Virus record (IMG/VR): IMGVR_UViG_3300047557_002467
Location: 1 to 64,000 of that record
Source: a virus
Direction: 5' to 3' (one strand)
Length of the DNA: 64,000 bases
In this document: positions 1 through 64,000 of the stretch, in pieces
Layout: the number at the start of each line of letters is the position of its first letter
How positions within the stretch are numbered: the stretch's first letter is position 1
Translations under genes and position numbers: made by a program
Notes under the pieces: model-generated
The model's database searches: none
Told to the model about the DNA's origin: nothing
What the model saw: the letters and a program-made list of their open reading frames with translations, nothing else

Positions 1-260
1 CTATAATATCCATTATTATATCCATAACCTGGTATACTAACTGGATATCCTATTATTGGTAATAATCTGATTCCATAGTCTTTAACTCTTTCAAAGAAAT
101 TATCGTGGGACAAATCAAATTCTAAACCAAGAAAATCATCTAGTGATATATGTGTAAAATCTAAATAATGATGTTCACAGCAGTCTTGGTCATGATGGCT
201 ATACAATTTGGTACCATCTTCAAATATTATTTGTTCATTAGAAATTTCTATTACTTTCAT
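1..260 (-). CDS. Hypothetical protein, 3'-truncated by window edge (MKVIEISNEQIIFEDGTKLYSHHDQDCCEHHYLDF...)
   Basis: ATG at 260-258, open frame to the window edge. Not in the ORF track; translated by hand. Carries an HxQDCCE ... GYGYNNGYYS pattern typical of small phage proteins. Confidence 0.75.
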   Translation of the reverse strand, partial: MKVIEISNEQIIFEDGTKLYSHHDQDCCEHHYLDFTHISLDDFLGLEFDLSHDNFFERVKDYGIRLLPIIGYPVSIPGYGYNNGYY

Positions 261-263
261 GAT

Positions 264-524
264 TTATTTGTTTAATTTAGAAATTAATAATCTATACCAA
301 CTTTTCTTTGATTTTTCTGTTGTATTTTTTTCTACTGTATTTTTTTCTATTGCTATTATCATTGATGGATTAATAAGTACTTCTTGCCTGTTAGCTGTCC
401 ATATAGTTAACATCTGCGCATTGTTCTCTTTAGGGTAGTACTCTAATAAGACTTTATCCCTTAGTTCAATTTGATATTGAATACCGTCTCTTAGTTTTAC
501 TATGTATTCTAATTCTTGTGTCAT
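264..524 (-). CDS. Hypothetical protein (86 aa)
   Basis: ORF track; co-oriented and tightly packed with neighbours. Confidence 0.65.
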   Translation of the reverse strand: MTQELEYIVKLRDGIQYQIELRDKVLLEYYPKENNAQMLTIWTANRQEVLINPSMIIAIEKNTVEKNTTEKSKKSWYRLLISKLNK

Positions 525-537
525 GGTTTATTTGTAT

Positions 538-825
538 TTACCAGCCTATAGGTTCTAATTCTTGTATCGTATTATAATTACCATCTTCTACATATGCAGA
601 ATTTGGTTCTAACACTCTAAGTGATTTTGGTGTTGTATCTACTTCATAACGATAGATATCATCAGCGCTACCACCGTAACTAGCATTGATCGTATTCCCA
701 TCAGCTGTTTTACCAGTGAAATAGAATGTGTATTTGTAGTAGCTTCTAAATGACATCATTACATCACCGTACATTTCAATAAATTCTTTGTATGTTAAGA
801 TTCTTGGTTGGATATTACTTTCCAT
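538..825 (-). CDS. Hypothetical protein (95 aa)
   Basis: ORF track; ATG with A-rich leader; co-oriented. Confidence 0.75.
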   Translation of the reverse strand: MESNIQPRILTYKEFIEMYGDVMMSFRSYYKYTFYFTGKTADGNTINASYGGSADDIYRYEVDTTPKSLRVLEPNSAYVEDGNYNTIQELEPIGW

Positions 826-885
826 TGTTATTTTTTGTTAATGATTAATGAACTCGTTTTTTATTTGATTGTTTAAAATAGGAAT

Positions 886-1122
886 TTACGCATTGTTGTG
901 CCAAATTAGTTTACCTTCATTTTCTCCTATTACGATAGGTTCGGATGTTTCTATCCATTCTATGTGTCTGTCTTTATTAAAACAACGACTATCTTCGTCT
1001 GAATTTTTAATGATAGATATAGCAATCTCTCTTGCTTTTTTAATTGAATCTGTATTTACTGCAATGAAATGTTGGTCAAAAATAAATCCATGATCATCTT
1101 GTTCCCAAATAAATGTTTTCAT
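886..1122 (-). CDS. Hypothetical protein (78 aa)
   Basis: ORF track; directly downstream of the promoter at 1150-1181. Confidence 0.7.
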   Translation of the reverse strand: MKTFIWEQDDHGFIFDQHFIAVNTDSIKKAREIAISIIKNSDEDSRCFNKDRHIEWIETSEPIVIGENEGKLIWHNNA

Positions 1123-1149
1123 TTTGTTTTGTTTTTGTTTCTATTATAC

Positions 1150-1181
1150 TAAAGATAAGAACTTTATTTTGGGCCTCCAAC
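1150..1181 (-). promoter_or_regulatory. Bacteroidota-type promoter GTTG-N20-TATCTTTA
   Basis: Same spacing as six other intergenic copies; resembles the Bacteroidota -33 TTG / -7 TAnnTTTG consensus. Confidence 0.7.
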
Positions 1182-1742
1182 TTTATTTTTACAATTTTTA
1201 AAATGGTGTTTTTTCATCCCAGGTACACCTCCTGTTTTACCACAGTATGGACATGTCGTAGTTCCATAACAGTGTCCTTTATGTTTGTTTGGTTTACCTT
1301 TGCGTGAAGCACTTAGTTTAGCTTTATGTTCATCTGAAAAGGGACCTCGTTTTACTCCTATTCTTGCTAATGCCATCCTCTTCTGTCTTTCCTCTGGTAT
1401 TCCTCTTTGTTTAGCAGATTCAGACATCTTACGCTTAGATTCCTCTGAATGTTTCTTTCCCGTGAAACTACTAGGTTTACCTTTTTTGGCTAGAGACATT
1501 TGTTTTTTTATTTCATCTAACTCTTCTATACTTCTATTAAGTCTCTGACCTATAATAAAAGCTGCGTAGTAATCTTTTTGTTGTAAATGTATATTGTAGT
1601 GTTCTTCTACTGTTACACATTTTAAGTTACTTAGATCGTTGTTTTTTCGATTACCGTCAATATGATGAATTTCATACGGTCTATCTTGTTCGTCGTTAGG
1701 GATGGTTCCATTAACTTGTTCCCATATTTGTCTGTAATGCAT
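1164..1742 (-). mobile_element. Free-standing HNH homing endonuclease with NUMOD3 DNA-binding repeats
   Basis: EIHHIDGNRKNNDLSNL...EEH HNH motif; GKKHSEESKRKMS and FSDEHKAKLS NUMOD3 motifs; C-terminal CPYC...HHxxxC. Confidence 0.9.
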
Positions 1743-1854
1743 CTTAAATAAGAAGGCCCTAATAAAGTGACGCTGCGACCTGTCAACTCTAAAAGGGCCA
1801 ATAAATTATTTATTGTAGATACTAGTCGCAGTAGTATACTATCTATAATAAATA
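1743..1854 (-). ncRNA. Putative cis-regulatory leader: two hairpins with complementary (kissing) loops upstream of the HNH gene
   Basis: Stems at 1807-1824/1832-1854 and 1755-1760/1794-1799, the latter with an inner TGAC/GTCA pair. Loops CTGCGAC and GTCGCAG are perfect 7-nt complements. Confidence 0.6.
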
Positions 1855-1870
1855 TTAGTAAAATACATTT

Positions 1871-2749
1871 TTAGACATTTAAAGTCTTATCCCACCCACT
1901 GATGTGTAGTCTTGTTAAACCTCTTAGCTTGTACTTTTTAGCCATTTCTAAGCTGAATTGTGTTCTTTCGTGGAAATTTTCTTGACTATCCATTCCAGGC
2001 ATTATTACTACGTTCTTCAACGGTATATTGAAAGGTTCAATAAAGTCTCTAAATATCTCCTTAATATCATCCTCTGTACTAACGACAAACTTAAACTGGT
2101 AACAGCTGTGAGTCATAATACGTTTAATCGCCTCTGGATTAATACGTTGTTTCTCAGTCATACCTGAATTAGATAATTTAGGTGAGCAGTTGATTTGATC
2201 TAGCAAACCAAATAGTTCATTATCAATATACACAGTACCATTGGTTTCAATTTCGTTAAATATATTAAAATTAGCATTATAACATGGTAACCAACTTCCT
2301 GCATCTGATAACTCATATCCAGGTAATGTTTCTGTTAGATATTTAAGAAAATTAACAATTGCTTCTTGATGTCCTTTAATTGTCGGTTCACCACCAGTCC
2401 AAATGATATGGATTGTACCGTTCTTAATATCATCGTAGATACCTTGTTCTTTCCACCTATCAATTAAATACTGAAACTCTTTATCTTCACCTCTCCATAA
2501 CCACTGACTTGTTGAATCACAAGTCCAAGTTGCTTTACCTTCTTTAACTAAATCACCTTCAAATATTTCTCCGTCCTCCAACGATTGTTCTTTAGCTAAA
2601 TTATTTGCAAACTGACGAGACATACCGCAAGTCAAATTACAAATACCTAAACGAACAAAGTAGGAAGGCACCCCAGATGAAATGCCCTCACCTTGGACAG
2701 AGTAGAAGTCTGAACTAATTAATAACTTATTTGGATCTATTTTACTCAT
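1871..2749 (-). CDS. queE: 7-carboxy-7-deazaguanine synthase (radical SAM), variant CX3CX35C cluster motif
   Basis: FYSVQGEG...FVRLGICNLTC...WTCDS, TGGEP, IETNGT, CSPKL, FKFVV and RLHI motifs; adjacent to queD. Confidence 0.88.
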   Translation of the reverse strand: MSKIDPNKLLISSDFYSVQGEGISSGVPSYFVRLGICNLTCGMSRQFANNLAKEQSLEDGEIFEGDLVKEGKATWTCDSTSQWLWRGEDKEFQYLIDRWKEQGIYDDIKNGTIHIIWTGGEPTIKGHQEAIVNFLKYLTETLPGYELSDAGSWLPCYNANFNIFNEIETNGTVYIDNELFGLLDQINCSPKLSNSGMTEKQRINPEAIKRIMTHSCYQFKFVVSTEDDIKEIFRDFIEPFNIPLKNVVIMPGMDSQENFHERTQFSLEMAKKYKLRGLTRLHISGWDKTLNV

Positions 2750-2871
2750 TTAAAAAATGTTTTAATGTAATTAAGTATAGGACTGATGTTTTGCCAATCT
2801 AATATTACTGATAATATACTGAAATGTTTTTCACCACATAATCCTAATATGTGTTCTATTTCATGTATCAT
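2746..2871 (-). CDS. Small 41-aa protein (MIHEIEHILGLCGEKHFSILSVILDWQNISPILNYIKTFFK)
   Basis: Hand-translated. Fills the queD-queE gap exactly, and its TGA overlaps the queE ATG (ATGA coupling). Confidence 0.6.
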   Translation of the reverse strand: MIHEIEHILGLCGEKHFSILSVILDWQNISPILNYIKTFFK

Positions 2872-2875
2872 AGTT

Positions 2876-3337
2876 TTATTTTATGTATGAAGCTGCGTTT
2901 TTATGATTCTCTGCTACGTCTACTCTTGTAACATAAACTCTACCTTCTGTTTCATTTGAAACAAACTGATCTACTTTTTCAAAGACGTACTTTGCAAACT
3001 GTTCAGCACCTACTGCTGGTATTACTCTTAATTGAATAATTCTCTCCTCGTGCATTAATTTAAATTGAGGTAGGAAAGGATCATCCTCAGCAACTACTGT
3101 TGTATGATCAAACATATAGTCAAACCATTCCTTTGGATTATAACCATCTATTTTACCGTTAGCTCTTTTCATTCCACCAAAGTCCCAAACCCAATTTCTG
3201 TGATCTAACTCTCCTTCAAAATATACTTTAATTTCTACATCATATCCGTGTAGATACTTGCAATGTGTACCATCTGCTTTCCACTGTCTGAACACTGTTG
3301 AAAAGCCGTCAAAGACTTTACTTGATTGGAATTTCAT
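2876..3337 (-). CDS. queD: 6-carboxytetrahydropterin synthase (T-fold QueD/PTPS family, divergent)
   Basis: HCKYLHGY, WVWDFG, FDHTT and AE motifs; adjacent to queE. Confidence 0.82.
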   Translation of the reverse strand: MKFQSSKVFDGFSTVFRQWKADGTHCKYLHGYDVEIKVYFEGELDHRNWVWDFGGMKRANGKIDGYNPKEWFDYMFDHTTVVAEDDPFLPQFKLMHEERIIQLRVIPAVGAEQFAKYVFEKVDQFVSNETEGRVYVTRVDVAENHKNAASYIK

Positions 3338-3358
3338 AAAACTAAATTTAAAACGAAC

Positions 3359-3556
3359 TTACGTAGACTTTTTTAAATGACAAAATTCTTTTTTTATTTC
3401 TTCAATTCCTTGATTATGAGGGGGATCGAAGGGACAATGCCTGCATTTACTACCACAACAGAAACCTCTTTCTAGTAGGTAAAGAGCCGTAAAAACGACT
3501 CTATTACCATCTAAATAATAATGCTTGCCTTCTTCGAATTCCTTTACAATTGGCAT
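3359..3556 (-). CDS. Small Cys-rich protein (DUF5522-like)
   Basis: VFTALYLLERGFCCGSKCRHCPF motif. Confidence 0.75.
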   Translation of the reverse strand: MPIVKEFEEGKHYYLDGNRVVFTALYLLERGFCCGSKCRHCPFDPPHNQGIEEIKKEFCHLKKST

Positions 3557-3557
3557 C

Positions 3558-5414
3558 TTAGACTATTTCACAAGCACCTCCTGCACAAGCAGCTTCACCT
3601 TTTAGGTCGGTATTGTCATTATACTCAACTACTTGAGATAGATCAATATTGTGTAGACTACCTAACTTCTCCTCATACTCTTCCTTAGTCGAATCTTCAA
3701 AAGGTGCTTGAATATAACTATGATCTGAGAATGGAAGTACCGACAAGCCATTATAAAACTTTCTATTTTCCCACATCCACTGACCTACACTTTCCCACTC
3801 ACCATCTTTAATAGATACAGTAGCTGATATGTTGTGTGTGTTGCTACCGTTTCTATGTCCAGGTTTAATCCAGTTTTGATAGAAATGTTTAACTCTTTCA
3901 AGTAGATCTAAAGCAGACTCGTGTCTTAGGATAGATCCTTCTGGTGCCTTTTGAGGTACTGAGATGACAGCTGTGTCATGTGGACGAAAGTACTCATCTT
4001 CAACAAGCTCAGGATGATGAATAGCCAAGTATGTATAGATAGCTTCATTCTTACCTACTCTTATTCTACGAATGTAGTAATCGTTATGCCAAGCATGAAT
4101 ACCACTTGAAGTACCTAAAGTAAGTGAAGAAGTGCCTGAGGGCTTAATAGTTGTACATCTAGCAGCTGCGTTGATACCTAACAACTTAGCCACTCTCTCA
4201 TTCTCTACTTTTACAATTTCTGCTGCTTGTTTGAGATCAAGTTTCTGTGCAGCTCCAGATCCAATGCCTGTCATACCTACACCAATCAAAGCATCCTTTT
4301 CAGTAGTACGTTGCCACACTGGTCTTAGGTAATGGAAGTTGGTGTAAGATGCTTGCAAAGTACCAATGAACGTTGCTGCTTTTACTCTAGCATTTAGATC
4401 ATCTTGATCTACAACATCACTAACGTTTACTTCACATAGGTTACAGAATTGAAAAGGACGAAGTGCGATTTCGCAACATGGGTTAGTACCCCAATCCTTG
4501 TCGTTGTTGAAATAAATACCGGGTTCACCAGCTCCACTAGCTTTGATCTTTTCCCAAAGACCAAAGAAAAAGTCCTCAGTTACTTTACTTCTAAGAAGTA
4601 CTGCTGAGTTATTTGCACGTCCTCGTTGAGGATGGAGCTCCCACCAAGAACCTGACTTTGCTGAAATCATCTCTTCGTCGTCAGCACTAAACAAACTAAT
4701 CAATGCTGCTCTACGAATACCACCTGCAAGTACTGCATCTGCGATGTGACAGATGATATCATGTACTTCAATTGGCTTTAACTTTTCGTTATCTTGTTTA
4801 GAATCTAAAATACCTTGTACTTTAATTAAACATTCTTTTAAAGGTTGAGGACCAGGTGCTTTACCTCCTGAAGTAATCAAAGCTGCACCTTTTGGACGAA
4901 TGTCTGAAAAATCAAACACTGGAGTAGTACCACCTTCGAAGTAAGACTTCACAAGTACTTTAACAGCATCTGCCCAACCTTCAATACTATCACCTATTAG
5001 GAATCTTCTATTCTTCTTTGGATCTGGTTTTCTGATCTCAGGTAACTTTTCAATGTGATGATACTGAACAGAGTATCCGACTCCTGTTCCTCCTAACAAA
5101 AGAAACATAGTTTCACCAAAAGCTCTCCAATCGTCTATAGGTAGATATGCACAGTTGTAAATACGGTTAGGACTAATCTCAATAGGTTTGCCTGCAAACT
5201 GCATTGAACGCATTGAAGGAAGTGCTTTTTTATCATAAACGAAACTATAAGCATTCTCAATCTCGTCAGCAAGATGAGGAAATTTTGCAAGGTGCATGTT
5301 CTTATTCCTAGTAACTAAATCATTCCAAGTTTCTCTTCTTTGTAACTCAGGAATGTACTTGCTGTACTTCATGTAGACAGTGATGTCCGATAGAATGCTC
5401 TGTGAAATGTCCAT
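3558..5414 (-). CDS. nrdJ: Class II (adenosylcobalamin-dependent) ribonucleotide reductase, monomeric RTPR type
   Basis: RRETW, YNCAY, GGIRRAALI, GTNPCCEI..FQFCNL and TTIKPSGT motifs; C-terminal redox CAGGACE. Confidence 0.93.
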   Translation of the reverse strand: MDISQSILSDITVYMKYSKYIPELQRRETWNDLVTRNKNMHLAKFPHLADEIENAYSFVYDKKALPSMRSMQFAGKPIEISPNRIYNCAYLPIDDWRAFGETMFLLLGGTGVGYSVQYHHIEKLPEIRKPDPKKNRRFLIGDSIEGWADAVKVLVKSYFEGGTTPVFDFSDIRPKGAALITSGGKAPGPQPLKECLIKVQGILDSKQDNEKLKPIEVHDIICHIADAVLAGGIRRAALISLFSADDEEMISAKSGSWWELHPQRGRANNSAVLLRSKVTEDFFFGLWEKIKASGAGEPGIYFNNDKDWGTNPCCEIALRPFQFCNLCEVNVSDVVDQDDLNARVKAATFIGTLQASYTNFHYLRPVWQRTTEKDALIGVGMTGIGSGAAQKLDLKQAAEIVKVENERVAKLLGINAAARCTTIKPSGTSSLTLGTSSGIHAWHNDYYIRRIRVGKNEAIYTYLAIHHPELVEDEYFRPHDTAVISVPQKAPEGSILRHESALDLLERVKHFYQNWIKPGHRNGSNTHNISATVSIKDGEWESVGQWMWENRKFYNGLSVLPFSDHSYIQAPFEDSTKEEYEEKLGSLHNIDLSQVVEYNDNTDLKGEAACAGGACEIV

Positions 5415-5511
5415 TTCAATTTTAAGTTTTAGTTTTTTAAAGATAGGTTATGCACCCGAAAGTGTATCTTTTTTCGGGAGAGGTTCAAAACCTGTTAATA
5501 CTTGTTACTGA

Positions 5512-5721
5512 TTATCCAGGCAATACACCCTCTTCGAAGAGCTTGCCTAAATATGTATCCGTTACCTTAGGAGGTGTAAAAAGAGGATCAGCTTCGTTTA
5601 GAGCAACTAGGTTATTGGTACCAGTTCTCTCCATGTTAAAAACGAATTCTTCATAAGTGTCCTGAACAACAGGAGGTCCAAATGCGGACTTTTTCTCTTC
5701 ATACAAGGTAAGCAAACTCAT
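5512..5721 (-). CDS. Hypothetical protein (69 aa)
   Basis: ORF track; preceded by the TATTTAT motif at 5741-5747. Confidence 0.65.
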   Translation of the reverse strand: MSLLTLYEEKKSAFGPPVVQDTYEEFVFNMERTGTNNLVALNEADPLFTPPKVTDTYLGKLFEEGVLPG

Positions 5722-5750
5722 ATTCTCGTGATTTGTGTTAATAAATAGCG

Positions 5751-7133
5751 TTATTTCGCTAATTCGAAGAATTTTTGCTGTAGATAATTTCTTTCTTCAC
5801 TACTGAAGCTAGATGGTGTGTTTGTTTTAACTACAGCATTCCCGTTCTCATTTAGACCTAACTCCTCTTCTCCCAACTCGTTAGCACTAATATCTATGTG
5901 ACCATTGTTCGTGTTTATCTTAGCAGAATAGGTCATACCGTCAGATCCATACCTATTTTTCATAATATGTATTCTACCTGTGCCGTTTACTTTATCCTGC
6001 CTTTTTCTTGATAGTGATATTGCAAAATCAGCAATCATCATCTTATTATAGGAACCAGCTGCCTTATCACCTTCGATAATATCATCTTTGGCACCTGCTC
6101 TGTTTACTTGTGATACAGTCCAAATTGGTACATTTAGTTCTCTAGCCATTCCTTTCGTGGATGTATAAACGTCATCTATCTCATCTTTCCTATCAATAGA
6201 TTTTCTTTTAGACTTTAGTAGGTCGACGTAGTCTATAATTACTAGATCAGGAGGATAACCTAAATCTCTACATTTCTGAATATGGGATTCAATATTAGCA
6301 ATGGATGCTTTACCCATTGCAAATTCCTTAATAATGAGTTTACCAGTTACTTTTCCAACAATTTCATCAATCTCACTTCTATGTTTGTGTAGATCTTGAA
6401 CTCCAATTCCTGTAAATACAGAGTCGTATCTCCTTCCTACATAAAACTCGGAAAGTTCTAAAGTATAGTGACAAACATTGAAACCCATAGACGCAGCCTT
6501 TGCTCCAATATTAACTAAGAACCAACTCTTACCTCCACCTGGATTACCAAATACTAAACCTAAATCACCTGCACCAAGTCCACCCATTAAAAGTTCGTTG
6601 AGATGCACCCACGAAGTTGGTATTGCTTTTCTTTCTTCTTCTCTGTACCTTACTTCAGTATCCTTTTCATATTCATGACCAATGTTCTTATCTTGACCAG
6701 CTTTGAGAGCTGTGTCAATTAGGTACCTAATGTCATCATATTGTCCTTTCTCTAATAAGTCTACTGAAGATAATAATGCTTTCTTCAATTGTTGATTCTT
6801 ACAAAAATTACTAAACTCTTGCTCAACATATTCTCTATCTTCATTACTAGCTTTGTAGGATTCTTTTAATTGTTCTATTACCGAGATCTTAAGAACATCG
6901 TTATCTATTTTCTTAACTTCAACTTGTAATGCATCTAAAGTTGGAGTTGCATGGTATTTGTAAAAGTATTTTAGAATTTCTTCTACTATCCATTTGTGTG
7001 CTGGATTGTCAAAATAATCCTCTTCTAGTATATCATGTATGCCTTGTAGAAACTCTCTGTGTTTAAGTAAACTTGAAAGAACCTTTATTTGAAATCCAAC
7101 ACCGTAAGCGTTAAGATGATTTAATACTGCCAT
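5751..7133 (-). CDS. Replicative DnaB/T4 gp41-like helicase
   Basis: Walker A GNPGGGKS, YTLEL, IIDYVDLL, WTVSQVNR, KNRYG. Confidence 0.92.
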   Translation of the reverse strand: MAVLNHLNAYGVGFQIKVLSSLLKHREFLQGIHDILEEDYFDNPAHKWIVEEILKYFYKYHATPTLDALQVEVKKIDNDVLKISVIEQLKESYKASNEDREYVEQEFSNFCKNQQLKKALLSSVDLLEKGQYDDIRYLIDTALKAGQDKNIGHEYEKDTEVRYREEERKAIPTSWVHLNELLMGGLGAGDLGLVFGNPGGGKSWFLVNIGAKAASMGFNVCHYTLELSEFYVGRRYDSVFTGIGVQDLHKHRSEIDEIVGKVTGKLIIKEFAMGKASIANIESHIQKCRDLGYPPDLVIIDYVDLLKSKRKSIDRKDEIDDVYTSTKGMARELNVPIWTVSQVNRAGAKDDIIEGDKAAGSYNKMMIADFAISLSRKRQDKVNGTGRIHIMKNRYGSDGMTYSAKINTNNGHIDISANELGEEELGLNENGNAVVKTNTPSSFSSEERNYLQQKFFELAK

Positions 7134-7146
7134 AACTTAATTTTCA

Positions 7147-7178
7147 ATAATGTACTAATGTTTAATTAATTTTCCAAC
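7147..7178 (-). promoter_or_regulatory. Bacteroidota-type promoter GTTG-N20-TACATTAT
   Basis: Exact N20 spacing; immediately upstream of the helicase. Confidence 0.65.
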
Positions 7179-8185
7179 TGATAGTCTTTCAATTTTGCAA
7201 AAGTTTCACTTAGCCAGATTTGTGGATTAAGTAAACTCTTACCTAACTGATCTTCATTACAAAGTTTTAAAAACGTTTGAGGATCGTAGTGAGAGTTGGG
7301 ATTAGATACCATGTAGTCTAACCTTACAATATCCTCTTCAGGAATGTTTGGTTCTCTTAGATCCATCAATTGTTTGTTAATTAGAAGCTGGTGTCTGTAG
7401 TTATAAACATCTCTATACTTGCCTGTTTTGTTTTCCGATTCTTGAATTAAATCTGTTAATGAAACTGTTTCTTCATTCTTTAATTCAGGATACAATTTTA
7501 TAAGTGTCTTTAGCGCTATACCTTTTACACCTGGAACGTTATCACCTTTATCTCCTACTATAACTTTGTGAGTTAGGAAGTTGTTTGGATGAACGCCAAA
7601 CTCCTTTACAACGGTATCAGTATAGTATATTGTTTTCTTAACAGGAGAGAAGATAGAAATATTTTCGTTAACTAATTGAAGATAGTCTTGGTCTGTTGAA
7701 AGTATTACAACCTTTTCTTTAAATTGTTTTGCAAGATATCCAATCACATCATCTGCTTCTATCTTATCTATTGCAACAAGATCAACTGGTAGGCACTTAA
7801 GATAATCTATAAGTCTAATAATCTGTTGAGTGATTGCTTCAGACTCTTCTTCTTGATTATCAAAAGCATCCCAATTTGTAATCTTAGTTATGTGTCTGTT
7901 AGCTTTGTATTCAGGATACAGATACCTTTTGTTTGTTGATCCTCCCTGTCCATCAAACACAAGTATAACACGAGTTGGTTCTATATGCCTAATTACAGAG
8001 CCAACAGACTTTAAGTAACCTGATAGACCTCCTATGTGGTTACCAGTTGGATTAATATGGTGTATTGCTGCAAAGCTTCTGAGAAAGGTGTTAAGTGAGT
8101 CTACTAATAGTACTTTACTATTCTTGTGCTGTGTTTGTTTCTCTTGATCCTCTATCTGTTTGAATATCTCCTTGTAATCTCTCAC
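7166..8185 (-). CDS. 5'-3' exonuclease / T4 RNase H-like flap endonuclease
   Basis: LVDSLN, VFDG, YPEYKANR, IEADDVIG, STDQDYLQL, GDKGDNVPGVKGI; GTG start. Confidence 0.92.
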   Translation of the reverse strand: MRDYKEIFKQIEDQEKQTQHKNSKVLLVDSLNTFLRSFAAIHHINPTGNHIGGLSGYLKSVGSVIRHIEPTRVILVFDGQGGSTNKRYLYPEYKANRHITKITNWDAFDNQEEESEAITQQIIRLIDYLKCLPVDLVAIDKIEADDVIGYLAKQFKEKVVILSTDQDYLQLVNENISIFSPVKKTIYYTDTVVKEFGVHPNNFLTHKVIVGDKGDNVPGVKGIALKTLIKLYPELKNEETVSLTDLIQESENKTGKYRDVYNYRHQLLINKQLMDLREPNIPEEDIVRLDYMVSNPNSHYDPQTFLKLCNEDQLGKSLLNPQIWLSETFAKLKDYQLEN

Positions 8186-8567
8186 GTTCTTTTTTTTGTT
8201 TTGATAAAGGATTAGCTAACCTGTCAGCTATTCTCTCACTTACTATCTTGATATCCCTTTCAGTGGGATGATAGTTATTCATTAGATGACATGGAATATC
8301 ATCCCACGAGCTAAGATAACTCTGAACATTAAACCCTCTTTTCCTACATTCATTATAAAGCTCTATGTATCTGTCTTTGAGATACCCAAGTTTATCATAA
8401 AAGAATGATACATGACCCTTACCAAGAGTAAATTCTTTAGGAGCTGTTTTAAGATTGTATCTACCTCTTGATACGACATTGGGTATTCTTTTTAACTCTC
8501 TATGCTCAGCCATCAAATGCTTATCAGTAAGCTGCTTGACAGGTATGCCAATATTAATCCTAGTCAT
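8118..8567 (-). CDS. denV: Pyrimidine-dimer DNA glycosylase (T4 endonuclease V)
   Basis: MTRIN..., LTDKHLMAEHREL.RI and FTLGKGHVSFFYDKLGYL..RY..L..E...RGF. The true start is taken as MTRIN at 8567, matching the catalytic Thr2 of T4 DenV. Confidence 0.92.
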   Translation of the reverse strand: MTRINIGIPVKQLTDKHLMAEHRELKRIPNVVSRGRYNLKTAPKEFTLGKGHVSFFYDKLGYLKDRYIELYNECRKRGFNVQSYLSSWDDIPCHLMNNYHPTERDIKIVSERIADRLANPLSKQKKERERLQGDIQTDRGSRETNTAQE

Positions 8568-8589
8568 AACTTTTATTTTAAATATACTA

Positions 8590-9657
8590 CTATTCTGTTT
8601 CAGTAGCGTCGAAGATGTCTCTATTATCTTCATCGGATTCTATAACAACCTCAAAGTCTGTACTACCAAGTGCTTTTAACCAATCCTTTGAGTGTTGCTT
8701 CTTATAAGCATCTATTGCTTGTTTAGTATCGTCAATAAATCCGTGTGCAGTCATAATAACCTTACCTACTGATGTAACATCATTAACGTGGTTCTTGTCG
8801 CAACTGATCTTTGTACGCTTTGCAAACTCTATTTCCTTTCCACCCTTAGTAGCCTTGATCTTATTTGTACCTGAGTTTGTAACATTACCAAATGTTATAA
8901 TTAGACTTGAATCAAAGTACATTGTATCACCACCCTTATTCTTCATTTTAGGTTGTGCCATAATGTTCTCAGCCTTAGCAACCCAAATCTTATTTACAGC
9001 AACCATAGTATTTGTGTATGGTTGTGATTGTTTTCTTGAAAGAACAATCTTTTGATTTATAAAATTACCAAATTGCTGAGACATTGCTCCTGCATTCCAC
9101 TCATTGTTGTTCTTGTTTGACTCAACACTAAGTCTACAAGGAATTGATCCGACACTATCCCAAAAGAAACAAAGGTCGTAAGGTAGTCTACCGTTCTTTT
9201 GCTCATCCAATAAGTCGGCAATAAAGGCTGCTACATCTTCAATTGTGTTTAGTCTTTCTCTATCTACATAAATGAAAAAACCTTTGTAGTCACTTACTTC
9301 GCCATCTGCATCAGGTACACCTTCAAACTGTAGACCCATCTGCTTTGCATGCTCCCAATTCCATTTCATCTCTGTGATAATGAACACTGGAAGTATTCCC
9401 ATCTTCTGACAGTTTACAGCTGCTTCTAATAATGCTGTAGTCTTTCCTGTATCTGAATGACCTCTAAGAAGAGTAATGTGTCCAATTGGTATTCCTGGAA
9501 CTGATAGACAGTTTTGAAAAGCTTGTGATAGTGGAATCCACTTTTGCTCTTTCATCTTTATAGAAGTACTTGAAAGATTCTTTGATTTGATAAACTTATC
9601 AAGATCAAAAGAACCCTTCAATGCATCTCCTATGTTTTCATTCAACGATTTAGCCAT
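8590..9657 (-). CDS. uvsX: RecA/UvsX-like recombinase
   Basis: Walker A GHSDTGKT, IITEMK, FFWDSVGS, KGG..MYF, KNH. Confidence 0.85.
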   Translation of the reverse strand: MAKSLNENIGDALKGSFDLDKFIKSKNLSSTSIKMKEQKWIPLSQAFQNCLSVPGIPIGHITLLRGHSDTGKTTALLEAAVNCQKMGILPVFIITEMKWNWEHAKQMGLQFEGVPDADGEVSDYKGFFIYVDRERLNTIEDVAAFIADLLDEQKNGRLPYDLCFFWDSVGSIPCRLSVESNKNNNEWNAGAMSQQFGNFINQKIVLSRKQSQPYTNTMVAVNKIWVAKAENIMAQPKMKNKGGDTMYFDSSLIITFGNVTNSGTNKIKATKGGKEIEFAKRTKISCDKNHVNDVTSVGKVIMTAHGFIDDTKQAIDAYKKQHSKDWLKALGSTDFEVVIESDEDNRDIFDATETE

Positions 9658-9671
9658 AAAATTATTCTATA

Positions 9672-10478
9672 TTAGAACGGTGATTTAAACAGAGCATCGA
9701 ACTCATCATCTACACTCTTCTTTGGTGTGTTAAGTGCAAATGCTGCTGGTTGTTCTTTTTCTTCAACCTTAGCTTCTGCTGCAGGTGCTGCTGGCTCTTC
9801 GGTTTCAGGATTTAACCAACCTAACAAAGACTCTTTCATCTCGTCGTAAGAATACTTTTTAAAGATACTAAACGGCTCAGGTTGTGTGTTTAACCACTTT
9901 TGTACTTCGTCTGCACTTTCAGATAGAGCAGTAATCTTAGTACGAACACGTACTTTAGACTGATTGAAGCTTGTACCATTTGTCTCAGGTCCAGTTGTTT
10001 CAATTGTAATGTCGCGACCTTGAATAGGATCTGTGTAATCTCCTACATCTGGGTCATCAGCAATACTTAACAACTCTTGATAAACCTGCTTTCCAAACTC
10101 CCACAAACGAACTCCCTTTTCTTCTTCACCTCTAACAACAACAGGAGCAAACACTCTCATCTTAGGTTCTAACTTCTTTGCAAGTGACCAATTATCCTTA
10201 TCACTTGTCTGTCTTAATTGTTTTGCAAATTCTACGATTGGGTCTTTCTCTCCAAAGTTTGCAAGAGAGATCATTGTACGATTACCAATACCGTAGTGTA
10301 CAAAAACTTCCTTAAAAGGATTTGATTTGTCGTAAACAGAAGGTACGATACGTACACTGTGTTTACCAATTGATGGTTTCCAAAGGATTAAGGACATATC
10401 TCTTTTCTGTCCACCACCCTGACGTTGATTCTGAAGAGCATTCAACTTGCTCTTAATTGCGCTAAGATCCATAGCCAT
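9672..10478 (-). CDS. T4 gp32-like single-stranded DNA-binding protein
   Basis: WKP..G...VRIVP, PFKEVFVHY, GVRLWEFGK, DYTDP..GRDITI; acidic C-tail DDEFDALF. Confidence 0.85.
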   Translation of the reverse strand: MAMDLSAIKSKLNALQNQRQGGGQKRDMSLILWKPSIGKHSVRIVPSVYDKSNPFKEVFVHYGIGNRTMISLANFGEKDPIVEFAKQLRQTSDKDNWSLAKKLEPKMRVFAPVVVRGEEEKGVRLWEFGKQVYQELLSIADDPDVGDYTDPIQGRDITIETTGPETNGTSFNQSKVRVRTKITALSESADEVQKWLNTQPEPFSIFKKYSYDEMKESLLGWLNPETEEPAAPAAEAKVEEKEQPAAFALNTPKKSVDDEFDALFKSPF

Positions 10479-10501
10479 ATTGTGATTTTTTGTTTTCTAT
10501 A

Positions 10502-10533
10502 CGAACATAGAGAAAATAATTCAAACAAACAAC
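10502..10533 (-). promoter_or_regulatory. Bacteroidota-type promoter GTTG-N20-TATGTTCG
   Basis: Exact N20 spacing; upstream of the SSB gene. Confidence 0.65.
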
Positions 10534-10952
10534 TATGCTACTACGATTTTATAAATCTTTGTTGTAAGTTTTTTTAGATCTTCTCCTTGTGTGAGTAAGA
10601 CTGTGTTTCTATAGTGAGACCAATCCACTCTAAATGAAGTATCCAACACTCCTTCATTTAAACTTTTAATTAATAGATTTAAACTGTTGATTGTATACAG
10701 TGTGTTGGTCTCTTTCTTTCTATGTAGCAGTATTGTGTTAGGAAGAATTTTAGCACTACCATCTTGCACCTCTATATTATAGGTACAAAGTAGCTCGTCG
10801 GAGTCTTGAGATTCCAAAACGAAAATTTTATTATACATGATTACGTACTCTCTCTTGATCGTATCTAATGTTTCATCAAGCTTGGTTCTAGAGGAGAACG
10901 TGCAAAAAAGCTTATTCTTCAATTGCTCCTGTGTTAATTCCAAATATTCCAT
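10533..10952 (-). CDS. Hypothetical protein in replication block (NKLFCTF...HRKKETNTLYTIN)
   Basis: ORF track; fills the pol-SSB gap. Confidence 0.8.
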   Translation of the reverse strand: MEYLELTQEQLKNKLFCTFSSRTKLDETLDTIKREYVIMYNKIFVLESQDSDELLCTYNIEVQDGSAKILPNTILLHRKKETNTLYTINSLNLLIKSLNEGVLDTSFRVDWSHYRNTVLLTQGEDLKKLTTKIYKIVVA

Positions 10953-10967
10953 AATAAATAGTAGTAA

Positions 10968-12269
10968 TTAGCTATTAAACGAATAGTTAGAGCCGATCCT
11001 AACTTTTACCTTGTATCCGTCTTCTTCTAATACGTTTTTAATTTCTTCTAATGTCTGTCTTCCGTCTAACTTACTGAAATCCACTAAGATAGAATCGTAG
11101 ACTACTAATATAACTTTACTTTTTTTATTGATTAGTAGCTCTCTTAGTTTTGATAGCTTCTTTATATTGTTTACAGTTTCTAAGCACTGAACATAATAAT
11201 TGAAGAGTTTTTGAGGTGTTGGATTCTCAATTGTGATCTTTCTACCGTTTGGTAACAAAAGGAAACCAGTTTCTTTGTACCTAGACCAAGAAGCTTGTAT
11301 TAGTTCGTCAACCTCATTAAATAACTCTATACCCTTGTAATCAGCTTCAATACCGTTGTAAAGCTGTCTAAATGTTATCTTTTTGGACTCTTGGTACTCT
11401 TCTGCTGTAAGTTCTTCCTTACCAAAATACTCCCTACCTAATAAAGTATGGATTGATTCGTCACTTGGTAGAGTTAAGTTTAACATATTAGCTATCAATC
11501 TAATGTGGTATCCATCAAAATCAAACTCTACAAAAGCATCGTTTTCTGGTATAAACGATCTTCTTGAGTTATTATCTTTGTTAAATGCTAAGAAGTTTAT
11601 ACCATTGAAAGTATTTGTTGGTCTCGAAGTTGTGTTGTATAGGTTGTAACTTGTGTAGATTTTACCGTTCCTAACAGATCTAGCTTTCCAAGTAGGTTCA
11701 AAGTACTTATCAAAAGACTTCTCATCTATTTTTAATCCGTTTTCTTCTACCCACTTATAAGCCTTATAGAATTCGTTTTTCCACGGCAAATTTTCTTCCT
11801 TTCCTATAAAAGGTCTAATTACATCAAACAAACATTCACACCTCTCATAATGCTTAGAAATAGGTATAATCGTGTTTTCTTCTTCCTGGTATTTGAATTT
11901 GTTGTAGAAATCTAAATGTAGAGGTGTATAACAATCTGTATCAGGTAACTTTCCTGTCGTATCTAATACTGTTTGGTTTACATCTACGGCATTTTCTAAA
12001 GGAAGAAAATAGGAATGCCACTTAATATCCAATAAGTAAACCTTTTCCTTAGTTGATAAGAAGTTAACTATGTCTATCAATTCAATAGAGAATGCTTCTG
12101 AATGTTTGATTGGGAAGATGTAACCTTTCTCAAAATCGTTGTAGTAAATGACACAAGCCGAAGTTAGGCTTGGGTGTGATTCTTCATTAAGTGATACCAG
12201 CTCTATGAAACAAGTTTTTGTTTCTTTTAGTTTACTAAGCTGCTCTTTTGTTTCTATAATGTAATACAT
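10968..12269 (-). CDS. Short family A DNA polymerase-like protein
   Basis: TTSRP (TxTGR-like), motif A EFDFDGYHIRL, motif B SKKITFRQLYNG, motif C LVVYDSILVD. Confidence 0.8.
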   Translation of the reverse strand: MYYIIETKEQLSKLKETKTCFIELVSLNEESHPSLTSACVIYYNDFEKGYIFPIKHSEAFSIELIDIVNFLSTKEKVYLLDIKWHSYFLPLENAVDVNQTVLDTTGKLPDTDCYTPLHLDFYNKFKYQEEENTIIPISKHYERCECLFDVIRPFIGKEENLPWKNEFYKAYKWVEENGLKIDEKSFDKYFEPTWKARSVRNGKIYTSYNLYNTTSRPTNTFNGINFLAFNKDNNSRRSFIPENDAFVEFDFDGYHIRLIANMLNLTLPSDESIHTLLGREYFGKEELTAEEYQESKKITFRQLYNGIEADYKGIELFNEVDELIQASWSRYKETGFLLLPNGRKITIENPTPQKLFNYYVQCLETVNNIKKLSKLRELLINKKSKVILVVYDSILVDFSKLDGRQTLEEIKNVLEEDGYKVKVRIGSNYSFNS

Positions 12270-12279
12270 AACCTTTCAT

Positions 12280-12311
12280 GAACCTTACAAAGATATTTTC
12301 ATCTTTGCAAC
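12280..12311 (-). promoter_or_regulatory. Promoter upstream of polymerase, containing the inverted repeat CAAAGAT-N6-ATCTTTG
   Basis: GTTG-N20-TAAGGTTC, plus a perfect TAnnTTTG (TATCTTTG) inside the spacer. Confidence 0.55.
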
Positions 12312-12313
12312 AT

Positions 12314-12964
12314 CTATTGATCTATACGTGCAAACTTGGTATAGTTTCCACCAATGTACTCTACTAAACCTGAGAATGTTTCATTCTTTGCAATAGTAAC
12401 TCTTCTGTTAGTTGTGAGAACACCACCTTTAATTTGGTATTGTGATACTCTCGTGTCTTCTAAAGGACCGGTTAATTGCCAAAGCATGTTTGTGTATTCG
12501 TAACCTAATATACCTGGTGATACTATTTGATTAGATAAACTTGAAAAATCGGACTCAGAGATTTCAAAAACATAGCCAGGACCTGATACAGTTTTCGCAA
12601 AGTATCTCATGAAGTAACCTTTTGTATAATCTTCCTCAAGAGGGAATGGATAGTATGGCTTTAACTCTGTTAAGAAAGTTGAATCCAAATCATCTACTTG
12701 TTGTCCCTTTTGTTTTAAAGATGCATCGTAGTATGAGCTGTTAACATTAATTGTTTTACCACCTCTTGATTCATCCAATCTCTGTTGTATTGGTGTTAGT
12801 TCTTCGTTAGTACCTATAACTGGATTAGCACCTGCAAATGCTCTACCGTCGTATGTAATGTAATACAAACCAGTATAAGGTGTTCCGTTAGGTAACTTAA
12901 AAGACTGACCTCTTGTGTACAAGTCAGTCTTAATCATTGTCAAAGGATAATACCTTAATGCCAT
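12314..12964 (-). CDS. Hypothetical virion/baseplate-associated protein
   Basis: Last gene of the tail operon, 2-nt gap from the hub gene. Confidence 0.6.
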   Translation of the reverse strand: MALRYYPLTMIKTDLYTRGQSFKLPNGTPYTGLYYITYDGRAFAGANPVIGTNEELTPIQQRLDESRGGKTINVNSSYYDASLKQKGQQVDDLDSTFLTELKPYYPFPLEEDYTKGYFMRYFAKTVSGPGYVFEISESDFSSLSNQIVSPGILGYEYTNMLWQLTGPLEDTRVSQYQIKGGVLTTNRRVTIAKNETFSGLVEYIGGNYTKFARIDQ

Positions 12965-12966
12965 TG

Positions 12967-15900
12967 TTACAAGCTTTTAATATAATCTACTACTTTTCTA
13001 CCTTCAGCAGGTTGCTTTCTTGTTGTTGTTTGACCATGACCAATAACTTGATCTTTATTGAATCCTAAATATCTAATCAATCTTACAGCAGCCCTGACTT
13101 GAATATCTAGAACATCGTTATCATCATTTGCTATAATTTCTACACCAATAGATGTTTCATTGTAGTACGCGCCACTTGTATCTCTTCCTCCTGCATGCCA
13201 ACCCTTTGTACCATCTGGCATAAACCTGTGGATATTACCTTGTCTATCAATAACGTATTGTGCAGGTAAACCTCTACAGAAAAATACTTGGTATACGTCT
13301 TCTACTGTACCTCTTCCTCCTGTATGATGTACTATAAAATACTTTGGTCTTTGAGCTATGACACCCAAATCAAATCTATTCAAAGTTGTGTCATTTATAA
13401 TCTCTGATTCATTCAAAGCAGGTACATTATTAGTTATAGGTATGTTTGAAGTACCTCGTACAAAGCTTAAGTTTGGATAGTATGTTCTAACATTATCAAT
13501 ATTGATAGATTCTGTTTCAGGTACTAACGGAGCACCAGAATAGTTTTGGGTAGGTTCACAATCACTACGTGTTAATGGTGTAGTAGCTTTAATTATAGGT
13601 TGTTGAGTACCTAATTGAGGTGTTGGTGCAGAATAACTTTTTACATCCTGTAATCTTATCATCTGACCTTTTATCTTAGTAAGCCACTGATTGTTATCTA
13701 AAGTATGTGTAAGTCCAGATACAATAAATCCAACCTTGGTGTTAATACCATTACCTCTTAGCGATAGTGGTAGTCTGTCTTCTGGTACAGTGAAAGCATT
13801 ACCCATTACAATGCCACTTATACCATCTATAGTCATACTCAAATTTGCAGGTATAAAAGGTGCTGCATAGGTTGCTGGATCCAAGGATTTCCTATCTGCC
13901 ATACTACTGATGTAGTAGTTTATAGCAAAGTCAATTCTACCTGGATTTAAGTACTCTCCACCTTGATAGATAGCTAAAATATGAGAGTTGAATTTTCTTG
14001 CTTGATCTTTATCAACCTCTGTGTTTTGTACTTTAGTACTGTTATTGGAAGTGGAGGTTAGTCTAGTAGAATCTGTTATTTGTGGTTTATATGCATCTAC
14101 AAAGTCAGCATTTAAATAACTAAAAGATGTATGGTCTGTTGAATTCACAGCTAAAGGTGCAGCCTGTGCAGATATCGCTATCTGCTTAGACATAGCAGTA
14201 TTAATGTTTGTTTTAAATTCAAACTCCCTAACCATACTATTCAAGCCAAATATCGGTATCATACCATATTTAGGATTTCCGTTAGCATTAGAATCGTATG
14301 ATATCTTGTTAAGAATACTTGGTTCATCTGACTTGTTTGGTACAAACTGGTCATCTTTAATTACAACTGTATTTGAGTCATCATCGTAGGAAACTCTAAA
14401 CATGTTGATGTTACCACAAGATTTGTTAATGCCTACTACTACAGCATCTAAAAACCCTTTTAAATTAATAGCATGAGTTGGGTCACTACTTGTAAAAGAT
14501 TTAAGTGTGTCAAGTAGAAAGTCGACATTTAACAATATCTCCATAGTTTTACCTTGGTAGGCATTGTTCTTATTCTTAAATCCTGGTATGAATTTAGAAA
14601 CTATGTTCTTCTCTGGTGTTAAACCTACTTCATCTTTTACATCTCCTTTCTTTGGAAATTCAGTATCTCTAATACTTTCTGGAAATAGTAATTTGTAATC
14701 TTCGGTACTGCCTTCGTAAGGTATTAAACAAGTTAAAGGATCAACACTCAGATGATAAGGTGATGTTAAACAAAAGTTGTATTCTGGATTGAAATCCAAA
14801 TATACATAAGGACGTTTGTCTGTGTCTTGTTTAGAATCGTAAATCAAACACATACTATTCAAGAAAGCTAAAAGATAACCAAACTTGATATAAACAGGGA
14901 AGTTGTATGGGTTTGTGTTATCCTGTATCCTATATTTTATATAATAAGCAGTGCATAATGAATTGAAATCTACATCCTGTATTCTGTTAAACAAAGTTGG
15001 ATCAGCCATTAAGCTGCTATTGAATCCTTTTCTTGCGTACGGAATTAGATCAAAAGGTACTTCTTCTTCATTAGGTGCTAAAAGATTGTTTAAAACTCTC
15101 AGTGAACTTCTAGTTATGTTAGAAGGTACTACTGTTTGATTTGGTGAATCTAATACACCATTCAAAACGCCATCAAGAAAAAACTTTCTCGTTAGGTCTA
15201 TAATGTTTACAGAACTACCTGAATTATTTTTTATTTTTCCAGATTGTGTTTGTACTTCGCTTTTAACTGCATACAACATTGCATGGAGAGCAGATGCAAA
15301 CTTTTGAGCTTCATCCTTTTGTTGAGGTGTTGAGTTATTTACAACTATAACAGTCGATTCTGCACCTAAAACACCACTCATAGGTATTGTTACTTCTTCA
15401 GGTGGTCTTGTAAGAATCTGGCTAATATAAGAAGGATCGTTAGTTGTAAAGGTTATAGTAGGTACTTCTATACCATTAGCTAAAGGTTGCAACTGCAAAG
15501 GACCACTTAATAACAAATCTGGGTAGGTATAAGTTCCACCTAAAGCAGCAGGAATGTCTATTCCTATCTTAGATAATAAAGTTGCTACTCCACCTGAATT
15601 ATCTCTCAAATAAATTACTGAGCTGAGATCCGTAATATTCCATGTTGGAGTTGCACTTGAAAACCAATTTTGAAGTATTGTAAGTGCATCTGTCCAGTTT
15701 TGACTTTGACTTTTTGTTACGTTAAATATAAAATAAAATTGCTTGTATTTGGTTTGATCTTCAACATCTCCAACTTCTTGTTGATAAGTGTAGACAAATG
15801 ATACTTGGTTTACGTTAGTTTGATTTATTCCTAGTCTTAATGAAATTGTATTGTTAATATCGTTTGTTATACTAAATTTTGTTGTTTTGTTTATACTGGA

Positions 15901-17379
15901 AAAATAAGTGTTATTTTCTCTAGCCTCAACTGCAAAAAAATAATCCTTATTTGTAAATGCTTGTACTAAATCTGATGATATTACGTATGGTGCTAAAAAA
16001 GAATTAAATATTAAACTTTTACTAAAAGAAAAATCATAAGCTTCTCTAAAAATAAAGGTATCTATATCATTAGCTCGATTTTCTAAAAATTTTGTATTTA
16101 GTACTACTGGTTGTGGATGAGTAGGTTTTACGTCGGCTGGTATTAGAAATTTGATACTTGACTCATCAGGTATAAATAATCCTGTTCTCTGATTATTTAA
16201 TCTTATATTGTCTTGTCCGACAGCTTTGTAGTAACCTACACTAAAAAATGAAAAGTCTGAGTAATCTCTGTTGGGATGTACAAAGTATGAATAGTATTGA
16301 TTAATGAAGTCCTCTCTACTAAGAGTACCATTAGGTTGATCATATTTGTATATGTTATTATATACGTCATCAAAATTTGTTGCTGGGTCAGGTAGAGGTC
16401 CCGCTAATTGCTGTTGTGCAGCTGCTGCTCTCTGGGCTGCTTCTAGTTTCCTTCTCTCCTCTCTTTCTGCTGCTTCTTGAATTTGTTTTTCAATGCTTTT
16501 TTGTTGCTTTTCAAAATCTATAAAGATTACATCAGGCATCTTGTAGGATAGGTTGATGCGTAAAGTATCAATAATAGAACCTAGTCCAATTATTTTAAGA
16601 GTACAATCATAACCACCTTCTTGATTGAATGACCAAGTAAAGTTAGATACTATACCAAGCATTCCGTCATAATTACCATCTGTCTTTTTTCTTTTCCTAG
16701 CTATTTCTTGTTGTACAGTTTCTTTTCTTGTATCTGTGAATGCATCTATACCACCATCACTGGTTGTGAAAGTACCGTCTACATTTCTACCTGATAGGTT
16801 GTCGAAATATTGTACGTGACCCCATTCTAAGATCATTGAATATCCTAATCTAAAGTATAATGCTTCTATGACATTAAGTTGTTCAATATTCCAAACCTTG
16901 AAGTCTAAGTTTGCTTCTCTCAAAGATCCAAGCACACCTTTTGATTCGATTGTTACATTTGTTAAACCTGGCATGGGTCTGTAGCCGTTACTCTTAGTAC
17001 CACCCATTCCATAAGCTCCATCATCACCAAAACCTTGCCTTAGTGTGATATTGTTAGTATTTTCATTGTAAGATGTACCAGCTTGTAGTATCCAATTTTT
17101 AGCTAAACTGTCAGGTTGATTATATTGTGTAGTATCTAATTGATAGGCTTGATAGAAAGATGACAAATCTTGGTATTGTTCTCTGTTAGTTTGTATCCTA
17201 ACAGAAGATGTTAGTTTTACCCAAGACATCTTATTAGCTAAAAACAAAACTTCCTGAGTAGATCTTCTACCATTAACACCTGTTCCAATGCTGTTTCTTC
17301 TTGTTCTTATGTCTAATTGAGTCAAAACAAATTCAGCAAAAGGAGCACCAACTACGTTTGATAATCTTTCTGTTGGCAT
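12967..17379 (-). CDS. Baseplate hub / tail-associated lysin with C-terminal Amidase_2 (N-acetylmuramoyl-L-alanine amidase) domain
   Basis: N-terminal RPMPG...LEWG hub-like region. C-terminal IVHHTG, YVIDRQG, WHAG, NETSIGVEI and VIGH Zn-amidase motifs. Located downstream of the tape measure gene. Confidence 0.8.
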   Translation of the reverse strand: MPTERLSNVVGAPFAEFVLTQLDIRTRRNSIGTGVNGRRSTQEVLFLANKMSWVKLTSSVRIQTNREQYQDLSSFYQAYQLDTTQYNQPDSLAKNWILQAGTSYNENTNNITLRQGFGDDGAYGMGGTKSNGYRPMPGLTNVTIESKGVLGSLREANLDFKVWNIEQLNVIEALYFRLGYSMILEWGHVQYFDNLSGRNVDGTFTTSDGGIDAFTDTRKETVQQEIARKRKKTDGNYDGMLGIVSNFTWSFNQEGGYDCTLKIIGLGSIIDTLRINLSYKMPDVIFIDFEKQQKSIEKQIQEAAEREERRKLEAAQRAAAAQQQLAGPLPDPATNFDDVYNNIYKYDQPNGTLSREDFINQYYSYFVHPNRDYSDFSFFSVGYYKAVGQDNIRLNNQRTGLFIPDESSIKFLIPADVKPTHPQPVVLNTKFLENRANDIDTFIFREAYDFSFSKSLIFNSFLAPYVISSDLVQAFTNKDYFFAVEARENNTYFSSINKTTKFSITNDINNTISLRLGINQTNVNQVSFVYTYQQEVGDVEDQTKYKQFYFIFNVTKSQSQNWTDALTILQNWFSSATPTWNITDLSSVIYLRDNSGGVATLLSKIGIDIPAALGGTYTYPDLLLSGPLQLQPLANGIEVPTITFTTNDPSYISQILTRPPEEVTIPMSGVLGAESTVIVVNNSTPQQKDEAQKFASALHAMLYAVKSEVQTQSGKIKNNSGSSVNIIDLTRKFFLDGVLNGVLDSPNQTVVPSNITRSSLRVLNNLLAPNEEEVPFDLIPYARKGFNSSLMADPTLFNRIQDVDFNSLCTAYYIKYRIQDNTNPYNFPVYIKFGYLLAFLNSMCLIYDSKQDTDKRPYVYLDFNPEYNFCLTSPYHLSVDPLTCLIPYEGSTEDYKLLFPESIRDTEFPKKGDVKDEVGLTPEKNIVSKFIPGFKNKNNAYQGKTMEILLNVDFLLDTLKSFTSSDPTHAINLKGFLDAVVVGINKSCGNINMFRVSYDDDSNTVVIKDDQFVPNKSDEPSILNKISYDSNANGNPKYGMIPIFGLNSMVREFEFKTNINTAMSKQIAISAQAAPLAVNSTDHTSFSYLNADFVDAYKPQITDSTRLTSTSNNSTKVQNTEVDKDQARKFNSHILAIYQGGEYLNPGRIDFAINYYISSMADRKSLDPATYAAPFIPANLSMTIDGISGIVMGNAFTVPEDRLPLSLRGNGINTKVGFIVSGLTHTLDNNQWLTKIKGQMIRLQDVKSYSAPTPQLGTQQPIIKATTPLTRSDCEPTQNYSGAPLVPETESINIDNVRTYYPNLSFVRGTSNIPITNNVPALNESEIINDTTLNRFDLGVIAQRPKYFIVHHTGGRGTVEDVYQVFFCRGLPAQYVIDRQGNIHRFMPDGTKGWHAGGRDTSGAYYNETSIGVEIIANDDNDVLDIQVRAAVRLIRYLGFNKDQVIGHGQTTTRKQPAEGRKVVDYIKSL

Positions 17380-17380
17380 T

Positions 17381-17689
17381 TTATGTAACGTTATTTTGTA
17401 AGTTATAAGATGTTAAAATCTCTGGTAAGTTTGTTGGTATCCTAAGTTGAATACCAGCTGGCGGATAAATTGAATCGCCAGGTAATGCATTAGCTGATGC
17501 AATAATCCACCACAAACTAGAATCCTTATAGAAGTCAAAAGCAATTAAATCCAACCTATCCTCAGCTGTTGTAATTACATAATAGTCGTCGTTAGTTGGT
17601 TCAATAGTTGGATATACGTTTGTTTGGTAATAGACACTACCAGTCGTATTTAACTTTGTCGTTCTTATATTTTGATACCTATTTGCCAT
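17381..17689 (-). CDS. Baseplate wedge gp53 / tail protein X-like LysM-fold protein
   Basis: EDRLDLIAFDFYKDSSLWWIIASAN...G.QLRIP. Confidence 0.82.
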   Translation of the reverse strand: MANRYQNIRTTKLNTTGSVYYQTNVYPTIEPTNDDYYVITTAEDRLDLIAFDFYKDSSLWWIIASANALPGDSIYPPAGIQLRIPTNLPEILTSYNLQNNVT

Positions 17690-17691
17690 TT

Positions 17692-19662
17692 TTAAAATCT
17701 AAAATTTGTATTCACTGCAGGTGTTGATAAGCTTGATAACCTATCTCTTTCTATTTTTCTCTGTTCTAATTTAGCTGCTCTTCTTTCTCTTGCCACTTGT
17801 CTTTTTAAATTGTTGACAAATTTACTTTTCTTTCCTGTACCCGTATTTGATAATGCTGCATTACCATCTATTCCATTGTTATTTGCATTGATCTGGTTTG
17901 TTAGAGGGTCTTCAGACATTGCTATATTAGAAATAGTATCAGCTTCATTTGTTTTTGGATTAACATAATCTGTGAATCCACTTAAATATCCAGTACCGTC
18001 ATTAACAATAAGAGGTACATCGTTATTTGTAGCTGTAACTCTACGTGGAAGAATATCCATAATTGGTAGAAATGTAACACTGATATTAACTAAGTGAGGT
18101 AATTGTGCTACATCAGATTCTGTTTCAGGACCGTATAGTTGAATCTCCCAAGGTGTATTTGAATTGTCTATTGTTATATCTACATTTTGTAAGAACCCTG
18201 GCATTCTATAAATATAATCTCCTATAGTCAATCCAACAACAGAACCTCTCATTAAATTTGAATTTTGAGAGTAGTCTGGATATACTTGAGACATTAATGC
18301 GTTGAGTTTTGTGTAGAGAGGTTTCATCTCACTTCTAGTCTGTACGAACACTTTGAAACTAAAAGAGATTGTTCTATTGAAGCCTTGATAGGTTCTAAAA
18401 GTCTCACCTCTACCTAAATACTTAAATGTATTATATTCAGCTGTGTTGCTATCTGATATGTTTCCATCTAAAAATGCTCTAAATACTAAAGCCATAGCTT
18501 TGGAAGGATCGTCATTGTCTAAACACTCAAAAGCAAACTTAATTATATCCTTTGTCGATTTGTCCTTTTCCCAAGGTGTATCATTTGTATTATAATAGAA
18601 AGGATATAATGAATTTACTAAATCATTTCCACCAGGTTTAGTAGTTAAAATATCTTGTATTTCAATTGGTGCACCTGGATTACCTATACCAAAACCACCA
18701 ACACCATCATAAGGGTTTGCAATATTGTACCTCGAATACAGGGTATATGGTACAGTTTTACCTTCTCTTAGTTCATATCTAAAATCTTGTATAGTTACAG
18801 CTGTAGGAGAAGTAGATTCGTGGGTATTTTGTGCAGCTATCTGTGCATAGGTAAAAGCAATATTTGAATATGGTGTCTGAGTAACCGGATCAATAGTGGG
18901 TTGTGTATCTGTTACTCTAAATATTCTAGTGTTGCCAATACCATAAACAGAACCAGGACCTCCTGGATAGTTAAATAACTGATTGTTTATTGGAGAGATA
19001 CCTAATCTATCTACTAAAGTGGGATCTGCACCTGTTGCTACGATTTCATTTCTTGTTGGATTAAAACCGCTTTGAAGATCTAACTTAAGATTCTTTAGAA
19101 TAAGTAATCTGTTAGTTGTCTCTGTATTGTTTTGAGGTGCTCCAGCAATGTACTGATAAGTTCGTCTAACGTTTTCAGATATAGTTGGAAACACACCTTG
19201 CCTATTAAAGTGTGCTCCTGTACCTTGAACTTGTACTTGTGCTAATGTATTTAAAGGATTATAAGTTTGTGTAACAGGTAATACAGCGTTACCAAGACCA
19301 ATATCAGCAAAGGTAATTACATTAGGTACCTGTGTTCTTGGATTAGTTAAGCCAAGACCAACTTGTTTCTGTACAAAAGCTGTACCTCTTGGTGAACTCT
19401 TTAAAAACTGTGCTATCCTCTCTCTATCAACAGTTGCACTAAGTGCACTAAAAGAACCATTTACCAACGATTGTATAGCACCCCCTCTAATTGGAAAATC
19501 TAAACTCGTCCTATTGAGTTGATAATATTCTCTAATGGCAGTAGGAGCATTTTCATTATCAATTGGAAATTGAACAAAGGGTTGTCCACTATACCCACCA
19601 CCAGGTCTATCTAAACCGTATCTAAGACTAGTTAAATCTGTTTTAAAGTTTATTAAAGGCAT
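17692..19662 (-). CDS. Baseplate / tail-tube initiator-like protein
   Basis: FRAFL, YLGRGE.F..YQGF.RTISFSF, LTIGDY...PG motifs; lies between the tape measure and LysM genes. Confidence 0.65.
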   Translation of the reverse strand: MPLINFKTDLTSLRYGLDRPGGGYSGQPFVQFPIDNENAPTAIREYYQLNRTSLDFPIRGGAIQSLVNGSFSALSATVDRERIAQFLKSSPRGTAFVQKQVGLGLTNPRTQVPNVITFADIGLGNAVLPVTQTYNPLNTLAQVQVQGTGAHFNRQGVFPTISENVRRTYQYIAGAPQNNTETTNRLLILKNLKLDLQSGFNPTRNEIVATGADPTLVDRLGISPINNQLFNYPGGPGSVYGIGNTRIFRVTDTQPTIDPVTQTPYSNIAFTYAQIAAQNTHESTSPTAVTIQDFRYELREGKTVPYTLYSRYNIANPYDGVGGFGIGNPGAPIEIQDILTTKPGGNDLVNSLYPFYYNTNDTPWEKDKSTKDIIKFAFECLDNDDPSKAMALVFRAFLDGNISDSNTAEYNTFKYLGRGETFRTYQGFNRTISFSFKVFVQTRSEMKPLYTKLNALMSQVYPDYSQNSNLMRGSVVGLTIGDYIYRMPGFLQNVDITIDNSNTPWEIQLYGPETESDVAQLPHLVNISVTFLPIMDILPRRVTATNNDVPLIVNDGTGYLSGFTDYVNPKTNEADTISNIAMSEDPLTNQINANNNGIDGNAALSNTGTGKKSKFVNNLKRQVARERRAAKLEQRKIERDRLSSLSTPAVNTNFRF

Positions 19663-19663
19663 C

Positions 19664-19894
19664 TTATCTTGTTGGTGATGATCTTAAAAAATCTAAATAA
19701 GTACTTTGATTGACTTGATTAAAAGTAGCATCAATAGGATTGACATTGGCTGGTACTACCGATGTTACAGTAGGGAAACTTACGCCTCTCCTAACTAGTG
19801 CTACGTTTTGAGGTGTACCTTCAAATACTCCTGTCGTTGTCTTCTTTCCTTGTTTACTAAGATTAGACTTAGTTAGTTGATCTATTATACTCAT
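19664..19894 (-). CDS. Hypothetical tail protein (76 aa)
   Basis: 1-nt gaps on both sides within the tail operon. Confidence 0.7.
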   Translation of the reverse strand: MSIIDQLTKSNLSKQGKKTTTGVFEGTPQNVALVRRGVSFPTVTSVVPANVNPIDATFNQVNQSTYLDFLRSSPTR

Positions 19895-19895
19895 A

Positions 19896-22097
19896 TTATA
19901 CCATATTTGTTCCTGGATCTTGTTGTATAGCTGCTCTTGTTATCCTACTTAGATTCTCATTACCTATTTGTGCTGTTACATTAAAATTGAAAACAGGTGG
20001 TTTGCTTTCTGTAGCTGCTGCACCTTCGTTAGATTTCTTAGCCGTTTCTGTTGCTGTATTCATAGGCGACATACCTGTTGATGGTGCTGAAGGTGCTGAT
20101 ACTGATGGTGGACTACCTGCTACACCACTCATTAGTCCATTCAACCAGTTGTAAGCTTGGTATCCAGCGTAGATGCCTGCTATGGCACCAACTACGGGAA
20201 CAGTGCTTAGTGAACCAACAACACTTGCCACAGCTCTTACAATAGAAATGGTTGCTAAAATTTTGGCTATTTGTACTGCTGTTGATAAATACTGTGGAAG
20301 CTTTTGTATTGCAGATGCTATTCCTTCAAAGATGCCTTTAAGAGTTAGAGCAAGTTTATTCATCTTCTCATTATCGTTTACAAACATTGTAAACTTATCT
20401 ATGATACCACCTAAAGGACCTTCTAATACTTCTCCTAGTTTATCTTTCAATCTTTCTATTGTAGCATTAAATCTAGCTGCTAATTCTGCTTTGTTTAATT
20501 CTGCTTCTACTTCTTTATCAAGTAAACCTGCAATCTGCTCTCTTGTTTTACCTTGTTTTAACAACTTACTATATTGCTCTTGTAAAGAAACACCTTGTTC
20601 AGCTCCTAGTTTATTTGCTCTTTCTTGTTCTAAAAGTTGTTTAGATAACTCTTCTGTTGACTTGCCAATAGCTCTTGAAAAAGCATCTTTCTCAATAAGA
20701 GTCATTTGATTGAATCTTTGGAAAGTTACATTTTGTCTGTTTAACTCTTCCATTAATTCTGCAGTCTTACCTAACAACGCAAGCTCTCTTGCTCTTGTAA
20801 GATTAAGATTCTCGCCTGTTAAAACTTGTGCTTCAAACTCTGCTTGAATACTACTCTCAAAATCAACTAAAGATCTAGCTTGTTTGTTTACTTCATCTAA
20901 AGTAGTACCTAACTTTGCAGCTCTAACAACAGCAGCAGATAATGCTGTAGTACTGCCTTTAAAGTTTACCAGTACTTCTGAAGAAGTCCTACCTATTGCT
21001 TCTACTATTTGTTTTGTGGATAGAGCAAGTTTATTTCTTGCACCTTCAATTATTCTTGTAGCTTCAATATCAACAAAAGCTTGTTTAAATGATTTACCAG
21101 ATAAAGCTGCTTGTGTTGCTATTGTGTTTAGTTGCTGTCCTGATAAACCTAATTGCTTTTGTAGTTTAGTTGCTGTCTCTAAAAACTCTTTGTTTGTAGG
21201 TACAAGGAATCCAGCAGTGTTTGAAAAATCCTCATACGTTCTAGCTACTTGACTACTTGTAAGTGCTATGTTAGCAGAAGAAGCTGCGATATTTTGAAAA
21301 CTACTTTGTAGTTCTTTTGCCTTATTAGCAGTAACACCAAGATTTTTTGCAATCTCAAAAGACTTTTTATCAAAGTCTAAAACAGCTTTTACAACAAAAG
21401 ATAGCAAAGAAGTTACAGCACCTAGTAATAAACCTGATCCTATGTTCTTAAGAAGTTGATCAAAACCAACATAGAACTGTTTTATTTTACTTGCACCCTT
21501 ACTCGCAGCATCTTCCATTGCACGAATAATTTTTGGTGCTCCTATAAGAGAACCTAAAATAGGTATCCTAGATATACCCGTTAAAATCTCTTTTAACGAG
21601 TTCATTTGATCTTCATTCTTCTTTTGAATGTCGTACTGTTGTTGCAGATACTTAACAAGATCTGAAGCTTCCTTATTAGCATCGTTGAACTCTCTAACTT
21701 GTTGTGCAGACAAAACAATACCTTGGTTTTGTAAATTAGTTTGACTTCTTATAAGTTCATTTTGAGCATCTATAGTACTTTCTATCTGCCTTTGTATACT
21801 CGTGGAGGTTCGAAGATTCTTATTGTAAGCATTTGCTTGTCTTTCTGTTTGCCTTAAACCCGCATTAATGCTTGATAATGCACCTGTAAAATCTCTTGAA
21901 AAATCTTTAGCTGCAGCTCTTGCTGCTCGCGGTAATCGATTAATTTGGTTAGTTAAGGAATTTCTAAAAGATTCACCTACAGAAGTAAGAGTATCTCTCA
22001 TTCTAGCTAACTCATCATTAACTTCCTGTAGATTTTTTGCATCAGGAAGTCCACCTTGACCAGGAACGGGCGCGTAGAATGGTTTAACGAACTGCAT
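19896..22097 (-). CDS. Tape measure protein
   Basis: Ala/Gln/Leu-rich helical protein with hydrophobic segments; LVDFESSIQAEFEAQVLTG.NLNL.RAR motif; follows the tail chaperones. Confidence 0.82.
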   Translation of the reverse strand: MQFVKPFYAPVPGQGGLPDAKNLQEVNDELARMRDTLTSVGESFRNSLTNQINRLPRAARAAAKDFSRDFTGALSSINAGLRQTERQANAYNKNLRTSTSIQRQIESTIDAQNELIRSQTNLQNQGIVLSAQQVREFNDANKEASDLVKYLQQQYDIQKKNEDQMNSLKEILTGISRIPILGSLIGAPKIIRAMEDAASKGASKIKQFYVGFDQLLKNIGSGLLLGAVTSLLSFVVKAVLDFDKKSFEIAKNLGVTANKAKELQSSFQNIAASSANIALTSSQVARTYEDFSNTAGFLVPTNKEFLETATKLQKQLGLSGQQLNTIATQAALSGKSFKQAFVDIEATRIIEGARNKLALSTKQIVEAIGRTSSEVLVNFKGSTTALSAAVVRAAKLGTTLDEVNKQARSLVDFESSIQAEFEAQVLTGENLNLTRARELALLGKTAELMEELNRQNVTFQRFNQMTLIEKDAFSRAIGKSTEELSKQLLEQERANKLGAEQGVSLQEQYSKLLKQGKTREQIAGLLDKEVEAELNKAELAARFNATIERLKDKLGEVLEGPLGGIIDKFTMFVNDNEKMNKLALTLKGIFEGIASAIQKLPQYLSTAVQIAKILATISIVRAVASVVGSLSTVPVVGAIAGIYAGYQAYNWLNGLMSGVAGSPPSVSAPSAPSTGMSPMNTATETAKKSNEGAAATESKPPVFNFNVTAQIGNENLSRITRAAIQQDPGTNMV

Positions 22098-22118
22098 GTA
22101 TATAAATAGAGAATTCTA

Positions 22119-22418
22119 CTATTTCTTAGAAACCTTACTAGAATAGGTTGGCTTCTCAGCTAGTTGTTTTTTGACTGCTGTAGCAATTTGATCAGGAGAT
22201 TTAAGAGTTTGGGACTTTCCATGTGCTTTATCAAACTCCTCTCTTTCTTTGATGTAAAATTCGTTGATTTCGTTGAACGTAAAACGACGAAGCCAAATAG
22301 GCATGTTATAGACCGTATCCCAGTCGTAACCACCTTTCCCGTGAAATACTATTTCGTGGATTTGTTTAAATAAATTGGATCTATACTCAGGCGGAAGGAT
22401 AAAAAAAGTTAATTCCAA
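22119..22418 (-). CDS. Tail-assembly chaperone, second (GT/gp51-like) segment, probably reached by frameshift
   Basis: No ATG at its 5' end; overlaps the upstream gene across a T7 run; YNMPIWLRRF motif; sits just before the tape measure gene. Confidence 0.7.
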   Translation of the reverse strand: MELTFFILPPEYRSNLFKQIHEIVFHGKGGYDWDTVYNMPIWLRRFTFNEINEFYIKEREEFDKAHGKSQTLKSPDQIATAVKKQLAEKPTYSSKVSKK

Positions 22419-23142
22419 GAGGCAGATCTACACCCTCCTGTGTGTAGCCGTCGGAACCAACAAATGTAAATGTCATATCAATATCAGGAGTAATTTGTTT
22501 GATATACTCTCTTAAAGCTCTAGCATCACTTGCAAGTAAGTAGTTATCAACAAAATCTCTAACAGCTTTCTTATCTCTTTCACCGTTGATTGCTAGGATT
22601 GAGTGCTTGAGTCTTGTAGTTACATCACCTGATAGATTCACCTTTTTTAGACCTTTGATCTCTTCATCAATAGCTCTTTCGTCTCTGTGAGTTGGGATCT
22701 TAAAGATAACTTCATTCTTTGATTGAGGTAAAGTAAAACTAAACTCGTTTGATCTGTTTAGTAAGCTATAATCAATTTTTTTATTGTCCATAGCACTAAG
22801 ATCAATTGTAACAAGCTCTTCTTCTCCTGTTACTGGATGTGGATACTTAATTTGGTAGTCTTTTCCGTAACCTAAGATTCTTGCTGCAAATAGTACTGCG
22901 TTTTTATCACCGATAACTAGATCATCGTAGTCGATCTTAGATACAATAAGAGATTTCAACAACTTATCAAATACAACACCCTGACGTAGGTAGTTTTGAT
23001 TAGTAAGAATATCCTCTTCTTTAGCAGTCATATACTTCATTTCTATCTTTCCTGAGCTAAGAGGATTCTCTTCAGGATAAAGAAGACCTTTTGAAGGCAA
23101 TTCTATCAGTTCGGTTGGTAAACTTAATTTAGTTTCAGGCAT
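22387..23142 (-). CDS. Tail/baseplate-hub assembly chaperone (T4 gp26-like / G)
   Basis: IELPSKG..Y, MKYMTAKEEDIL, GDKNAVLFAARILGYG; ends NFFYPSA. Confidence 0.8.
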   Translation of the reverse strand: MPETKLSLPTELIELPSKGLLYPEENPLSSGKIEMKYMTAKEEDILTNQNYLRQGVVFDKLLKSLIVSKIDYDDLVIGDKNAVLFAARILGYGKDYQIKYPHPVTGEEELVTIDLSAMDNKKIDYSLLNRSNEFSFTLPQSKNEVIFKIPTHRDERAIDEEIKGLKKVNLSGDVTTRLKHSILAINGERDKKAVRDFVDNYLLASDARALREYIKQITPDIDMTFTFVGSDGYTQEGVDLPLGINFFYPSA

Positions 23143-23193
23143 AATCTCTATTTTGTTATATATTAATAAATATATACAATACTGAAATTTCTG

Positions 23194-23406
23194 TTACCTT
23201 TCCCAAAATTTGTTAATAATATAGTCCAGCTTCTTAAAGATCCAAAGATCGTAGTGTTTATGTGGTGGTACAAACATATGAACAAAGTCTTCAATAATGA
23301 CTAGAAACCATGTTAGAAGACCTCTAACAACCCTAATAGCAATTAATATGAGAATTAAATAAACTGTGTACTCCCAACCCTTATCCATGAATTGATCAAA
23401 TGTCAT
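23194..23406 (-). CDS. Small membrane protein with its own promoter (moron-like)
   Basis: ATG at 23406; hydrophobic YLILILIAI and LLTWFLVII segments; promoter at 23422-23453. Confidence 0.6.
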   Translation of the reverse strand: MTFDQFMDKGWEYTVYLILILIAIRVVRGLLTWFLVIIEDFVHMFVPPHKHYDLWIFKKLDYIINKFWER

Positions 23407-23421
23407 AACCGTAATTTTGCC

Positions 23422-23453
23422 TAAACTTACCAACTTTTAACATACAATCCAAC
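23422..23453 (-). promoter_or_regulatory. Bacteroidota-type promoter GTTG-N20-TAAGTTTA overlapped by 12-bp direct repeats
   Basis: N20 spacing; CCAACTTTTAAC at 23430-23441 and 23449-23460. Confidence 0.6.
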
Positions 23454-23461
23454 TTTTAACC

Positions 23462-23487
23462 AAAAAAAAACCCTTCCGAAGAAGGGT
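23462..23487 (-). terminator. Intrinsic terminator after the tail tube gene
   Basis: ACCCTTC-TTCG-GAAGGGT stem with cUUCGg tetraloop, followed by a U-tract. Confidence 0.92.
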
Positions 23488-23510
23488 AATTTTGTATAAA
23501 TGTTTGATTC

Positions 23511-23996
23511 TTAGTAGTTTAGGATACAATAATCCATGCCAATTCCAAGCTCAATTGTAATAGCGTCTTGGTTTGACCAATCGTAAGTACCGAAGTTTGC
23601 AGTCTTTACAAACGCACCTTTGATAATCCACTCACTCACCACATCACCAACAGGACCCAAGATAGACAAATTCAAGTCCTTCTTATAAAAGTCTGAATAT
23701 CCATCACGACCAGTTACTGATTCATGCGACAAACGGATCCATTCCATACAAGCCTGCTGACCTGAAGGAGAGATGGGATTGTATAAGTTGAGTGTCATGT
23801 CTTGCCACTCAGCCTTTCCTTTTATTTTACGGTAAACATTGATATGGTCTAGTTTCACTTCATTCAAGTTCACGTTAGGTGCTGTTGCACTTTTGATCAT
23901 GAAAGAAGGAATACCATCGATATACATAATGAAACGGTTCTGAACTGTTGGTTCAAAGGCCGTGAACATTATTTCATTTGGATCGAGTACTGGCAT
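23511..23996 (-). CDS. Tail tube protein (T4 gp19-like)
   Basis: FEP...NRF, KGKAEWQDMTL.LY.PI, YKKDL.L..LGPVG..V.EW..KGAF. Confidence 0.9.
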   Translation of the reverse strand: MPVLDPNEIMFTAFEPTVQNRFIMYIDGIPSFMIKSATAPNVNLNEVKLDHINVYRKIKGKAEWQDMTLNLYNPISPSGQQACMEWIRLSHESVTGRDGYSDFYKKDLNLSILGPVGDVVSEWIIKGAFVKTANFGTYDWSNQDAITIELGIGMDYCILNY

Positions 23997-24019
23997 TTCT
24001 ATGTAGTTTTTCTTCTTTT

Positions 24020-24026
24020 ATAAATA
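24020..24026 (-). promoter_or_regulatory. Representative TATTTAT putative late-promoter motif (13 copies in window)
   Basis: Plus-strand ATAAATA at 1848, 5741, 10954, 22102, 23166, 24020, 26884, 27522, 30994, 40427, 52792, 52991 and 61008, each 5' of a minus-strand start. Confidence 0.7.
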
Positions 24027-24039
24027 TTCGAAAACTAAG

Positions 24040-24654
24040 TTATTGGCTATCTACATCAACTCCTGCATTCTCAGCAGCTTTTTTTAATTCTTCAGCTTTA
24101 CTTGGATCTTGTGCTTTTAATCCTTGTATGTAGCCTTTTACCTTTGGTATAACCTTATCTGCAGCAAGTACACCAGCTACTACAGCGCCAACAAGAGCAA
24201 CTCCTGTTAGAAAAGGATCACCATTTGATATAGCACCCATAAGATCTTCAGCAGCTACTTGGCGACCTAAAGCTTCTTTCACATCTTTTTTACCCTTCAT
24301 TTTACCCATTTCAGAAACATCAAATGCACCTGATTGGAAATCCATAGTGTCATCTTCGTCAACGTTGATTTCCATCTCGTTGATTTTCTTTTCAAGCTTC
24401 TCTTTCATAGCCTTTAGCTCTTCCAAAGAATGATTCTTCTTCTTTTTCATAGGACTCTCATTCTTATGAGATTTTTCTTCTTCACTTTTAGAAGCTTTTG
24501 GTTCTACTGATTTGCCTGCTTTAGGAACTTTTACTGCTTCAGTATAAGCACCACCTGACATATTACCACTTTTACCTTCAGCCAACACTTGTTTTGCAAG
24601 TGATTCAAAAAGCTGCTTAGTAAGTTTCAATCTAATCTTAGTGTTATTTTTCAT
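24040..24654 (-). CDS. Hypothetical charged protein with C-terminal hydrophobic segment
   Basis: ORF track; lies between the sheath and tube genes. Confidence 0.7.
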   Translation of the reverse strand: MKNNTKIRLKLTKQLFESLAKQVLAEGKSGNMSGGAYTEAVKVPKAGKSVEPKASKSEEEKSHKNESPMKKKKNHSLEELKAMKEKLEKKINEMEINVDEDDTMDFQSGAFDVSEMGKMKGKKDVKEALGRQVAAEDLMGAISNGDPFLTGVALVGAVVAGVLAADKVIPKVKGYIQGLKAQDPSKAEELKKAAENAGVDVDSQ

Positions 24655-24672
24655 CTAATATTACTTTTTTAT

Positions 24673-26862
24673 TTATTGACCAAAGGTTACACCAGTTGGC
24701 AAGATGTTGAAATCAAGTTGAATAAACTCTGCTGTTCTAGTTGGTTGTAAGTAGATAGCACCTACAAGTAAGTTTCTATCAATTACATCTGGAGTGTTGT
24801 TAGTGTCATCCATTACAACTCTGAACGCATACAAACCTTGTCTTTGTTGTACATACTCTAAGTATGGATTTACTTGTGACAAGAATCTGTTACGAGTAAC
24901 TGCAGTATTTTGTTCGAATACAAGAGTCTGTGCAATCTGACCAATGTACCCTTTCAATGCAATCAACAAACGTCTTACGTTTACACGATCAAGAGCAGAA
25001 GCTCTAGCTTGTAGAGTCTTTTGACCATAGATTACTGTACCTTGACCAGGGAAGATCGCGATTGGATTTACCTTAGCTGTATACAAAGTATTTCTTTGTG
25101 CAACTGTAAGTCTTCTTTCAGGTTGGATTACTGTTGGCAATCCACCACGGTTAAGACCTGCAGGTGCAAACCACTCTGCTGCTACCTTATCATTGTACTC
25201 ATAAACTGCAGGTACAATTGTTGATGCTGGTACAAAGTTCAATCTACCAGTCTCTGTTGACCTAAGTTGTACCCATGGCCAGTAAGTAGCACCATAAGAG
25301 TTGTCATATGTTTGTGATAATGTAGTAGCTGATGTTAGTGATTGGTTATATCCAACCATGTCTACTACTGCTATTGCGTCTCCACGGTTTTGAGTGTTAA
25401 GCAAGATTGCAGACACTTGTGAAGCAGCATTCTGACTTGTAATACCAGGAGCATAAATTGCATTGTAAACATATGCATCACTGTTTGCAAGTAGATTGAT
25501 AGCTGTGTCGTAATCTGATGCTACCAAACCTTGTATGTTATTTGCAGGTGTATTGGCAGCTAATGTTGGGATTTGTTCGTACAAGTTTAAATCAGCTGTA
25601 CCAAAGCATCCAAACAAAGGACCGACCGCACCTCCAAAAGCACCATTAAGCGACCCACTACCGTTTACAGGAATTGAAGCTGTATACTGTGGTTGAGCTT
25701 GTCCAGTTGGATTTAGATAGTTTGGAGTAGGGTAGTTAACTTGACTCACTCTAACATAATTAGAAGCATTAGGATAGCTACCAGTAATCTGTAAGTATTT
25801 TTGACCTGATTCGTCAGTTAATACTTGTTGAGTTTGGTTACCGATTACATACTCAATATAATTGTTTTGATTTGGATCTAGTGAAACATTAGACCAAGTT
25901 TCAAGTACAGTTTGATTAGTTGTATAATCATCACCTTGTCTAATTAACAAAGTAAAATATCCAGAAGCTGTGTCAGCTTGAGTAATCTGCCATCTAATGT
26001 TATTAGCTGAGCCTGAAGGTAGAACACCGTTTACTGCACTAGCAGCACCACCGTTATTGTTCATCAAATCTCCTACAGACAAAGTTTCAAGTACAAAAGC
26101 AGCTGAGGATATTGATGTACCAGCACCGGCTAATGTGGCTATTGGTATAGCTGAACCTGTAGGTTGACCGTATCCTAATCCTGTGTAAATTCTTATGCCA
26201 TTTGCAGAAGTACCTAGTGCTGCTGAACTTGTAAATTGTAATAAATTACTTGCTCCAGTAGTAATTGTAATTGGTAATTCATTGCTGTTTGAATTAACTA
26301 TTGATGCAAGTGATGCAGTCCATTGATTTAGAGTATACGAATTACCTGCGTTAGGGCTAAAGTATCCGTAATCTAATTGTGGATTGTAGATGGTGTAATC
26401 TGTACCCCATGCTATACCCATTAAATACCAATAGTTGTGATTGTTATCAACAATCGTAAACGCTGCATTTGATGCAGTATTTGCAAAAGTGAAAGCTGAT
26501 ATGTTTGCACTAGCGGTTGCTCTAGCACCAGCTACTCCTACTACACTATTACCTATTGATGCTGTAGCAGCAGTATAAGAACCACTAGTAACTCTTGTCA
26601 TCAAAAGAGATGTACCACCTTGCTGAAAATAGTTGTAAGCAGCTTGTGAAGTTAGGTATTCATAAGTGACATTACCTGATATAAAGGTAGTACCAAACTT
26701 AGCCTTGTATTCAGAATACGAAGTTACTACGGTTGGTACATTCTGTCTACCATATACAGAAGGGCCGATTAGGGCTGATCCTACTGTTATTGGTCCTGCT
26801 GTTATTTGAGATTGGTCGTTTTCTCTGAGGAAAACACCGGGTGAGATTAAAGCTTCTGCCAT
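24673..26862 (-). CDS. Contractile tail sheath protein (T4 gp18-like)
   Basis: SPGVFLRE.D, YGATYWPWV, WFAPAGLNRG, VIYGQKTL, LDRVNVRRLL, FEQN, IYLQPTRTAEFI. Confidence 0.95.
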   Translation of the reverse strand: MAEALISPGVFLRENDQSQITAGPITVGSALIGPSVYGRQNVPTVVTSYSEYKAKFGTTFISGNVTYEYLTSQAAYNYFQQGGTSLLMTRVTSGSYTAATASIGNSVVGVAGARATASANISAFTFANTASNAAFTIVDNNHNYWYLMGIAWGTDYTIYNPQLDYGYFSPNAGNSYTLNQWTASLASIVNSNSNELPITITTGASNLLQFTSSAALGTSANGIRIYTGLGYGQPTGSAIPIATLAGAGTSISSAAFVLETLSVGDLMNNNGGAASAVNGVLPSGSANNIRWQITQADTASGYFTLLIRQGDDYTTNQTVLETWSNVSLDPNQNNYIEYVIGNQTQQVLTDESGQKYLQITGSYPNASNYVRVSQVNYPTPNYLNPTGQAQPQYTASIPVNGSGSLNGAFGGAVGPLFGCFGTADLNLYEQIPTLAANTPANNIQGLVASDYDTAINLLANSDAYVYNAIYAPGITSQNAASQVSAILLNTQNRGDAIAVVDMVGYNQSLTSATTLSQTYDNSYGATYWPWVQLRSTETGRLNFVPASTIVPAVYEYNDKVAAEWFAPAGLNRGGLPTVIQPERRLTVAQRNTLYTAKVNPIAIFPGQGTVIYGQKTLQARASALDRVNVRRLLIALKGYIGQIAQTLVFEQNTAVTRNRFLSQVNPYLEYVQQRQGLYAFRVVMDDTNNTPDVIDRNLLVGAIYLQPTRTAEFIQLDFNILPTGVTFGQ

Positions 26863-26933
26863 CTTAAATGTTTATTTCTGCTAATAAATAGCTATAATTA
26901 GTGGCAAAACCAAATTTATTATTTGGGGTATTT

Positions 26934-27203
26934 TCACTGTGAATCTTCAGGCTTTTCTTCTAGTTTTTTTAAAGTTCCGTCTTCGAAGTTAATGGAAACA
27001 TCCCCATACTTTTGTCCAAGCTCTCTTAGATGTGCTTGTTGTTTTTGTATATTATCCTTAATTCCCTCTTTAACTCTTTCTAATTCTAGATCGAGAATAG
27101 TTCTTTGGTAGTGGAGATCACCAAGACTTGCTGCTAGCTGATTAGTGTTAAAACGAAACTTCTGTAACTCTTGTAATTCTTCTTGTGTCAATTTATCGCT
27201 CAT
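26934..27203 (-). CDS. Coiled-coil hypothetical protein (ends KYG..SIN..DG)
   Basis: ORF track; heptad-rich. Confidence 0.75.
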   Translation of the reverse strand: MSDKLTQEELQELQKFRFNTNQLAASLGDLHYQRTILDLELERVKEGIKDNIQKQQAHLRELGQKYGDVSINFEDGTLKKLEEKPEDSQ

Positions 27204-27211
27204 ATTGCTTT

Positions 27212-27502
27212 TTATTTTTTAGTTCTTGACTTTTTAACAGGCTCAGCGCTTAGCTTTACTTTAGATGCTGGTTTCTTAACCTTTAATTCTTTTTTAGCTT
27301 TTACAAGCTCCTCTTTTTGTTCTGGAGTTGCTGTTGGCTCTTCTGATTTAAACTCAATGTGAGTTTCTACTTGTGGATTGAAGGTAGGATCTGATGCTTG
27401 ATAAGCATCTTCTTCTTTTTTAACTTTTTTTCTTTTTTGTACATTTACAACCAGTGTTATAACTATAGCTGCAACGACGATTACGAAAATTAATGCGCCC
27501 AT
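27212..27502 (-). CDS. N-terminally membrane-anchored Lys-rich protein
   Basis: Hydrophobic residues 3-20 then a basic tail; TATTTAT upstream. Confidence 0.7.
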   Translation of the reverse strand: MGALIFVIVVAAIVITLVVNVQKRKKVKKEEDAYQASDPTFNPQVETHIEFKSEEPTATPEQKEELVKAKKELKVKKPASKVKLSAEPVKKSRTKK

Positions 27503-27546
27503 AATGTTTGTTTTACTATATATAAATATCTATGATTTGACAAAAA

Positions 27547-27759
27547 CTAATCTTTCTTAAGACCAAATTTGATATATTTGTACCAAACTCTTTCATGAAT
27601 ATAGTATTGGATAGGCTTATACACTAATTCCGCTACACCAAAAGCAGCACCTACCTTTACACTACCACTTACACCCCACATTATTATAAAACCAATAAGC
27701 GTACTTATCACTCTATAACTAACTGTCTTGGCTATATGTCGTTTCTTGCTTACTATCAT
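27547..27759 (-). CDS. DUF2061 small membrane protein
   Basis: RHIAKTVSYR...K...YYIHERVW signature. Confidence 0.85.
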   Translation of the reverse strand: MIVSKKRHIAKTVSYRVISTLIGFIIMWGVSGSVKVGAAFGVAELVYKPIQYYIHERVWYKYIKFGLKKD

Positions 27760-27989
27760 TTTACTATAACTACGTTTCCTTTCCAGACTATTTCATTTGC
27801 TTGACAACTAACATGATGTTTTTCAAGTTCCTGGTTTCTTATACTATCCCAAACTAGATCCTTTGTTGTATGGACAGGTATTTCAAATACCACATCTGAA
27901 CAAACATGCTCTTGTCCGTTGATTAATATTCTCCAGTAGTTACGATTGTCGGTACATTGAGTATTCCATCTTACCTTAACATCGATCAT
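27756..27989 (-). CDS. Hypothetical protein (77 aa) in the sulfation operon
   Basis: 4-nt overlaps with both neighbours. Confidence 0.7.
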   Translation of the reverse strand: MIDVKVRWNTQCTDNRNYWRILINGQEHVCSDVVFEIPVHTTKDLVWDSIRNQELEKHHVSCQANEIVWKGNVVIVK

Positions 27990-28384
27990 AACTTACCTTC
28001 TGCTTTCATTTGTTCACGAATCTTAGTAGCAGATATGTCATGAATCTCATCAGGTGGTACATGCTCGATTACATCATATCCAACACCTCTTCCAATATTT
28101 ACTGATTCAATGTCAGGAATGATCATTACCACGATTCTTCCTGCTTGGATTAGGTCTTTGAGTTCGTTGGCTACATTATCTAAAATCTGTACTGCTGTCC
28201 AAGGATTCTTTTCATCAGGTTCTACATCTCTTATACAAATAAGAACATTCTTTCCTTGATTTAATCTTTGATCAATTAACCAACGGTGACCAGCATGCCA
28301 CGGTTGCCACCTACCTATAAACATAGAATAGGTCTTGATACTTCTAGATGTCTGTGCTGTTGCTCTGGCTAGATAGGATTCCAT
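27986..28384 (-). CDS. HIGH-superfamily nucleotidyltransferase (cytidyltransferase-like; candidate minimal ATP sulfurylase)
   Basis: FIGRWQPWHAGH (HxGH) and ISATKIR motifs; overlaps the APS kinase gene. Confidence 0.75.
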   Translation of the reverse strand: MESYLARATAQTSRSIKTYSMFIGRWQPWHAGHRWLIDQRLNQGKNVLICIRDVEPDEKNPWTAVQILDNVANELKDLIQAGRIVVMIIPDIESVNIGRGVGYDVIEHVPPDEIHDISATKIREQMKAEGKL

Positions 28385-28796
28385 AAACGTGATTATTTAT
28401 TTTACCGACACATTCTTTTATTGATAATTTAGAAGTGTCTAAGTGTAATATACTTTCTTCTTTTGGTATTTCAAAATCTTTTACGTGAAAATTTTCTCTT
28501 CCTCTCTCACCTTCGTAGGTTAGATAAACCCATGCAACTTTCTTTGTAAGACTATTAAGATAGTCTCTTGCTTCTTTGTATGGATATACTAGAGACAATA
28601 TTACATCTTGACCAACACTATCCATATAGAAAGCAATATCACTTGCTCTATTTAAATTTTTTATTCTTCCTTCTCTACTGTAATCCTTATTTACAAATAA
28701 CTCTCTCAGCTTATCACCATCTATATTGTGTACTGGAAATTCGTTTGCTAGAGTTGACTTACCACAATGTGGTTGACCGAATAAAACTACTATCAT
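28344..28796 (-). CDS. cysC: Adenylyl-sulfate (APS) kinase
   Basis: P-loop GQPHCGKST, IDGDKLR, YSREGRIKNL, SLVYPY...R, FEIP. Confidence 0.8.
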   Translation of the reverse strand: MIVVLFGQPHCGKSTLANEFPVHNIDGDKLRELFVNKDYSREGRIKNLNRASDIAFYMDSVGQDVILSLVYPYKEARDYLNSLTKKVAWVYLTYEGERGRENFHVKDFEIPKEESILHLDTSKLSIKECVGKINNHVYGILSSQSNSTDI

Positions 28797-29755
28797 GATT
28801 TGTCTATCGCTTTATAGATGTCATTAATATCAAACATTTCACTTACGTCGTTGTAAGGACACTCGTGTACTACGCCGTCAAAAGAATAGTCAAACAAATA
28901 AGAGTCTACCATTTTAACATTTCCTTTTGGAGGTTTAGCTACAATATTGTTATGTAGGTCATATCCAAAGTTCTTAGGTGAAGTACCAACCCATAACACA
29001 GTTGATTTAAGTTTCATTGCTGCTGCTGCGTGTTGCAAACATGAATCAATTAACACTCTCTTCTCTGACAGGTTTAGAATAGAAAACAGTTCGTAGTTGG
29101 ACATTGGTTGGTTAATAAACTCCACACCTTGGATAGCATGTGCTGGATTTCTACCAATCTGTATAATGTGATATCTACTTTGATACCTATCAACAATGTT
29201 TTGTACTACACCATAAGGCATATCTCTTGTCCATGAGTAAACATTTTGTTGATCTAAAGGACCTCCGTTAGAGTGAATAACCATAACAGGTCTCTCTCTT
29301 CTCCAACTATGTTGAAATTCCTTTTGAATCATGTTAGGATAGAGAATAGGTTGTTGATTCTCATACTTAAGACCTAACAAATCACACCAGTTCTCAATCA
29401 CATGCTTTTTCTTCATGATGTGATCTGACTGAAAGTAAGGTTCATGCTTGAATACAATAGTGTCTTTGTCTTTAATAAAGTCATCATAAAAGTAAGAAGT
29501 CATACCTACCCTATATACCCTATGGATATCAGGGTGGTTCAAGAATACTTCTGGATAGGATACTACAAGAATTAACTTCCTGTCTGAATACTTCCTCTTT
29601 ACGTTGTTGATGATAGCAGTTGCTGCTACATTCTTTCCAAGACCACCCTCTATATGCCATACGACATACTTGGTGCTGTTGCTAGATTTGTCTTCCAAAA
29701 CTGTTAATTTTTCGTCTTTTAGTAAATCTGATTCTGTTTGAAACCCAACCTTCAT
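28793..29755 (-). CDS. Glycosyltransferase, GT9-like (GT-B fold)
   Basis: GGLGKNV, IIQIG, LIDSCLQHAAAA....STVLW. Confidence 0.78.
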   Translation of the reverse strand: MKVGFQTESDLLKDEKLTVLEDKSSNSTKYVVWHIEGGLGKNVAATAIINNVKRKYSDRKLILVVSYPEVFLNHPDIHRVYRVGMTSYFYDDFIKDKDTIVFKHEPYFQSDHIMKKKHVIENWCDLLGLKYENQQPILYPNMIQKEFQHSWRRERPVMVIHSNGGPLDQQNVYSWTRDMPYGVVQNIVDRYQSRYHIIQIGRNPAHAIQGVEFINQPMSNYELFSILNLSEKRVLIDSCLQHAAAAMKLKSTVLWVGTSPKNFGYDLHNNIVAKPPKGNVKMVDSYLFDYSFDGVVHECPYNDVSEMFDINDIYKAIDKS

Positions 29756-29760
29756 TTGTT

Positions 29761-30582
29761 TTATATTTGATAACCGAAATCATTAAAGAACCACCTGTAA
29801 TTATCTTCTATAATTTTGCAGGCATTTGGACCTAGCACGTCTAAGAAGTCGTTTTTTACTGGTTTTAGTTCTCCTCTAATTACATGGTCTCCAAATACAC
29901 CATACCACTTATCGTCTTCATGGGTTACTTGTGGTATGTTTATAAAGTCGTGTTTAAAATAAGGTAGTTCTAGGTATTCGTAGATCCTTTTCATTTGTGA
30001 TTCTGGGTCTAAACACAACTCTTCAAACTTCACAAATAGAATATTTTGATGTATACCCTGTACTAACACTTGATATAATCTATCCAATGCAGGACCAATA
30101 GGTGGGTTGTTAGACCAAACTATCATCCTCTTATCTGTAGTAGTACCTGTTAGGTTACCCCAGTTTGCAATGTGGTGGTCAGTAAGAGGGTTTTGTCGAT
30201 ATTTTTTCTCTAAAGATGCATAAATTGCTCTAATATCCCTAACCATGCAAATAATCTTTGGGTTTGGATCGTAGGCGTTTATGAAATCGTACTCTGAACT
30301 CCATCCTCTGCATTTATCTATAACGTAAGGCTTGTCGGTTAGAGGTTCATAGAATCCGTAGATAGCTCCTTTAAGTAGAGACTTCATACCTTTTTCCATT
30401 GTCTCTGAATCTTGAGCTTTAAACTCTAGTCCATCAGTATAAATGGTACGACATGCAGACAACACCTCATACAACCCCGAAGTTGGGGTAGTATGGATGT
30501 CTGGATTTTGTCCTAATATGTTTTGGATTAACGTTGAACCGGCACGCGGCAACGAACTGTTGTAGAAAATCTTCTTTGGCAT
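29761..30582 (-). CDS. PAPS-dependent sulfotransferase
   Basis: 5'-PSB SLPRAGSTL, IDK.R.W, 3'-PB VRDIRAIYAS, VKFEEL..DP...MKRIYEYL. Confidence 0.9.
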   Translation of the reverse strand: MPKKIFYNSSLPRAGSTLIQNILGQNPDIHTTPTSGLYEVLSACRTIYTDGLEFKAQDSETMEKGMKSLLKGAIYGFYEPLTDKPYVIDKCRGWSSEYDFINAYDPNPKIICMVRDIRAIYASLEKKYRQNPLTDHHIANWGNLTGTTTDKRMIVWSNNPPIGPALDRLYQVLVQGIHQNILFVKFEELCLDPESQMKRIYEYLELPYFKHDFINIPQVTHEDDKWYGVFGDHVIRGELKPVKNDFLDVLGPNACKIIEDNYRWFFNDFGYQI

Positions 30583-30602
30583 AACAAATTTTAAAACCTA
30601 AT

Positions 30603-30634
30603 TTAATATACTGAAAAGTTCTTATTAAAAGAAC
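30603..30634 (-). promoter_or_regulatory. Bacteroidota-type promoter variant GTTC-N20-TATATTAA driving the sulfotransferase operon
   Basis: N20 spacing with one mismatch in the -33 box. Confidence 0.5.
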
Positions 30635-30969
30635 ATTCCATTAACACTTCCTGATACTACAGCAACAACTTCAGTACCTTGAGCTTCTGCAATAGCCTCC
30701 AAAATAACTGAGTCATCTTGACCCCATGTAGTAATTGTATCACCAGAAAGAACTACGTTATCGGCGTATACTGATTTGAAGTCTACAACACTACCGCTTT
30801 CAAAAACACAGTTACCATACATTACTCTAAAGTTTACTTGGTTAGCACCAAGAACATATTGATTAGCAACAGCTGTAATGTAAGATCCAGTGATGAATTC
30901 TGGAGATGGATTAAAAAGTCCGTCTTGAGTTGCGATACTGATTACTGGGTTAATTTGTCCGAAAATCAT
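30625..30969 (-). CDS. Small putative virion protein (114 aa)
   Basis: Own TATTTAT motif (30994-31000); three TGS/SGS motifs; WG.DD..I pattern. Confidence 0.65.
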   Translation of the reverse strand: MIFGQINPVISIATQDGLFNPSPEFITGSYITAVANQYVLGANQVNFRVMYGNCVFESGSVVDFKSVYADNVVLSGDTITTWGQDDSVILEAIAEAQGTEVVAVVSGSVNGMFF

Positions 30970-31000
30970 AGTTTTTGTGTTTTTTCTTCTCTAATAAATA

Positions 31001-31618
31001 TCACAGTTTCTTAAATAGAATATCGAGTTGGAAGATAATTCCGTTGTATAATCCTGGAATTCTATGGTATTCTAGTATGTCTAGCATACAAAAGCCATAT
31101 TCTACCATTTTGTCTACAACTTCACCAATCAAAGGTGCTCCTTCATTGTATTCTACTAGAGATAGTTCTATTAGAACGTATGAAGTTCTTTTTAAAGTTT
31201 CTTCACCACCTTTCAATATATCTAGTTCTGAGCCTTGAACATCCACTTTGATTAGGTCTATAGGATCTCCAAAAAAGTAATTACGATTATCTAGAGTCTC
31301 AGTCTCTACTTCCACTGATTCGTACTTACCTTCACCATACCAATCAGTGTTTTCTTTATACAAGGACGCTCCTGTTCCTACTGGATTAATCTTTTCAACA
31401 TATAGATTTGCTTTTCCCTTCTTGTCAGACAGTGCTACAATATCGTAGGGTTTACCTAGCAGTCTTAGTGCCGGTCCGCAATTCTTATTTGCCTCAACCA
31501 TTATAACCCTACAAACTGGATTTCTGTAGTATAGCTGCTTTGTGAAGTTCCCAACGTGCGCTCCGATGTCGAGTGCTGTGTTTGGGACGATATACTTGAA
31601 AAGTTTATTCTGTTCCAT
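31001..31618 (-). CDS. FkbM-family methyltransferase
   Basis: LDIGAHVG, VEAN, LIKVDVQGSELDILKG, QLDILF. Confidence 0.9.
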   Translation of the reverse strand: MEQNKLFKYIVPNTALDIGAHVGNFTKQLYYRNPVCRVIMVEANKNCGPALRLLGKPYDIVALSDKKGKANLYVEKINPVGTGASLYKENTDWYGEGKYESVEVETETLDNRNYFFGDPIDLIKVDVQGSELDILKGGEETLKRTSYVLIELSLVEYNEGAPLIGEVVDKMVEYGFCMLDILEYHRIPGLYNGIIFQLDILFKKL

Positions 31619-32271
31619 AAATCATCGTTTAATAGTAATTCGTAGTAGCCTACTACATGTTCTACACTAGGACCTAAATAATCGTTGTTTAGAATCTCAA
31701 ACTTAATATCATCTTTCCAAAAAAAACTCATTTCGTAGATTTCTCTGTTAGGATCTCCAATTCCAACAAGTTCTGGTATGTGCTCTATAAAATTAAGCTT
31801 TGGCAAAGCTGTATAAACACCGTTCTTGAAAGTGTAAATCCACCTATGATGAATGTATCCGAGCCATGGTTGATCTGCAACCTTTGAAAGTTCTGCATAC
31901 TTGCTTGGTGTTGCTATGAAACCCTCCTTTGCTATTTTAGGCATCATCTTTAGAGTAAGAGCAGGTAATGCTAGGTCTTCCAAAGTATGAGAACATAAAC
32001 AAAAGTCAAATTTACCATTCTCTTCTACATACCTTTCTACTACTTTCCAATCATTTTCGTAGTTTAGATTAACTTTAAAAACCTTAATCCTACTGCTTTC
32101 AAAATCATTCATGTCTATTATGTAGTCAGTAAGATCATAGGACCAGTTTGTATAGTTTACTGATCCGCCTATATCTACAACCTTATAAGAAGAATTCTCT
32201 TTCTTCTTACTTCTAATATACTCTTTTACGTGTTCTCTTATGCCTGGAGATAATTGTATATTATAAACCAT
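31501..32271 (-). CDS. SAM-dependent methyltransferase-like protein
   Basis: VVDIGG, KFDFCLCSHTLED, GFIATPS, GYIHHRW. Confidence 0.75.
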   Translation of the reverse strand: MVYNIQLSPGIREHVKEYIRSKKKENSSYKVVDIGGSVNYTNWSYDLTDYIIDMNDFESSRIKVFKVNLNYENDWKVVERYVEENGKFDFCLCSHTLEDLALPALTLKMMPKIAKEGFIATPSKYAELSKVADQPWLGYIHHRWIYTFKNGVYTALPKLNFIEHIPELVGIGDPNREIYEMSFFWKDDIKFEILNNDYLGPSVEHVVGYYELLLNDDLWNRINFSSISSQTQHSTSERTLGTSQSSYTTEIQFVGL

Positions 32272-33166
32272 TTAAAAGATTTGTCCATTCATTAATTCTC
32301 GTATCCCAACTCCATCTCGGAGCATAAACTTGTTTTTGAAGTTCTAATTCATCATCTAATTTACCTATCTTAATTTTACTAATCTCGTCTTCTAGTATGT
32401 CTGCAAACACTTTTGCGTGTTTGTCTTTATCCATCAAATAAGGATACATTCTTGCCCATCCTTCTGTCGTTTCAGGTAATGCACCTAAATTAGAAGTTAC
32501 TACTCTCAGACCTGCTGATAGTGCTTCGATTACTGCAATGCACGATGTTTCTTCAAAGGTATTTGGATAGGCTAGGATATCAAAAGTAGGAAGCTCTTTT
32601 CTTAAGCTTTCATTTGTACTAAACCCTCTATAAACTATTCCTGGTGTATTTCTACACTCGTCAAATAAATCTTCGTAGTTACCTGCATTCGATATAGCAA
32701 AGTCTTTTCCATAGATCTTTGTACTCGAAAAAACATGCAGTTCACAATCTTTACTATCTATCAATTTCCAAGCCTTTATTAACACATCAAGACCTCGCCA
32801 AGGTGTTGAAATATAACACAACCTAACCTTATCTCTTTTACCTGGCTGTCTTTGTTCTACTCCTATGCATGCATTCTTAATTACTCTAGTTTTGTATCCT
32901 GGAATGTTGTAGATCTTTCTAAACATCTCTGCTTGCCAGTGCGATACGTATACAAACCTACTTATTTTCTCTACGTTAGCGGGATCAGATAGAAATTCTA
33001 CTGCTTTTTGATCGTATGATAACTGATTCCAATAAACTGTAGGCTTACTAAAATCAGCATACACAGGATAATTAAATATTGATATGTCATTTTTATAAGC
33101 TCGTGGTAGTCTACTCATGAGCTCTTCATACATAATCTCCGTACCACCCATTGGTTTATCAAGCAT
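32261..33166 (-). CDS. Glycosyltransferase, GT4-like (GT-B fold)
   Basis: MGGTE, YVSHWQ, YISTPWRGLDVL, YPNTFEETSCIAVIEALSAG..VVTSNLGALPET (EX7E). Confidence 0.9.
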   Translation of the reverse strand: MLDKPMGGTEIMYEELMSRLPRAYKNDISIFNYPVYADFSKPTVYWNQLSYDQKAVEFLSDPANVEKISRFVYVSHWQAEMFRKIYNIPGYKTRVIKNACIGVEQRQPGKRDKVRLCYISTPWRGLDVLIKAWKLIDSKDCELHVFSSTKIYGKDFAISNAGNYEDLFDECRNTPGIVYRGFSTNESLRKELPTFDILAYPNTFEETSCIAVIEALSAGLRVVTSNLGALPETTEGWARMYPYLMDKDKHAKVFADILEDEISKIKIGKLDDELELQKQVYAPRWSWDTRINEWTNLLNGL

Positions 33167-33815
33167 ATCCTATACTTTCTATGAATTTATTAAAATCACC
33201 TTTCCACTTCTTTGTTCCTATGTGATTAAGTGTAATAGTTGGATCTAGCCATACTTTATATCCCAAAGACTTCCATTTATTTCCAATAATATAGTCTTCT
33301 GAAATAAGGTCTCCGTTTTCAACTTTAATATCGCATATCATTCTATGCTCTTCACCTTCTGATAGGTACCCTTCGCTTATTTCCCAGAGGCTTTCTAATG
33401 CAAATCTTGATATTCTCATAAAGCCTGTACCTACCCCATCTACTTCAATGAGCTTTTTATCTTCAGACCATTTGAGCTTTTTATCCACAAGCTTTACTGT
33501 ATAACCTTCTTTTTCAGATTTCTTAACAAGTGCACCACCAACTATGTGTTCTGGTCTGTCTAATAATCTAAAGAACCACTCTGGTTCCCATTCACAGTCA
33601 GAATCAATAAAGAATAGATCGTCATAGTCACCAGTCAAGGCTAAACGAACTAAACTATTTCTTGCACGCTGAATGAGTGAATCGTAGGAAGTGTAAATTG
33701 CATGAACATGTATGCCTTTCTTTTCTGCAATCTTCACTGTCTGTATTAGTGAATTAGCAAACCATACATCAATTCTACCGTCGTAGGATGGTGTACCTAT
33801 CAAAACTCTTCTCAT
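33159..33815 (-). CDS. Glycosyltransferase, GT-A fold (GT2-like)
   Basis: IGTPSY, SLIQRARN, LFFIDSD (DxD), GTGFM.I.R, SEDY, LNHIG. Confidence 0.85.
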   Translation of the reverse strand: MRRVLIGTPSYDGRIDVWFANSLIQTVKIAEKKGIHVHAIYTSYDSLIQRARNSLVRLALTGDYDDLFFIDSDCEWEPEWFFRLLDRPEHIVGGALVKKSEKEGYTVKLVDKKLKWSEDKKLIEVDGVGTGFMRISRFALESLWEISEGYLSEGEEHRMICDIKVENGDLISEDYIIGNKWKSLGYKVWLDPTITLNHIGTKKWKGDFNKFIESIGYA

Positions 33816-33819
33816 AACT

Positions 33820-33851
33820 AGAATATAATAATTTTTTTAATTCAATCCAAC
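33820..33851 (-). promoter_or_regulatory. Bacteroidota-type promoter GTTG-N20-TATATTCT driving the glycosyltransferase operon
   Basis: Exact N20 spacing, intergenic. Confidence 0.7.
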
Positions 33852-33855
33852 TTTT

Positions 33856-35091
33856 TTACAGAGTACAAGCGATATTACAATTTGCATTACTTGGAGCTCC
33901 TGATAAATCTATACCATCGTCTGGAGGTACTGTAGAACTAATGACCTTATACACAAAACTGTCACCTATGTTATAGAAGTTGTTAATAGTTAAAGCTGTG
34001 CTACTAAATGCTACAAATGATTGAACATAAGCACAACTATTAGCACAATCGTGTTGATCTACATTATAATAGAAACCTGGTATAGTTGTAGTTGTGGTTG
34101 TAGTACTCGTAGTGGTAGTAGTAGTAGTAGTCGTGGTAGTTGTTGTGGTTGTAGGTATGTTTTGTGTTGAGTATCTACTATAAAACTCATCATATAGAAA
34201 TCCTATTTGTTGTACTGTTAAGGAACTCGTCCAAAAGGAAACAGAACCTATCCTATACCCACCATAACTTCCTTCTAGATTTCTTATACCCATTTTTATA
34301 TTATAACCTGTTGTAGCAGTTGGTATACTAGTACCAACAGAATCTGATGATACTTCTGAGTTGTTTACATAGGATTTAATTATTGGACTTGCTGGATTAG
34401 AGCAATCAAAGGTACCAACAAAATGCCACCAGTTATTAAGCAAATTATTGTCTGTATAGAAAGCTGATAAAGAGCTAACACTATCCTTCCATGAATTATT
34501 TTCTATACTAGAGTTATTAAAATTATTCCTAGTCTCTATTGTCATTCCATTTAAGGAAGAAGTGAAGCTATTCCAAGTATTTACTGCAAAAAGACCAGCA
34601 TTAGTATTAAGTCCCGCAAAAGTTATATTCGTAGGAAGAAACATTATGCTTACAGTCCAATTAGATCCTGAAAGATTAGGTCCTGCATTAACCCAGAAAC
34701 TTTGGCTTGCAATACTAGTTGAATTTAATTCGTAGTATGATGCTGTTCCAAAGCTTCCGGTTCTAACAGAACCGGTTTGTATTAAATTATACGCTGATCC
34801 TCCGTTACCTATATTAACTGCAGTAATTCCATCGTAGCTACTACTATACGGATCGTATTTTATAAGGGCTTCTGGAAGAGAGCTAAATGACCCAGCCGTA
34901 TATCCATACCAAGAACTGAAGCTATGTGGTGGTGCTTGAGTTAAACTACCACTCTGACCTCCTAAATACACCAACGATCCTACAGTAGGTGTTGATGCGC
35001 CTGCAAATATAGAATTAGCAGCATTAAATGCTTTACCTACTTCTACACTAAACATACTCATTGATAACGGTCCTGAAGATGGGATTGGCAT
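33856..35091 (-). CDS. LamG/concanavalin-like virion protein with poly-Thr linker and Cys-rich tip
   Basis: MPIPSSGPLSMS N-terminus; WWHFVGTFD...YVN...IGSVSFW..SLT LamG pattern; T-run; C-terminal cysteines. Confidence 0.75.
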   Translation of the reverse strand: MPIPSSGPLSMSMFSVEVGKAFNAANSIFAGASTPTVGSLVYLGGQSGSLTQAPPHSFSSWYGYTAGSFSSLPEALIKYDPYSSSYDGITAVNIGNGGSAYNLIQTGSVRTGSFGTASYYELNSTSIASQSFWVNAGPNLSGSNWTVSIMFLPTNITFAGLNTNAGLFAVNTWNSFTSSLNGMTIETRNNFNNSSIENNSWKDSVSSLSAFYTDNNLLNNWWHFVGTFDCSNPASPIIKSYVNNSEVSSDSVGTSIPTATTGYNIKMGIRNLEGSYGGYRIGSVSFWTSSLTVQQIGFLYDEFYSRYSTQNIPTTTTTTTTTTTTTTTSTTTTTTTIPGFYYNVDQHDCANSCAYVQSFVAFSSTALTINNFYNIGDSFVYKVISSTVPPDDGIDLSGAPSNANCNIACTL

Positions 35092-35095
35092 AACC

Positions 35096-38000
35096 TTACT
35101 CTAATTTTGATTTAACGTACTCTTCTAGTTTTTTAATTTGTTCACTTTGTTCTTTAATTGCTTGAATAAGAAGCGGAACAATCTTTTCATACTTAACTGC
35201 CTTATATCCGTTTGCTCTTGTAGTTACTACTTCAGGCAATACTTTTTCTATTTCTTGAGCAATAACACCTATATCGTGACCTTCAAATCCGTGTATCTCT
35301 TCATTAGGAATCCAATCAAACTCGTATCCCGTAATCTCTGCTATCTTAAACAATGCATCTTGAATAGGTGTTACATTGGTTTTCAATCTTTCATCCGATG
35401 TACTAAACGCTACTACGTCATTTGAAGCATCAATACGACCTACTGTAGCTGATGGTGCTATACCTCCTACTGCAAGTGATCCTGATATACCTGCACTACC
35501 GGTTATCATATTTAAGGTACCGTTCCAATGAAACCTTACATTACCACCACCATCTGCAAGTACTACGTTGTTATTAGTACCTGCTGCAAGAGTTACATTT
35601 GCACCTACGACTGTATTGCAAGCACCTGTTGTTATAGCACATCCAGCAAGTGACCCAATTGTTGTATTTAGAGTACCCGTAGTAACAGAATATAGAGATC
35701 TATCACCTACAGCAGTGTTTTGAGTACCTGTAGTATTTGCTCTCAATGAATTGACACCTACTGCTGTATTACATATTCCAGTAGTGTTTGCTATAAGAGT
35801 GTTTGCACCAAGTGCTGTATTTGCAGCACCAGTAGTGTTTGCACACAAACTAGCATGTCCGAAGGCTAGGTTATCAAATCCGGTCGTATTAGCAACAAGT
35901 GCATTTGTTCCAACTGCAACGTTTCTAACACCGGTAGTGTTAGAATTTAAAGCTCTATAACCAACAGCTACGTTTGCGTTTGCAGAAGTTGACCCAAAGT
36001 TTTGATTACCTAAAGCACAAAAGCCTACTGCTACGTTGGCATTTCCTGTTGTACTAAACCTCATTGCACTATGGCCTACTACAGTGTTTCGATTACCAAT
36101 GGTATTTAATCCTAGAGTAATGCTACCTAAAGCTGTGTTGTATGCACCGTAGGTGTTACACAACATGGATGAAAAGCCTATTGCTTCGTTGAAGCTTCCT
36201 GTTATATTTTTATAAAGTGCTCCACTACCTACAGCTGTGTTACCTCTTCCTGTAGTATTTACTCTCAAAGCACTCTCTCCTACAGCTGTGCTAGAGCAAC
36301 CTGTCGTGTTAGCATCTAAAGCGTAGGATCCAACAGCTGTATTTCTACAACCAATAGTATTCAACCTTAATGCCCTAAATCCAATTCCAACGTTATCTGG
36401 ACCTGTTGTATTAGTTCTTAGTGCTTGAGCACCTACTGCTGTAGTATTCGATGCTGTGTTATATCTTAAAGAATAATAACCAACCGCAACATTATTTACA
36501 CCAGTACTATTTGTGTACAATGCACTGCGACCTACAGCTGTATTTCTACAACCAGTAGTGTTAAGTCTCATTGTTTGAATACCTAACGCTACGTTATTAG
36601 ACCCTAGAGTGTTTGAGAAAAGACTTAAGTATCCTACAGCAGTATTATTTGGTGCAACATTATTACGTAAACTGTTTACTCCTACTGCAGTATTATTATT
36701 GCTTGATACGTTCGCACATAATGCGTAACTACCTACTGCTGTATTAGTGAGACCTGAAGAGTTGAATCTTAAAGCATTTAAACCCAATGCAGTGTTGTTA
36801 CTGCCTGATGCATTAGAACAAAGTGCAGCATAGCCTAATGCAGTGTTCTGTGATCCTGATTGATTTAGTCTTAATGCGTTTGTACCAACTGCTGTGTTGC
36901 AAGAAGTTGTTAAGTTACATAAGAGAGCATATCTTCCAACAGCTGTATTATTATTACCAACTGTATTATTCCTTAATGAGTAAGATCCAACTGCTGTATT
37001 GCAATTACCTGTTGTATTAAAAAGTAAAGTTGCTCTACCAACTGCAACATTACTAATACCATATGTGTTATTACGTAATCCCCACAAACCTACTGCTACG
37101 TTATCGTTACCTGTTGTATTACGATTTAATGCGCACAAACCGATTCCTACATTATTATTACCTATTGTATTGCATAATAAAGCTCTATAACCAACTGCTA
37201 CGTTATTGAAACCAGTTGTATTAGCGTAAAGTGTTTGAGTTCCTATTGAAGTATTAAAACTACCTATTGTATTAAATCGTAAGGCAGATAGACCTAAAGC
37301 TGTATTAAATGAACCTTCTGTGTTATCTCTTAACGCATTAACACCTAATGCTACGTTACTACTACCCGACGTGTTAGCACAAAGTGCTGCATATCCTAAT
37401 GCTGTGTTAAATGAACCAGATTGAGCTAATCTTAGTGCGTTATAACCTACAGCTGTATTACAAGATGTTGTTATGTTACATAGAAGAGCACTTCCTCCTA
37501 AACCAACGTTGAAAGTACCTGTTGTATTATTAAATAATACACCAGAACCTATAGCTGTATTACTTGATACTCTGTTATTAAATAAAGCTTGCTGACCTAC
37601 TGCAGTGTTATTTTGACCTGATGTATTACACCTCATCGCTTGCTCACCTACAGCCACATTCAAATTACCTGTGGTATTTCCGTACAATGCTCCGTAACCT
37701 ACAGCAATATTACTTCTACCCGAAATATTAGAAAATAAAGCACTAGCACCTAAAGCAACATTTCTACATCCAGTTGTATTAACCCTTAATGCAATATTAC
37801 CTACTGCAACATTTCTATCACCAACCGTATTAGCTCTTAGAGCTGTGTTACCAATTGCAACGTTTGCAACTCCTGTTGTATTATATCTTAAAGCATCTGC
37901 ACCAAATGCGTTGTTTGCACTTCCTGATATATTACTGCAAAGTGCATTATATCCAAATGCATTATTAAGAGATCCTGATTGAGATAGTCTTAATGCATTT

Positions 38001-40387
38001 GCACCTACTGCAGTGTTGCAAGAAGTTGTTAAGTTGCAAAGTAGTGCAGCTGAACCAATAGCTACATTATTAACACCTGTTGTATTAAATCTTAATGCAC
38101 TACCACCTATTGCTATGTTACTGTTTCCAGTTGTATTAAAATATAATGAATAAACTCCTAAAGCAATATTAGAATTACCTGTTGTATTACATCTCATTGA
38201 TACAAAGCCAGATGCAAAGTTAAAACAACCTATAGTGTTAGCAATTAGAGCTTCATGTCCAATAGCAACATTATATCTGCCTGTGGTATTGCTGCCTAAA
38301 GAACGATTACCTATTGCTGTATTACCAATACCTGTGGTATTGTTGAGAAGTGAATAAAAACCCACTGCTGTATTAAGAGATCCTACTGAATTTGCTCTTA
38401 AAGCTAAATGACCTATCGCGGTATTACCACTACCCGATACATTAGAACATAGAGCAGAGAAGCCTAATGCTGTATTAAGTGATCCTGATGCATTATATCT
38501 TAATGCGTTTGCACCAACTGCTGTGTTGCAAGAAGTTGTTAGATTAAATTGAAGAGCATTTGAACCAATAGCAGTATTACTTGTACCTGTTGTGTTTGAT
38601 GGAAGAGAGTAAGTGCCTAAAGCAGTATTATTTGTACCTATTGTATTAACACCTAAACTTCTGAACCCTACCGCAGTATTACTAAAACCTGTTGTATTAA
38701 GTCTTAATGAACAAAATCCAACAGCAGTATTATTTTCCCCGGTTGTATTACACTGTAGAGATAAAGTACCGACAGCTGTATTTCTATCAACTAAACTACT
38801 TTGCAAAGCACCAGAACCTAACGCTACGTTACAAGATGCTGTTACGTTGCTGTATAAAGCATTTGCACCAATTGCTACATTGTTTATCCCTGTAGTATTG
38901 CACCTCATTGTTAAAGTACCTAGTGCTATGTTATTAGTACCGGTATTTCTGCACAAAGTTATATAGCCTATTGCAATGTTGTTACTTCCACAAGCAGTAA
39001 ACATTGCATCATAGCCAATAGCAACATTTCTCGATCCTGCAGCACCAAATAACAAAGTTCTATGTCCTACAGCTACGTTCTTAACGCCACCTGTATTGCA
39101 GTATAGTGATTGTCTTCCTACAGCTGTATTATTATATCCTGTAAGATTATTTTGTAAAGAGTTTGTACCTACTGCTACATTTTGAAAACCTGATGTGTTA
39201 GCTCTTAAGGCATTAACACCTAGAGCTAAGTTACTACTACCTGATACATTTGCACAAAGTGCTGCGTACCCTAAAGCAGTGTTTTGTGAACCTGATTGAT
39301 TTAATCTTAATGCGTTTCCACCTACTGCAGTGTTTGCTGATGTTGTTATGTTACAGAATAGAGCATGACTGCCTAAACCTGTATTATTGTTACCTGTTGT
39401 ATTGTTTCTAAGTGATTGGTATCCTATTGCTGTATTACTGGCACCAGTTGTGTTATTTGATAGTGCTCGATAGCCTACAGCTGTATTTCCTGATACCGTA
39501 TTTGCACGAAGTGCTTGATGACCTATAGCAGTATTACCAGTACCGCTTACAATACTATATAACGATCCTTCTCCAATTGATATATTAAATGAGTTTCTAC
39601 CAAATACTTGAGAGTAACCTCCAATAGCAACGTTTTGCTGACCTGTGGTGTTACTTCTTAAAGCACCAATACCAAGTGCAATATTCCTACTTCCACCTAT
39701 ATTTGAACACAGTGTGTCTGGTCCAATTGCCACGTTACTATTTCCGGTAGTGTTAAATAACAGAGCAAAAACTCCTACTCCTACATTACCTCCACCAGAT
39801 GTAGTACATTGTAATGCTCGATAACCTACAGCCGTGTTGTTAGTACCTGTAGTATTATTTGCTAAGGTAGAAGTACCCAATGCTGTATTAGTAAGTACTG
39901 CATTGCCACCTCTACCTACAATTATTCCGTCAATTAAGGCATCGTTGATACTAGTTAAATTAGTTACAATAGCACTAGAACCTGATACGTATGATGCTGA
40001 AATTGAAGTAATAGCACTACCGGATATTGATCCTGTAATTCCACCTGATACGTTTAAAGAGCCTGTAATGAAAGTGCTTCCACTAATATCTAGTTTCCCG
40101 TTTAAATTACTTTCTTTTCCAATTCCTACAGAGGATTGGCTTACAAAGAAAGCTCTGGTTCCAAACTGACCAATTCTAACTGTATTATCAGAAAAAGCTT
40201 CAATTACAGGAAGACCGGATACTGTGTTTACGGAAAATAAGGATCCCGACATAGTGTCGTTAATCTGAAATAATCTACCACTGTTTCCGTCCACTGAAAC
40301 GAGGGAGGAAGTGGTGGCACTACCAGAACCTATTACACTTAGTACATTTTGAGAACCGGTTACGACCGTACACTGTAAATATGCCAT
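35096..40387 (-). CDS. Giant tail fibre: 14-residue NTAVG beta-solenoid repeats plus C-terminal Peptidase S74 intramolecular chaperone
   Basis: Long array of N[TV]A[VIL]G..AL..N repeats; SDERLK...GVIAQEIEKVLPEVV...V.YEKIVPLLIQAIKE. Confidence 0.88.
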   Translation of the reverse strand: MAYLQCTVVTGSQNVLSVIGSGSATTSSLVSVDGNSGRLFQINDTMSGSLFSVNTVSGLPVIEAFSDNTVRIGQFGTRAFFVSQSSVGIGKESNLNGKLDISGSTFITGSLNVSGGITGSISGSAITSISASYVSGSSAIVTNLTSINDALIDGIIVGRGGNAVLTNTALGTSTLANNTTGTNNTAVGYRALQCTTSGGGNVGVGVFALLFNTTGNSNVAIGPDTLCSNIGGSRNIALGIGALRSNTTGQQNVAIGGYSQVFGRNSFNISIGEGSLYSIVSGTGNTAIGHQALRANTVSGNTAVGYRALSNNTTGASNTAIGYQSLRNNTTGNNNTGLGSHALFCNITTSANTAVGGNALRLNQSGSQNTALGYAALCANVSGSSNLALGVNALRANTSGFQNVAVGTNSLQNNLTGYNNTAVGRQSLYCNTGGVKNVAVGHRTLLFGAAGSRNVAIGYDAMFTACGSNNIAIGYITLCRNTGTNNIALGTLTMRCNTTGINNVAIGANALYSNVTASCNVALGSGALQSSLVDRNTAVGTLSLQCNTTGENNTAVGFCSLRLNTTGFSNTAVGFRSLGVNTIGTNNTALGTYSLPSNTTGTSNTAIGSNALQFNLTTSCNTAVGANALRYNASGSLNTALGFSALCSNVSGSGNTAIGHLALRANSVGSLNTAVGFYSLLNNTTGIGNTAIGNRSLGSNTTGRYNVAIGHEALIANTIGCFNFASGFVSMRCNTTGNSNIALGVYSLYFNTTGNSNIAIGGSALRFNTTGVNNVAIGSAALLCNLTTSCNTAVGANALRLSQSGSLNNAFGYNALCSNISGSANNAFGADALRYNTTGVANVAIGNTALRANTVGDRNVAVGNIALRVNTTGCRNVALGASALFSNISGRSNIAVGYGALYGNTTGNLNVAVGEQAMRCNTSGQNNTAVGQQALFNNRVSSNTAIGSGVLFNNTTGTFNVGLGGSALLCNITTSCNTAVGYNALRLAQSGSFNTALGYAALCANTSGSSNVALGVNALRDNTEGSFNTALGLSALRFNTIGSFNTSIGTQTLYANTTGFNNVAVGYRALLCNTIGNNNVGIGLCALNRNTTGNDNVAVGLWGLRNNTYGISNVAVGRATLLFNTTGNCNTAVGSYSLRNNTVGNNNTAVGRYALLCNLTTSCNTAVGTNALRLNQSGSQNTALGYAALCSNASGSNNTALGLNALRFNSSGLTNTAVGSYALCANVSSNNNTAVGVNSLRNNVAPNNTAVGYLSLFSNTLGSNNVALGIQTMRLNTTGCRNTAVGRSALYTNSTGVNNVAVGYYSLRYNTASNTTAVGAQALRTNTTGPDNVGIGFRALRLNTIGCRNTAVGSYALDANTTGCSSTAVGESALRVNTTGRGNTAVGSGALYKNITGSFNEAIGFSSMLCNTYGAYNTALGSITLGLNTIGNRNTVVGHSAMRFSTTGNANVAVGFCALGNQNFGSTSANANVAVGYRALNSNTTGVRNVAVGTNALVANTTGFDNLAFGHASLCANTTGAANTALGANTLIANTTGICNTAVGVNSLRANTTGTQNTAVGDRSLYSVTTGTLNTTIGSLAGCAITTGACNTVVGANVTLAAGTNNNVVLADGGGNVRFHWNGTLNMITGSAGISGSLAVGGIAPSATVGRIDASNDVVAFSTSDERLKTNVTPIQDALFKIAEITGYEFDWIPNEEIHGFEGHDIGVIAQEIEKVLPEVVTTRANGYKAVKYEKIVPLLIQAIKEQSEQIKKLEEYVKSKLE

Positions 40388-40459
40388 ATATCTCCTGCAG
40401 TTTTACTTGGATACTTATCCTTGCATATAAATAGATACTTTGACCAAAAGCATGCTTAT

Positions 40460-40726
40460 TTACGGTTCAGGATTTGGATCCGACCACTCCGGAGTTGCTA
40501 GAATTTCTAGTATTTCATTGTAGGTATAAGGACCTTCCTTTGTTGTTAGTGCTGCTACGGAAGACGGGATCGTGGTTCCGTCCCATTTTACAAATGTCTT
40601 AGTTTCGTCTACTGACTTTCTAACTGTGTCAATTGATGTTTCTAATACTTCGTTGAAATTAATTTGATGTAATTCAGATACTTCAAATATCATGAATTCT
40701 CTGTTATCGTATTGTCCTTCTACCAT
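40460..40726 (-). CDS. Small acidic fibre-associated hypothetical protein
   Basis: ORF track; RKSVDETKTFVKW...YTYNEILEIL..PEW. Confidence 0.75.
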   Translation of the reverse strand: MVEGQYDNREFMIFEVSELHQINFNEVLETSIDTVRKSVDETKTFVKWDGTTIPSSVAALTTKEGPYTYNEILEILATPEWSDPNPEP

Positions 40727-40738
40727 AGTTTTATTGTT

Positions 40739-41458
40739 TTATAGTCCGAATCTTGATTTTTGTGCGTTGTAGTTTTGTGCTACTTCTGAAGCTGAAAGGG
40801 CTCTGTTATACATTTTTACTGAGCTTATTGCCATGTTTATATTATTAAAACCGTTACTTCTGCTTCCAACTGCTAAGGTTGTTGTAGTGTTTGTGATATT
40901 AGATGTTATTTGGATAGAAGTTGATTGTAAAACACCGTTAAAATACATTCTATAAAAATTACCGTCGTAGGTACTTAAAAATTGACCCCATTTTTGTAAT
41001 ACTAAACTTGTTGCTAGAAAAGCATTAGCTCCAGTTTGTACGTTACTTGCAAATCTTTCAGCTGAGAATTGTACAGTTGACTCTGTCATATTTGCTAATA
41101 TCAAATTATATCCATCTCTACCAACAACTATACTATTTTCACGGCTTACCATCATTCTAGCACCTGCTTGCAAAGTTTGTAAGTTACCCCAAATCTCGAT
41201 TGTAAAAGGATCAACGTTTAAAAAATTTATAACACTATTAGATGCAAAAGTAGTACTATCATCTGTTCCATCATATACAATACTACCGCCGTTAGCTGAA
41301 TTAAAAGTAGGTCCGTTGACTAAAGTACCGTTAATGCCATTTCCGGACATATCTCTCCAAGAAGTTCCACTACCCGGATATGAATTCCTATCCGCAGCAT
41401 TTAGCGATAATACTAAGCCTGAAGTTACTATTTGACCAAATGCATATTCTGTTGCCAT
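40739..41458 (-). CDS. LamG/concanavalin A-like lectin domain protein (paralog 3)
   Basis: IVTSGLVLSLNAADRNSYPGSGT.W.D.SG...YNRALSASEV.QNYNA.K.RFGL. Confidence 0.85.
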   Translation of the reverse strand: MATEYAFGQIVTSGLVLSLNAADRNSYPGSGTSWRDMSGNGINGTLVNGPTFNSANGGSIVYDGTDDSTTFASNSVINFLNVDPFTIEIWGNLQTLQAGARMMVSRENSIVVGRDGYNLILANMTESTVQFSAERFASNVQTGANAFLATSLVLQKWGQFLSTYDGNFYRMYFNGVLQSTSIQITSNITNTTTTLAVGSRSNGFNNINMAISSVKMYNRALSASEVAQNYNAQKSRFGL

Positions 41459-41461
41459 AAC

Positions 41462-43285
41462 TTATAATCCAAATCTTGTTTTAGTTGCGTTATAGTTTTG
41501 TTGAATTTCACCAACCGATAACACTCTATCGTATATGCTAATGTTTGCAACATTATTATTTGATGTCACAAGTCTATCTACTTGTAAATCTAAGTTTTGA
41601 AAAGAAGCTGTAGAAAGAGTATTTGTATTAACAAGAGATCCGTTAATATAAGTTCTCAAAACATTAGACGAGTCTTTAGTGTATGTAATATAATTCCAAC
41701 CACTTATACTACTTTGATAAAAAGCTGGTGATTGTCTTGCTCCAGTTGAAGGCCACATGCCTATATTATTGTTTGTTGTTAGAGTTCCTGCTGAGTTTCT
41801 TATTCTAACATCTTGTTGAGCTCTTGAAATGCTATCTGTAAATCCTGAAGAGGTTACAAAAGTGTTATCAACACTTCCGCTCGAGTTTAGTCTTATAAAT
41901 GTTTTGAATGGTGTACCGTTGTAAGTTAAAGTAACGTAAAAGTTGCTACTATTGCCTAATAGTATTTTACCATCTTTTTGTGCTGCTACTACTGTAGCTA
42001 TGCTACCGTTATTTATTCCAGTACCTATATTAAATGTGCTGTCATAAGTACCGTCTGTATTTATCCTAACTATGCAGTTTGCAGAACTTCCAGAATAAGA
42101 GGTAAAGTTTCCTGTTAAAATTACTTTATTGTCTGATTGTATTGTGATATCGTATATAGTTGAAAATCCTCCAAAACTACCTACAACAAAAGTGTCATCT
42201 CTTGTACCATTCGGATTTATTCTTACTAGTCTTGGGGATACTGATCCGCTGTAAGAATTAAATAACCTGCCCCAACATACAAGTCTGTTTTGAGAATCTA
42301 ATTTACATACTATATTTGCAGTGTTATCAAATCCAACACCAGGATTAAAATTAGGATCTAAGCTACCTGAAACATCTAATTTAACTATTTGTCTAATTAA
42401 AGTACCCTTATAAGATGTTATAGTTGCTCCAAAAACATACAAATACTTATCACTGGTTAGAAATATTTGACCTGTATTTGGTTGAGCATTTAGACCATTT
42501 GCTGTATCAAAAACTGTACTTATAGCTAAGGTATCTAAATTAAAAGCACATAAATAATTTCTTGATAAACCAGATACAGATGTATATGCTCCTGAATGAT
42601 AAACTGTTCTATTATCTTCATCAATAACAAAATAAGCACTTATAGATGTAGCAGGATCAAAATAAACCAAGAATTGTCCTGTTTCTCTATTTGCTTTTCT
42701 AAAAAAACCTAAATTAGTTCCTGACGAATATAAAAATCCGTCGTTACCTGGAAGAATTTGATGTTGATTTACTGCCGCACCTGGAGTGTAGTTAAAATCA
42801 AAGTTTGTATCTAAAGCACCACTAGGGGTTAATTTAATGCCAAACCATCTAGGAGTACTATCCCAAATTCCATTCCCAAAAGTACCAAAATAAATACTAC
42901 CGCTATTATCAAAGTTTATCTGTGATATCCCTTGAAAATAAGATCTTGTCCAAGTAATAGTTCCAGATTTACTTGTTGAGCTAATAGGTAGATTATAAAA
43001 ATTTTGATTGTTAACATTATAAGTGTAAAAGAACCAAGATGCTATGCTCCAATTAGAAGTTAAATTTGTTTCTGTTATCTGAGTTGTGTCGTCAGCACCA
43101 TCGAATAATATATTACCTCCATTTGAACTATTAAATGTAGGTCCATTCAGTAAGGTTCCATTATTGTTCTGTCCACTTAAATCTCTCCAGGTAGTACCTG
43201 ATCCTACATACGAATTCCTGTCTGCTGCATCTAGAGTTAGTACTAATCCGTCTTGAATGATATCTGGTCCTCCTGCTACTGACAT
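41462..43285 (-). CDS. LamG protein with inserted delta-60 (DUF5122-like) beta-propeller repeats
   Basis: LamG termini shared with the paralogs; internal [RK]L..[DS]G.LD..F and Q.D.K repeats. Confidence 0.8.
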   Translation of the reverse strand: MSVAGGPDIIQDGLVLTLDAADRNSYVGSGTTWRDLSGQNNNGTLLNGPTFNSSNGGNILFDGADDTTQITETNLTSNWSIASWFFYTYNVNNQNFYNLPISSTSKSGTITWTRSYFQGISQINFDNSGSIYFGTFGNGIWDSTPRWFGIKLTPSGALDTNFDFNYTPGAAVNQHQILPGNDGFLYSSGTNLGFFRKANRETGQFLVYFDPATSISAYFVIDEDNRTVYHSGAYTSVSGLSRNYLCAFNLDTLAISTVFDTANGLNAQPNTGQIFLTSDKYLYVFGATITSYKGTLIRQIVKLDVSGSLDPNFNPGVGFDNTANIVCKLDSQNRLVCWGRLFNSYSGSVSPRLVRINPNGTRDDTFVVGSFGGFSTIYDITIQSDNKVILTGNFTSYSGSSANCIVRINTDGTYDSTFNIGTGINNGSIATVVAAQKDGKILLGNSSNFYVTLTYNGTPFKTFIRLNSSGSVDNTFVTSSGFTDSISRAQQDVRIRNSAGTLTTNNNIGMWPSTGARQSPAFYQSSISGWNYITYTKDSSNVLRTYINGSLVNTNTLSTASFQNLDLQVDRLVTSNNNVANISIYDRVLSVGEIQQNYNATKTRFGL

Positions 43286-43286
43286 A

Positions 43287-43979
43287 TTATAATCCGAATC
43301 TTGTTTTAGTTGCGTTATAGTTTTGTACTACTTCTGATGCTGAGAGAGCTCTGTTATAATGTCTATGTAATGCTACATCTCCTTTGAAATATTCGGTTGC
43401 TGCACCTGTTCTACCTATAATGTAATCTAAAGTATTACTTACATTTATAGAACCTATATTGCTTGAAGTTACAAATGTACCATTAACGTAACAGGATACC
43501 TCATTTAAACTATCTCTTGTATAACTAAATTGATACCATGTATCTAAACTAGCTGTAGGAATAGATTGTACAAAAGTACTTGTAACTCCAACAAAAAATT
43601 CTATTCCAGCAAGATAGTGTCCTTCAGGTACTTTTCCAAAAAAACAAATCCAACCAGTTTGTTGCCAGAATCCTTTAGAAACTACCTTACTATAATTGAT
43701 AGTATTTGTTGTAGCTCTTGCATAAAACTCTATACTAAAAGGGCTACTTCCTACGTTCAGAATATTACCCATTGTTACAAAATCATTTGTTCCATCAAAC
43801 ACAATACTACCACCGTTAGCACTATTGAAAGTAGGTCCGTTAGTCAAAGTACCGTTGAAGTTATTTCCACTTAAATCTCTCCATGTAGTTCCACTACCAG
43901 GATAAGAATTCCTATCCGCTGCGTCTAGTGATAATACTAATCCTGATGTTACAACAGTGGGTCCGTTTGAAAATGCCAT
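43287..43979 (-). CDS. LamG/concanavalin A-like lectin domain protein (paralog 1)
   Basis: Same conserved N- and C-termini as 40739-41458. Confidence 0.85.
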   Translation of the reverse strand: MAFSNGPTVVTSGLVLSLDAADRNSYPGSGTTWRDLSGNNFNGTLTNGPTFNSANGGSIVFDGTNDFVTMGNILNVGSSPFSIEFYARATTNTINYSKVVSKGFWQQTGWICFFGKVPEGHYLAGIEFFVGVTSTFVQSIPTASLDTWYQFSYTRDSLNEVSCYVNGTFVTSSNIGSINVSNTLDYIIGRTGAATEYFKGDVALHRHYNRALSASEVVQNYNATKTRFGL

Positions 43980-43983
43980 ACCT

Positions 43984-46900
43984 CTATTTTACTTTACTCT
44001 TTAATACACTAATTTCTTGTGAAAGTTCCTGAATTGCTTTTACCAAAATTGGTACTAACTTGGTGTACGAGATACCTTCCGGTTCGTCATTGCCATTCAT
44101 AGTTACTACCTCAGGTAGAACCTCTTTTACTTCTTCTGCAATTAAACCGAACTGAAGATCGTTACCCTGTGCTGGATTGATCCAGTAGAATGATACAGGT
44201 CTTAACTTACCTACCACAGTTAACTGAGACGGTAGATTAGTAATGCTACTCTTGTATCTCTTTGAAGAAGTTTCAATCACACACACAGCTCTCATGGTAC
44301 CGTTGATGTCTACCTGGAAGCCTGGTACTGTTGTACCAAATCCTGTAAATCCTGTAGAACCAGTTGTAAACATTCTAATATTACCTGCACCGTCTGATAC
44401 TATAATGTTACAGTTTTGTGTAGCTATTAAAGAGCCTGAATTTGCCCCAATTACTACGTTACAAGCACCAGTTGTTATTGAACATCCTGAATTGACTCCT
44501 AAGCCTGTGTTTCTAATTCCTGTAGTGATGTTGAATAGAGTATTTGATCCTACAGCTGTATTATAAGTTCCACCTGTGTTACAAACTAAAGCATTTTTAC
44601 CGACTGCAACGTTGTTTATACCTGTTGTATTAACAAATAATGCGCCATGTCCGACTGCAGTATTTTGTTCTCCTGTCGTATTAGCTCTAAGAGCACATCC
44701 GCCAACTGCTGTATTATACCTACCGATTGTATTATTACAAAGTGCGTCAACACCTACACCTACGCTATTCGTACCCGTAGTATTACCTGCCATTGCACCG
44801 TTACCTACTGCAGTGTTGTTATTTCCACTATTTGAGTATAAAGTTCTAAAACCAACTCCTACACTGCATGAGCCTGCAGTACCGGTTGTCATAGAGGTAA
44901 ATCCGATAGCTACATTTCTAATTCCTGTGACGTTACTTCTTAATGCTAATGTTCCAAGAGCTACATTATAAGAACCTCCAGTTAATCCATTACCTGCACA
45001 TAATCCGACAGCTACGTTATTCACACCTGTTGTCGCAGCTACTAGAGAACTTACACCGACAGCCGTATTGTTAGAACCTACCGTATTATTAACAAGTGCA
45101 TTATAACCTACAGCTACGTTATTAACACCAGTAGTATTAAGTGCTAAAGTTCTAGAACCTAATGCTGTATTACATCCGCCTGTTGTATTTGATGATAAAG
45201 CAATTCTACCTAATGCAGCGTTGTGATTACCTGTCGTATTGCATAATAATGCGTTATTACCTATTGCTGTGTTATAAGTACCTATCGTGTTATTCTGTAA
45301 AGCAGAAATACCAACTGCGACGTTATTAGATGTCGTATTCGTAGTTAGTGCAGATTGTCCTATTGCTATGTTACTACTTCCAGATACATTAGTAAATAAA
45401 GCAGAAGTTCCTATCGCTAAGTTACTGCCACCGGAAGTATTATTGTATAGGGCAGCTCTACCTACTGCTACGTTGTTTGATCCTTCATTGTTAGCTCTTA
45501 AAGCTAAAGATCCAATGCTTACATTACACGTTCCTATAGTATTATCTCTACCAGCTAATCTACCTACAGCAGTATTTTCAGTACCTGTAGTATTACTTCT
45601 TAATGCACAGAATCCAACTGCTGTATTATTAGATGTTGTATTATATCTTAATGCTTGTTGACCAATCGCTGTATTACTTGAACCGGCTACATTTGATTGT
45701 AACGCACTACTACCTATTGCTACGTTATTTAAACCTACCGTATTACATGTTAATGCAACATTACCTATTGCTGTATTACAGTAACCGGTAGTGTTAGAGC
45801 ACAAAGCGCTCATACCTATAGCAGTATTAAAATTACCTGTAGTGTTAAATCTTAATGTATTACCTCCTACTGCTGTATTATAATTGCCTATAGTATTCTC
45901 TCTTAAAGAGCTAAGACCTACTGATGTGTTGTTGTTTCCTGTTAGGTTAGAAGTAAGAGCAAAAGGACCTACTGCTATGTTACCAGAACCACATGTATTA
46001 AGTCTTAATGCTTCATTACCTACAGCTACGTTATTTGCACCAGTTACGTTACGGTAAAGAGATTGCCATCCTACTGCGGTTAAGTTTGAACCAGCCGTAT
46101 TAGTTCTTAGTGCTTGAGCACCTACTGCTGTATTAAATGAAGCTACGTTCTCTCTTAATGCAAAAACACCTATAGCTGTATTCTGTTGTCCTACTGTGTT
46201 TGTAATTAATGCACTATCACCGACTGCGGTGTTACAGTTACCTGTTGTATTGTATCTAAGAGCAAACCTACCTACAGCAGTGTTTATACTACCAATTGTA
46301 TTGGCAGTCATGGCAAAATCACCAAATGCACTATTGCTGCTTGCAGTATTATTACGAAGTGTTTGAGTACCAAAAGCTGTGTTGTTTCCGCCTGTCTGGT
46401 TACAAGCTAGAGCTAGTTGACCAACAGCTACGTTATTCGAACCTACTGTGTTTGAAGTTAACGCACTATCTCCTACAGCTGTATTTGTAGTACCTGTTGT
46501 ATTTGCGACTAATGTACTAAAACCTAAAGCTGTATTTGACGATGCTTCATTAACTCTTAAACTAAGGTGACCTACAGCAGTATTTTGAATTCCTGTTTGA
46601 TTATATCTAAGTGCACCGTATCCCACTGCTACTTGATTATTAGATCTCAATCTAAATCCTGCGTTCTGACCTACTGCTACATTTCTACATCCGGTACTGT
46701 TATATCTTAACGCACCACTTCCTACAGCAACATTTTCTTGACCGGTAGTGTTACCAACCAAAGAACATGCACCTACAGCTACGTTAAATGAACCAATAGT
46801 GTTTAATCTTAGAGAACATAATCCTATCGCTACGTTATCAGTACCTGAAGTGTTTCCGGCTAGAGCGACAAATCCTAATGCCGTATTATTACTACCTGAT

Positions 46901-49900
46901 ACGTTTGCACAGAGAGTAGCATATCCTAACGCTGTGTTATTAGACCCTGATCGATTTAATCTTAATGCGTTTGCACCAACTGCTGTGTTAAAAGAGGTTG
47001 TTGTGTTAGAATAAAGTGAATTAACTCCTATAGCAACATTGTTAATACCGCTAACATTATTTTGCAATGCCAAAGAACCTACAGCGGTATTACATGTACC
47101 TACTGTATTTTGTTGTAAAGCACTCCTACCTACGGCTGTATTAAATGTACCTATAGTATTAAAAGTAAGTGTAGATCCACCTACTGCAGTGTTACAATTT
47201 CCAGTAGTATTAAATTGAAGTGAATTTGCTCCTACTGAAGTATTAGAAAAACCTATAGTATTACTAGCTAATGAACACCTACCTACAGATGTATTATATG
47301 CACCTGTTGTATTACTTTGAAGTGCTCTTGTACCTATAGCAGTGTTGCTATTACCTGTCCCATTTTGAAATAATGCTCTATAACCAACTGCTACGTTTGC
47401 ATTTGAAGTAGTTGAAGCGAAGTTAGAATTAAAAAGTGCGCAACGACCTATAGCTACTTGTCCTATACCTGTAGTGTTTTGATATAGAGCTGATACCCCG
47501 ATTGCTATGTTATAATTACCGGTTGTATTACTTTGTAATGATCTCTGTCCTAGTGCTGTGTTATAACTACCGTACGTGTTACTTACTAATACACTGTAAC
47601 CTAAAGCTACGTTACCGCAACCGAGAGTGTTAGCACATAGTGTGTTGACTCCTACCGCTACGTTACACAAACCGGCTGTATTATTCCTTAAAGCACTACT
47701 ACCTACTGCTACATTCTTGTAACCTAATTGATTTTGATTTAATGAATAAACTCCTACCGCCGTATTATATTGACCTCCTGTATTTTGATATAAAGTACCA
47801 AATCCAACGGCTGTGTTACTAAAGCCGTATGTATTATTTTGTAAAGCATTTATACCAATTGATACGTTTGAAATTATATTACCGCCGCCTTTACCTATAG
47901 TCAATCCGTTTATTGACGCATCATTAACACTACTTAGATCAGTCACAATCGCACTTGAACCAGATACGTAGGAAGCAGATTCAGCATTCAAAATGAATGA
48001 AGCAGTTGATGCGTTTATTGCCCAACTCGCTGTGCCTAACAAAGATCCTGTTACTCCTCCTAATGCAGTCAAGCTTCCGCTGACTGTAAACGATCCTGTT
48101 ACAAGTTCTGTTGAAGCTGTTACTACTTGAGCAACAAGTGTTTGTACTGTTAGTGTACCTGTAAATAATGCGTTGCTACCTGTGTAAGAATCTGCAAATA
48201 CATTGCCATTGACGTGAAGCGATGCTGAAATTGGATCTAGAGTGTTAACACCAATGTTACCTGTTGACCCTGTAGCAAATAAACGAATGTTACCTGCACC
48301 GTCTGATAAGATTATGTTGCAGTTTGAGGCTGCAATTATTGATCCTGTATTACCTCCAATTACGACGTTATTTGCACCAGTTGTTATTGAACAACCTGAG
48401 TTGTTTCCTAATGATGTGTTTGAAGCTCCTGTCGTATTAGCTCTTAATGCACAATTTCCTACTGCTGTATTATTTGATGTTGTATTATATCTTAAAGAAT
48501 CAAAACCTATGGCTACATTATTACCGCCTGCAGTATTGCACATACCAGCATTTCTTCCTAATGTTGTATTATTTGAACCGCCTGAGTTGAAAGCAGATGC
48601 ATATACACCAACTGCAGTATTACTGTTGCCATTTACATTATTTCTCAATGAATACAATCCTACAGCTACGTTTGAAGCACCGGTAGTATTCAATCTTAGT
48701 GAACGAGTTCCTACAGCTGTATTATTAAGTCCTGATGTATTGTATCTTAGGGAATCACATCCTATAGCTACATTACTACTACCTACTACGTTGTTTCTTA
48801 GAGCGTTGAAACCCAATGCTGTATTATTACTTCCTGACAGATTAGCACAAAGTGCTGCATAACCTAATGCTGTGTTGTTCGATCCTGACTGCGCTAATCT
48901 CAATGCATTAAAACCTACTGCAGTATTACCTGAAGTGGTTAGATTACAAAGTAAGGCATTTGTACCTAATGCTATATTACAAGTACCTGTTGTGTTATTT
49001 CTTAAAGCTTGATAACCTACTGCAATATTGTCGGATGTTGTGTTTAAAAATAAAGCTGCTGCACCTATAGCTATATTCCTACACCCTGTGGTATTACATT
49101 TTAGTGCTTGTTCACCTATAGAAACGTTGTTATTGCCGAAGGTATTAGCATACATATTACCATAACCTATTGCAATATTGTTTTGCCCTGTTGTATTAAA
49201 ATATAGGGAATTTGCACCAATAGCTACGTTTCTAATACCTGTTGTGTTTCTTCTCAATGCAGAAATACCAACTGCTATGTTGAGTGTGCCAACTGTATTT
49301 GCTGTTAATGCACGGTATCCTACAGCCGTATTACTTGCACCAGTAGTATTTGTTCTTAATGCACAGAAGCCTACTGCTGTGTTACTACTTCCTATAGTAT
49401 TCAATCTTAATGCATCAAAACCTAACGCAGTATTACTACTTCCTGATACATTTGCACAGAGCGCTGAATAACCTAATGCTGTGTTGAGTGAACCGGATTG
49501 ATTTGCATATAATGCATTTACACCAACTGCTGTATTAAAGGATGTTGTAAGATTGCATAAAAGTGCATTAAACCCAACTGCAACATTAGTTGTACCCGTA
49601 GTGTTATTTCTTAATGCATTTGATCCTACAGCAGTGTTATTATTTGCTGTATTTCTATATAAAGAAAAAACACCGACTGCAACATTACCTGAAGCTGTAT
49701 TACATCTTAAAGAATAGTTACCAATAGCTACGTTATTGACTCCTACTGTATTTGCTTGTAAAGTAAATGTACCTAGAGCTGTATTAAGATTACCTGTTGT
49801 ATTACTTCTTAATGAACAAAAACCTACTGCTGTATTGTTTGAAGCTGTGTTTGCGTATAACGCTTGGTGACCTATTGCTACGTTACTAATACCACCAATA

Positions 49901-52743
49901 TTACATCTTAAAGTATTTTGTCCAATAGCTATATTAGTACAACCAGTAGTATTATTTCTCAAAGCATAAGTACCAATAGCTATGTTACTAAAGCCAGTAG
50001 TATTAGCTCTTAGAGCAGAACAACCTATTGCTGTGTTCTCTCTACCTATCGTATTTGCACAAAGAGAATTATACCCTACGGATATATTTGTATCTCCTGT
50101 TGTATTAGAGATTAGTGAATTATTTCCTATAGCCACATTGTTTGCACCTGTGGTATTTGTTCTAAGTGAGTTAGCACCTATTGCAGTGTTGTTTAATCCT
50201 ATAGTGTTACTTCTTAATGCACAAAAGCCTATTGCTGTATTATCTGATACTGTGTTTGCATATAGGGATAGATATCCAAGAGCTGTATTATTAACACCTC
50301 CTACATTACATCTCAAACTTGCGTGACCTACAGCTACATTTCTTGCACCGGTTGTGTTAGCTCTTAAAGATACTGAACCAACGGATGTGTTGTAAGCACC
50401 TGTAGTATTTGCTAGTAAAACTTGGCTACCTATAGCTGTGTTTCTAGCTCCTGTGTTAGAAAACAATGTTTGAGAACCTAAAGCTGTATTGTAACCACCT
50501 GCTAGGTTTGAACTTAGTGAACAGAAGCCTACCGCTGTGTTATATAGACCTGTCCTATTAGATCTAAGTGCACAATATCCTACTGCTGTAGCACCAGAAA
50601 TCGTATGACACGTAAGTGCAAACATACCGATAGCGGTATTGTTATTACCTGTAACGTTTTGTTCTAATGCGTTTACACCGAGTGCTGTGTTTTGAATACC
50701 TGTTGTGTTAAATCTAGCACTATATCTACCTACAGCAGTATTTGCAAAACCAGTAGTATTTGCTCTTAGAGTACAGAAACCTACTGCTGTATTGTTATTG
50801 CCAGATGTATTATACCTCAACGTATCAAAACCAAGTGCAGTATTGTTACTACCTGATACATTTGAACAAAGTGCTGCATAGCCTAATGCAGTGTTAAGTG
50901 ATCCCGATTCATTTAGCCTTAATGCGTTTACACCGACTGCTGTGTTACATGATGCTGTTTGGTTAACAAATAGTGCTGAGTTGCCAATAGCAACGTTGTT
51001 TATACCTGATCTATTTTGATACAAAGCACCTCCACCTACCGCAGTATTGCATATACCTGTGATGTTACATCTTAAAGCACTCGTACCTATTGCAGTGTTA
51101 TTTATACCCGTAGTGTTTGCAACCATCGAACAAGCACCAATCGATACGTTTATTGTTCCTGTTGTATTAGAACATAAAGCAGCTTGACCTATTGCAATAT
51201 TAAAGACACCGGTTGTATTATTTCTAAGAGTTTCACTACCTATTGCAACATTACAGACTCCTATAGTATTTAGTAGAAGCGAGTTAAGACCAATAGCTAT
51301 ATTTGCACAACCACTTACATTACACAAAAGTGCATTTTGACCAACTGCTACGTTGTTACTACCAACAGTATTAAAACATAATGCACTAACACCAACAGCT
51401 GTATTACTACTTCCGCCTGTATTACATCTTACACTATTTATTCCAATCGCTATGTTGCTGTTACCCGATACGTTGTAACGTAGAGTGTTAAGACCTAAAC
51501 CAATATTTGAACTTCCTGATACGTTTGCAGCAAGGGAATAAACACCTATACCTATGTTATATTCTCCAATACAATTAAGTCCTAAAGCGAATTGACCTAT
51601 TGCAATATTATTATTTCTTACTGTATTACAGCACAAAGCAAATCCACCTAATGCAATATTTCTACAACCTGATGAATTGAATCTTAAGGCTTGATTACCA
51701 AAGGCCATGTTGTGTTGACCGTTATTTAAACACAATGCCAAATAACCCATACCTACGTTATCTGCACCTCCACTTCCTGCTGCTACATTAGTCTGAAAGC
51801 CTATAAATACATTTCTACCACCTCCTGTACTAGATAGTGAAGTTCTGTGACCTATTGCAACGTTACCACAACCTGTAGTATTGTTTGCTAAGGTTTGATA
51901 ACCCATAGCTACGTTACAAGCACCTGTATTAGTGGCTGCCATTGAACCTCTACCAATAGCATGATTGAAGCTAGCTACTGTATTAGCTCTTAATGCTGTA
52001 TATCCTAACGCTATGTTATTACTACCTGAAATGTTTGCACAGAGTGCTTGATTACCGATTGCAACGTTTAAAGAACCAGATTGGTTAAAATATAGCGCGT
52101 TAACACCTACCGCTACGTTATTTGAATTTGTTGTGTTTAACCTTAAAGCATTAGCACCAATAGCTATATTACTCGAACCTGCTGTATTGGTTCTCATAGC
52201 CAGGCTGCCAATGGCTACGTTATTGTTTCCGGTATTTTGACACAACGGTAGGTAACCTAGAGCTACGTTATTACCACCTCCAGCTGAAAATAGCATTGAG
52301 TCCTTTCCTATAGCAATATTGTTAGCGCCTGTTACATTTAAAAGTAGTGGTCTATATCCTAAAGCTACGTTACCGCAACCTGTTGTGTTAGAAGTTAAAG
52401 CTGAACGACCTACTGCAGTGTTTTGAATACCTGTCGTATTAGATGCTAAAGCAGATGAACCAATTGCTGTATTTGTAATAATAGTACCACCACCTCTACC
52501 AACCGTAAGTCCGTTTATAGATGCATCGTTGATGCTTGTTAAATTAGTTACAATAGCACTTGATCCTGATACATAAGAAGCAGAAATCGCATTGAGAACG
52601 AAAGAAGCTGTCTGAGCATTTAGAGCCCAACTTGCGGTACCAAATAATGAGCCGGTTATACCATTAGTTACGGTTAGAGAGCCGGAAACGATAGAATTAT
52701 TCTGGGCTATTAATCCCAGCCTTGCTACAAATTCATTAGCCAT
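43984..52743 (-). CDS. Giant tail fibre (2919 aa): two tandem NTAVG-repeat bodies plus Peptidase S74 chaperone
   Basis: NTAVG repeats; SSKRYK...GLIAEEVKEVLPEVV...YTKLVPILVKAIQE. Confidence 0.88.
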   Translation of the reverse strand: MANEFVARLGLIAQNNSIVSGSLTVTNGITGSLFGTASWALNAQTASFVLNAISASYVSGSSAIVTNLTSINDASINGLTVGRGGGTIITNTAIGSSALASNTTGIQNTAVGRSALTSNTTGCGNVALGYRPLLLNVTGANNIAIGKDSMLFSAGGGNNVALGYLPLCQNTGNNNVAIGSLAMRTNTAGSSNIAIGANALRLNTTNSNNVAVGVNALYFNQSGSLNVAIGNQALCANISGSNNIALGYTALRANTVASFNHAIGRGSMAATNTGACNVAMGYQTLANNTTGCGNVAIGHRTSLSSTGGGRNVFIGFQTNVAAGSGGADNVGMGYLALCLNNGQHNMAFGNQALRFNSSGCRNIALGGFALCCNTVRNNNIAIGQFALGLNCIGEYNIGIGVYSLAANVSGSSNIGLGLNTLRYNVSGNSNIAIGINSVRCNTGGSSNTAVGVSALCFNTVGSNNVAVGQNALLCNVSGCANIAIGLNSLLLNTIGVCNVAIGSETLRNNTTGVFNIAIGQAALCSNTTGTINVSIGACSMVANTTGINNTAIGTSALRCNITGICNTAVGGGALYQNRSGINNVAIGNSALFVNQTASCNTAVGVNALRLNESGSLNTALGYAALCSNVSGSNNTALGFDTLRYNTSGNNNTAVGFCTLRANTTGFANTAVGRYSARFNTTGIQNTALGVNALEQNVTGNNNTAIGMFALTCHTISGATAVGYCALRSNRTGLYNTAVGFCSLSSNLAGGYNTALGSQTLFSNTGARNTAIGSQVLLANTTGAYNTSVGSVSLRANTTGARNVAVGHASLRCNVGGVNNTALGYLSLYANTVSDNTAIGFCALRSNTIGLNNTAIGANSLRTNTTGANNVAIGNNSLISNTTGDTNISVGYNSLCANTIGRENTAIGCSALRANTTGFSNIAIGTYALRNNTTGCTNIAIGQNTLRCNIGGISNVAIGHQALYANTASNNTAVGFCSLRSNTTGNLNTALGTFTLQANTVGVNNVAIGNYSLRCNTASGNVAVGVFSLYRNTANNNTAVGSNALRNNTTGTTNVAVGFNALLCNLTTSFNTAVGVNALYANQSGSLNTALGYSALCANVSGSSNTALGFDALRLNTIGSSNTAVGFCALRTNTTGASNTAVGYRALTANTVGTLNIAVGISALRRNTTGIRNVAIGANSLYFNTTGQNNIAIGYGNMYANTFGNNNVSIGEQALKCNTTGCRNIAIGAAALFLNTTSDNIAVGYQALRNNTTGTCNIALGTNALLCNLTTSGNTAVGFNALRLAQSGSNNTALGYAALCANLSGSNNTALGFNALRNNVVGSSNVAIGCDSLRYNTSGLNNTAVGTRSLRLNTTGASNVAVGLYSLRNNVNGNSNTAVGVYASAFNSGGSNNTTLGRNAGMCNTAGGNNVAIGFDSLRYNTTSNNTAVGNCALRANTTGASNTSLGNNSGCSITTGANNVVIGGNTGSIIAASNCNIILSDGAGNIRLFATGSTGNIGVNTLDPISASLHVNGNVFADSYTGSNALFTGTLTVQTLVAQVVTASTELVTGSFTVSGSLTALGGVTGSLLGTASWAINASTASFILNAESASYVSGSSAIVTDLSSVNDASINGLTIGKGGGNIISNVSIGINALQNNTYGFSNTAVGFGTLYQNTGGQYNTAVGVYSLNQNQLGYKNVAVGSSALRNNTAGLCNVAVGVNTLCANTLGCGNVALGYSVLVSNTYGSYNTALGQRSLQSNTTGNYNIAIGVSALYQNTTGIGQVAIGRCALFNSNFASTTSNANVAVGYRALFQNGTGNSNTAIGTRALQSNTTGAYNTSVGRCSLASNTIGFSNTSVGANSLQFNTTGNCNTAVGGSTLTFNTIGTFNTAVGRSALQQNTVGTCNTAVGSLALQNNVSGINNVAIGVNSLYSNTTTSFNTAVGANALRLNRSGSNNTALGYATLCANVSGSNNTALGFVALAGNTSGTDNVAIGLCSLRLNTIGSFNVAVGACSLVGNTTGQENVAVGSGALRYNSTGCRNVAVGQNAGFRLRSNNQVAVGYGALRYNQTGIQNTAVGHLSLRVNEASSNTALGFSTLVANTTGTTNTAVGDSALTSNTVGSNNVAVGQLALACNQTGGNNTAFGTQTLRNNTASSNSAFGDFAMTANTIGSINTAVGRFALRYNTTGNCNTAVGDSALITNTVGQQNTAIGVFALRENVASFNTAVGAQALRTNTAGSNLTAVGWQSLYRNVTGANNVAVGNEALRLNTCGSGNIAVGPFALTSNLTGNNNTSVGLSSLRENTIGNYNTAVGGNTLRFNTTGNFNTAIGMSALCSNTTGYCNTAIGNVALTCNTVGLNNVAIGSSALQSNVAGSSNTAIGQQALRYNTTSNNTAVGFCALRSNTTGTENTAVGRLAGRDNTIGTCNVSIGSLALRANNEGSNNVAVGRAALYNNTSGGSNLAIGTSALFTNVSGSSNIAIGQSALTTNTTSNNVAVGISALQNNTIGTYNTAIGNNALLCNTTGNHNAALGRIALSSNTTGGCNTALGSRTLALNTTGVNNVAVGYNALVNNTVGSNNTAVGVSSLVAATTGVNNVAVGLCAGNGLTGGSYNVALGTLALRSNVTGIRNVAIGFTSMTTGTAGSCSVGVGFRTLYSNSGNNNTAVGNGAMAGNTTGTNSVGVGVDALCNNTIGRYNTAVGGCALRANTTGEQNTAVGHGALFVNTTGINNVAVGKNALVCNTGGTYNTAVGSNTLFNITTGIRNTGLGVNSGCSITTGACNVVIGANSGSLIATQNCNIIVSDGAGNIRMFTTGSTGFTGFGTTVPGFQVDINGTMRAVCVIETSSKRYKSSITNLPSQLTVVGKLRPVSFYWINPAQGNDLQFGLIAEEVKEVLPEVVTMNGNDEPEGISYTKLVPILVKAIQELSQEISVLKSKVK

Positions 52744-52800
52744 TACTTAGTACCTCAGATCACTATCCCTAAGGTGCGGGTTTTATTACTAATAAATAGT

Positions 52801-52977
52801 TTAGATTGCCATAACTCTATACTTTCTTCCTGTAGGATCTTCTGCTTGAAGTTCGTCAGCTTTTGCTTGAGCCTCAGGTTCGTTATCGTACTGGTAGATT
52901 GGATCTGTGGGAGTTAAATGTGCTACCCAAATTGAATCTGAACCTGGAATAAATTGCATTTGTACTTGATATATCAT
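52801..52977 (-). CDS. Small 58-aa protein (MIYQVQMQFIPGSDSIWVAHLTPTDPIYQYDNEPEAQAKADELQAEDPTGRKYRVMAI)
   Basis: Hand-translated, not in the ORF track. Fills the gap between two fibre genes; TATTTAT upstream at 52991-52997. Confidence 0.75.
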   Translation of the reverse strand: MIYQVQMQFIPGSDSIWVAHLTPTDPIYQYDNEPEAQAKADELQAEDPTGRKYRVMAI

Positions 52978-52988
52978 ATTACTTTATT

Positions 52989-55900
52989 TTATAAATAAGT
53001 TGCTAGAGCTTTTATGTTCCAACCACTTGTGTTTGTTATTATGTTGAATTGTGCTTCAGCAGATGCGATGACAACTGATGCTGTAACAACAAGCGTGCTC
53101 CCAAGATCAACTGTTGAGAAATCTGTAAATTCTACATTCCCACCGTTCCATACTGCCATAACTTCACCTGTTCTTGCGTTGGTACCGTTTGTTACTGTGT
53201 ATTTGTAGAATCCTGCTGTGAAAGATCCTGTTGGTTGAGTAAACAAATTGTTTGTACCTGCGATGGATGAAATTACGGTAGCAGAATCGTTTAAACTACC
53301 ATTAAATCTATAAGTATTTGTTATTACAAAGTTACTACCGCTTGATGCATTTATTGCATAAGATGAACTTAAAGCGTAAGATGAAGATACTGATATACTT
53401 CCTGATGCAGCAAAGCTTGCAGTTGTTGCAAATGATGCACTTAATGCTTGAGTAGCATAAGAAGCAGTACCAAATAAACTTCCTGTTAAGTTATTTGCTG
53501 TTACTGGTCCGTTAAATGTGCTAGGTCCGTTTACAGTCAAGCTTCCCGTAATACTTACAGATCCTGTTAAAATCTGTCTGTTAGCTAGATCATTTCCAAA
53601 AATGTTAGAACCAGAAGAATATACAATGGAAGAAGTAACAGTTTGTACTACTAACGTTTGCGCTGTCAACGTACCTGTTACAACAGCGTTGCTTGATGTT
53701 AAGTTTTGTCTAACTAGGAAGTTATCTGCGCTAGAAGCTGTTGCAGCAAACGATGCTGATATTGCGTTTAGTACAAAAGATGCTGTTTGTGCATTTTGTG
53801 CCCAAGATGCAGTACCGAATAAAGACCCAGTAATTATTGGTGCATTTAATGATCCTGTTACCTGCAGACCTTGTGTATACCTACCTGAGCCTGATACATC
53901 TAAATTGAATATCGGTAATTCTTGATTAACACCAATAAACCCAGATCCTGATACTCTTAGTATATTATTGAATGATGGTGAATCGATTCTAAATAAAACT
54001 GAGTTATTTGTTGAACCTGAAATATGAACTTTAGCTGATGCTGCTATTGCAAAACTTGGACCAAACATCCAACCGGTAGAATTGGTAACTACTGGACCAT
54101 CACTTAGTCCGGTTAGGTAGGGTGTTTGTACTAAGTCATTGAATTGAGCTGTGCCATTATTTCTTAATTGGATAACTGTAGATCCTCCAGGAGTTCTGAT
54201 TTCCAATGCATTAGCTTGAGCTGATGCACTTGATTGTAATATTACAGAAGCACTTAGATTTGTAAGTCTGCCATATAATTCTACATTCTGAAATAGTGGG
54301 TTAACAGAAGATGCTGTTAATGCAAAAGAAGCACTAACTGCATTCAATACAAATGAAGCAGTTGTAGCTTGACTTGAACTAATTGCAAAGCTAGATGTTA
54401 TTGAATTAGAGCTTGATAATGCATAAGAAGAACTTACTGCTTGACTAGATGATACAGTAAACGATGAGCTTACTGCTTGACTAGCAGACACTGCAAAAGA
54501 AGAACTCAAGGCTTGTACTGCATACGATGCTGTACCTAACAATGAACTTGTAATGCTTGTTGCTCTTAGACTACCACTTATATTTAATGAACCTGTTACA
54601 GTATGAAAGTCTGTTATTACACTACCTATATCTACTCCTGTCTGTCTTACTTCAAACTCTCTTAAGCTACCTGTTACTACTATAAAAGATCCTGTAACTG
54701 TTAGATTGTTTGTTATTTTAGCTGAACCTGATACTTGTAAGTTTTCACCTGAGTCAACAAAAGTTCCTCCTGTTTGAATACCTACCCTTCCAGTACCGTA
54801 AATTTTAACTGTATTTATGTTGTTTGCACCTAAAATTAAAGAACCAGTGTCTAAATTACGTGCATTTAGTATAATCCTAGAACCTATGTTAATATTGTCT
54901 CCAATAATTGTAAAAGTACCGTTGTTTTGATTACTTATTAGCTGAGTTGGAGTAACTAGTAGTCCTGCACCTACAGTTGTTGATGTATTAGATCCTATGT
55001 ATACTGAGTTTGGAGCTCCGTTTGCAGTTTGAAATAGACTTTCTCCATAAACATTAAAAGATCTAGGTGTTGCATTAAAGATAAACGGAACACCTACATT
55101 TACTTGACCGCTGCCACTAATAGAAAATATACTAGAAGAAATTGGAGAACCAGCCAATAGTAAATTGCTGTTACTTGAACCTGATATTTGTACTGTGGCT
55201 GTTGGAGCTACGACATTTAATCCTAACCTACTATTAGTTGCATCCCAGAATAAGTTGTTTGAACCTGTTTGTGTATTTGCTCCAGTCCAATAAGTAACTT
55301 GACCAGATGCACCTGTACCTGTAGGGATTGGTACATTATTCAGACTTAAACTACCTGTAATACTAACAGAACCAGTAAACTGATGTGTGTTAGACAACAA
55401 ACTTCCAAACCTAGTTGAACCAGTTACAAAATCTGTAGAAGATGTAATAGTTTGCGCTACTATTGTTTGAACAGTGAGTGTGTTGTTTATTAATGCATTA
55501 CTTGCAGTCAAGTTACTTCTAACTAAAAAGTCGTCTGCACTTGATGCTGTTGCTGCGAAAGAAGAACTTATAGCAAATAGAGCATGTGAAGATGTCTGAG
55601 CATTTGAGCTGCTCAAAGCATAACTAGCTGATATTGAAAAAGATGCAGAAGTAGCTGTGCTTGCATTACCAACTAATGATGCACTAATAATAGAAGTGTT
55701 AATCCACTTTCCTGCCGTAGTACTGTATGCAAAAGGTTGTAAGTTTGTAGGTCCCGATATTGATACATCAGACAAACCTGCTAAAGTCTGTGTTATAACA
55801 GAACCACCACCTCCTGATCCTCCTACTTGCCTAAATAAACCTCCTGGTAAAATTGTGAAGTCGTTAGCAGAAGTAAAAACTCCTGTACCGTTTATGACGA

Positions 55901-58900
55901 TAGCACCTAAATAAACTGCATTTGCTGCTGTATTAGGAGCTTCTACAAAAGATTCGATGTTTAAGTTTGCAATAGCATCTGCTTCAGTAGTGTATATGTT
56001 ATTACCGTAATAAACAATAATTGCTTTAGCTACACTATTAGGGAACCAGAATACCCTCTGTATCGACCAGTTACCGGCTCCTACATTAGTTAGAGTACCG
56101 TTATTAGAATAATTTTGAGGATCAATTGCTCCAAATCCAGCACCTGCATTTGTTAAATATACCCAGCTAGATCCTGATTGATAATATCTATATATTTTAG
56201 AGGTCTGGGTTCCGGGGTCGATAGCATAGGATGGATTGTTTGGATCTATAGTGTAGTTAGATCCTGGAGCATAAGCTGTACCGCTTCCTACCACTAAGCT
56301 ACCTGTAGAAGATCCACTAGGTGCTAATGTAAAACCGGATAGTTTTAACGGTCCGAATGCTCTATTAAATATATTTTGCGATTGCTCAAAACCGTATGCT
56401 ACTGAAGGCTGTGTTTTAACAGCATTTATTGTAGATCCGTTTTGAAACAGTACAACACCTACATTAATTACTGTATCGAATTGACCGTCGCTATACGGTG
56501 TACCTTGCTGAAAAATGTTACCGGTTGAATCAATTGATACAAAAGCTTGTTGATAGGAGGCAGTAAGAGGTGCAATACTAGCTGTTAAATTACCCCAGTT
56601 TAAATATTGGATTGTTGGGTACGGGTTATCGTTTAAGCTTGCGTTTAGATTAACAATAATACCACTACCGCTTGATACGTTGTATACAGTGGAAGATTGA
56701 GTAGTAATTAAACCTCCATTCAATAGACCCGTATAGAGGTTACCTTCTAACCAGCGTAGACGAGTTGTATTATTATAGCCTTTAGAATTTTGTGTAAAGT
56801 ATAAGTCTTGTGTAGAACCGCTTACGTAAATGTAAGATGCAGATATTGAGTTATTAATGTTCGTTGTTACAGGTTCAAATTGAATATAACCGTTAATAGT
56901 TTCACTACCTGATATATTTAATGCACCTGTTAGGAAAGTTGTACCTATTAGTGTATTAGAACCACTTGTAAATAAGCTACCTGTTACTGTTTGACTACCT
57001 ATGAATACGTTTGATCCAGTAGTAGCAAATACTCTAGATCCTGTACCGTCCAATAATCCTGCATTGAATGCAAAGGAAGCTGTTATTGAATTTGAGGAAC
57101 TTATTGCGTTTGAAGAACTAAAAGCATAAGAGCTTGATAAAGCATTAGATGCTGATATCGCATAAGATGCACTTAGTGCTGTTGGTGCGTGTGAAGCTGT
57201 TGTTGCATTTAAAGCCCAACTCGCAGTACCAAATAAACTACCTGTTAAGTTATTAGCTGTTACTCTACCGTTGAAAGTAGAAGCTCCGTTTACAGTTAAA
57301 CTGCCTGTTACACTTACTGAACCTGTAAACTGTTGTGTATTTGTTAGCTGATTGCCAAAAATGTTAGAACCAGAAGAGTAGACTATACTAGACGTTACAG
57401 TTTGTACAACTAAAGTCTGTGCTGTAAGTGTATTAGATATTAAAGCATTACTTGCTGTAAGGTTACCTCTTACAAAAAAGTCATCAGCACTTGATGCTGT
57501 TAATGCATGAGATGCAGTTAATGCATAAGATGCACTTATAGTATTAAGAGAGAAGCTTGATGTCTGAGAATAAGAAGCACTGAATGCATAAGAAGAACTT
57601 ACTGCATTACTGCTACTAACTGCAAAAGAAGATGATAGAGCATAAGAGCTACTTACAGAAACTGATGCACTCTGAGCATTGCTAGCTGATATAGCGTAAG
57701 AAGCGCTTATACTATTACTTCCACTTAAAGCATATGAAGAACTAACACTAACACTACTACTTAAAGCATAGGAAGAACTAACACTAACACTACTACTTAA
57801 AGCATACGAAGAACTAACGCTATTACTACTGCTTACAGCGTAAGAAGCTGATACTGCAAAAGAAGAGGTTAATGCTGAAGGTGCGTGCGATGCTGAGACT
57901 GCCCAAGATGAAGTACCAAATAGAGAGCCTGTTATACCACTGTTTACATTAAGAGACCCTGTTATACGTTGTGATCCGCTAATGTTGAAAGATCCTGATA
58001 AAATAAGGCCATCTGTATAGATCTGCCTTCCGTGTGTTATATTATCGTTCTGAGTTATGAAAGAATTCATAACACCAGACGAAACAATTAAAGCACTAGA
58101 GTTTGTTCCATTAAATGATACTCCTAACAATAGTCCATTACCATATGCGAACCCACTCCAGTCATTTAGTGCAGGTGTGATAGCTTCTTCCCACGTTATA
58201 CCATCAACAGAATAAATGAATCGGTTTTGTGATGTTGAGAAACATCCCGCTGCAATAAACACACCGCCCGCAAATATACATTTCCAAATTAATCCTGTCA
58301 ATGGAGTATCTCTTACGGTCCAATTTATTCCGTCAGGAGATGTCATTACTTTTCCTTGGTTACACGTAACAACAAATAATCCTTTACCGTAAGTGATATT
58401 ATAGGTTGTTAATGTACCTGCTGATGGTCTAGTAACATTGTTCCAACTTATACCGTCAGACGAAATTGCTATTGATCCAGAAACCGTTGATTCTGCTACT
58501 GCAACATACCTATCATTTGCGTAAGTAACACTTGTCCAAGGTAAATCCATTGTTGCAGGTGTTGATACACCTTGCCAGTTTACTCCATTGTAACTTATGT
58601 CAATTCTATTTAAAGAATTATCAATTTTAGTTACTACAAATTTATCTTTTCCGTAGGTTATACCATACCCTTGTCCACCCAAGCCAACTCCATTAAACCA
58701 ATTAATTCCATCATAGGAATAAAAGGATCTTTGATTTAGGTGTCCAACGGCAACAAATATGCCGTTTTGATAAGTTACATTTATAAGACTCGTTAGAGAT
58801 GGTAAAGTTCTAAAAGTCCAATTTACTCCATCAGGGGATGTTGCTATTGAACCTGTAGTTGAAACTGCAGCTCCAGATCTTTGTGCTGCAGCAACAAATA

Positions 58901-60950
58901 ATCCATTTCCATAGGTTATTGCCCTCCAAGGAAGGCTTGGAAAATTGCTACCTGATACTGCTCTCCAGTAAGTTCCTTCGTTAAATTGATTACCTTGTAA
59001 AGTTGAATCACCAATAACATCTATAGGTCCATTAACGACCAAACTTCCAGTGATAGATGTTGAACCAGTAAATTGTTGAGTATTGGAAAGACTGTTTCCA
59101 AAAATATTAGAACCTGATGAATATATTACAGACGAGGTCACAGTCTGTACTACTAAAGTCTGTGCTGTTATTGTGCCAGATATTAGTGCATTACTTGCTG
59201 TAACGTTACCTCTTACAAAAAAATTGTCAGCTGAGGATGCTGTTGCTGCAGTTGATGAACTTACTGCAGTTGATGCGGATATTGCAACTGAAGAGCTCAT
59301 TGCCCAGCTTGCAGTACCAAATAACGATCCAGTTATTCCTCGATTAACTTTTAAACTACCACTAATTTCTAGTGAACCTGTAATGCTGTGTTCATTGTTA
59401 GGATTAAGCTGTAGTTTATTGTTAGCTGTTACGTCAGAACCACCTACAAAGAAACCTAAATGCTTGTTTGGAGAAGCATTACCAATGTGAAACTCCGAAC
59501 CTGTATTGAAAACATACGCATCATTAGGTCCACCAAGAAAACCACTATAGTTTTCACTGTTGATACCCATGTTAACATAGTTACCACTCTCATTACCATT
59601 ATTAGCAGTAGCTACTACATCAGAAGAAGCATTAGTACCTTGATTGGTATTTTGAATATTAAGCTGTAAGTAATTATCCAAATTACCTTTACCGCTTATA
59701 ACATTGTAAGAAGTTGTACTTGGCTGCCAAACATACAAAGCTTCAGGTGCATCACTTGTATTTCCTGTCTGGTTTATAATAACACTAAACGATCCTGACT
59801 GAAATATACTACTTGTTGCAAGTGTGTTGGTAGTATTAAATAAAGGAATGTACGTAGGTGTGCCTGCAATGTTGGCTATTGAACCACTAAAGTTTCCTGT
59901 AAATGAACCTGTGAATGATCCTGATAAGCTACCAGTTCCTAAATAAGATCCTGTTAAGGTTGCTGCACCTGTAAATGAACCTGTTAAATTTCCTACTCCT
60001 GTGAATGAACCAGTAAATGAAGCTGTAGTGTAAGAAGAACTAAATGTTAAGAATGATCCTGATAGTAGACTAATACTTGCACTTAGTGATGCACTAGTCT
60101 GTAGAAAGCTTCCTGATAATAAAGCAATACTACTACTGAAAGAAGCACTATCAATTAAATAAGATCCAGTGAATGAATTAAAAGAAGAGGTAAGTGTATA
60201 AGCAGGTGCTAAACTAGCTGTGTCTGCTATCGATGAACTTATACTGCGACTTGATGTACCAAATAATGAGCCTGTTAAATTAGTTATGTTAACTGGTCCG
60301 TAAAAGCTACTTGATCCGTATACACTAAGTGAACCGGTTATAGAAGTTGATCCAGTAAGTTGTTGTGTGTTTGATAGTTGATTACCAAAAATATTTGATC
60401 CTGAACTGTATACTACTGAAGAGCTTATAGTTACTACTTGTAATGTTTGTGCTGTTATTGTACCACTAAAAAGTGCGTTACTTGCTGTAATGTTACCTCT
60501 TACTAAAAAGTCATCTGCAGATGATGCTGTAAGAGCGTAAGAAGAAGTTATTGCGTATGAAGCTGTTAAAGAGGTTGGTGCGTGGCTAGCTGAGACAGCG
60601 TAAGAAGAGCTAAGTGCATAGCTACTGCTTACTGCATTAGAAGAACTAACAGAAAAGGAGCTTGTAAGAGAATATGATGCACTAGTTGCTGTGTTAGCAT
60701 TACCAGCATTATTAGCAAATAAAGAAGTTGAGGCACTACCTGCTGTAGCGGCATAATCGGCATAAGAAGCAGTCGAAATGCTACCACTTGTAGATGCGAT
60801 TTCTACAATTGATTGACTTACACCAGTATCTCTTTTAAAGTATATTTTACCGTCGTAGGTATTGACAGCTAATTCACCTAAATCAACTTGATCAATAGTA
60901 GGCGCTTTACCGGGTACGGCACTGCGTTTCAGTTCTATCTTAACTGCCAT
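52989..60950 (-). CDS. Giant modular S/T-rich tail fibre (2653 aa) with Mtd-like N-terminus and Asp-box beta-propeller
   Basis: KRSAVPGKAP...GELAVNTYDGKIYFK N-terminus; SASYA and GSLFGTASWA repeats; S.DG..W Asp-box repeats at ~58080-58970. Confidence 0.85.
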   Translation of the reverse strand: MAVKIELKRSAVPGKAPTIDQVDLGELAVNTYDGKIYFKRDTGVSQSIVEIASTSGSISTASYADYAATAGSASTSLFANNAGNANTATSASYSLTSSFSVSSSNAVSSSYALSSSYAVSASHAPTSLTASYAITSSYALTASSADDFLVRGNITASNALFSGTITAQTLQVVTISSSVVYSSGSNIFGNQLSNTQQLTGSTSITGSLSVYGSSSFYGPVNITNLTGSLFGTSSRSISSSIADTASLAPAYTLTSSFNSFTGSYLIDSASFSSSIALLSGSFLQTSASLSASISLLSGSFLTFSSSYTTASFTGSFTGVGNLTGSFTGAATLTGSYLGTGSLSGSFTGSFTGNFSGSIANIAGTPTYIPLFNTTNTLATSSIFQSGSFSVIINQTGNTSDAPEALYVWQPSTTSYNVISGKGNLDNYLQLNIQNTNQGTNASSDVVATANNGNESGNYVNMGINSENYSGFLGGPNDAYVFNTGSEFHIGNASPNKHLGFFVGGSDVTANNKLQLNPNNEHSITGSLEISGSLKVNRGITGSLFGTASWAMSSSVAISASTAVSSSTAATASSADNFFVRGNVTASNALISGTITAQTLVVQTVTSSVIYSSGSNIFGNSLSNTQQFTGSTSITGSLVVNGPIDVIGDSTLQGNQFNEGTYWRAVSGSNFPSLPWRAITYGNGLFVAAAQRSGAAVSTTGSIATSPDGVNWTFRTLPSLTSLINVTYQNGIFVAVGHLNQRSFYSYDGINWFNGVGLGGQGYGITYGKDKFVVTKIDNSLNRIDISYNGVNWQGVSTPATMDLPWTSVTYANDRYVAVAESTVSGSIAISSDGISWNNVTRPSAGTLTTYNITYGKGLFVVTCNQGKVMTSPDGINWTVRDTPLTGLIWKCIFAGGVFIAAGCFSTSQNRFIYSVDGITWEEAITPALNDWSGFAYGNGLLLGVSFNGTNSSALIVSSGVMNSFITQNDNITHGRQIYTDGLILSGSFNISGSQRITGSLNVNSGITGSLFGTSSWAVSASHAPSALTSSFAVSASYAVSSSNSVSSSYALSSSVSVSSSYALSSSVSVSSSYALSGSNSISASYAISASNAQSASVSVSSSYALSSSFAVSSSNAVSSSYAFSASYSQTSSFSLNTISASYALTASHALTASSADDFFVRGNLTASNALISNTLTAQTLVVQTVTSSIVYSSGSNIFGNQLTNTQQFTGSVSVTGSLTVNGASTFNGRVTANNLTGSLFGTASWALNATTASHAPTALSASYAISASNALSSSYAFSSSNAISSSNSITASFAFNAGLLDGTGSRVFATTGSNVFIGSQTVTGSLFTSGSNTLIGTTFLTGALNISGSETINGYIQFEPVTTNINNSISASYIYVSGSTQDLYFTQNSKGYNNTTRLRWLEGNLYTGLLNGGLITTQSSTVYNVSSGSGIIVNLNASLNDNPYPTIQYLNWGNLTASIAPLTASYQQAFVSIDSTGNIFQQGTPYSDGQFDTVINVGVVLFQNGSTINAVKTQPSVAYGFEQSQNIFNRAFGPLKLSGFTLAPSGSSTGSLVVGSGTAYAPGSNYTIDPNNPSYAIDPGTQTSKIYRYYQSGSSWVYLTNAGAGFGAIDPQNYSNNGTLTNVGAGNWSIQRVFWFPNSVAKAIIVYYGNNIYTTEADAIANLNIESFVEAPNTAANAVYLGAIVINGTGVFTSANDFTILPGGLFRQVGGSGGGGSVITQTLAGLSDVSISGPTNLQPFAYSTTAGKWINTSIISASLVGNASTATSASFSISASYALSSSNAQTSSHALFAISSSFAATASSADDFLVRSNLTASNALINNTLTVQTIVAQTITSSTDFVTGSTRFGSLLSNTHQFTGSVSITGSLSLNNVPIPTGTGASGQVTYWTGANTQTGSNNLFWDATNSRLGLNVVAPTATVQISGSSNSNLLLAGSPISSSIFSISGSGQVNVGVPFIFNATPRSFNVYGESLFQTANGAPNSVYIGSNTSTTVGAGLLVTPTQLISNQNNGTFTIIGDNINIGSRIILNARNLDTGSLILGANNINTVKIYGTGRVGIQTGGTFVDSGENLQVSGSAKITNNLTVTGSFIVVTGSLREFEVRQTGVDIGSVITDFHTVTGSLNISGSLRATSITSSLLGTASYAVQALSSSFAVSASQAVSSSFTVSSSQAVSSSYALSSSNSITSSFAISSSQATTASFVLNAVSASFALTASSVNPLFQNVELYGRLTNLSASVILQSSASAQANALEIRTPGGSTVIQLRNNGTAQFNDLVQTPYLTGLSDGPVVTNSTGWMFGPSFAIAASAKVHISGSTNNSVLFRIDSPSFNNILRVSGSGFIGVNQELPIFNLDVSGSGRYTQGLQVTGSLNAPIITGSLFGTASWAQNAQTASFVLNAISASFAATASSADNFLVRQNLTSSNAVVTGTLTAQTLVVQTVTSSIVYSSGSNIFGNDLANRQILTGSVSITGSLTVNGPSTFNGPVTANNLTGSLFGTASYATQALSASFATTASFAASGSISVSSSYALSSSYAINASSGSNFVITNTYRFNGSLNDSATVISSIAGTNNLFTQPTGSFTAGFYKYTVTNGTNARTGEVMAVWNGGNVEFTDFSTVDLGSTLVVTASVVIASAEAQFNIITNTSGWNIKALATYL
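57723..57818. repeat. 36-bp tandem repeat (~2.7 copies) inside the fibre gene
   Basis: ACTTAAAGCATAnGAAGAACTAACACTAACACTACT starting at 57723, 57759 and 57795; encodes SSSVSVSSSYAL. Confidence 0.9.
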
Positions 60951-61020
60951 ATATAGGACGCTTTAAAAGTATATACTAACGAATACAAGGGCTTATATAA
61001 GCCGGTAATAAATAGTATAA

Positions 61021-61809
61021 TTAATAGAACCCTCCATCTATTCCAGTGCCAATCATAGAACCAGAAATGGATTGAGGGAACTCTTCGTTTGGAATAAATG
61101 GTAATATGAGACTTGAAGAAAGATTTGTAGATCCTGTAACTTGCAAACTTCCAGATAGTATAATAAGATTTGGATTAATACCGTTAAGAGCGTTAATTAT
61201 ACGAAGTAAGTGCTCAGCCTCTATTATAGCTCCAGGTCTTATACCTGTTGTTGGTATTGTTCCGTTGACAGGTGTTGGTACTTGATAGAGGATAGGAACG
61301 CCTGCTACATTAGAACCTGAAGTAAATGTTACGCTGGTGCCTGGAATGCTGTAACCTGTTAGATTGTTTAGATAGTTTATAATATCGTTTACAGAACCAC
61401 TACTTAATGCTGATGAAGCACTAATTATATACCCACTGGCTGTTGGTAAATTGTAGCCGGTTAGCTGGTTAATTGTAGATATTATGCTGTTTATAGATCC
61501 ACTTCCTGTTGCCATAGACGATGTTGCTAAAGATCCACTTGTTTGAGGTAATGTATAACCTGATACTTGGTTAATATAATTAATTAAGTTATTTACTGAT
61601 CCTGTTCCTGCTGTGAAAGATGAAGTAGTTTCAGGTGTATCTTCAGTAGGTATTAGAAATCCCGACAATGAGTTCACTAAACCTATGATACTATTCACAG
61701 AACCACTTGCATTAGATACAGAAGCTGTTACAACAGACCCGCTAGGTATTGGTATCCTAAAGTCTGTTATAGAGTTAATTTGCGATATAATGTCAGATAG
61801 TGCACTCAC
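61021..61809 (-). CDS. Putative virion protein with 34-aa tandem repeats
   Basis: GS[VI]N.[IL]I..[VIL]N.[LV][ST]G[FY].[IL]P repeated with an exact 34-aa period; ends IDGGFY. Confidence 0.75.
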   Translation of the reverse strand: MSALSDIISQINSITDFRIPIPSGSVVTASVSNASGSVNSIIGLVNSLSGFLIPTEDTPETTSSFTAGTGSVNNLINYINQVSGYTLPQTSGSLATSSMATGSGSINSIISTINQLTGYNLPTASGYIISASSALSSGSVNDIINYLNNLTGYSIPGTSVTFTSGSNVAGVPILYQVPTPVNGTIPTTGIRPGAIIEAEHLLRIINALNGINPNLIILSGSLQVTGSTNLSSSLILPFIPNEEFPQSISGSMIGTGIDGGFY

Positions 61810-62666
61810 TGTACTAATTCTGTACTAAATACAACTTTACAAATGTTATATGTCTTACTAGTCAACTGTGCAAGGTATGCATTAAGTGAATCAGGAATGA
61901 GATAACCGTTTAAATTCATAGTAAACTCAGTCTTAATTAGCCTGTCTTCACCTTGATCATAGGTCTGTGCATCAGTAAACGAGTCAATCTTAGTAAGAAA
62001 TTGAAATCTAGAAGGATCACCCCAGTAACTATTAGAAGCAAAGTTAAGAGCCTCTATCAATTTATCCATCTGTTCAATGTAGTTTGTCCACATTATACAC
62101 CTATAGTTGATAGTAACATAGTCGGGTGTCACTACTACATAGTATTCCTTTTGAGGTATCTGATTCTGTAATGTAAAGAAGTTGTCGTAGATGTTTCTAC
62201 GATTAAACAACTTTTCAAATAACTGTACATTATACGCTCTATTACCGTCTAGCTTATTACCTAAGTTTCTTCTCTGTTCAATCGATTCTCTTTTGAACAT
62301 AATAAGAGGCGACATGATTTGTGAAGCATTATTTCTATAGTAGCCGTCAGCTTGTACTGCTTTCCATTTTTCTGGTGAACCGTATATGATTGGCACTAGA
62401 ATGGTGTCGTTGTTTTGGAAAACCTCTAACTTAAGATGTTGATTGAAGTAATACATGATTGCTTCATCGATGTCTTTTATGCCTATAGAAAATTTCTTAG
62501 TAGGCTCTTCATCATAACTTGTCTCATATGCTCTGTTAAACTCAGGTTGACCAGGTTTAAAAGGCTCTGAGTAGATGATATTTGGATTACCGTACTCAGG
62601 ATCTTTTGGTACGATGATCTTATCGAGAAACTCTCTTCTGTTCTGTGGTCTAACTTGCTGTGGCAT
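61806..62666 (-). CDS. Tail terminator / sheath stabilizer (T4 gp15-like)
   Basis: IKDIDEAI, VPIIYGSPEKW, PLIMFKR, PDYVTINY...WT..IEQMDKLIE. Confidence 0.75.
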   Translation of the reverse strand: MPQQVRPQNRREFLDKIIVPKDPEYGNPNIIYSEPFKPGQPEFNRAYETSYDEEPTKKFSIGIKDIDEAIMYYFNQHLKLEVFQNNDTILVPIIYGSPEKWKAVQADGYYRNNASQIMSPLIMFKRESIEQRRNLGNKLDGNRAYNVQLFEKLFNRRNIYDNFFTLQNQIPQKEYYVVVTPDYVTINYRCIMWTNYIEQMDKLIEALNFASNSYWGDPSRFQFLTKIDSFTDAQTYDQGEDRLIKTEFTMNLNGYLIPDSLNAYLAQLTSKTYNICKVVFSTELVQ

Positions 62667-62667
62667 A

Positions 62668-63159
62668 TTATAGTCTTTCTTTTGCTATACCCAATCTCTC
62701 TGGAGAAGTTAGGTGAGTGAAACAAATTATTGAGAAGCTCTGACCAAAGTTCTGTAAACCGTTTGAATAAGCATAAGAGTTGTCCTTACCTAAGAAGAAT
62801 TGATTTTCGTTGACATTATCTACTTCATAGTAAAGCTCGTTGTACATAATAATATCACCTGTTTCTGGCACTACGTTGGCTATTGTTAGGTCATCTCTTA
62901 AGAATCTAAACTCTGTATCTCTTCTTGTGTCAGGACCAAAGTTATCACTTACTGTAGTGAAGTCACCTCTAACTATCAAACAGTTAAGCAAGACAGGACC
63001 AATGTAACTTTTTACTAAGGCTTCACCGTATATGTTGGCTGGTGAATCGTTCAGTACTATCTGATAATATCCTACCTGCTGAGTTACTACGTTACCTACA
63101 AACTCAGAAGCTACACCTACTTGCATTAATGCATCTCTAGTTGATCCGAATAGTGCCAT
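62668..63159 (-). CDS. Neck / head-closure protein (gp14-like)
   Basis: NIYGEA, PETGDII.Y....YEVDNV; lies between the gp13-like and gp15-like genes. Confidence 0.65.
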   Translation of the reverse strand: MALFGSTRDALMQVGVASEFVGNVVTQQVGYYQIVLNDSPANIYGEALVKSYIGPVLLNCLIVRGDFTTVSDNFGPDTRRDTEFRFLRDDLTIANVVPETGDIIMYNELYYEVDNVNENQFFLGKDNSYAYSNGLQNFGQSFSIICFTHLTSPERLGIAKERL

Positions 63160-63160
63160 T

Positions 63161-64000
63161 TTACCCTATGTATACTTGTAAAGGAATATTATTAAGAGTA
63201 TTTTGTAACGAATCATTCTCAGATTGCTTTCTTTGTAACTGAGCTTGCCTTGACATATCCTCTAAGTCTTGTCTCAGCTTCTCTCTTAATGTTGTCTGCA
63301 TTGCTTGACCTCTTGAAATTAAGTCGGTATAGTTAAGTGTTACCTCACTACCAGGTACTGCTACCTGTTGATACTTACCTCTAATAAGTCCTAATATTTC
63401 TGATGTCAGAGCAGCTGTATATTCCTTGATCCATTGCTTGCCAGGTTGATTAATATCTCCATATGTGATAAGACCGTAGGGTGCTAAAGAAGGATTTGCA
63501 ACAAGTCCTTGATTAGCTCCATAAGGACTATTCTCTGTAAGACTCATTAGGTCTGATTGGAAGCAATACTGAATAGACACATATCTACCACCAACCATTG
63601 GAACAGGCATTATTCTTAACATTGTTCCTATAATTTCAAAGCTCCAGTTAGGCAATCTAACTGTGTTTGACATCTCAAGTTGTTGTATTCTTTGTATATC
63701 CCAATAAACTGGATAGAGAGTTGCACTATTAGAACCTCCACCTACACCAACACCTGCACCCATTCCATATCCACCCCAATCACCTGGCCATGCACCTGCA
63801 CCACCTAACTGAGGGTAGTATGCACCATAACCGTATCCATAGATAGCAGGAGGTGCTTGATACATTACTCTTTGTACTATTAATCTATCAGTAGCAGACA
63901 TACCTTGTGTACTTCTTGCCCAATCATACAAATCGTAACTTTGTACACTTGCAGTGAGCATCAATGAACCTGATTTCCACGACACAAATCCACCTACACC
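63161..64000 (-). CDS. Neck protein (gp13-like), 5'-truncated by window edge
   Basis: Frame open to 64000; LRIMPVP, QWIKEYTAAL..EILGLIRGKY..V.VPG..VTLN. Confidence 0.78.
   Translation of the reverse strand, partial: GVGGFVSWKSGSLMLTASVQSYDLYDWARSTQGMSATDRLIVQRVMYQAPPAIYGYGYGAYYPQLGGAGAWPGDWGGYGMGAGVGVGGGSNSATLYPVYWDIQRIQQLEMSNTVRLPNWSFEIIGTMLRIMPVPMVGGRYVSIQYCFQSDLMSLTENSPYGANQGLVANPSLAPYGLITYGDINQPGKQWIKEYTAALTSEILGLIRGKYQQVAVPGSEVTLNYTDLISRGQAMQTTLREKLRQDLEDMSRQAQLQRKQSENDSLQNTLNNIPLQVYIG

Follow-up and report, generated by a model that had tools for sequence, protein, structure and literature searches.

The window analysed in this study is a stretch of 64,000 nt from the IMG/VR record of a 95-kb virus, whose genes all lie on the minus strand and whose G+C content is 36%. 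The leaders of the phage genes are A/U-rich and lack Shine-Dalgarno (SD) sequences, the phage helicase is 58% identical to that of Flavobacterium phage vB_FspM_immuto, and DNA near-identical to the virus record was found in freshwater and lake metagenomes. A spacer of 128 nt (1743-1870) lies between a queE-like gene and a nuclease gene with HNH_3 and NUMOD3 domains. The features of the locus, from queE towards the nuclease, are:

1871-2749, minus strand: queE-like gene, upstream of the cassette, which starts 14 nt past the queE stop codon
1843-1856, minus strand: promoter-like box AA-TATTTAT-TATAG (TATTTAT at 1854-1848), 5' boundary of the module, based on sense-strand enrichment in non-coding DNA and on the start of the identity between leaders L338 and L320
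1807-1854, minus strand: hairpin 1 of the predicted folds, with the box region paired to its complement in the lower stem and loop 1 on the upper stem (5' arm 1854-1832, 3' arm 1824-1807)
1825-1831, minus strand: loop 1, CUGCGAC, 5' half of the kissing helix (complementarity and covariation)
1800-1806, minus strand: linker AUUUAUU, 7 nt, joining the hairpins
1755-1799, minus strand: hairpin 2, a three-tier, terminator-like stem with a GGCCC/GGGCC base (fold and covariation)
1773-1779, minus strand: core of loop 2, GUCGCAG, inside the 10-nt loop 1772-1781, 3' half of the kissing helix (complementarity and covariation)
1743-1754, minus strand: U-rich tail UUCUUAUUUAAG, 12 nt from hairpin 2 to the ATG, a degenerate version of the U4-7 plus AUUUU tail of most other copies
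1740-1742, minus strand: nuclease ATG
1164-1742, minus strand: free-standing homing endonuclease gene, 192 aa, HNH_3 and NUMOD3, I-TevIII-like (Pfam matches and relatives)

A protein search identified eleven HNH relatives of the window nuclease with 69-91% identity, and in protein-guided scans of metagenome, genome and viral contigs no close relative of the nuclease was found except on the contig of locus L048. In about 75 related phages other genes directly follow queE and the hairpins are absent. A group I intron was rejected as the identity of the element, since queE has a normal end in every relative. The last ~20 nt of queE and the next start (window 1871-1890) were also seen in loci L015, L019, L027, L035 and L042, at about 150-220 nt after queE; this end motif (..ACATTAAACGTATAA..ATG) recurs at the 3' ends of adjacent small accessory genes in related phages, and may be a recombination junction for gene-cassette shuffling.

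Fold of the leader and its promoter-like box

The 151-nt region folded with a predicted energy of -40.5 kcal/mol, compared with -24.0 +/- 3.2 kcal/mol for its shuffles (z = -5.1; 0/200), and hairpin 2 by itself reached -21.2 kcal/mol (z = -3.8). A sequence-only reading of this DNA had described two sense-strand hairpins with loops that are exact 7-nt complements, a TATTTAT motif in the 5' arm of hairpin 1 and an ATG 12 nt after the second stem. Each of these elements was confirmed: both stems are correct on the minus (sense) strand and fold far below shuffles, CUGCGAC (1831-1825) complements GUCGCAG (1779-1773), the box (1854-1848) falls inside the arm 1854-1832, and the tail 1754-1743 separates hairpin 2 from the ATG at 1742-1740. 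Loop-loop complements of at least 6 nt between adjacent hairpins occur in about 0.4% of 110-nt windows in this genome, and none of these is GC-rich.

The 7-mer CTGCGAC or its complement has four more copies in the window, at 36525, 45032, 45315 and 60244, in giant fibre genes. The count of 6 stands against 2.0 expected and was reached in 1 of 100 shuffles; the extra copies are probably due to chance in repetitive genes. Two other identities for the element were discarded: a long palindrome remnant, because the flanks of the two loops are not complementary, and a purine-riboswitch-like junction, because the hairpins are far too long and there is no Rfam match.

The motif TATTTAT occurs in 31 sense and 10 antisense copies in the genome. 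Non-coding DNA makes up 4.8% of the genome but holds 20 of the sense copies, most of them 15-25 nt ahead of structural-gene starts. Given this bias towards the sense strand and non-coding DNA, the box behaves like a phage-specific promoter, probably of the late class, which bears out, at the level of motif enrichment, the earlier description of TATTTAT as a promoter motif. The motif was also seen 1-7 nt before the ATG at positions 10954 and 22102 (both in the window), 70361, 74873, 90663 and 93084 of the genome, and this proximity suggests that leaderless or near-leaderless late mRNAs are made in this phage. Simpler promoter-in-hairpin leaders were observed in three related phages (G002 contig C1 near 133184; G005 contig C1 near 25340; G003 contig C1, minus-strand offset 83857). 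These are single hairpins, with TATTTAT in the 5' arm or loop and the ATG in the 3' arm or loop.

A family of related leaders and covariation of the loop pair

The three patterns used to scan IMG/VR specified no more than the box, segments of the lower stem in hairpin 1, or the base of hairpin 2, and had N throughout both loops; two covariance models were applied after the pattern scans. At least 16 further loci of like architecture were found, which brings the family to at least 17 loci, at least 15 distinct leaders and at least 12 loop codes. The common order is TATTTAT box, hairpin 1, terminator-like hairpin 2 with U tract, 11-16 nt, and ATG. Two types were distinguished. The long type (at least 10 leaders: the window, L289, L273, L338 (= L320), L299, L283, L402, L391, L398 (= L393) and L428) has a 7-nt loop and a long hairpin 1, with the loop-1 sequences CUGCGAC, CUGCAAC, CUACGAC, GUGCGAU, GCGGAAU, ACGGAAC, CUCUAAC, CUACUAC and CUGCAU. 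The short type (at least five leaders: L048, L337, L294, L307 and L346) has a 6-nt kiss and a hairpin 1 of 5 bp, with the loop-1 sequences CUGGCA, CUGCAA and CGGCAA. Every match with two hairpins had a perfect loop match, the other pattern matches being unrelated sequence without the fold, and loop 2 was the exact reverse complement of loop 1 in 15/15 distinct leaders among the matches listed. The box was present in 17/17 copies among the matches listed, a presence that the search patterns partly forced.

The first homologue, L048, retains the queE-spacer-HNH layout, with a nuclease 81% identical to that of the window, and its contig was the only one matched by an exact leader-specific pattern. 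Its box is conserved and its stems are kept though largely rewritten, while the loops CUGGCA and UGCCAG are still complementary by way of two swapped pairs; background estimates put the chance of a loop match of this type at about 0.4-0.6% for a region of that size.

The leader occurs in freshwater Flavobacterium-type phages with a T4-like replisome. Two copies with different codes are present on one contig (G006), and the covariance models found no additional copies on the host contigs beyond these two. No leader copy was found with these models in four complete related phages of 170 kb, from which HNH_3 genes are absent too. The sequence-only reading had called the leader unannotated and had named an Rfam search as a check. 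A search of the 64 kb against Rfam 15 (including HEARO/IscB omega RNA, the purine riboswitch and Flavo-1) gave no match at gathering score, and the matches within 1650-1950 were at chance level, with E above 2. A tRNA and tmRNA search returned nothing, and blastn of both leader types against 50,697 cultured-phage records returned no match. No description of the leader was found in open papers; a report in a subscription journal may exist.

When all copies were aligned together with MAFFT, the register was lost and RNAalifold recovered no more than the base of hairpin 2, so alignments by subtype and by covariance model were used. The covariance model that fitted the long-type alignment (10 leaders) did not include the kissing helix, and the alignment was therefore not biased towards it. 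In this alignment six of the seven kissing pairs showed two-sided changes and no pair a one-sided change, with 100% of the cells paired. For the whole structure, 96.4% of the cells were paired and 21 pairs covaried, against 10.5 +/- 1.9 in shuffles (0/500) and at most six in slid controls. Three of the six kissing pairs covaried in the short-type alignment (five leaders; 100% paired), as did five of seven in a four-sequence MAFFT alignment. Support from the stems differed by region: two of three pairs covaried in the upper stem of hairpin 1, whereas its lower stem, which holds the box and was partly fixed by the search patterns, is invariant and so gives no covariation support. In hairpin 2, four of six pairs of the base (variants GGCUC/GAGCC, GGCCC/GGGCC, GGUCC/GGACC and GAUCC/GGAUC) and nine of ten pairs of the upper tiers covaried across copies.

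Covariation thus shows, at the sequence level, that the two apical loops pair in an all-Watson-Crick kissing helix of 6-7 bp that is maintained by evolution. Lack of loop-loop covariation in homologous leaders had been named beforehand as the outcome that would overturn the proposal, and the opposite was found, with at least 12 codes all Watson-Crick and two-sided changes in six of seven pairs. When related leaders are compared, differences are 2-5 times more frequent at the 12-14 kissing positions than at the remaining ~90, and some loop codes recur in diverged scaffolds. The excess divergence of the loops over the scaffold suggests selection for copy-specific pairing. Among near-identical environmental variants of the window locus, the leader was unchanged whereas the first 343 nt of the ORF carried 10 changes, a weak difference (P ~0.06).

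The sequence-only reading had also found hairpin 2 to be terminator-like, and the other copies strengthen this, as a GC-rich stem base is followed directly by U4-7 in 14/15 leaders among the matches listed. In the window itself the U tract is interrupted (UUCUUAUUU) and weak. A simple consensus terminator scan did not flag hairpin 2, owing to its internal loops. Canonical hairpin and U-tract terminators are present after other genes of this genome, and by analogy with them the hairpin 2 and U-tract signal is probably recognised in this phage. Long-type leaders have the AUG at a conserved 11-12 nt past hairpin 2. In short-type leaders the distance is 13-16 nt, and after the U tract comes a near-consensus second box (TATTTAT or TATTTAC), 4-6 nt ahead of the start codon. 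On the sense strand, G-U pairs are present in the stems and absent from the kissing helix; the sense fold is stronger in 8/12 copies, including all five of the short type, with summed predicted energies of -353 versus -305 kcal/mol. Taken with the U tract, the constant orientation and the constant distance to the ATG, these folds make a sense-strand RNA the simplest reading of the leader.

Portability of the leader and comparison with known systems

Leaders L338 and L320 have the same sequence throughout, starting 2 nt ahead of the box and running through the ATG. Outside the leader they are unrelated, with different upstream genes and with an HNH ORF in one case and a LEM-3-like GIY-YIG ORF in the other. 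That the same leader stands between unrelated flanks marks it as a discrete module of homing-endonuclease cassettes. In L289 and L273 the leader and the flank upstream of it are shared and the ORFs differ; L337 and L346 have a near-identical leader and ORF without a common flank, and their kisses differ by one U-A to G-C swap. Downstream ORFs comprise HNH_3 with NUMOD3, other HNH, GIY-YIG (with or without NUMOD3), LEM-3-like GIY-YIG and I-HmuI-like NUMOD nucleases, and one 9-codon remnant. A leader without a nuclease ORF or remnant was not found among the matches listed. The suggestion that the structure travels with the gene is accordingly upheld, with at least three endonuclease families behind the leader and sharp module boundaries. 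The remnant lies in L402 (6259-6300), where only nine codons of an MNYQ-type HNH ORF follow the leader, which has outlived its nuclease.

Leader hairpins of the T-even homing endonucleases (I-TevI, I-TevII, I-TevIII, segB and Aeh1 mobE) contain an embedded late or middle promoter and sequester the SD sequence or the AUG (PMC2988022). The window leader is like these in being a structured leader directly before a phage homing endonuclease (here an I-TevIII-like nuclease), in having a promoter-like box in the 5' arm of a hairpin, and in its presumed role of keeping nuclease expression low or late. It is unlike them in that, as a Bacteroidota-type leader, it has no SD sequence and neither hairpin covers the AUG or the ribosome-binding site, and in that two hairpins are joined by a covarying loop-loop helix, the second being followed by a U tract. 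Since the start codon is not sequestered, this is not the T4 mechanism itself, and the T4 analogy put forward in the sequence-only reading fails in that defining respect; by comparison, the Bacteroidota-type leader looks like a different solution to the same nuclease-control problem. The classical I-TevI-type form of control was observed in seven loci from SD-using T4-like phages (L087, L088, L093, L095, L096, L099 and L127), where a TATAAATA box and then a GGAG-enclosing hairpin lie in the 150 nt upstream of HNH_3 genes that are distant relatives of the window nuclease.

Intrinsic terminators have been described inside the 5' coding region of T4 mobE and segF, as simple hairpins with 4-nt loops that are thought to reduce nuclease transcripts (PMC2988022). 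The window leader shares with them a GC-rich stem and U tract at a free-standing endonuclease gene, but its terminator-like hairpin has a partner hairpin and lies before the ATG. The seg-type nuclease gene seg43(25) of Aeromonas phage 25 has a hairpin of high stability just upstream of its translation start, which is not sequestered (PMC2988022). That structure is a single hairpin, with neither a kiss nor reported covariation, unlike the window leader.

Outside this group of genes, loops of 6-7 nt pair fully in ColE1 RNA I/RNA II and R1 CopA/CopT, and single base-pair loop changes create new specificities. These are trans-acting antisense transcripts of one DNA segment, so that one mutation alters both loops, whereas in the window leader about 45 nt separate the two loops on a single strand, and two separate mutations are needed. 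In pT181, pIP501 and the phage P4 CI RNA (seqA/seqB/seqC), loop-loop contact with a nascent leader decides terminator action. The P4 RNA comes from the leader itself; in the window leader no convincing alternative antiterminator fold was found, inspection by eye and suboptimal folds giving only AU-rich alternatives of 4-7 nt.

Two further loop pairs were noted during the comparison. In L152 (1860-2010), the HNH gene of an unrelated phage (42% identical) lies behind two strong hairpins whose apices complement each other (GGGUGG/CCACCC), a U tract, and an SD sequence and ATG; this leader may represent a second, independent kissing-leader family. In L049 (1980-2060), the loop CGUAGA of a small hairpin complements the loop of a terminator-like hairpin, before a small non-nuclease gene that is a homologue of window 2746-2871.

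Proposed role of the leader and competing explanations

Window 1740-1856 (minus strand) is one copy of a portable leader module of about 115 nt that belongs to homing-endonuclease cassettes, and we consider it probable that the module acts as a cis brake. On the model proposed here, the leader is most likely a cis-acting attenuator or translation brake locked by the loop-loop kiss, and it probably holds nuclease production down. Hairpin 2 would stop most transcripts entering from the box or from upstream genes, and on read-through transcripts it would crowd the ribosome landing site; the kiss with hairpin 1 would lock the leader closed, so that nuclease synthesis would be low or confined to a short period. 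A brake is favoured in view of the GC-rich base and U tract of hairpin 2, its conserved distance to the AUG and the ordinary terminators elsewhere in the genome, and it fits the known need for low or late expression of phage homing endonucleases and the hairpins and terminators of T4 (PMC2988022). Points against it are the interrupted U tract of the window copy, the negative result of the simple terminator scan, the failure to find a convincing antiterminator fold that would relieve repression, and the invariant lower stem of hairpin 1; further, the apical kiss lies about 20 bp from the stem base and need not affect termination, and the second box of the short type fits a separate nuclease transcript.

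That second box is also among the observations behind a competing reading, to which we assign a modest chance, that the segment from box to U tract (~90 nt) is a small RNA gene of its own. The product, an RNA whose 5' and terminator hairpins kiss, would act in trans (its targets could include a co-infecting phage and nascent leaders with the matching code), and the nuclease would be translated from a near-leaderless mRNA started at the proximal box. A box followed after ~90 nt by a hairpin and U tract is the classical layout of a small RNA gene, the box stands 1-7 nt ahead of the ATG in several genes of this phage, and loop codes that are hypervariable relative to the scaffold, and that differ between the two copies on one contig, are what is expected of specificity determinants. 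A good proximal box is missing in the long type, however, the window included; the conserved 11-12 nt between hairpin 2 and the AUG suggests coupling in cis, the leader is always found with a nuclease ORF or remnant among the matches listed, and an intramolecular kiss would outcompete trans pairing. A more doubtful extension is that the loop pair is an address code, by which a leader RNA recognises only its own kind and terminated leaders could act in trans on nascent leaders of the same code. If so, it would resemble the incompatibility determinants of plasmids and could provide copy-specific feedback, or competition between co-infecting phages with or without the cassette.

The remaining explanations are all unlikely in our view. 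In a T4-type translational switch, which we regard as improbable, the strand 1868-1858 on transcripts reading through from queE would pair with the AUG region 1746-1736, in a three-way junction stabilised by the kiss, whereas transcripts started at the box would lack that strand and be translated. Such control is established for the five T-even genes named above (PMC2988022) and has its classical form, with the TATAAATA box and SD sequestration, in the distant HNH_3 relatives; an 11-bp AUG helix is part of the minimum-energy fold of the window, and the AUG of L048 is predicted to pair with the box region. The AUG helix is nevertheless AU-rich and weak (-7.7 kcal/mol), its partners differ in L048, where it is not conserved, and its upstream strand lies outside the module boundary, where the flanks of L338 and L320 are unrelated; pairing of the start region ranks 21/96 among the phage genes and is not an outlier. 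It is likewise hardly to be expected that hairpin 1 (~20 bp) is an RNase III-type site that would free the cassette from the upstream operon, with the kissed fold protecting the new 5' end. The long-type hairpin 1 is indeed a near-perfect helix of 14 bp plus 4-6 bp, and no terminator lies between the upstream genes and the leader, but the short type keeps the kiss and hairpin 2 with a hairpin 1 of only 5 bp, and the U tract would be left without explanation. An element acting at the DNA level, as a cruciform or single-stranded DNA hairpins by which recombination or homing would recognise the edge of the cassette, seems very unlikely: it would suit the purely Watson-Crick kissing helix and the sharp module boundary with ORFs swapped directly behind it, yet the G-U pairs of the stems would become A-C mismatches in the opposite strand, folding is better overall for the sense strand, and the U tract, fixed orientation and ATG distance point to RNA. 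Lenient scans give a 6-nt loop-loop complement about once per 17 kb of strand, which speaks for a chance match; at least 12 different codes, all perfectly matched at homologous positions, refute a chance origin of the loop match.

Homing endonucleases are the commonest selfish genes of large phages. To our knowledge, T4-like coliphages, in which the SD sequence is hidden in a hairpin, are the only phages in which the regulation of these nucleases has been resolved, and as far as we know SD pairing is not used by Bacteroidota and their phages. The leader described here offers a testable model for nuclease control in such a non-SD system. Its 7-bp intramolecular kiss, made with the loop of a terminator-like hairpin, is a compact RNA tertiary contact under clear selection, and the leader passes as a module from one nuclease family to another, almost every copy having its own code. 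It thereby offers a natural set of orthogonal kissing pairs, a marker for homing cassettes in metagenomes, and a new entry for RNA family catalogues.

What the first reader, a model, noticed from the sequence alone, without database searches (positions are those of the whole stretch)
24673..64000. Candidate sequon-directed virion glycosylation code: [S/T]-[G/A]-S saturates outer virion proteins and is absent from inner ones
Seen: SGS/TGS/SAS/TAS recurs in unrelated folds. By hand count there are 11 copies in the N-terminal ~410 residues of the sheath and none in its conserved C-terminal core, 3 in the 114-aa ORF at 30625, 5 in LamG 33856, 6 in LamG/delta-60 41462, more than a dozen in the 262-aa protein, and 2 in the neck fragment. 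The motif is dense throughout the 2653-aa fibre and is spliced into the NTAVG solenoids as QSGS/VSGS. I find none in the tail tube (161 aa) or tape measure (733 aa), and it is rare in replication enzymes. Established: some mycobacteriophages glycosylate their virions using glycosyltransferases encoded among structural genes, and animal proteoglycans attach sulfated glycans at Ser-Gly. Inference: convergence on one tripeptide only in exposed proteins suggests an acceptor sequon read by the adjacent GT/sulfotransferase island, giving a proteoglycan-like virion coat for shielding, adhesion or stability.
Basis: partly seen in the sequence, partly recalled or inferred. Interest (0 to 1): 0.9.

Follow-up and report, generated by a model that had tools for sequence, protein, structure and literature searches.

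The report
Ser/Thr-Gly/Ala-Ser tag on phage surface
The outward-facing head, sheath, neck and fibre proteins of this uncultured freshwater T4-like phage carry the ordered tripeptide Ser/Thr-Gly/Ala-Ser about four times too often, which looks like a tag read by some enzyme, most plausibly a phage sugar-transferase, but no chemistry shows a sugar and the neighbouring sulfotransferase genes are not what shaped it.

Summary
Observation confirmed and extended. Every hand count was reproduced exactly. The excess of [ST][GA]S survives whole-protein, local-window and dipeptide controls. It also survives a composition-free anagram control: TGS 38 against SGT 3 in the fibre. It is protein-level, since Ser codons are a mix of AGY and TCN. 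It ranks first of 272,158 motif classes in five non-repeat outer proteins. There all 8 copies sit in the surface insertion domain. T4 and an unrelated Flavobacterium phage show no excess. "Absent from inner proteins" is only baseline, not avoidance.

Interpretation partly supported. A shared reader, most plausibly O-glycosylation by soluble phage glycosyltransferases, is my leading explanation (about 0.42). The adjacent PAPS/sulfotransferase island is accessory: four complete relatives and phage immuto lack any sulfotransferase yet keep the motif. No glycosyltransferase of a known protein-modifying family was identified. A conserved GT4 pair also occurs in RM378, whose sheath and capsid lack the motif. 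Many copies sit in structural repeats and turns, so a purely structural reading stays close behind (about 0.32).

This scan has flagged the same motif before in related aquatic phages.

The parts
24673..26862 (-). Tail sheath, 729 aa. It holds 11 motif copies at residues 93-404 (outer domains) and none in the C-terminal core.
   Evidence: Pfam Phage_sheath_1 and Phage_sheath_1C match residues 454-719. The fold matches full-length T4 gp18. Seven alignment columns carry the motif in at least 40% of 75 orthologs.
27986..28384 (-). HIGH-type nucleotidyltransferase, 132 aa, overlapping the APS kinase gene. It may supply APS.
   Evidence: Pfam CTP_transf_like. NCBIfam gives weak hits to NMN adenylyltransferases.
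28344..28796 (-). APS kinase, 150 aa.
   Evidence: Pfam APS_kinase, E = 2e-8.
28793..29755 (-). Conserved soluble 320-aa protein of the island. A GT9-like identity is a lead only.
   Evidence: Pfam, NCBIfam and PDB gave no hit, either for the single sequence or for a 9-sequence profile. The Atlas look-alike cluster has PF01075 in 26% of members. The gene travels with the sulfotransferase in relatives.
29761..30582 (-). Sulfotransferase, 273 aa.
   Evidence: Pfam Sulfotransfer_3, E = 5e-18. The best NCBIfam hit is the Nod-factor sulfotransferase NoeE.
30625..30969 (-). Small soluble 114-aa protein inside the island, with 3 motif copies at conserved positions.
   Evidence: 3 copies against 0.25 expected. 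Homologues in L006-L008, L018 and L032 keep 3-4 copies, except that L032 has lost two of the conserved sites. No family hit.
31001..31618 (-). FkbM-type methyltransferase, 205 aa.
   Evidence: Pfam Methyltransf_21, E = 4e-25.
31501..32271 (-). 256-aa protein of unknown function in the island.
   Evidence: Only a sub-threshold Methyltransf_23 hit.
32261..33166 (-). GT4-type (GT-B) glycosyltransferase, 301 aa, soluble.
   Evidence: Pfam Glyco_trans_1_4, E = 1e-10. No transmembrane segment.
33159..33815 (-). GT2-like (GT-A) protein, 218 aa. The assignment is weak.
   Evidence: Pfam Glycos_transf_2 scores 22.3 bits, just under the 23.3-bit cut-off.
33856..35091 (-). 411-aa virion-type protein with 5 motif copies (not significant) and a 23-residue poly-Thr linker encoded at 34084-34152. 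It lies directly upstream of the GT genes.
35096..40387 (-). 1763-aa NTAVG-type solenoid tail fibre. It has 24 copies, mostly at fixed repeat positions.
   Evidence: Pfam Peptidase_S74 chaperone at the C-terminus. 24 copies against 8.6 expected.
40739..41458 (-). 239-aa Laminin_G_3 protein with 1 copy (baseline).
41462..43285 (-). 607-aa DUF5122 (delta-60) propeller protein with 6 copies, several at recurring repeat positions.
   Evidence: Pfam DUF5122, E = 2e-27. Weak excess, p about 0.02.
43287..43979 (-). 230-aa Laminin_G_3 protein with 2 copies (baseline).
43984..52743 (-). 2919-aa NTAVG-type solenoid tail fibre with 36 copies.
   Evidence: Pfam Peptidase_S74 at the C-terminus. 36 copies against 14 expected.
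52989..60950 (-). 2653-aa Ser-rich fibre with 123 copies. They sit in [ST][SAG]S-x-[AS]-x hexads and in xTGSLxV-type rungs.
   Evidence: TGS 38 against SGT 3; TAS 28 against SAT 1.
61021..61809 (-). 262-aa neck-region protein with 14 copies, mostly within four ~33-aa repeats.
63161..64000 (-). Neck or head-completion protein. The full gene ends at 64351, outside the window. It has 3 copies in 396 aa.
   Evidence: PHROG head-tail adaptor hit. 3 copies against 0.69 expected.

Best explanation
[ST]-[G/A(/S)]-S, usually followed by a hydrophobic residue, is a short surface tag on loops and strand ends of the exterior domains of the virion. These domains are the capsid insertion domain, the outer sheath domains, the neck, the whisker-like protein and the fibres.

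The tag is kept by selection because a common reader recognises it. The most likely reader is a soluble phage-encoded glycosyltransferase that O-glycosylates the last Ser in the cytoplasm during late gene expression. That would coat the particle with a phage-made glycan.

In this phage the PAPS/sulfotransferase/methyltransferase island between fibres and sheath would at most trim that glycan.

Shown: the motif statistics, their location, their conservation and the enzyme repertoire. Inferred: that there is a reader, that it is a glycosyltransferase, and that Ser3 is the acceptor.

A few sites are probably structural turns regardless. These are sheath residues 93 and 402 and alignment column 66 (window residue 62, where this phage has SGN). 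The Gly at 402-404 is invariant, and all three columns persist in every lineage.
For: 1. The excess is real, ordered and protein-level. It survives whole-protein, 20-80-aa local and dipeptide controls and anagram controls. Ser codons at motif sites mix AGY and TCN.
2. It is not cherry-picked. It ranks 1 of 272,158 motif classes in five non-repeat outer proteins (z = 10). It ranks 1 of 11,271 again in the capsid protein outside the window (8 vs 1.4). The top class in T4 outer proteins reaches only z = 6.7, and T4 has 3 copies against 8.4 expected.
3. It is convergent. The sheath N-terminus, capsid insertion domain, 114-aa, 262-aa and fibre proteins share no significant sequence similarity.
4. 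It lies in exterior domains only. 323 of 336 copies in 64 capsid orthologs fall in the insertion domain. All sheath copies fall in residues 93-404.
5. It behaves as an equivalence class. At single alignment columns SGS, TGS, SAS, TAS and TSS replace one another, while the last Ser is rarely Thr.
6. There is turnover. Copies occur at 76 sheath and 44 capsid columns, and a modest excess persists outside the conserved columns.
7. One sublineage lacks the excess together in the sheath and in the neighbouring fibre-like proteins (L065, L081, L078, L059, L061). Its sheath keeps only the three most conserved columns (shown for four of the five).
8. Every complete relative carries GT-rich sugar islands, whereas T4 and Flavobacterium phage 11b have neither GT1/GT2 genes nor the motif.
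9. In this phage the GTs lie in the late structural block, are all soluble, and the island itself contains no membrane-embedded enzyme.
10. Poly-Thr linkers sit directly upstream of GT genes twice.
Against: - There is no chemical evidence of any modification.
- No GT here or in relatives matches a family known to glycosylate proteins. NCBIfam gives only generic GT4 and GT2 hits. The HPAT-like and GT9-like readings are Atlas leads without HMM or PDB support.
- The HPAT-like gene is absent from four complete relatives.
- The sulfotransferase island does not co-vary with the motif.
- The conserved GT4 pair is also present in RM378 and LR756508. RM378 sheath (1 vs 1.05) and capsid (1 vs 0.5), and the LR756508 capsid (1 vs 0.7), have no excess.
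- The co-occurrence of GT islands and motif is confounded by common descent.
- Many copies are fixed positions of structural repeats. In the AF2 models most sites sit at hairpin turns and strand ends, which is also where small-residue turn motifs are expected.
- Cytoplasmic proteins do not avoid the motif.
- A glycan on every hexad of a packed trimeric fibre may be sterically implausible (inference).
Confidence: 0.42

Rival explanations
1. Purely structural dialect. [ST]-small-Ser followed by a hydrophobic residue is a turn or strand-cap element (ST-turn-like). This phage lineage uses it to build beta-rich surface domains and fibre repeats. No enzyme reads it. The excess reflects inheritance of conserved turns, amplification by internal repeats, and the small-residue taste of fast-evolving exposed domains.
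For: - In the AF2 models most of the 19 sheath and capsid sites lie at or near a strand or helix boundary or in hairpin turns.
- Gly is invariant at sheath residues 284 and 403.
- The three most conserved sheath sites persist even in the low-motif lineage.
- Much of the count comes from repeats: fibre hexads, solenoid rungs, propeller blades and the four repeats of the 262-aa protein.
- The [ST][GA] and [GA]S dipeptides are each enriched 1.3-2-fold in most of these proteins, so part of the signal is lower-order.
- No protein-glycosylating GT family was found.
- RM378 has the GT pair without the motif.
Against: - Homologous folds in T4 (gp18, gp23 and the fibres) do without it, at or below expectation.
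- The central residue swaps freely among Gly, Ala and Ser at one column. That argues against a Gly-specific backbone need, while the last Ser stays strict.
- The same ordered tripeptide is rank 1 in unrelated proteins with no detectable similarity.
- The excess persists outside conserved columns.
- In one sublineage the excess is absent together from the sheath and from the neighbouring fibre-like proteins.
Confidence: 0.32
2. A reader other than a glycosyltransferase. The tag could be recognised by a different modifying enzyme (for example phosphorylation, phospho-form addition or acylation on Ser). It could also be recognised by a non-covalent partner such as a decoration protein, an assembly chaperone or an environmental ligand.
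For: All the evidence for a shared reader applies equally: convergence, equivalence class, strict Ser3, exterior location and loss across several proteins in one lineage. No GT could be tied to the motif.
Against: No kinase, phospho-form transferase or decoration-protein candidate was seen in the 95-kb contig, of which about 43% of the genome is missing. The clade's conspicuous accessory repertoire is sugar-nucleotide synthesis plus GTs.
Confidence: 0.1
3. The adjacent GT/sulfotransferase island reads the sequon and builds a sulfated, proteoglycan-like coat.
For: The island is real, soluble and co-oriented with the late structural genes. It contains an APS kinase, a sulfotransferase whose best hit is a carbohydrate sulfotransferase (NoeE), GTs and a methyltransferase. 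A conserved 114-aa protein with 3-4 motif copies travels with it.
Against: Sheath enrichment is the same with or without the island within 10 kb. No sulfotransferase is present in four complete relatives or in immuto, which keep the motif. The motif anatomy differs from the metazoan Ser-Gly attachment site.
Confidence: 0.08

Closest known systems
Mycobacteriophage virion glycosylation by phage-encoded glycosyltransferases (Freeman et al. 2023, Cell Host Microbe; known here only through citing papers, and my own recall)
   Same: Tailed phages carry GT genes beside or inside the structural genes and decorate capsid and tail subunits in the cytoplasm.
   Different: In mycobacteriophages the glycans sit on C-terminal extensions of the capsid and tail-tube subunits and were shown by mass spectrometry. 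Here the tube has no copy, and the capsid sites lie in the insertion domain. The candidate acceptor is a dispersed internal tripeptide across many proteins, and nothing has been measured.
GtfA/GtfB O-GlcNAc glycosylation of serine-rich repeat adhesins in Gram-positive bacteria (own knowledge)
   Same: Cytosolic GT-B enzymes, encoded as an adjacent pair, modify Ser in S-[A/V/T]-S-type repeats. The 2653-aa fibre has long SAS/SSS/TAS hexads, and relatives carry an adjacent GT4 pair of about 483 and 437 aa.
   Different: The phage pair gives only generic GT4 hits in NCBIfam, with no GtfA or GtfB model. Its best solved relative is the chlorovirus glycosyltransferase B736L at E = 4e-4. The pair is not in the 95 kb held for this phage. 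RM378 has the pair without the motif.
Bacterial autotransporter heptosyltransferases (TibC, Aah) acting on beta-helix adhesins (own knowledge)
   Same: A cytosolic enzyme glycosylates Ser in a strand-loop-strand element of a folded beta-solenoid. Here many sites are rungs of solenoid fibres and hairpin turns.
   Different: A GT9-like identity for the 320-aa island protein rests only on an Atlas look-alike cluster in which 26% of members carry PF01075. Pfam, NCBIfam and PDB profile searches were negative. That gene is patchy among relatives.
Chlorovirus PBCV-1 capsid glycosylation by virus-encoded enzymes at non-canonical sequons (own knowledge)
   Same: A virus-encoded cytoplasmic machinery decorates the outer face of the major capsid protein at virus-specific short motifs.
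   Different: That system is N-linked to Asn in a eukaryotic virus. Here the candidate is O-linked Ser in a tailed phage and is unproven.
Metazoan proteoglycan Ser-Gly attachment sites, and the Bacteroidota general O-glycosylation motif D-[ST]-[AILVMT] (own knowledge)
   Same: Both are short Ser-centred sequons. The Bacteroidota motif also needs a hydrophobic residue after the acceptor, as seen here (58% against a 30% background).
   Different: The proteoglycan site is Ser followed by Gly with acidic flanks. Here Ser follows Gly/Ala. The Bacteroidota motif needs Asp before the acceptor and operates outside the cytoplasm, and an unrelated Flavobacterium phage shows no excess.

Membership tests
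Phage virion glycosylation, mycobacteriophage type | Phage-encoded glycosyltransferases located among structural genes | tested here: met
   A GT4-type and a GT2-like gene lie between the fibre genes and the sheath, on the same strand.
Phage virion glycosylation, mycobacteriophage type | Acceptor sites on C-terminal extensions of capsid and tail-tube subunits | tested here: not met
   The tube has 0 copies. The capsid copies lie at residues 170-309, and there is no Ser/Thr-rich C-terminal tail.
Phage virion glycosylation, mycobacteriophage type | Glycans demonstrated on virion proteins | not testable with these tools
   This needs mass spectrometry or glycoprotein staining of particles.
GtfA/GtfB serine-rich-repeat glycosylation | Enzymes belong to the GtfA and GtfB families | tested here: not met
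   An NCBIfam scan of the relatives' 483-aa and 437-aa pair returns only weak generic GT4 models. PDB search finds no GtfA or GtfB.
GtfA/GtfB serine-rich-repeat glycosylation | Acceptor made of Ser-x dipeptide or short Ser-rich repeats | tested here: inconclusive
   The fibre has SAS/SSS/TAS hexads, but the capsid and sheath sites are isolated tripeptides.
Autotransporter heptosyltransferase (BAHT) system | GT9-related heptosyltransferase | tested here: inconclusive
   There is an Atlas lead for the 320-aa protein, with no Pfam, NCBIfam or PDB support.
Proteoglycan-type Ser-Gly attachment with sulfated glycan | Ser followed by Gly with acidic neighbours | tested here: not met
   The conserved Ser follows Gly/Ala and is followed by L, V, I, F or Y in 130 of 225 sites. 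No acidic residue appears among the most frequent flanking residues tabulated.
Proteoglycan-type Ser-Gly attachment with sulfated glycan | Sulfotransferase and PAPS supply coupled to the sequon | tested here: not met
   The enzymes are present here. They are absent from four complete relatives and immuto, which keep the motif.
Bacteroidota general O-glycosylation | D-[ST]-[AILVMT] sequon | tested here: not met
   The residue before the conserved Ser is Gly or Ala, not Asp. Flavobacterium phage 11b shows no excess of the tripeptide.
Generic sequon-directed protein modification | Ordered short motif enriched on accessible surfaces, beyond composition, in unrelated proteins | tested here: met
   Accessibility is inferred from domain identity and secondary structure only.
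Generic sequon-directed protein modification | Motif density co-varies with presence of the modifying enzyme | tested here: inconclusive
   No complete genome has the motif without GT islands (0 of 6). T4 and 11b have neither. RM378 has the GT pair without the motif, and the low-motif sublineage is known only from partial contigs.

The most novel reading that the evidence does not exclude
A large clade of aquatic T4-like phages writes a true O-glycosylation sequon, [ST]-[GAS]-S-hydrophobic, into every outward-facing virion domain: capsid insertion domain, sheath, neck, whiskers and fibres. Soluble phage glycosyltransferases read it and cover the particle with a phage-made glycan. Sublineages then sulfate or methylate that glycan. 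Site number is tuned lineage by lineage, much like a glycan shield.
Probability: 0.38. Interest if true: 0.85.

Novelty: new variant of a known kind. Interest (0 to 1): 0.68.

Why it matters
Virion glycosylation in phages has been shown only for mycobacteriophages, and no phage protein-glycosylation sequon is known. If this tripeptide is such a sequon, sugar-coated particles would be widespread among abundant freshwater and marine T4-like phages. That would bear on adsorption, stability, grazing and immune or defence recognition. It would also explain why these phages carry large sugar-synthesis islands. The claim is directly testable, because cultured relatives exist (the immuto phages, Mel-JY01) and the candidate sites are defined to the residue. 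If it is instead a structural dialect, it is still an unusually clean case of convergent short-motif usage restricted to exposed domains.

Tried and rejected
- Composition artefact: rejected by whole-protein, local 20/40/80-aa and anagram controls. The dipeptide (Markov) expectation explains roughly half to three-quarters of the counts, depending on the protein.
- DNA-level motif: rejected, because codons mix AGY and TCN Ser and all Gly and Ala codons.
- Cherry-picked motif: rejected (rank 1; T4 calibration).
- General property of phage fibres and sheaths: rejected with T4.
- Host-phylum effect: rejected with Flavobacterium siphophage 11b.
- One shared domain copied between proteins: rejected by all-against-all BLAST.
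- HPAT-like 326-aa protein at the contig end as a clade-wide reader: rejected. It is absent from four complete relatives and immuto, and has no Pfam support.
- GtfA/GtfB identity of the conserved GT4 pair: not met.
- GT9/BAHT identity of the 320-aa protein: unconfirmed.
- Solvent-exposure mapping: not possible, because only secondary structure and pLDDT are returned. The sheath model is moderate (pLDDT 73). The capsid model is poor overall (53), though the insertion domain reaches 66-85.
- Fibre N-terminal query against phage records: found only the 50-aa anchor.
- Correlation of sheath excess with excess in neighbouring proteins: weak (Spearman 0.36, p = 0.006), not corrected for phylogeny, and diluted by inner proteins.
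- GT content of the low-motif sublineage: could not be tested, since only partial contigs exist.
- Freeman et al. could not be read.
- Searches were input slips.

Full report
**Setting.** The window is bases 1-64000 of a 95,096-base IMG/VR phage contig, estimated 57% complete. All genes lie on the minus strand. The phage is T4-like, with gp23-type capsid, gp18-type sheath and gp19-type tube. Its nearest named relative is Flavobacterium phage vB_FspM_immuto, at 46% sheath identity.

**Check of the observation.** Every hand count of [ST][GA]S was reproduced exactly. Whole-protein shuffles give the following, observed against expected:
- sheath 11 vs 2.1
- 262-aa protein 14 vs 1.8
- 2653-aa fibre 123 vs 26
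- 2919-aa fibre 36 vs 14
- 1763-aa fibre 24 vs 8.6
- 114-aa ORF 3 vs 0.25

Shuffling within 20-, 40- or 80-residue blocks changes little. The 607-aa protein is weak (6 vs 2.1). The 411-aa protein is not significant (5 vs 2.6). The zeros in the tube and tape measure are what composition predicts (0.13 and 1.6). Dipeptide frequencies explain roughly half to three-quarters of the counts, depending on the protein.

A composition-free control compares the motif with its anagrams:
- Fibre: TGS 38 against SGT 3, TSG 3, STG 3, GTS 2 and GST 8; TAS 28 against SAT 1.
- Five non-repeat proteins: SGS 20 against SSG 5 and GSS 1.
- Non-outer proteins show no asymmetry.

Over the whole contig the outer set has 236 copies, against 62 expected from composition and 100 if order were neutral. 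All other ORFs have 12 against 13-16. So inner proteins are at baseline and are not depleted. Codons at the sites mix AGY and TCN serine codons and all Gly and Ala codons, so selection acts on the protein.

**Is the motif cherry-picked?** Among 272,158 classes of the form [ab][cd]e, [ST][AG]S ranks first in the five non-repeat outer proteins (39 vs 9, z = 10).

The decisive check is out of sample. The major capsid protein lies outside the window at contig 65119-66816 (Pfam Gp23, E = 6e-77). It has 8 copies against 1.4 expected, all within residues 170-309. The motif is again rank 1, of 11,271 classes. In T4 outer proteins the best class reaches only z = 6.7, and [ST][AG]S is below expectation (3 vs 8.4). 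An unrelated Flavobacterium siphophage, 11b, shows no excess either. The signal therefore belongs to this phage lineage. It is not a general property of tail fibres and not a property of the host phylum.

**Anatomy.** Many copies are not independent. In the 2653-aa fibre they sit in hexads of the form [ST][SAG]S-x-[AS]-x and in xTGSLxV-type rungs. In the two NTAVG solenoid fibres they occupy fixed repeat positions. In the 262-aa protein they lie in four ~33-aa repeats. In the DUF5122 propeller several lie at recurring repeat positions.

The sheath, capsid insertion domain, 114-aa protein, 262-aa protein and fibres share no significant sequence similarity. The convergence is therefore real at the level of protein families. 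The residue after the motif is L, I, V, F, Y, M or W in 130 of 225 sites, against a background of 30%.

**Conservation.**
- Sheath: 75 distinct orthologs at 43-85% identity nearly all keep 6-15 copies against about 2 expected. Seven columns carry the motif in at least 40% of sequences. The motif appears at 76 different columns overall.
- Capsid: 64 orthologs average 5.3 against 1.5 expected, and 323 of 336 copies lie in the insertion domain.
- At single columns SGS, TGS, SAS, TAS and TSS replace one another, while the last Ser is rarely Thr. The degenerate class thus behaves as one unit with a small central residue. This argues against a strictly Gly-dependent backbone turn at the variable sites.
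- At the most conserved sites Gly is invariant (residues 284 and 403).

**Structure.** The AF2 sheath model (pLDDT 73) matches full-length T4 gp18. The 11 sites lie in the region equivalent to the outer domains. They sit mostly at hairpin turns (93, 298), strand starts (100, 116), strand ends (360) or loops before strands (283).

The capsid model is poor overall (pLDDT 53), but the insertion domain is its best part (66-85). There the sites again sit at strand ends and turns. Coordinates are not returned, so solvent exposure could not be computed. Exterior location rests on the established positions of the gp23 insertion domain and the gp18 outer domains.

**The enzymes.** The island at 27986-33815 is real. 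It encodes a GT2-like protein (just under cut-off), a GT4-type GT, an FkbM methyltransferase, a sulfotransferase (best hit the Nod-factor enzyme NoeE), an APS kinase and a HIGH nucleotidyltransferase. It also encodes two unknowns and the 114-aa motif-bearing protein. All are predicted soluble, and no membrane-embedded enzyme lies within the island.

The island is accessory. Its sulfotransferase/APS-kinase core is found upstream of the sheath in about 13 of 80 relatives, while sheath enrichment does not differ. No Sulfotransfer_3 gene exists in four CheckV-complete relatives or in immuto. All of these keep enriched sheath, capsid and fibres.

All complete relatives do carry sugar-nucleotide and GT islands. 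These include an adjacent GT4 pair of about 483 and 437 aa. The 483-aa member also has homologues in Mel-JY01, LR756508 and Rhodothermus phage RM378, and RM378 shows the adjacent pair.

That pair is generic GT4, not GtfA/GtfB. RM378 has it without any excess in the sheath (1 vs 1.05) or capsid (1 vs 0.5). LR756508 likewise shows no capsid excess. Mel-JY01 is intermediate (sheath 7 vs 1.9, neck protein 4 vs 0.5).

An HPAT-like reading of the 326-aa protein at the contig end is an Atlas lead only, and that gene is not a core gene. A Fringe-like GT31 protein sits next to it.

**A natural contrast.** One narrow sublineage has only 3-4 sheath copies (L065, L081, L078, L059, L061). In the four aligned members with 3 copies these fall exactly at the three most conserved columns. 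Its neighbouring long fibre-like proteins are at or below expectation (1309 aa, 3 vs 6.4; 1067 aa, 1 vs 4.0). Absence of the excess from several proteins in one lineage points to a shared cause. Only partial contigs of this lineage are available, so its GT set could not be examined.

**Other hints.** A 23-residue poly-Thr linker lies in the 411-aa protein directly upstream of the GT genes. A second poly-Thr tract lies directly upstream of the 326-aa and Fringe-like genes at the contig end. Such linkers are often O-glycosylated in other systems (own knowledge). This is suggestive only.

**Verdict.** A few sites are probably structural turns. The lineage-variable cloud of ordered, interchangeable, exterior-only sites is best explained by a shared reader. 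The clade's conspicuous soluble GT repertoire makes O-glycosylation the leading candidate (about 0.42). A purely structural dialect follows closely (about 0.32). The specific link to the adjacent sulfotransferase island and the proteoglycan analogy are not supported.

Literature searches found no description of this motif. This scan has flagged the same motif repeatedly in related aquatic phages. Those notes are unchecked and were not used as evidence.

Noticed in passing
window 34084-34152 (-), and contig 94.8-95.1 kb (outside the window): A 23-residue poly-Thr linker lies in the 411-aa protein immediately upstream of the GT genes. A second poly-Thr tract (TTTTT-LPP) lies in the truncated ORF immediately upstream of the 326-aa and Fringe-like GT31 genes at the contig end.
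   Followed up: partly
L065/L193, L081, L078, L059, L061 (related loci): A narrow sublineage of relatives has lost the motif excess in the sheath and in the adjacent long fibre-like proteins at the same time, keeping only the most conserved sheath sites.
   Followed up: partly
G001 28956-31722; immuto 49172-51927; RM378 9165-11893: An adjacent pair of GT4-type genes (about 483 and 437 aa) is conserved from Rhodothermus phage RM378 to the Flavobacterium-type phages. Its best solved relative is the chlorovirus glycosyltransferase B736L (E = 4e-4).
   Followed up: partly
window 27986-28796 (-): A 132-aa HIGH-motif nucleotidyltransferase overlaps the APS kinase gene, and no canonical ATP sulfurylase is present in the contig. 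It may be a minimal APS-forming enzyme. Its NCBIfam hits are to NMN adenylyltransferases.
   Followed up: no
window 30625-30969 (-): The 114-aa protein with 3-4 conserved motif copies travels with the sulfotransferase island in relatives (L006-L008, L018, L032). It could be a small decoration protein or an acceptor. No family was found.
   Followed up: partly
related loci L019-L030 and others: Sheath length polymorphism: about a third of orthologs (~590 aa) lack roughly 140 residues, corresponding to alignment columns 116-400, which is the outermost insertion.
   Followed up: no
window 12967-17379 (-): The 1470-aa protein carries a C-terminal amidase or endolysin-like domain, so it is probably a tail-associated lysin. 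It has only 1 motif copy here, whereas a similar-sized 1476-aa protein in relative G001 (homology not tested) has 13.
   Followed up: no
window ~58000-58900 (-), residues ~690-960 of the 2653-aa fibre: By eye there are repeated S-x-D-G-x-x-W elements (Asp-box-like), suggesting a sialidase-type propeller embedded in the fibre. Pfam gave no hit for the whole protein.
   Followed up: no
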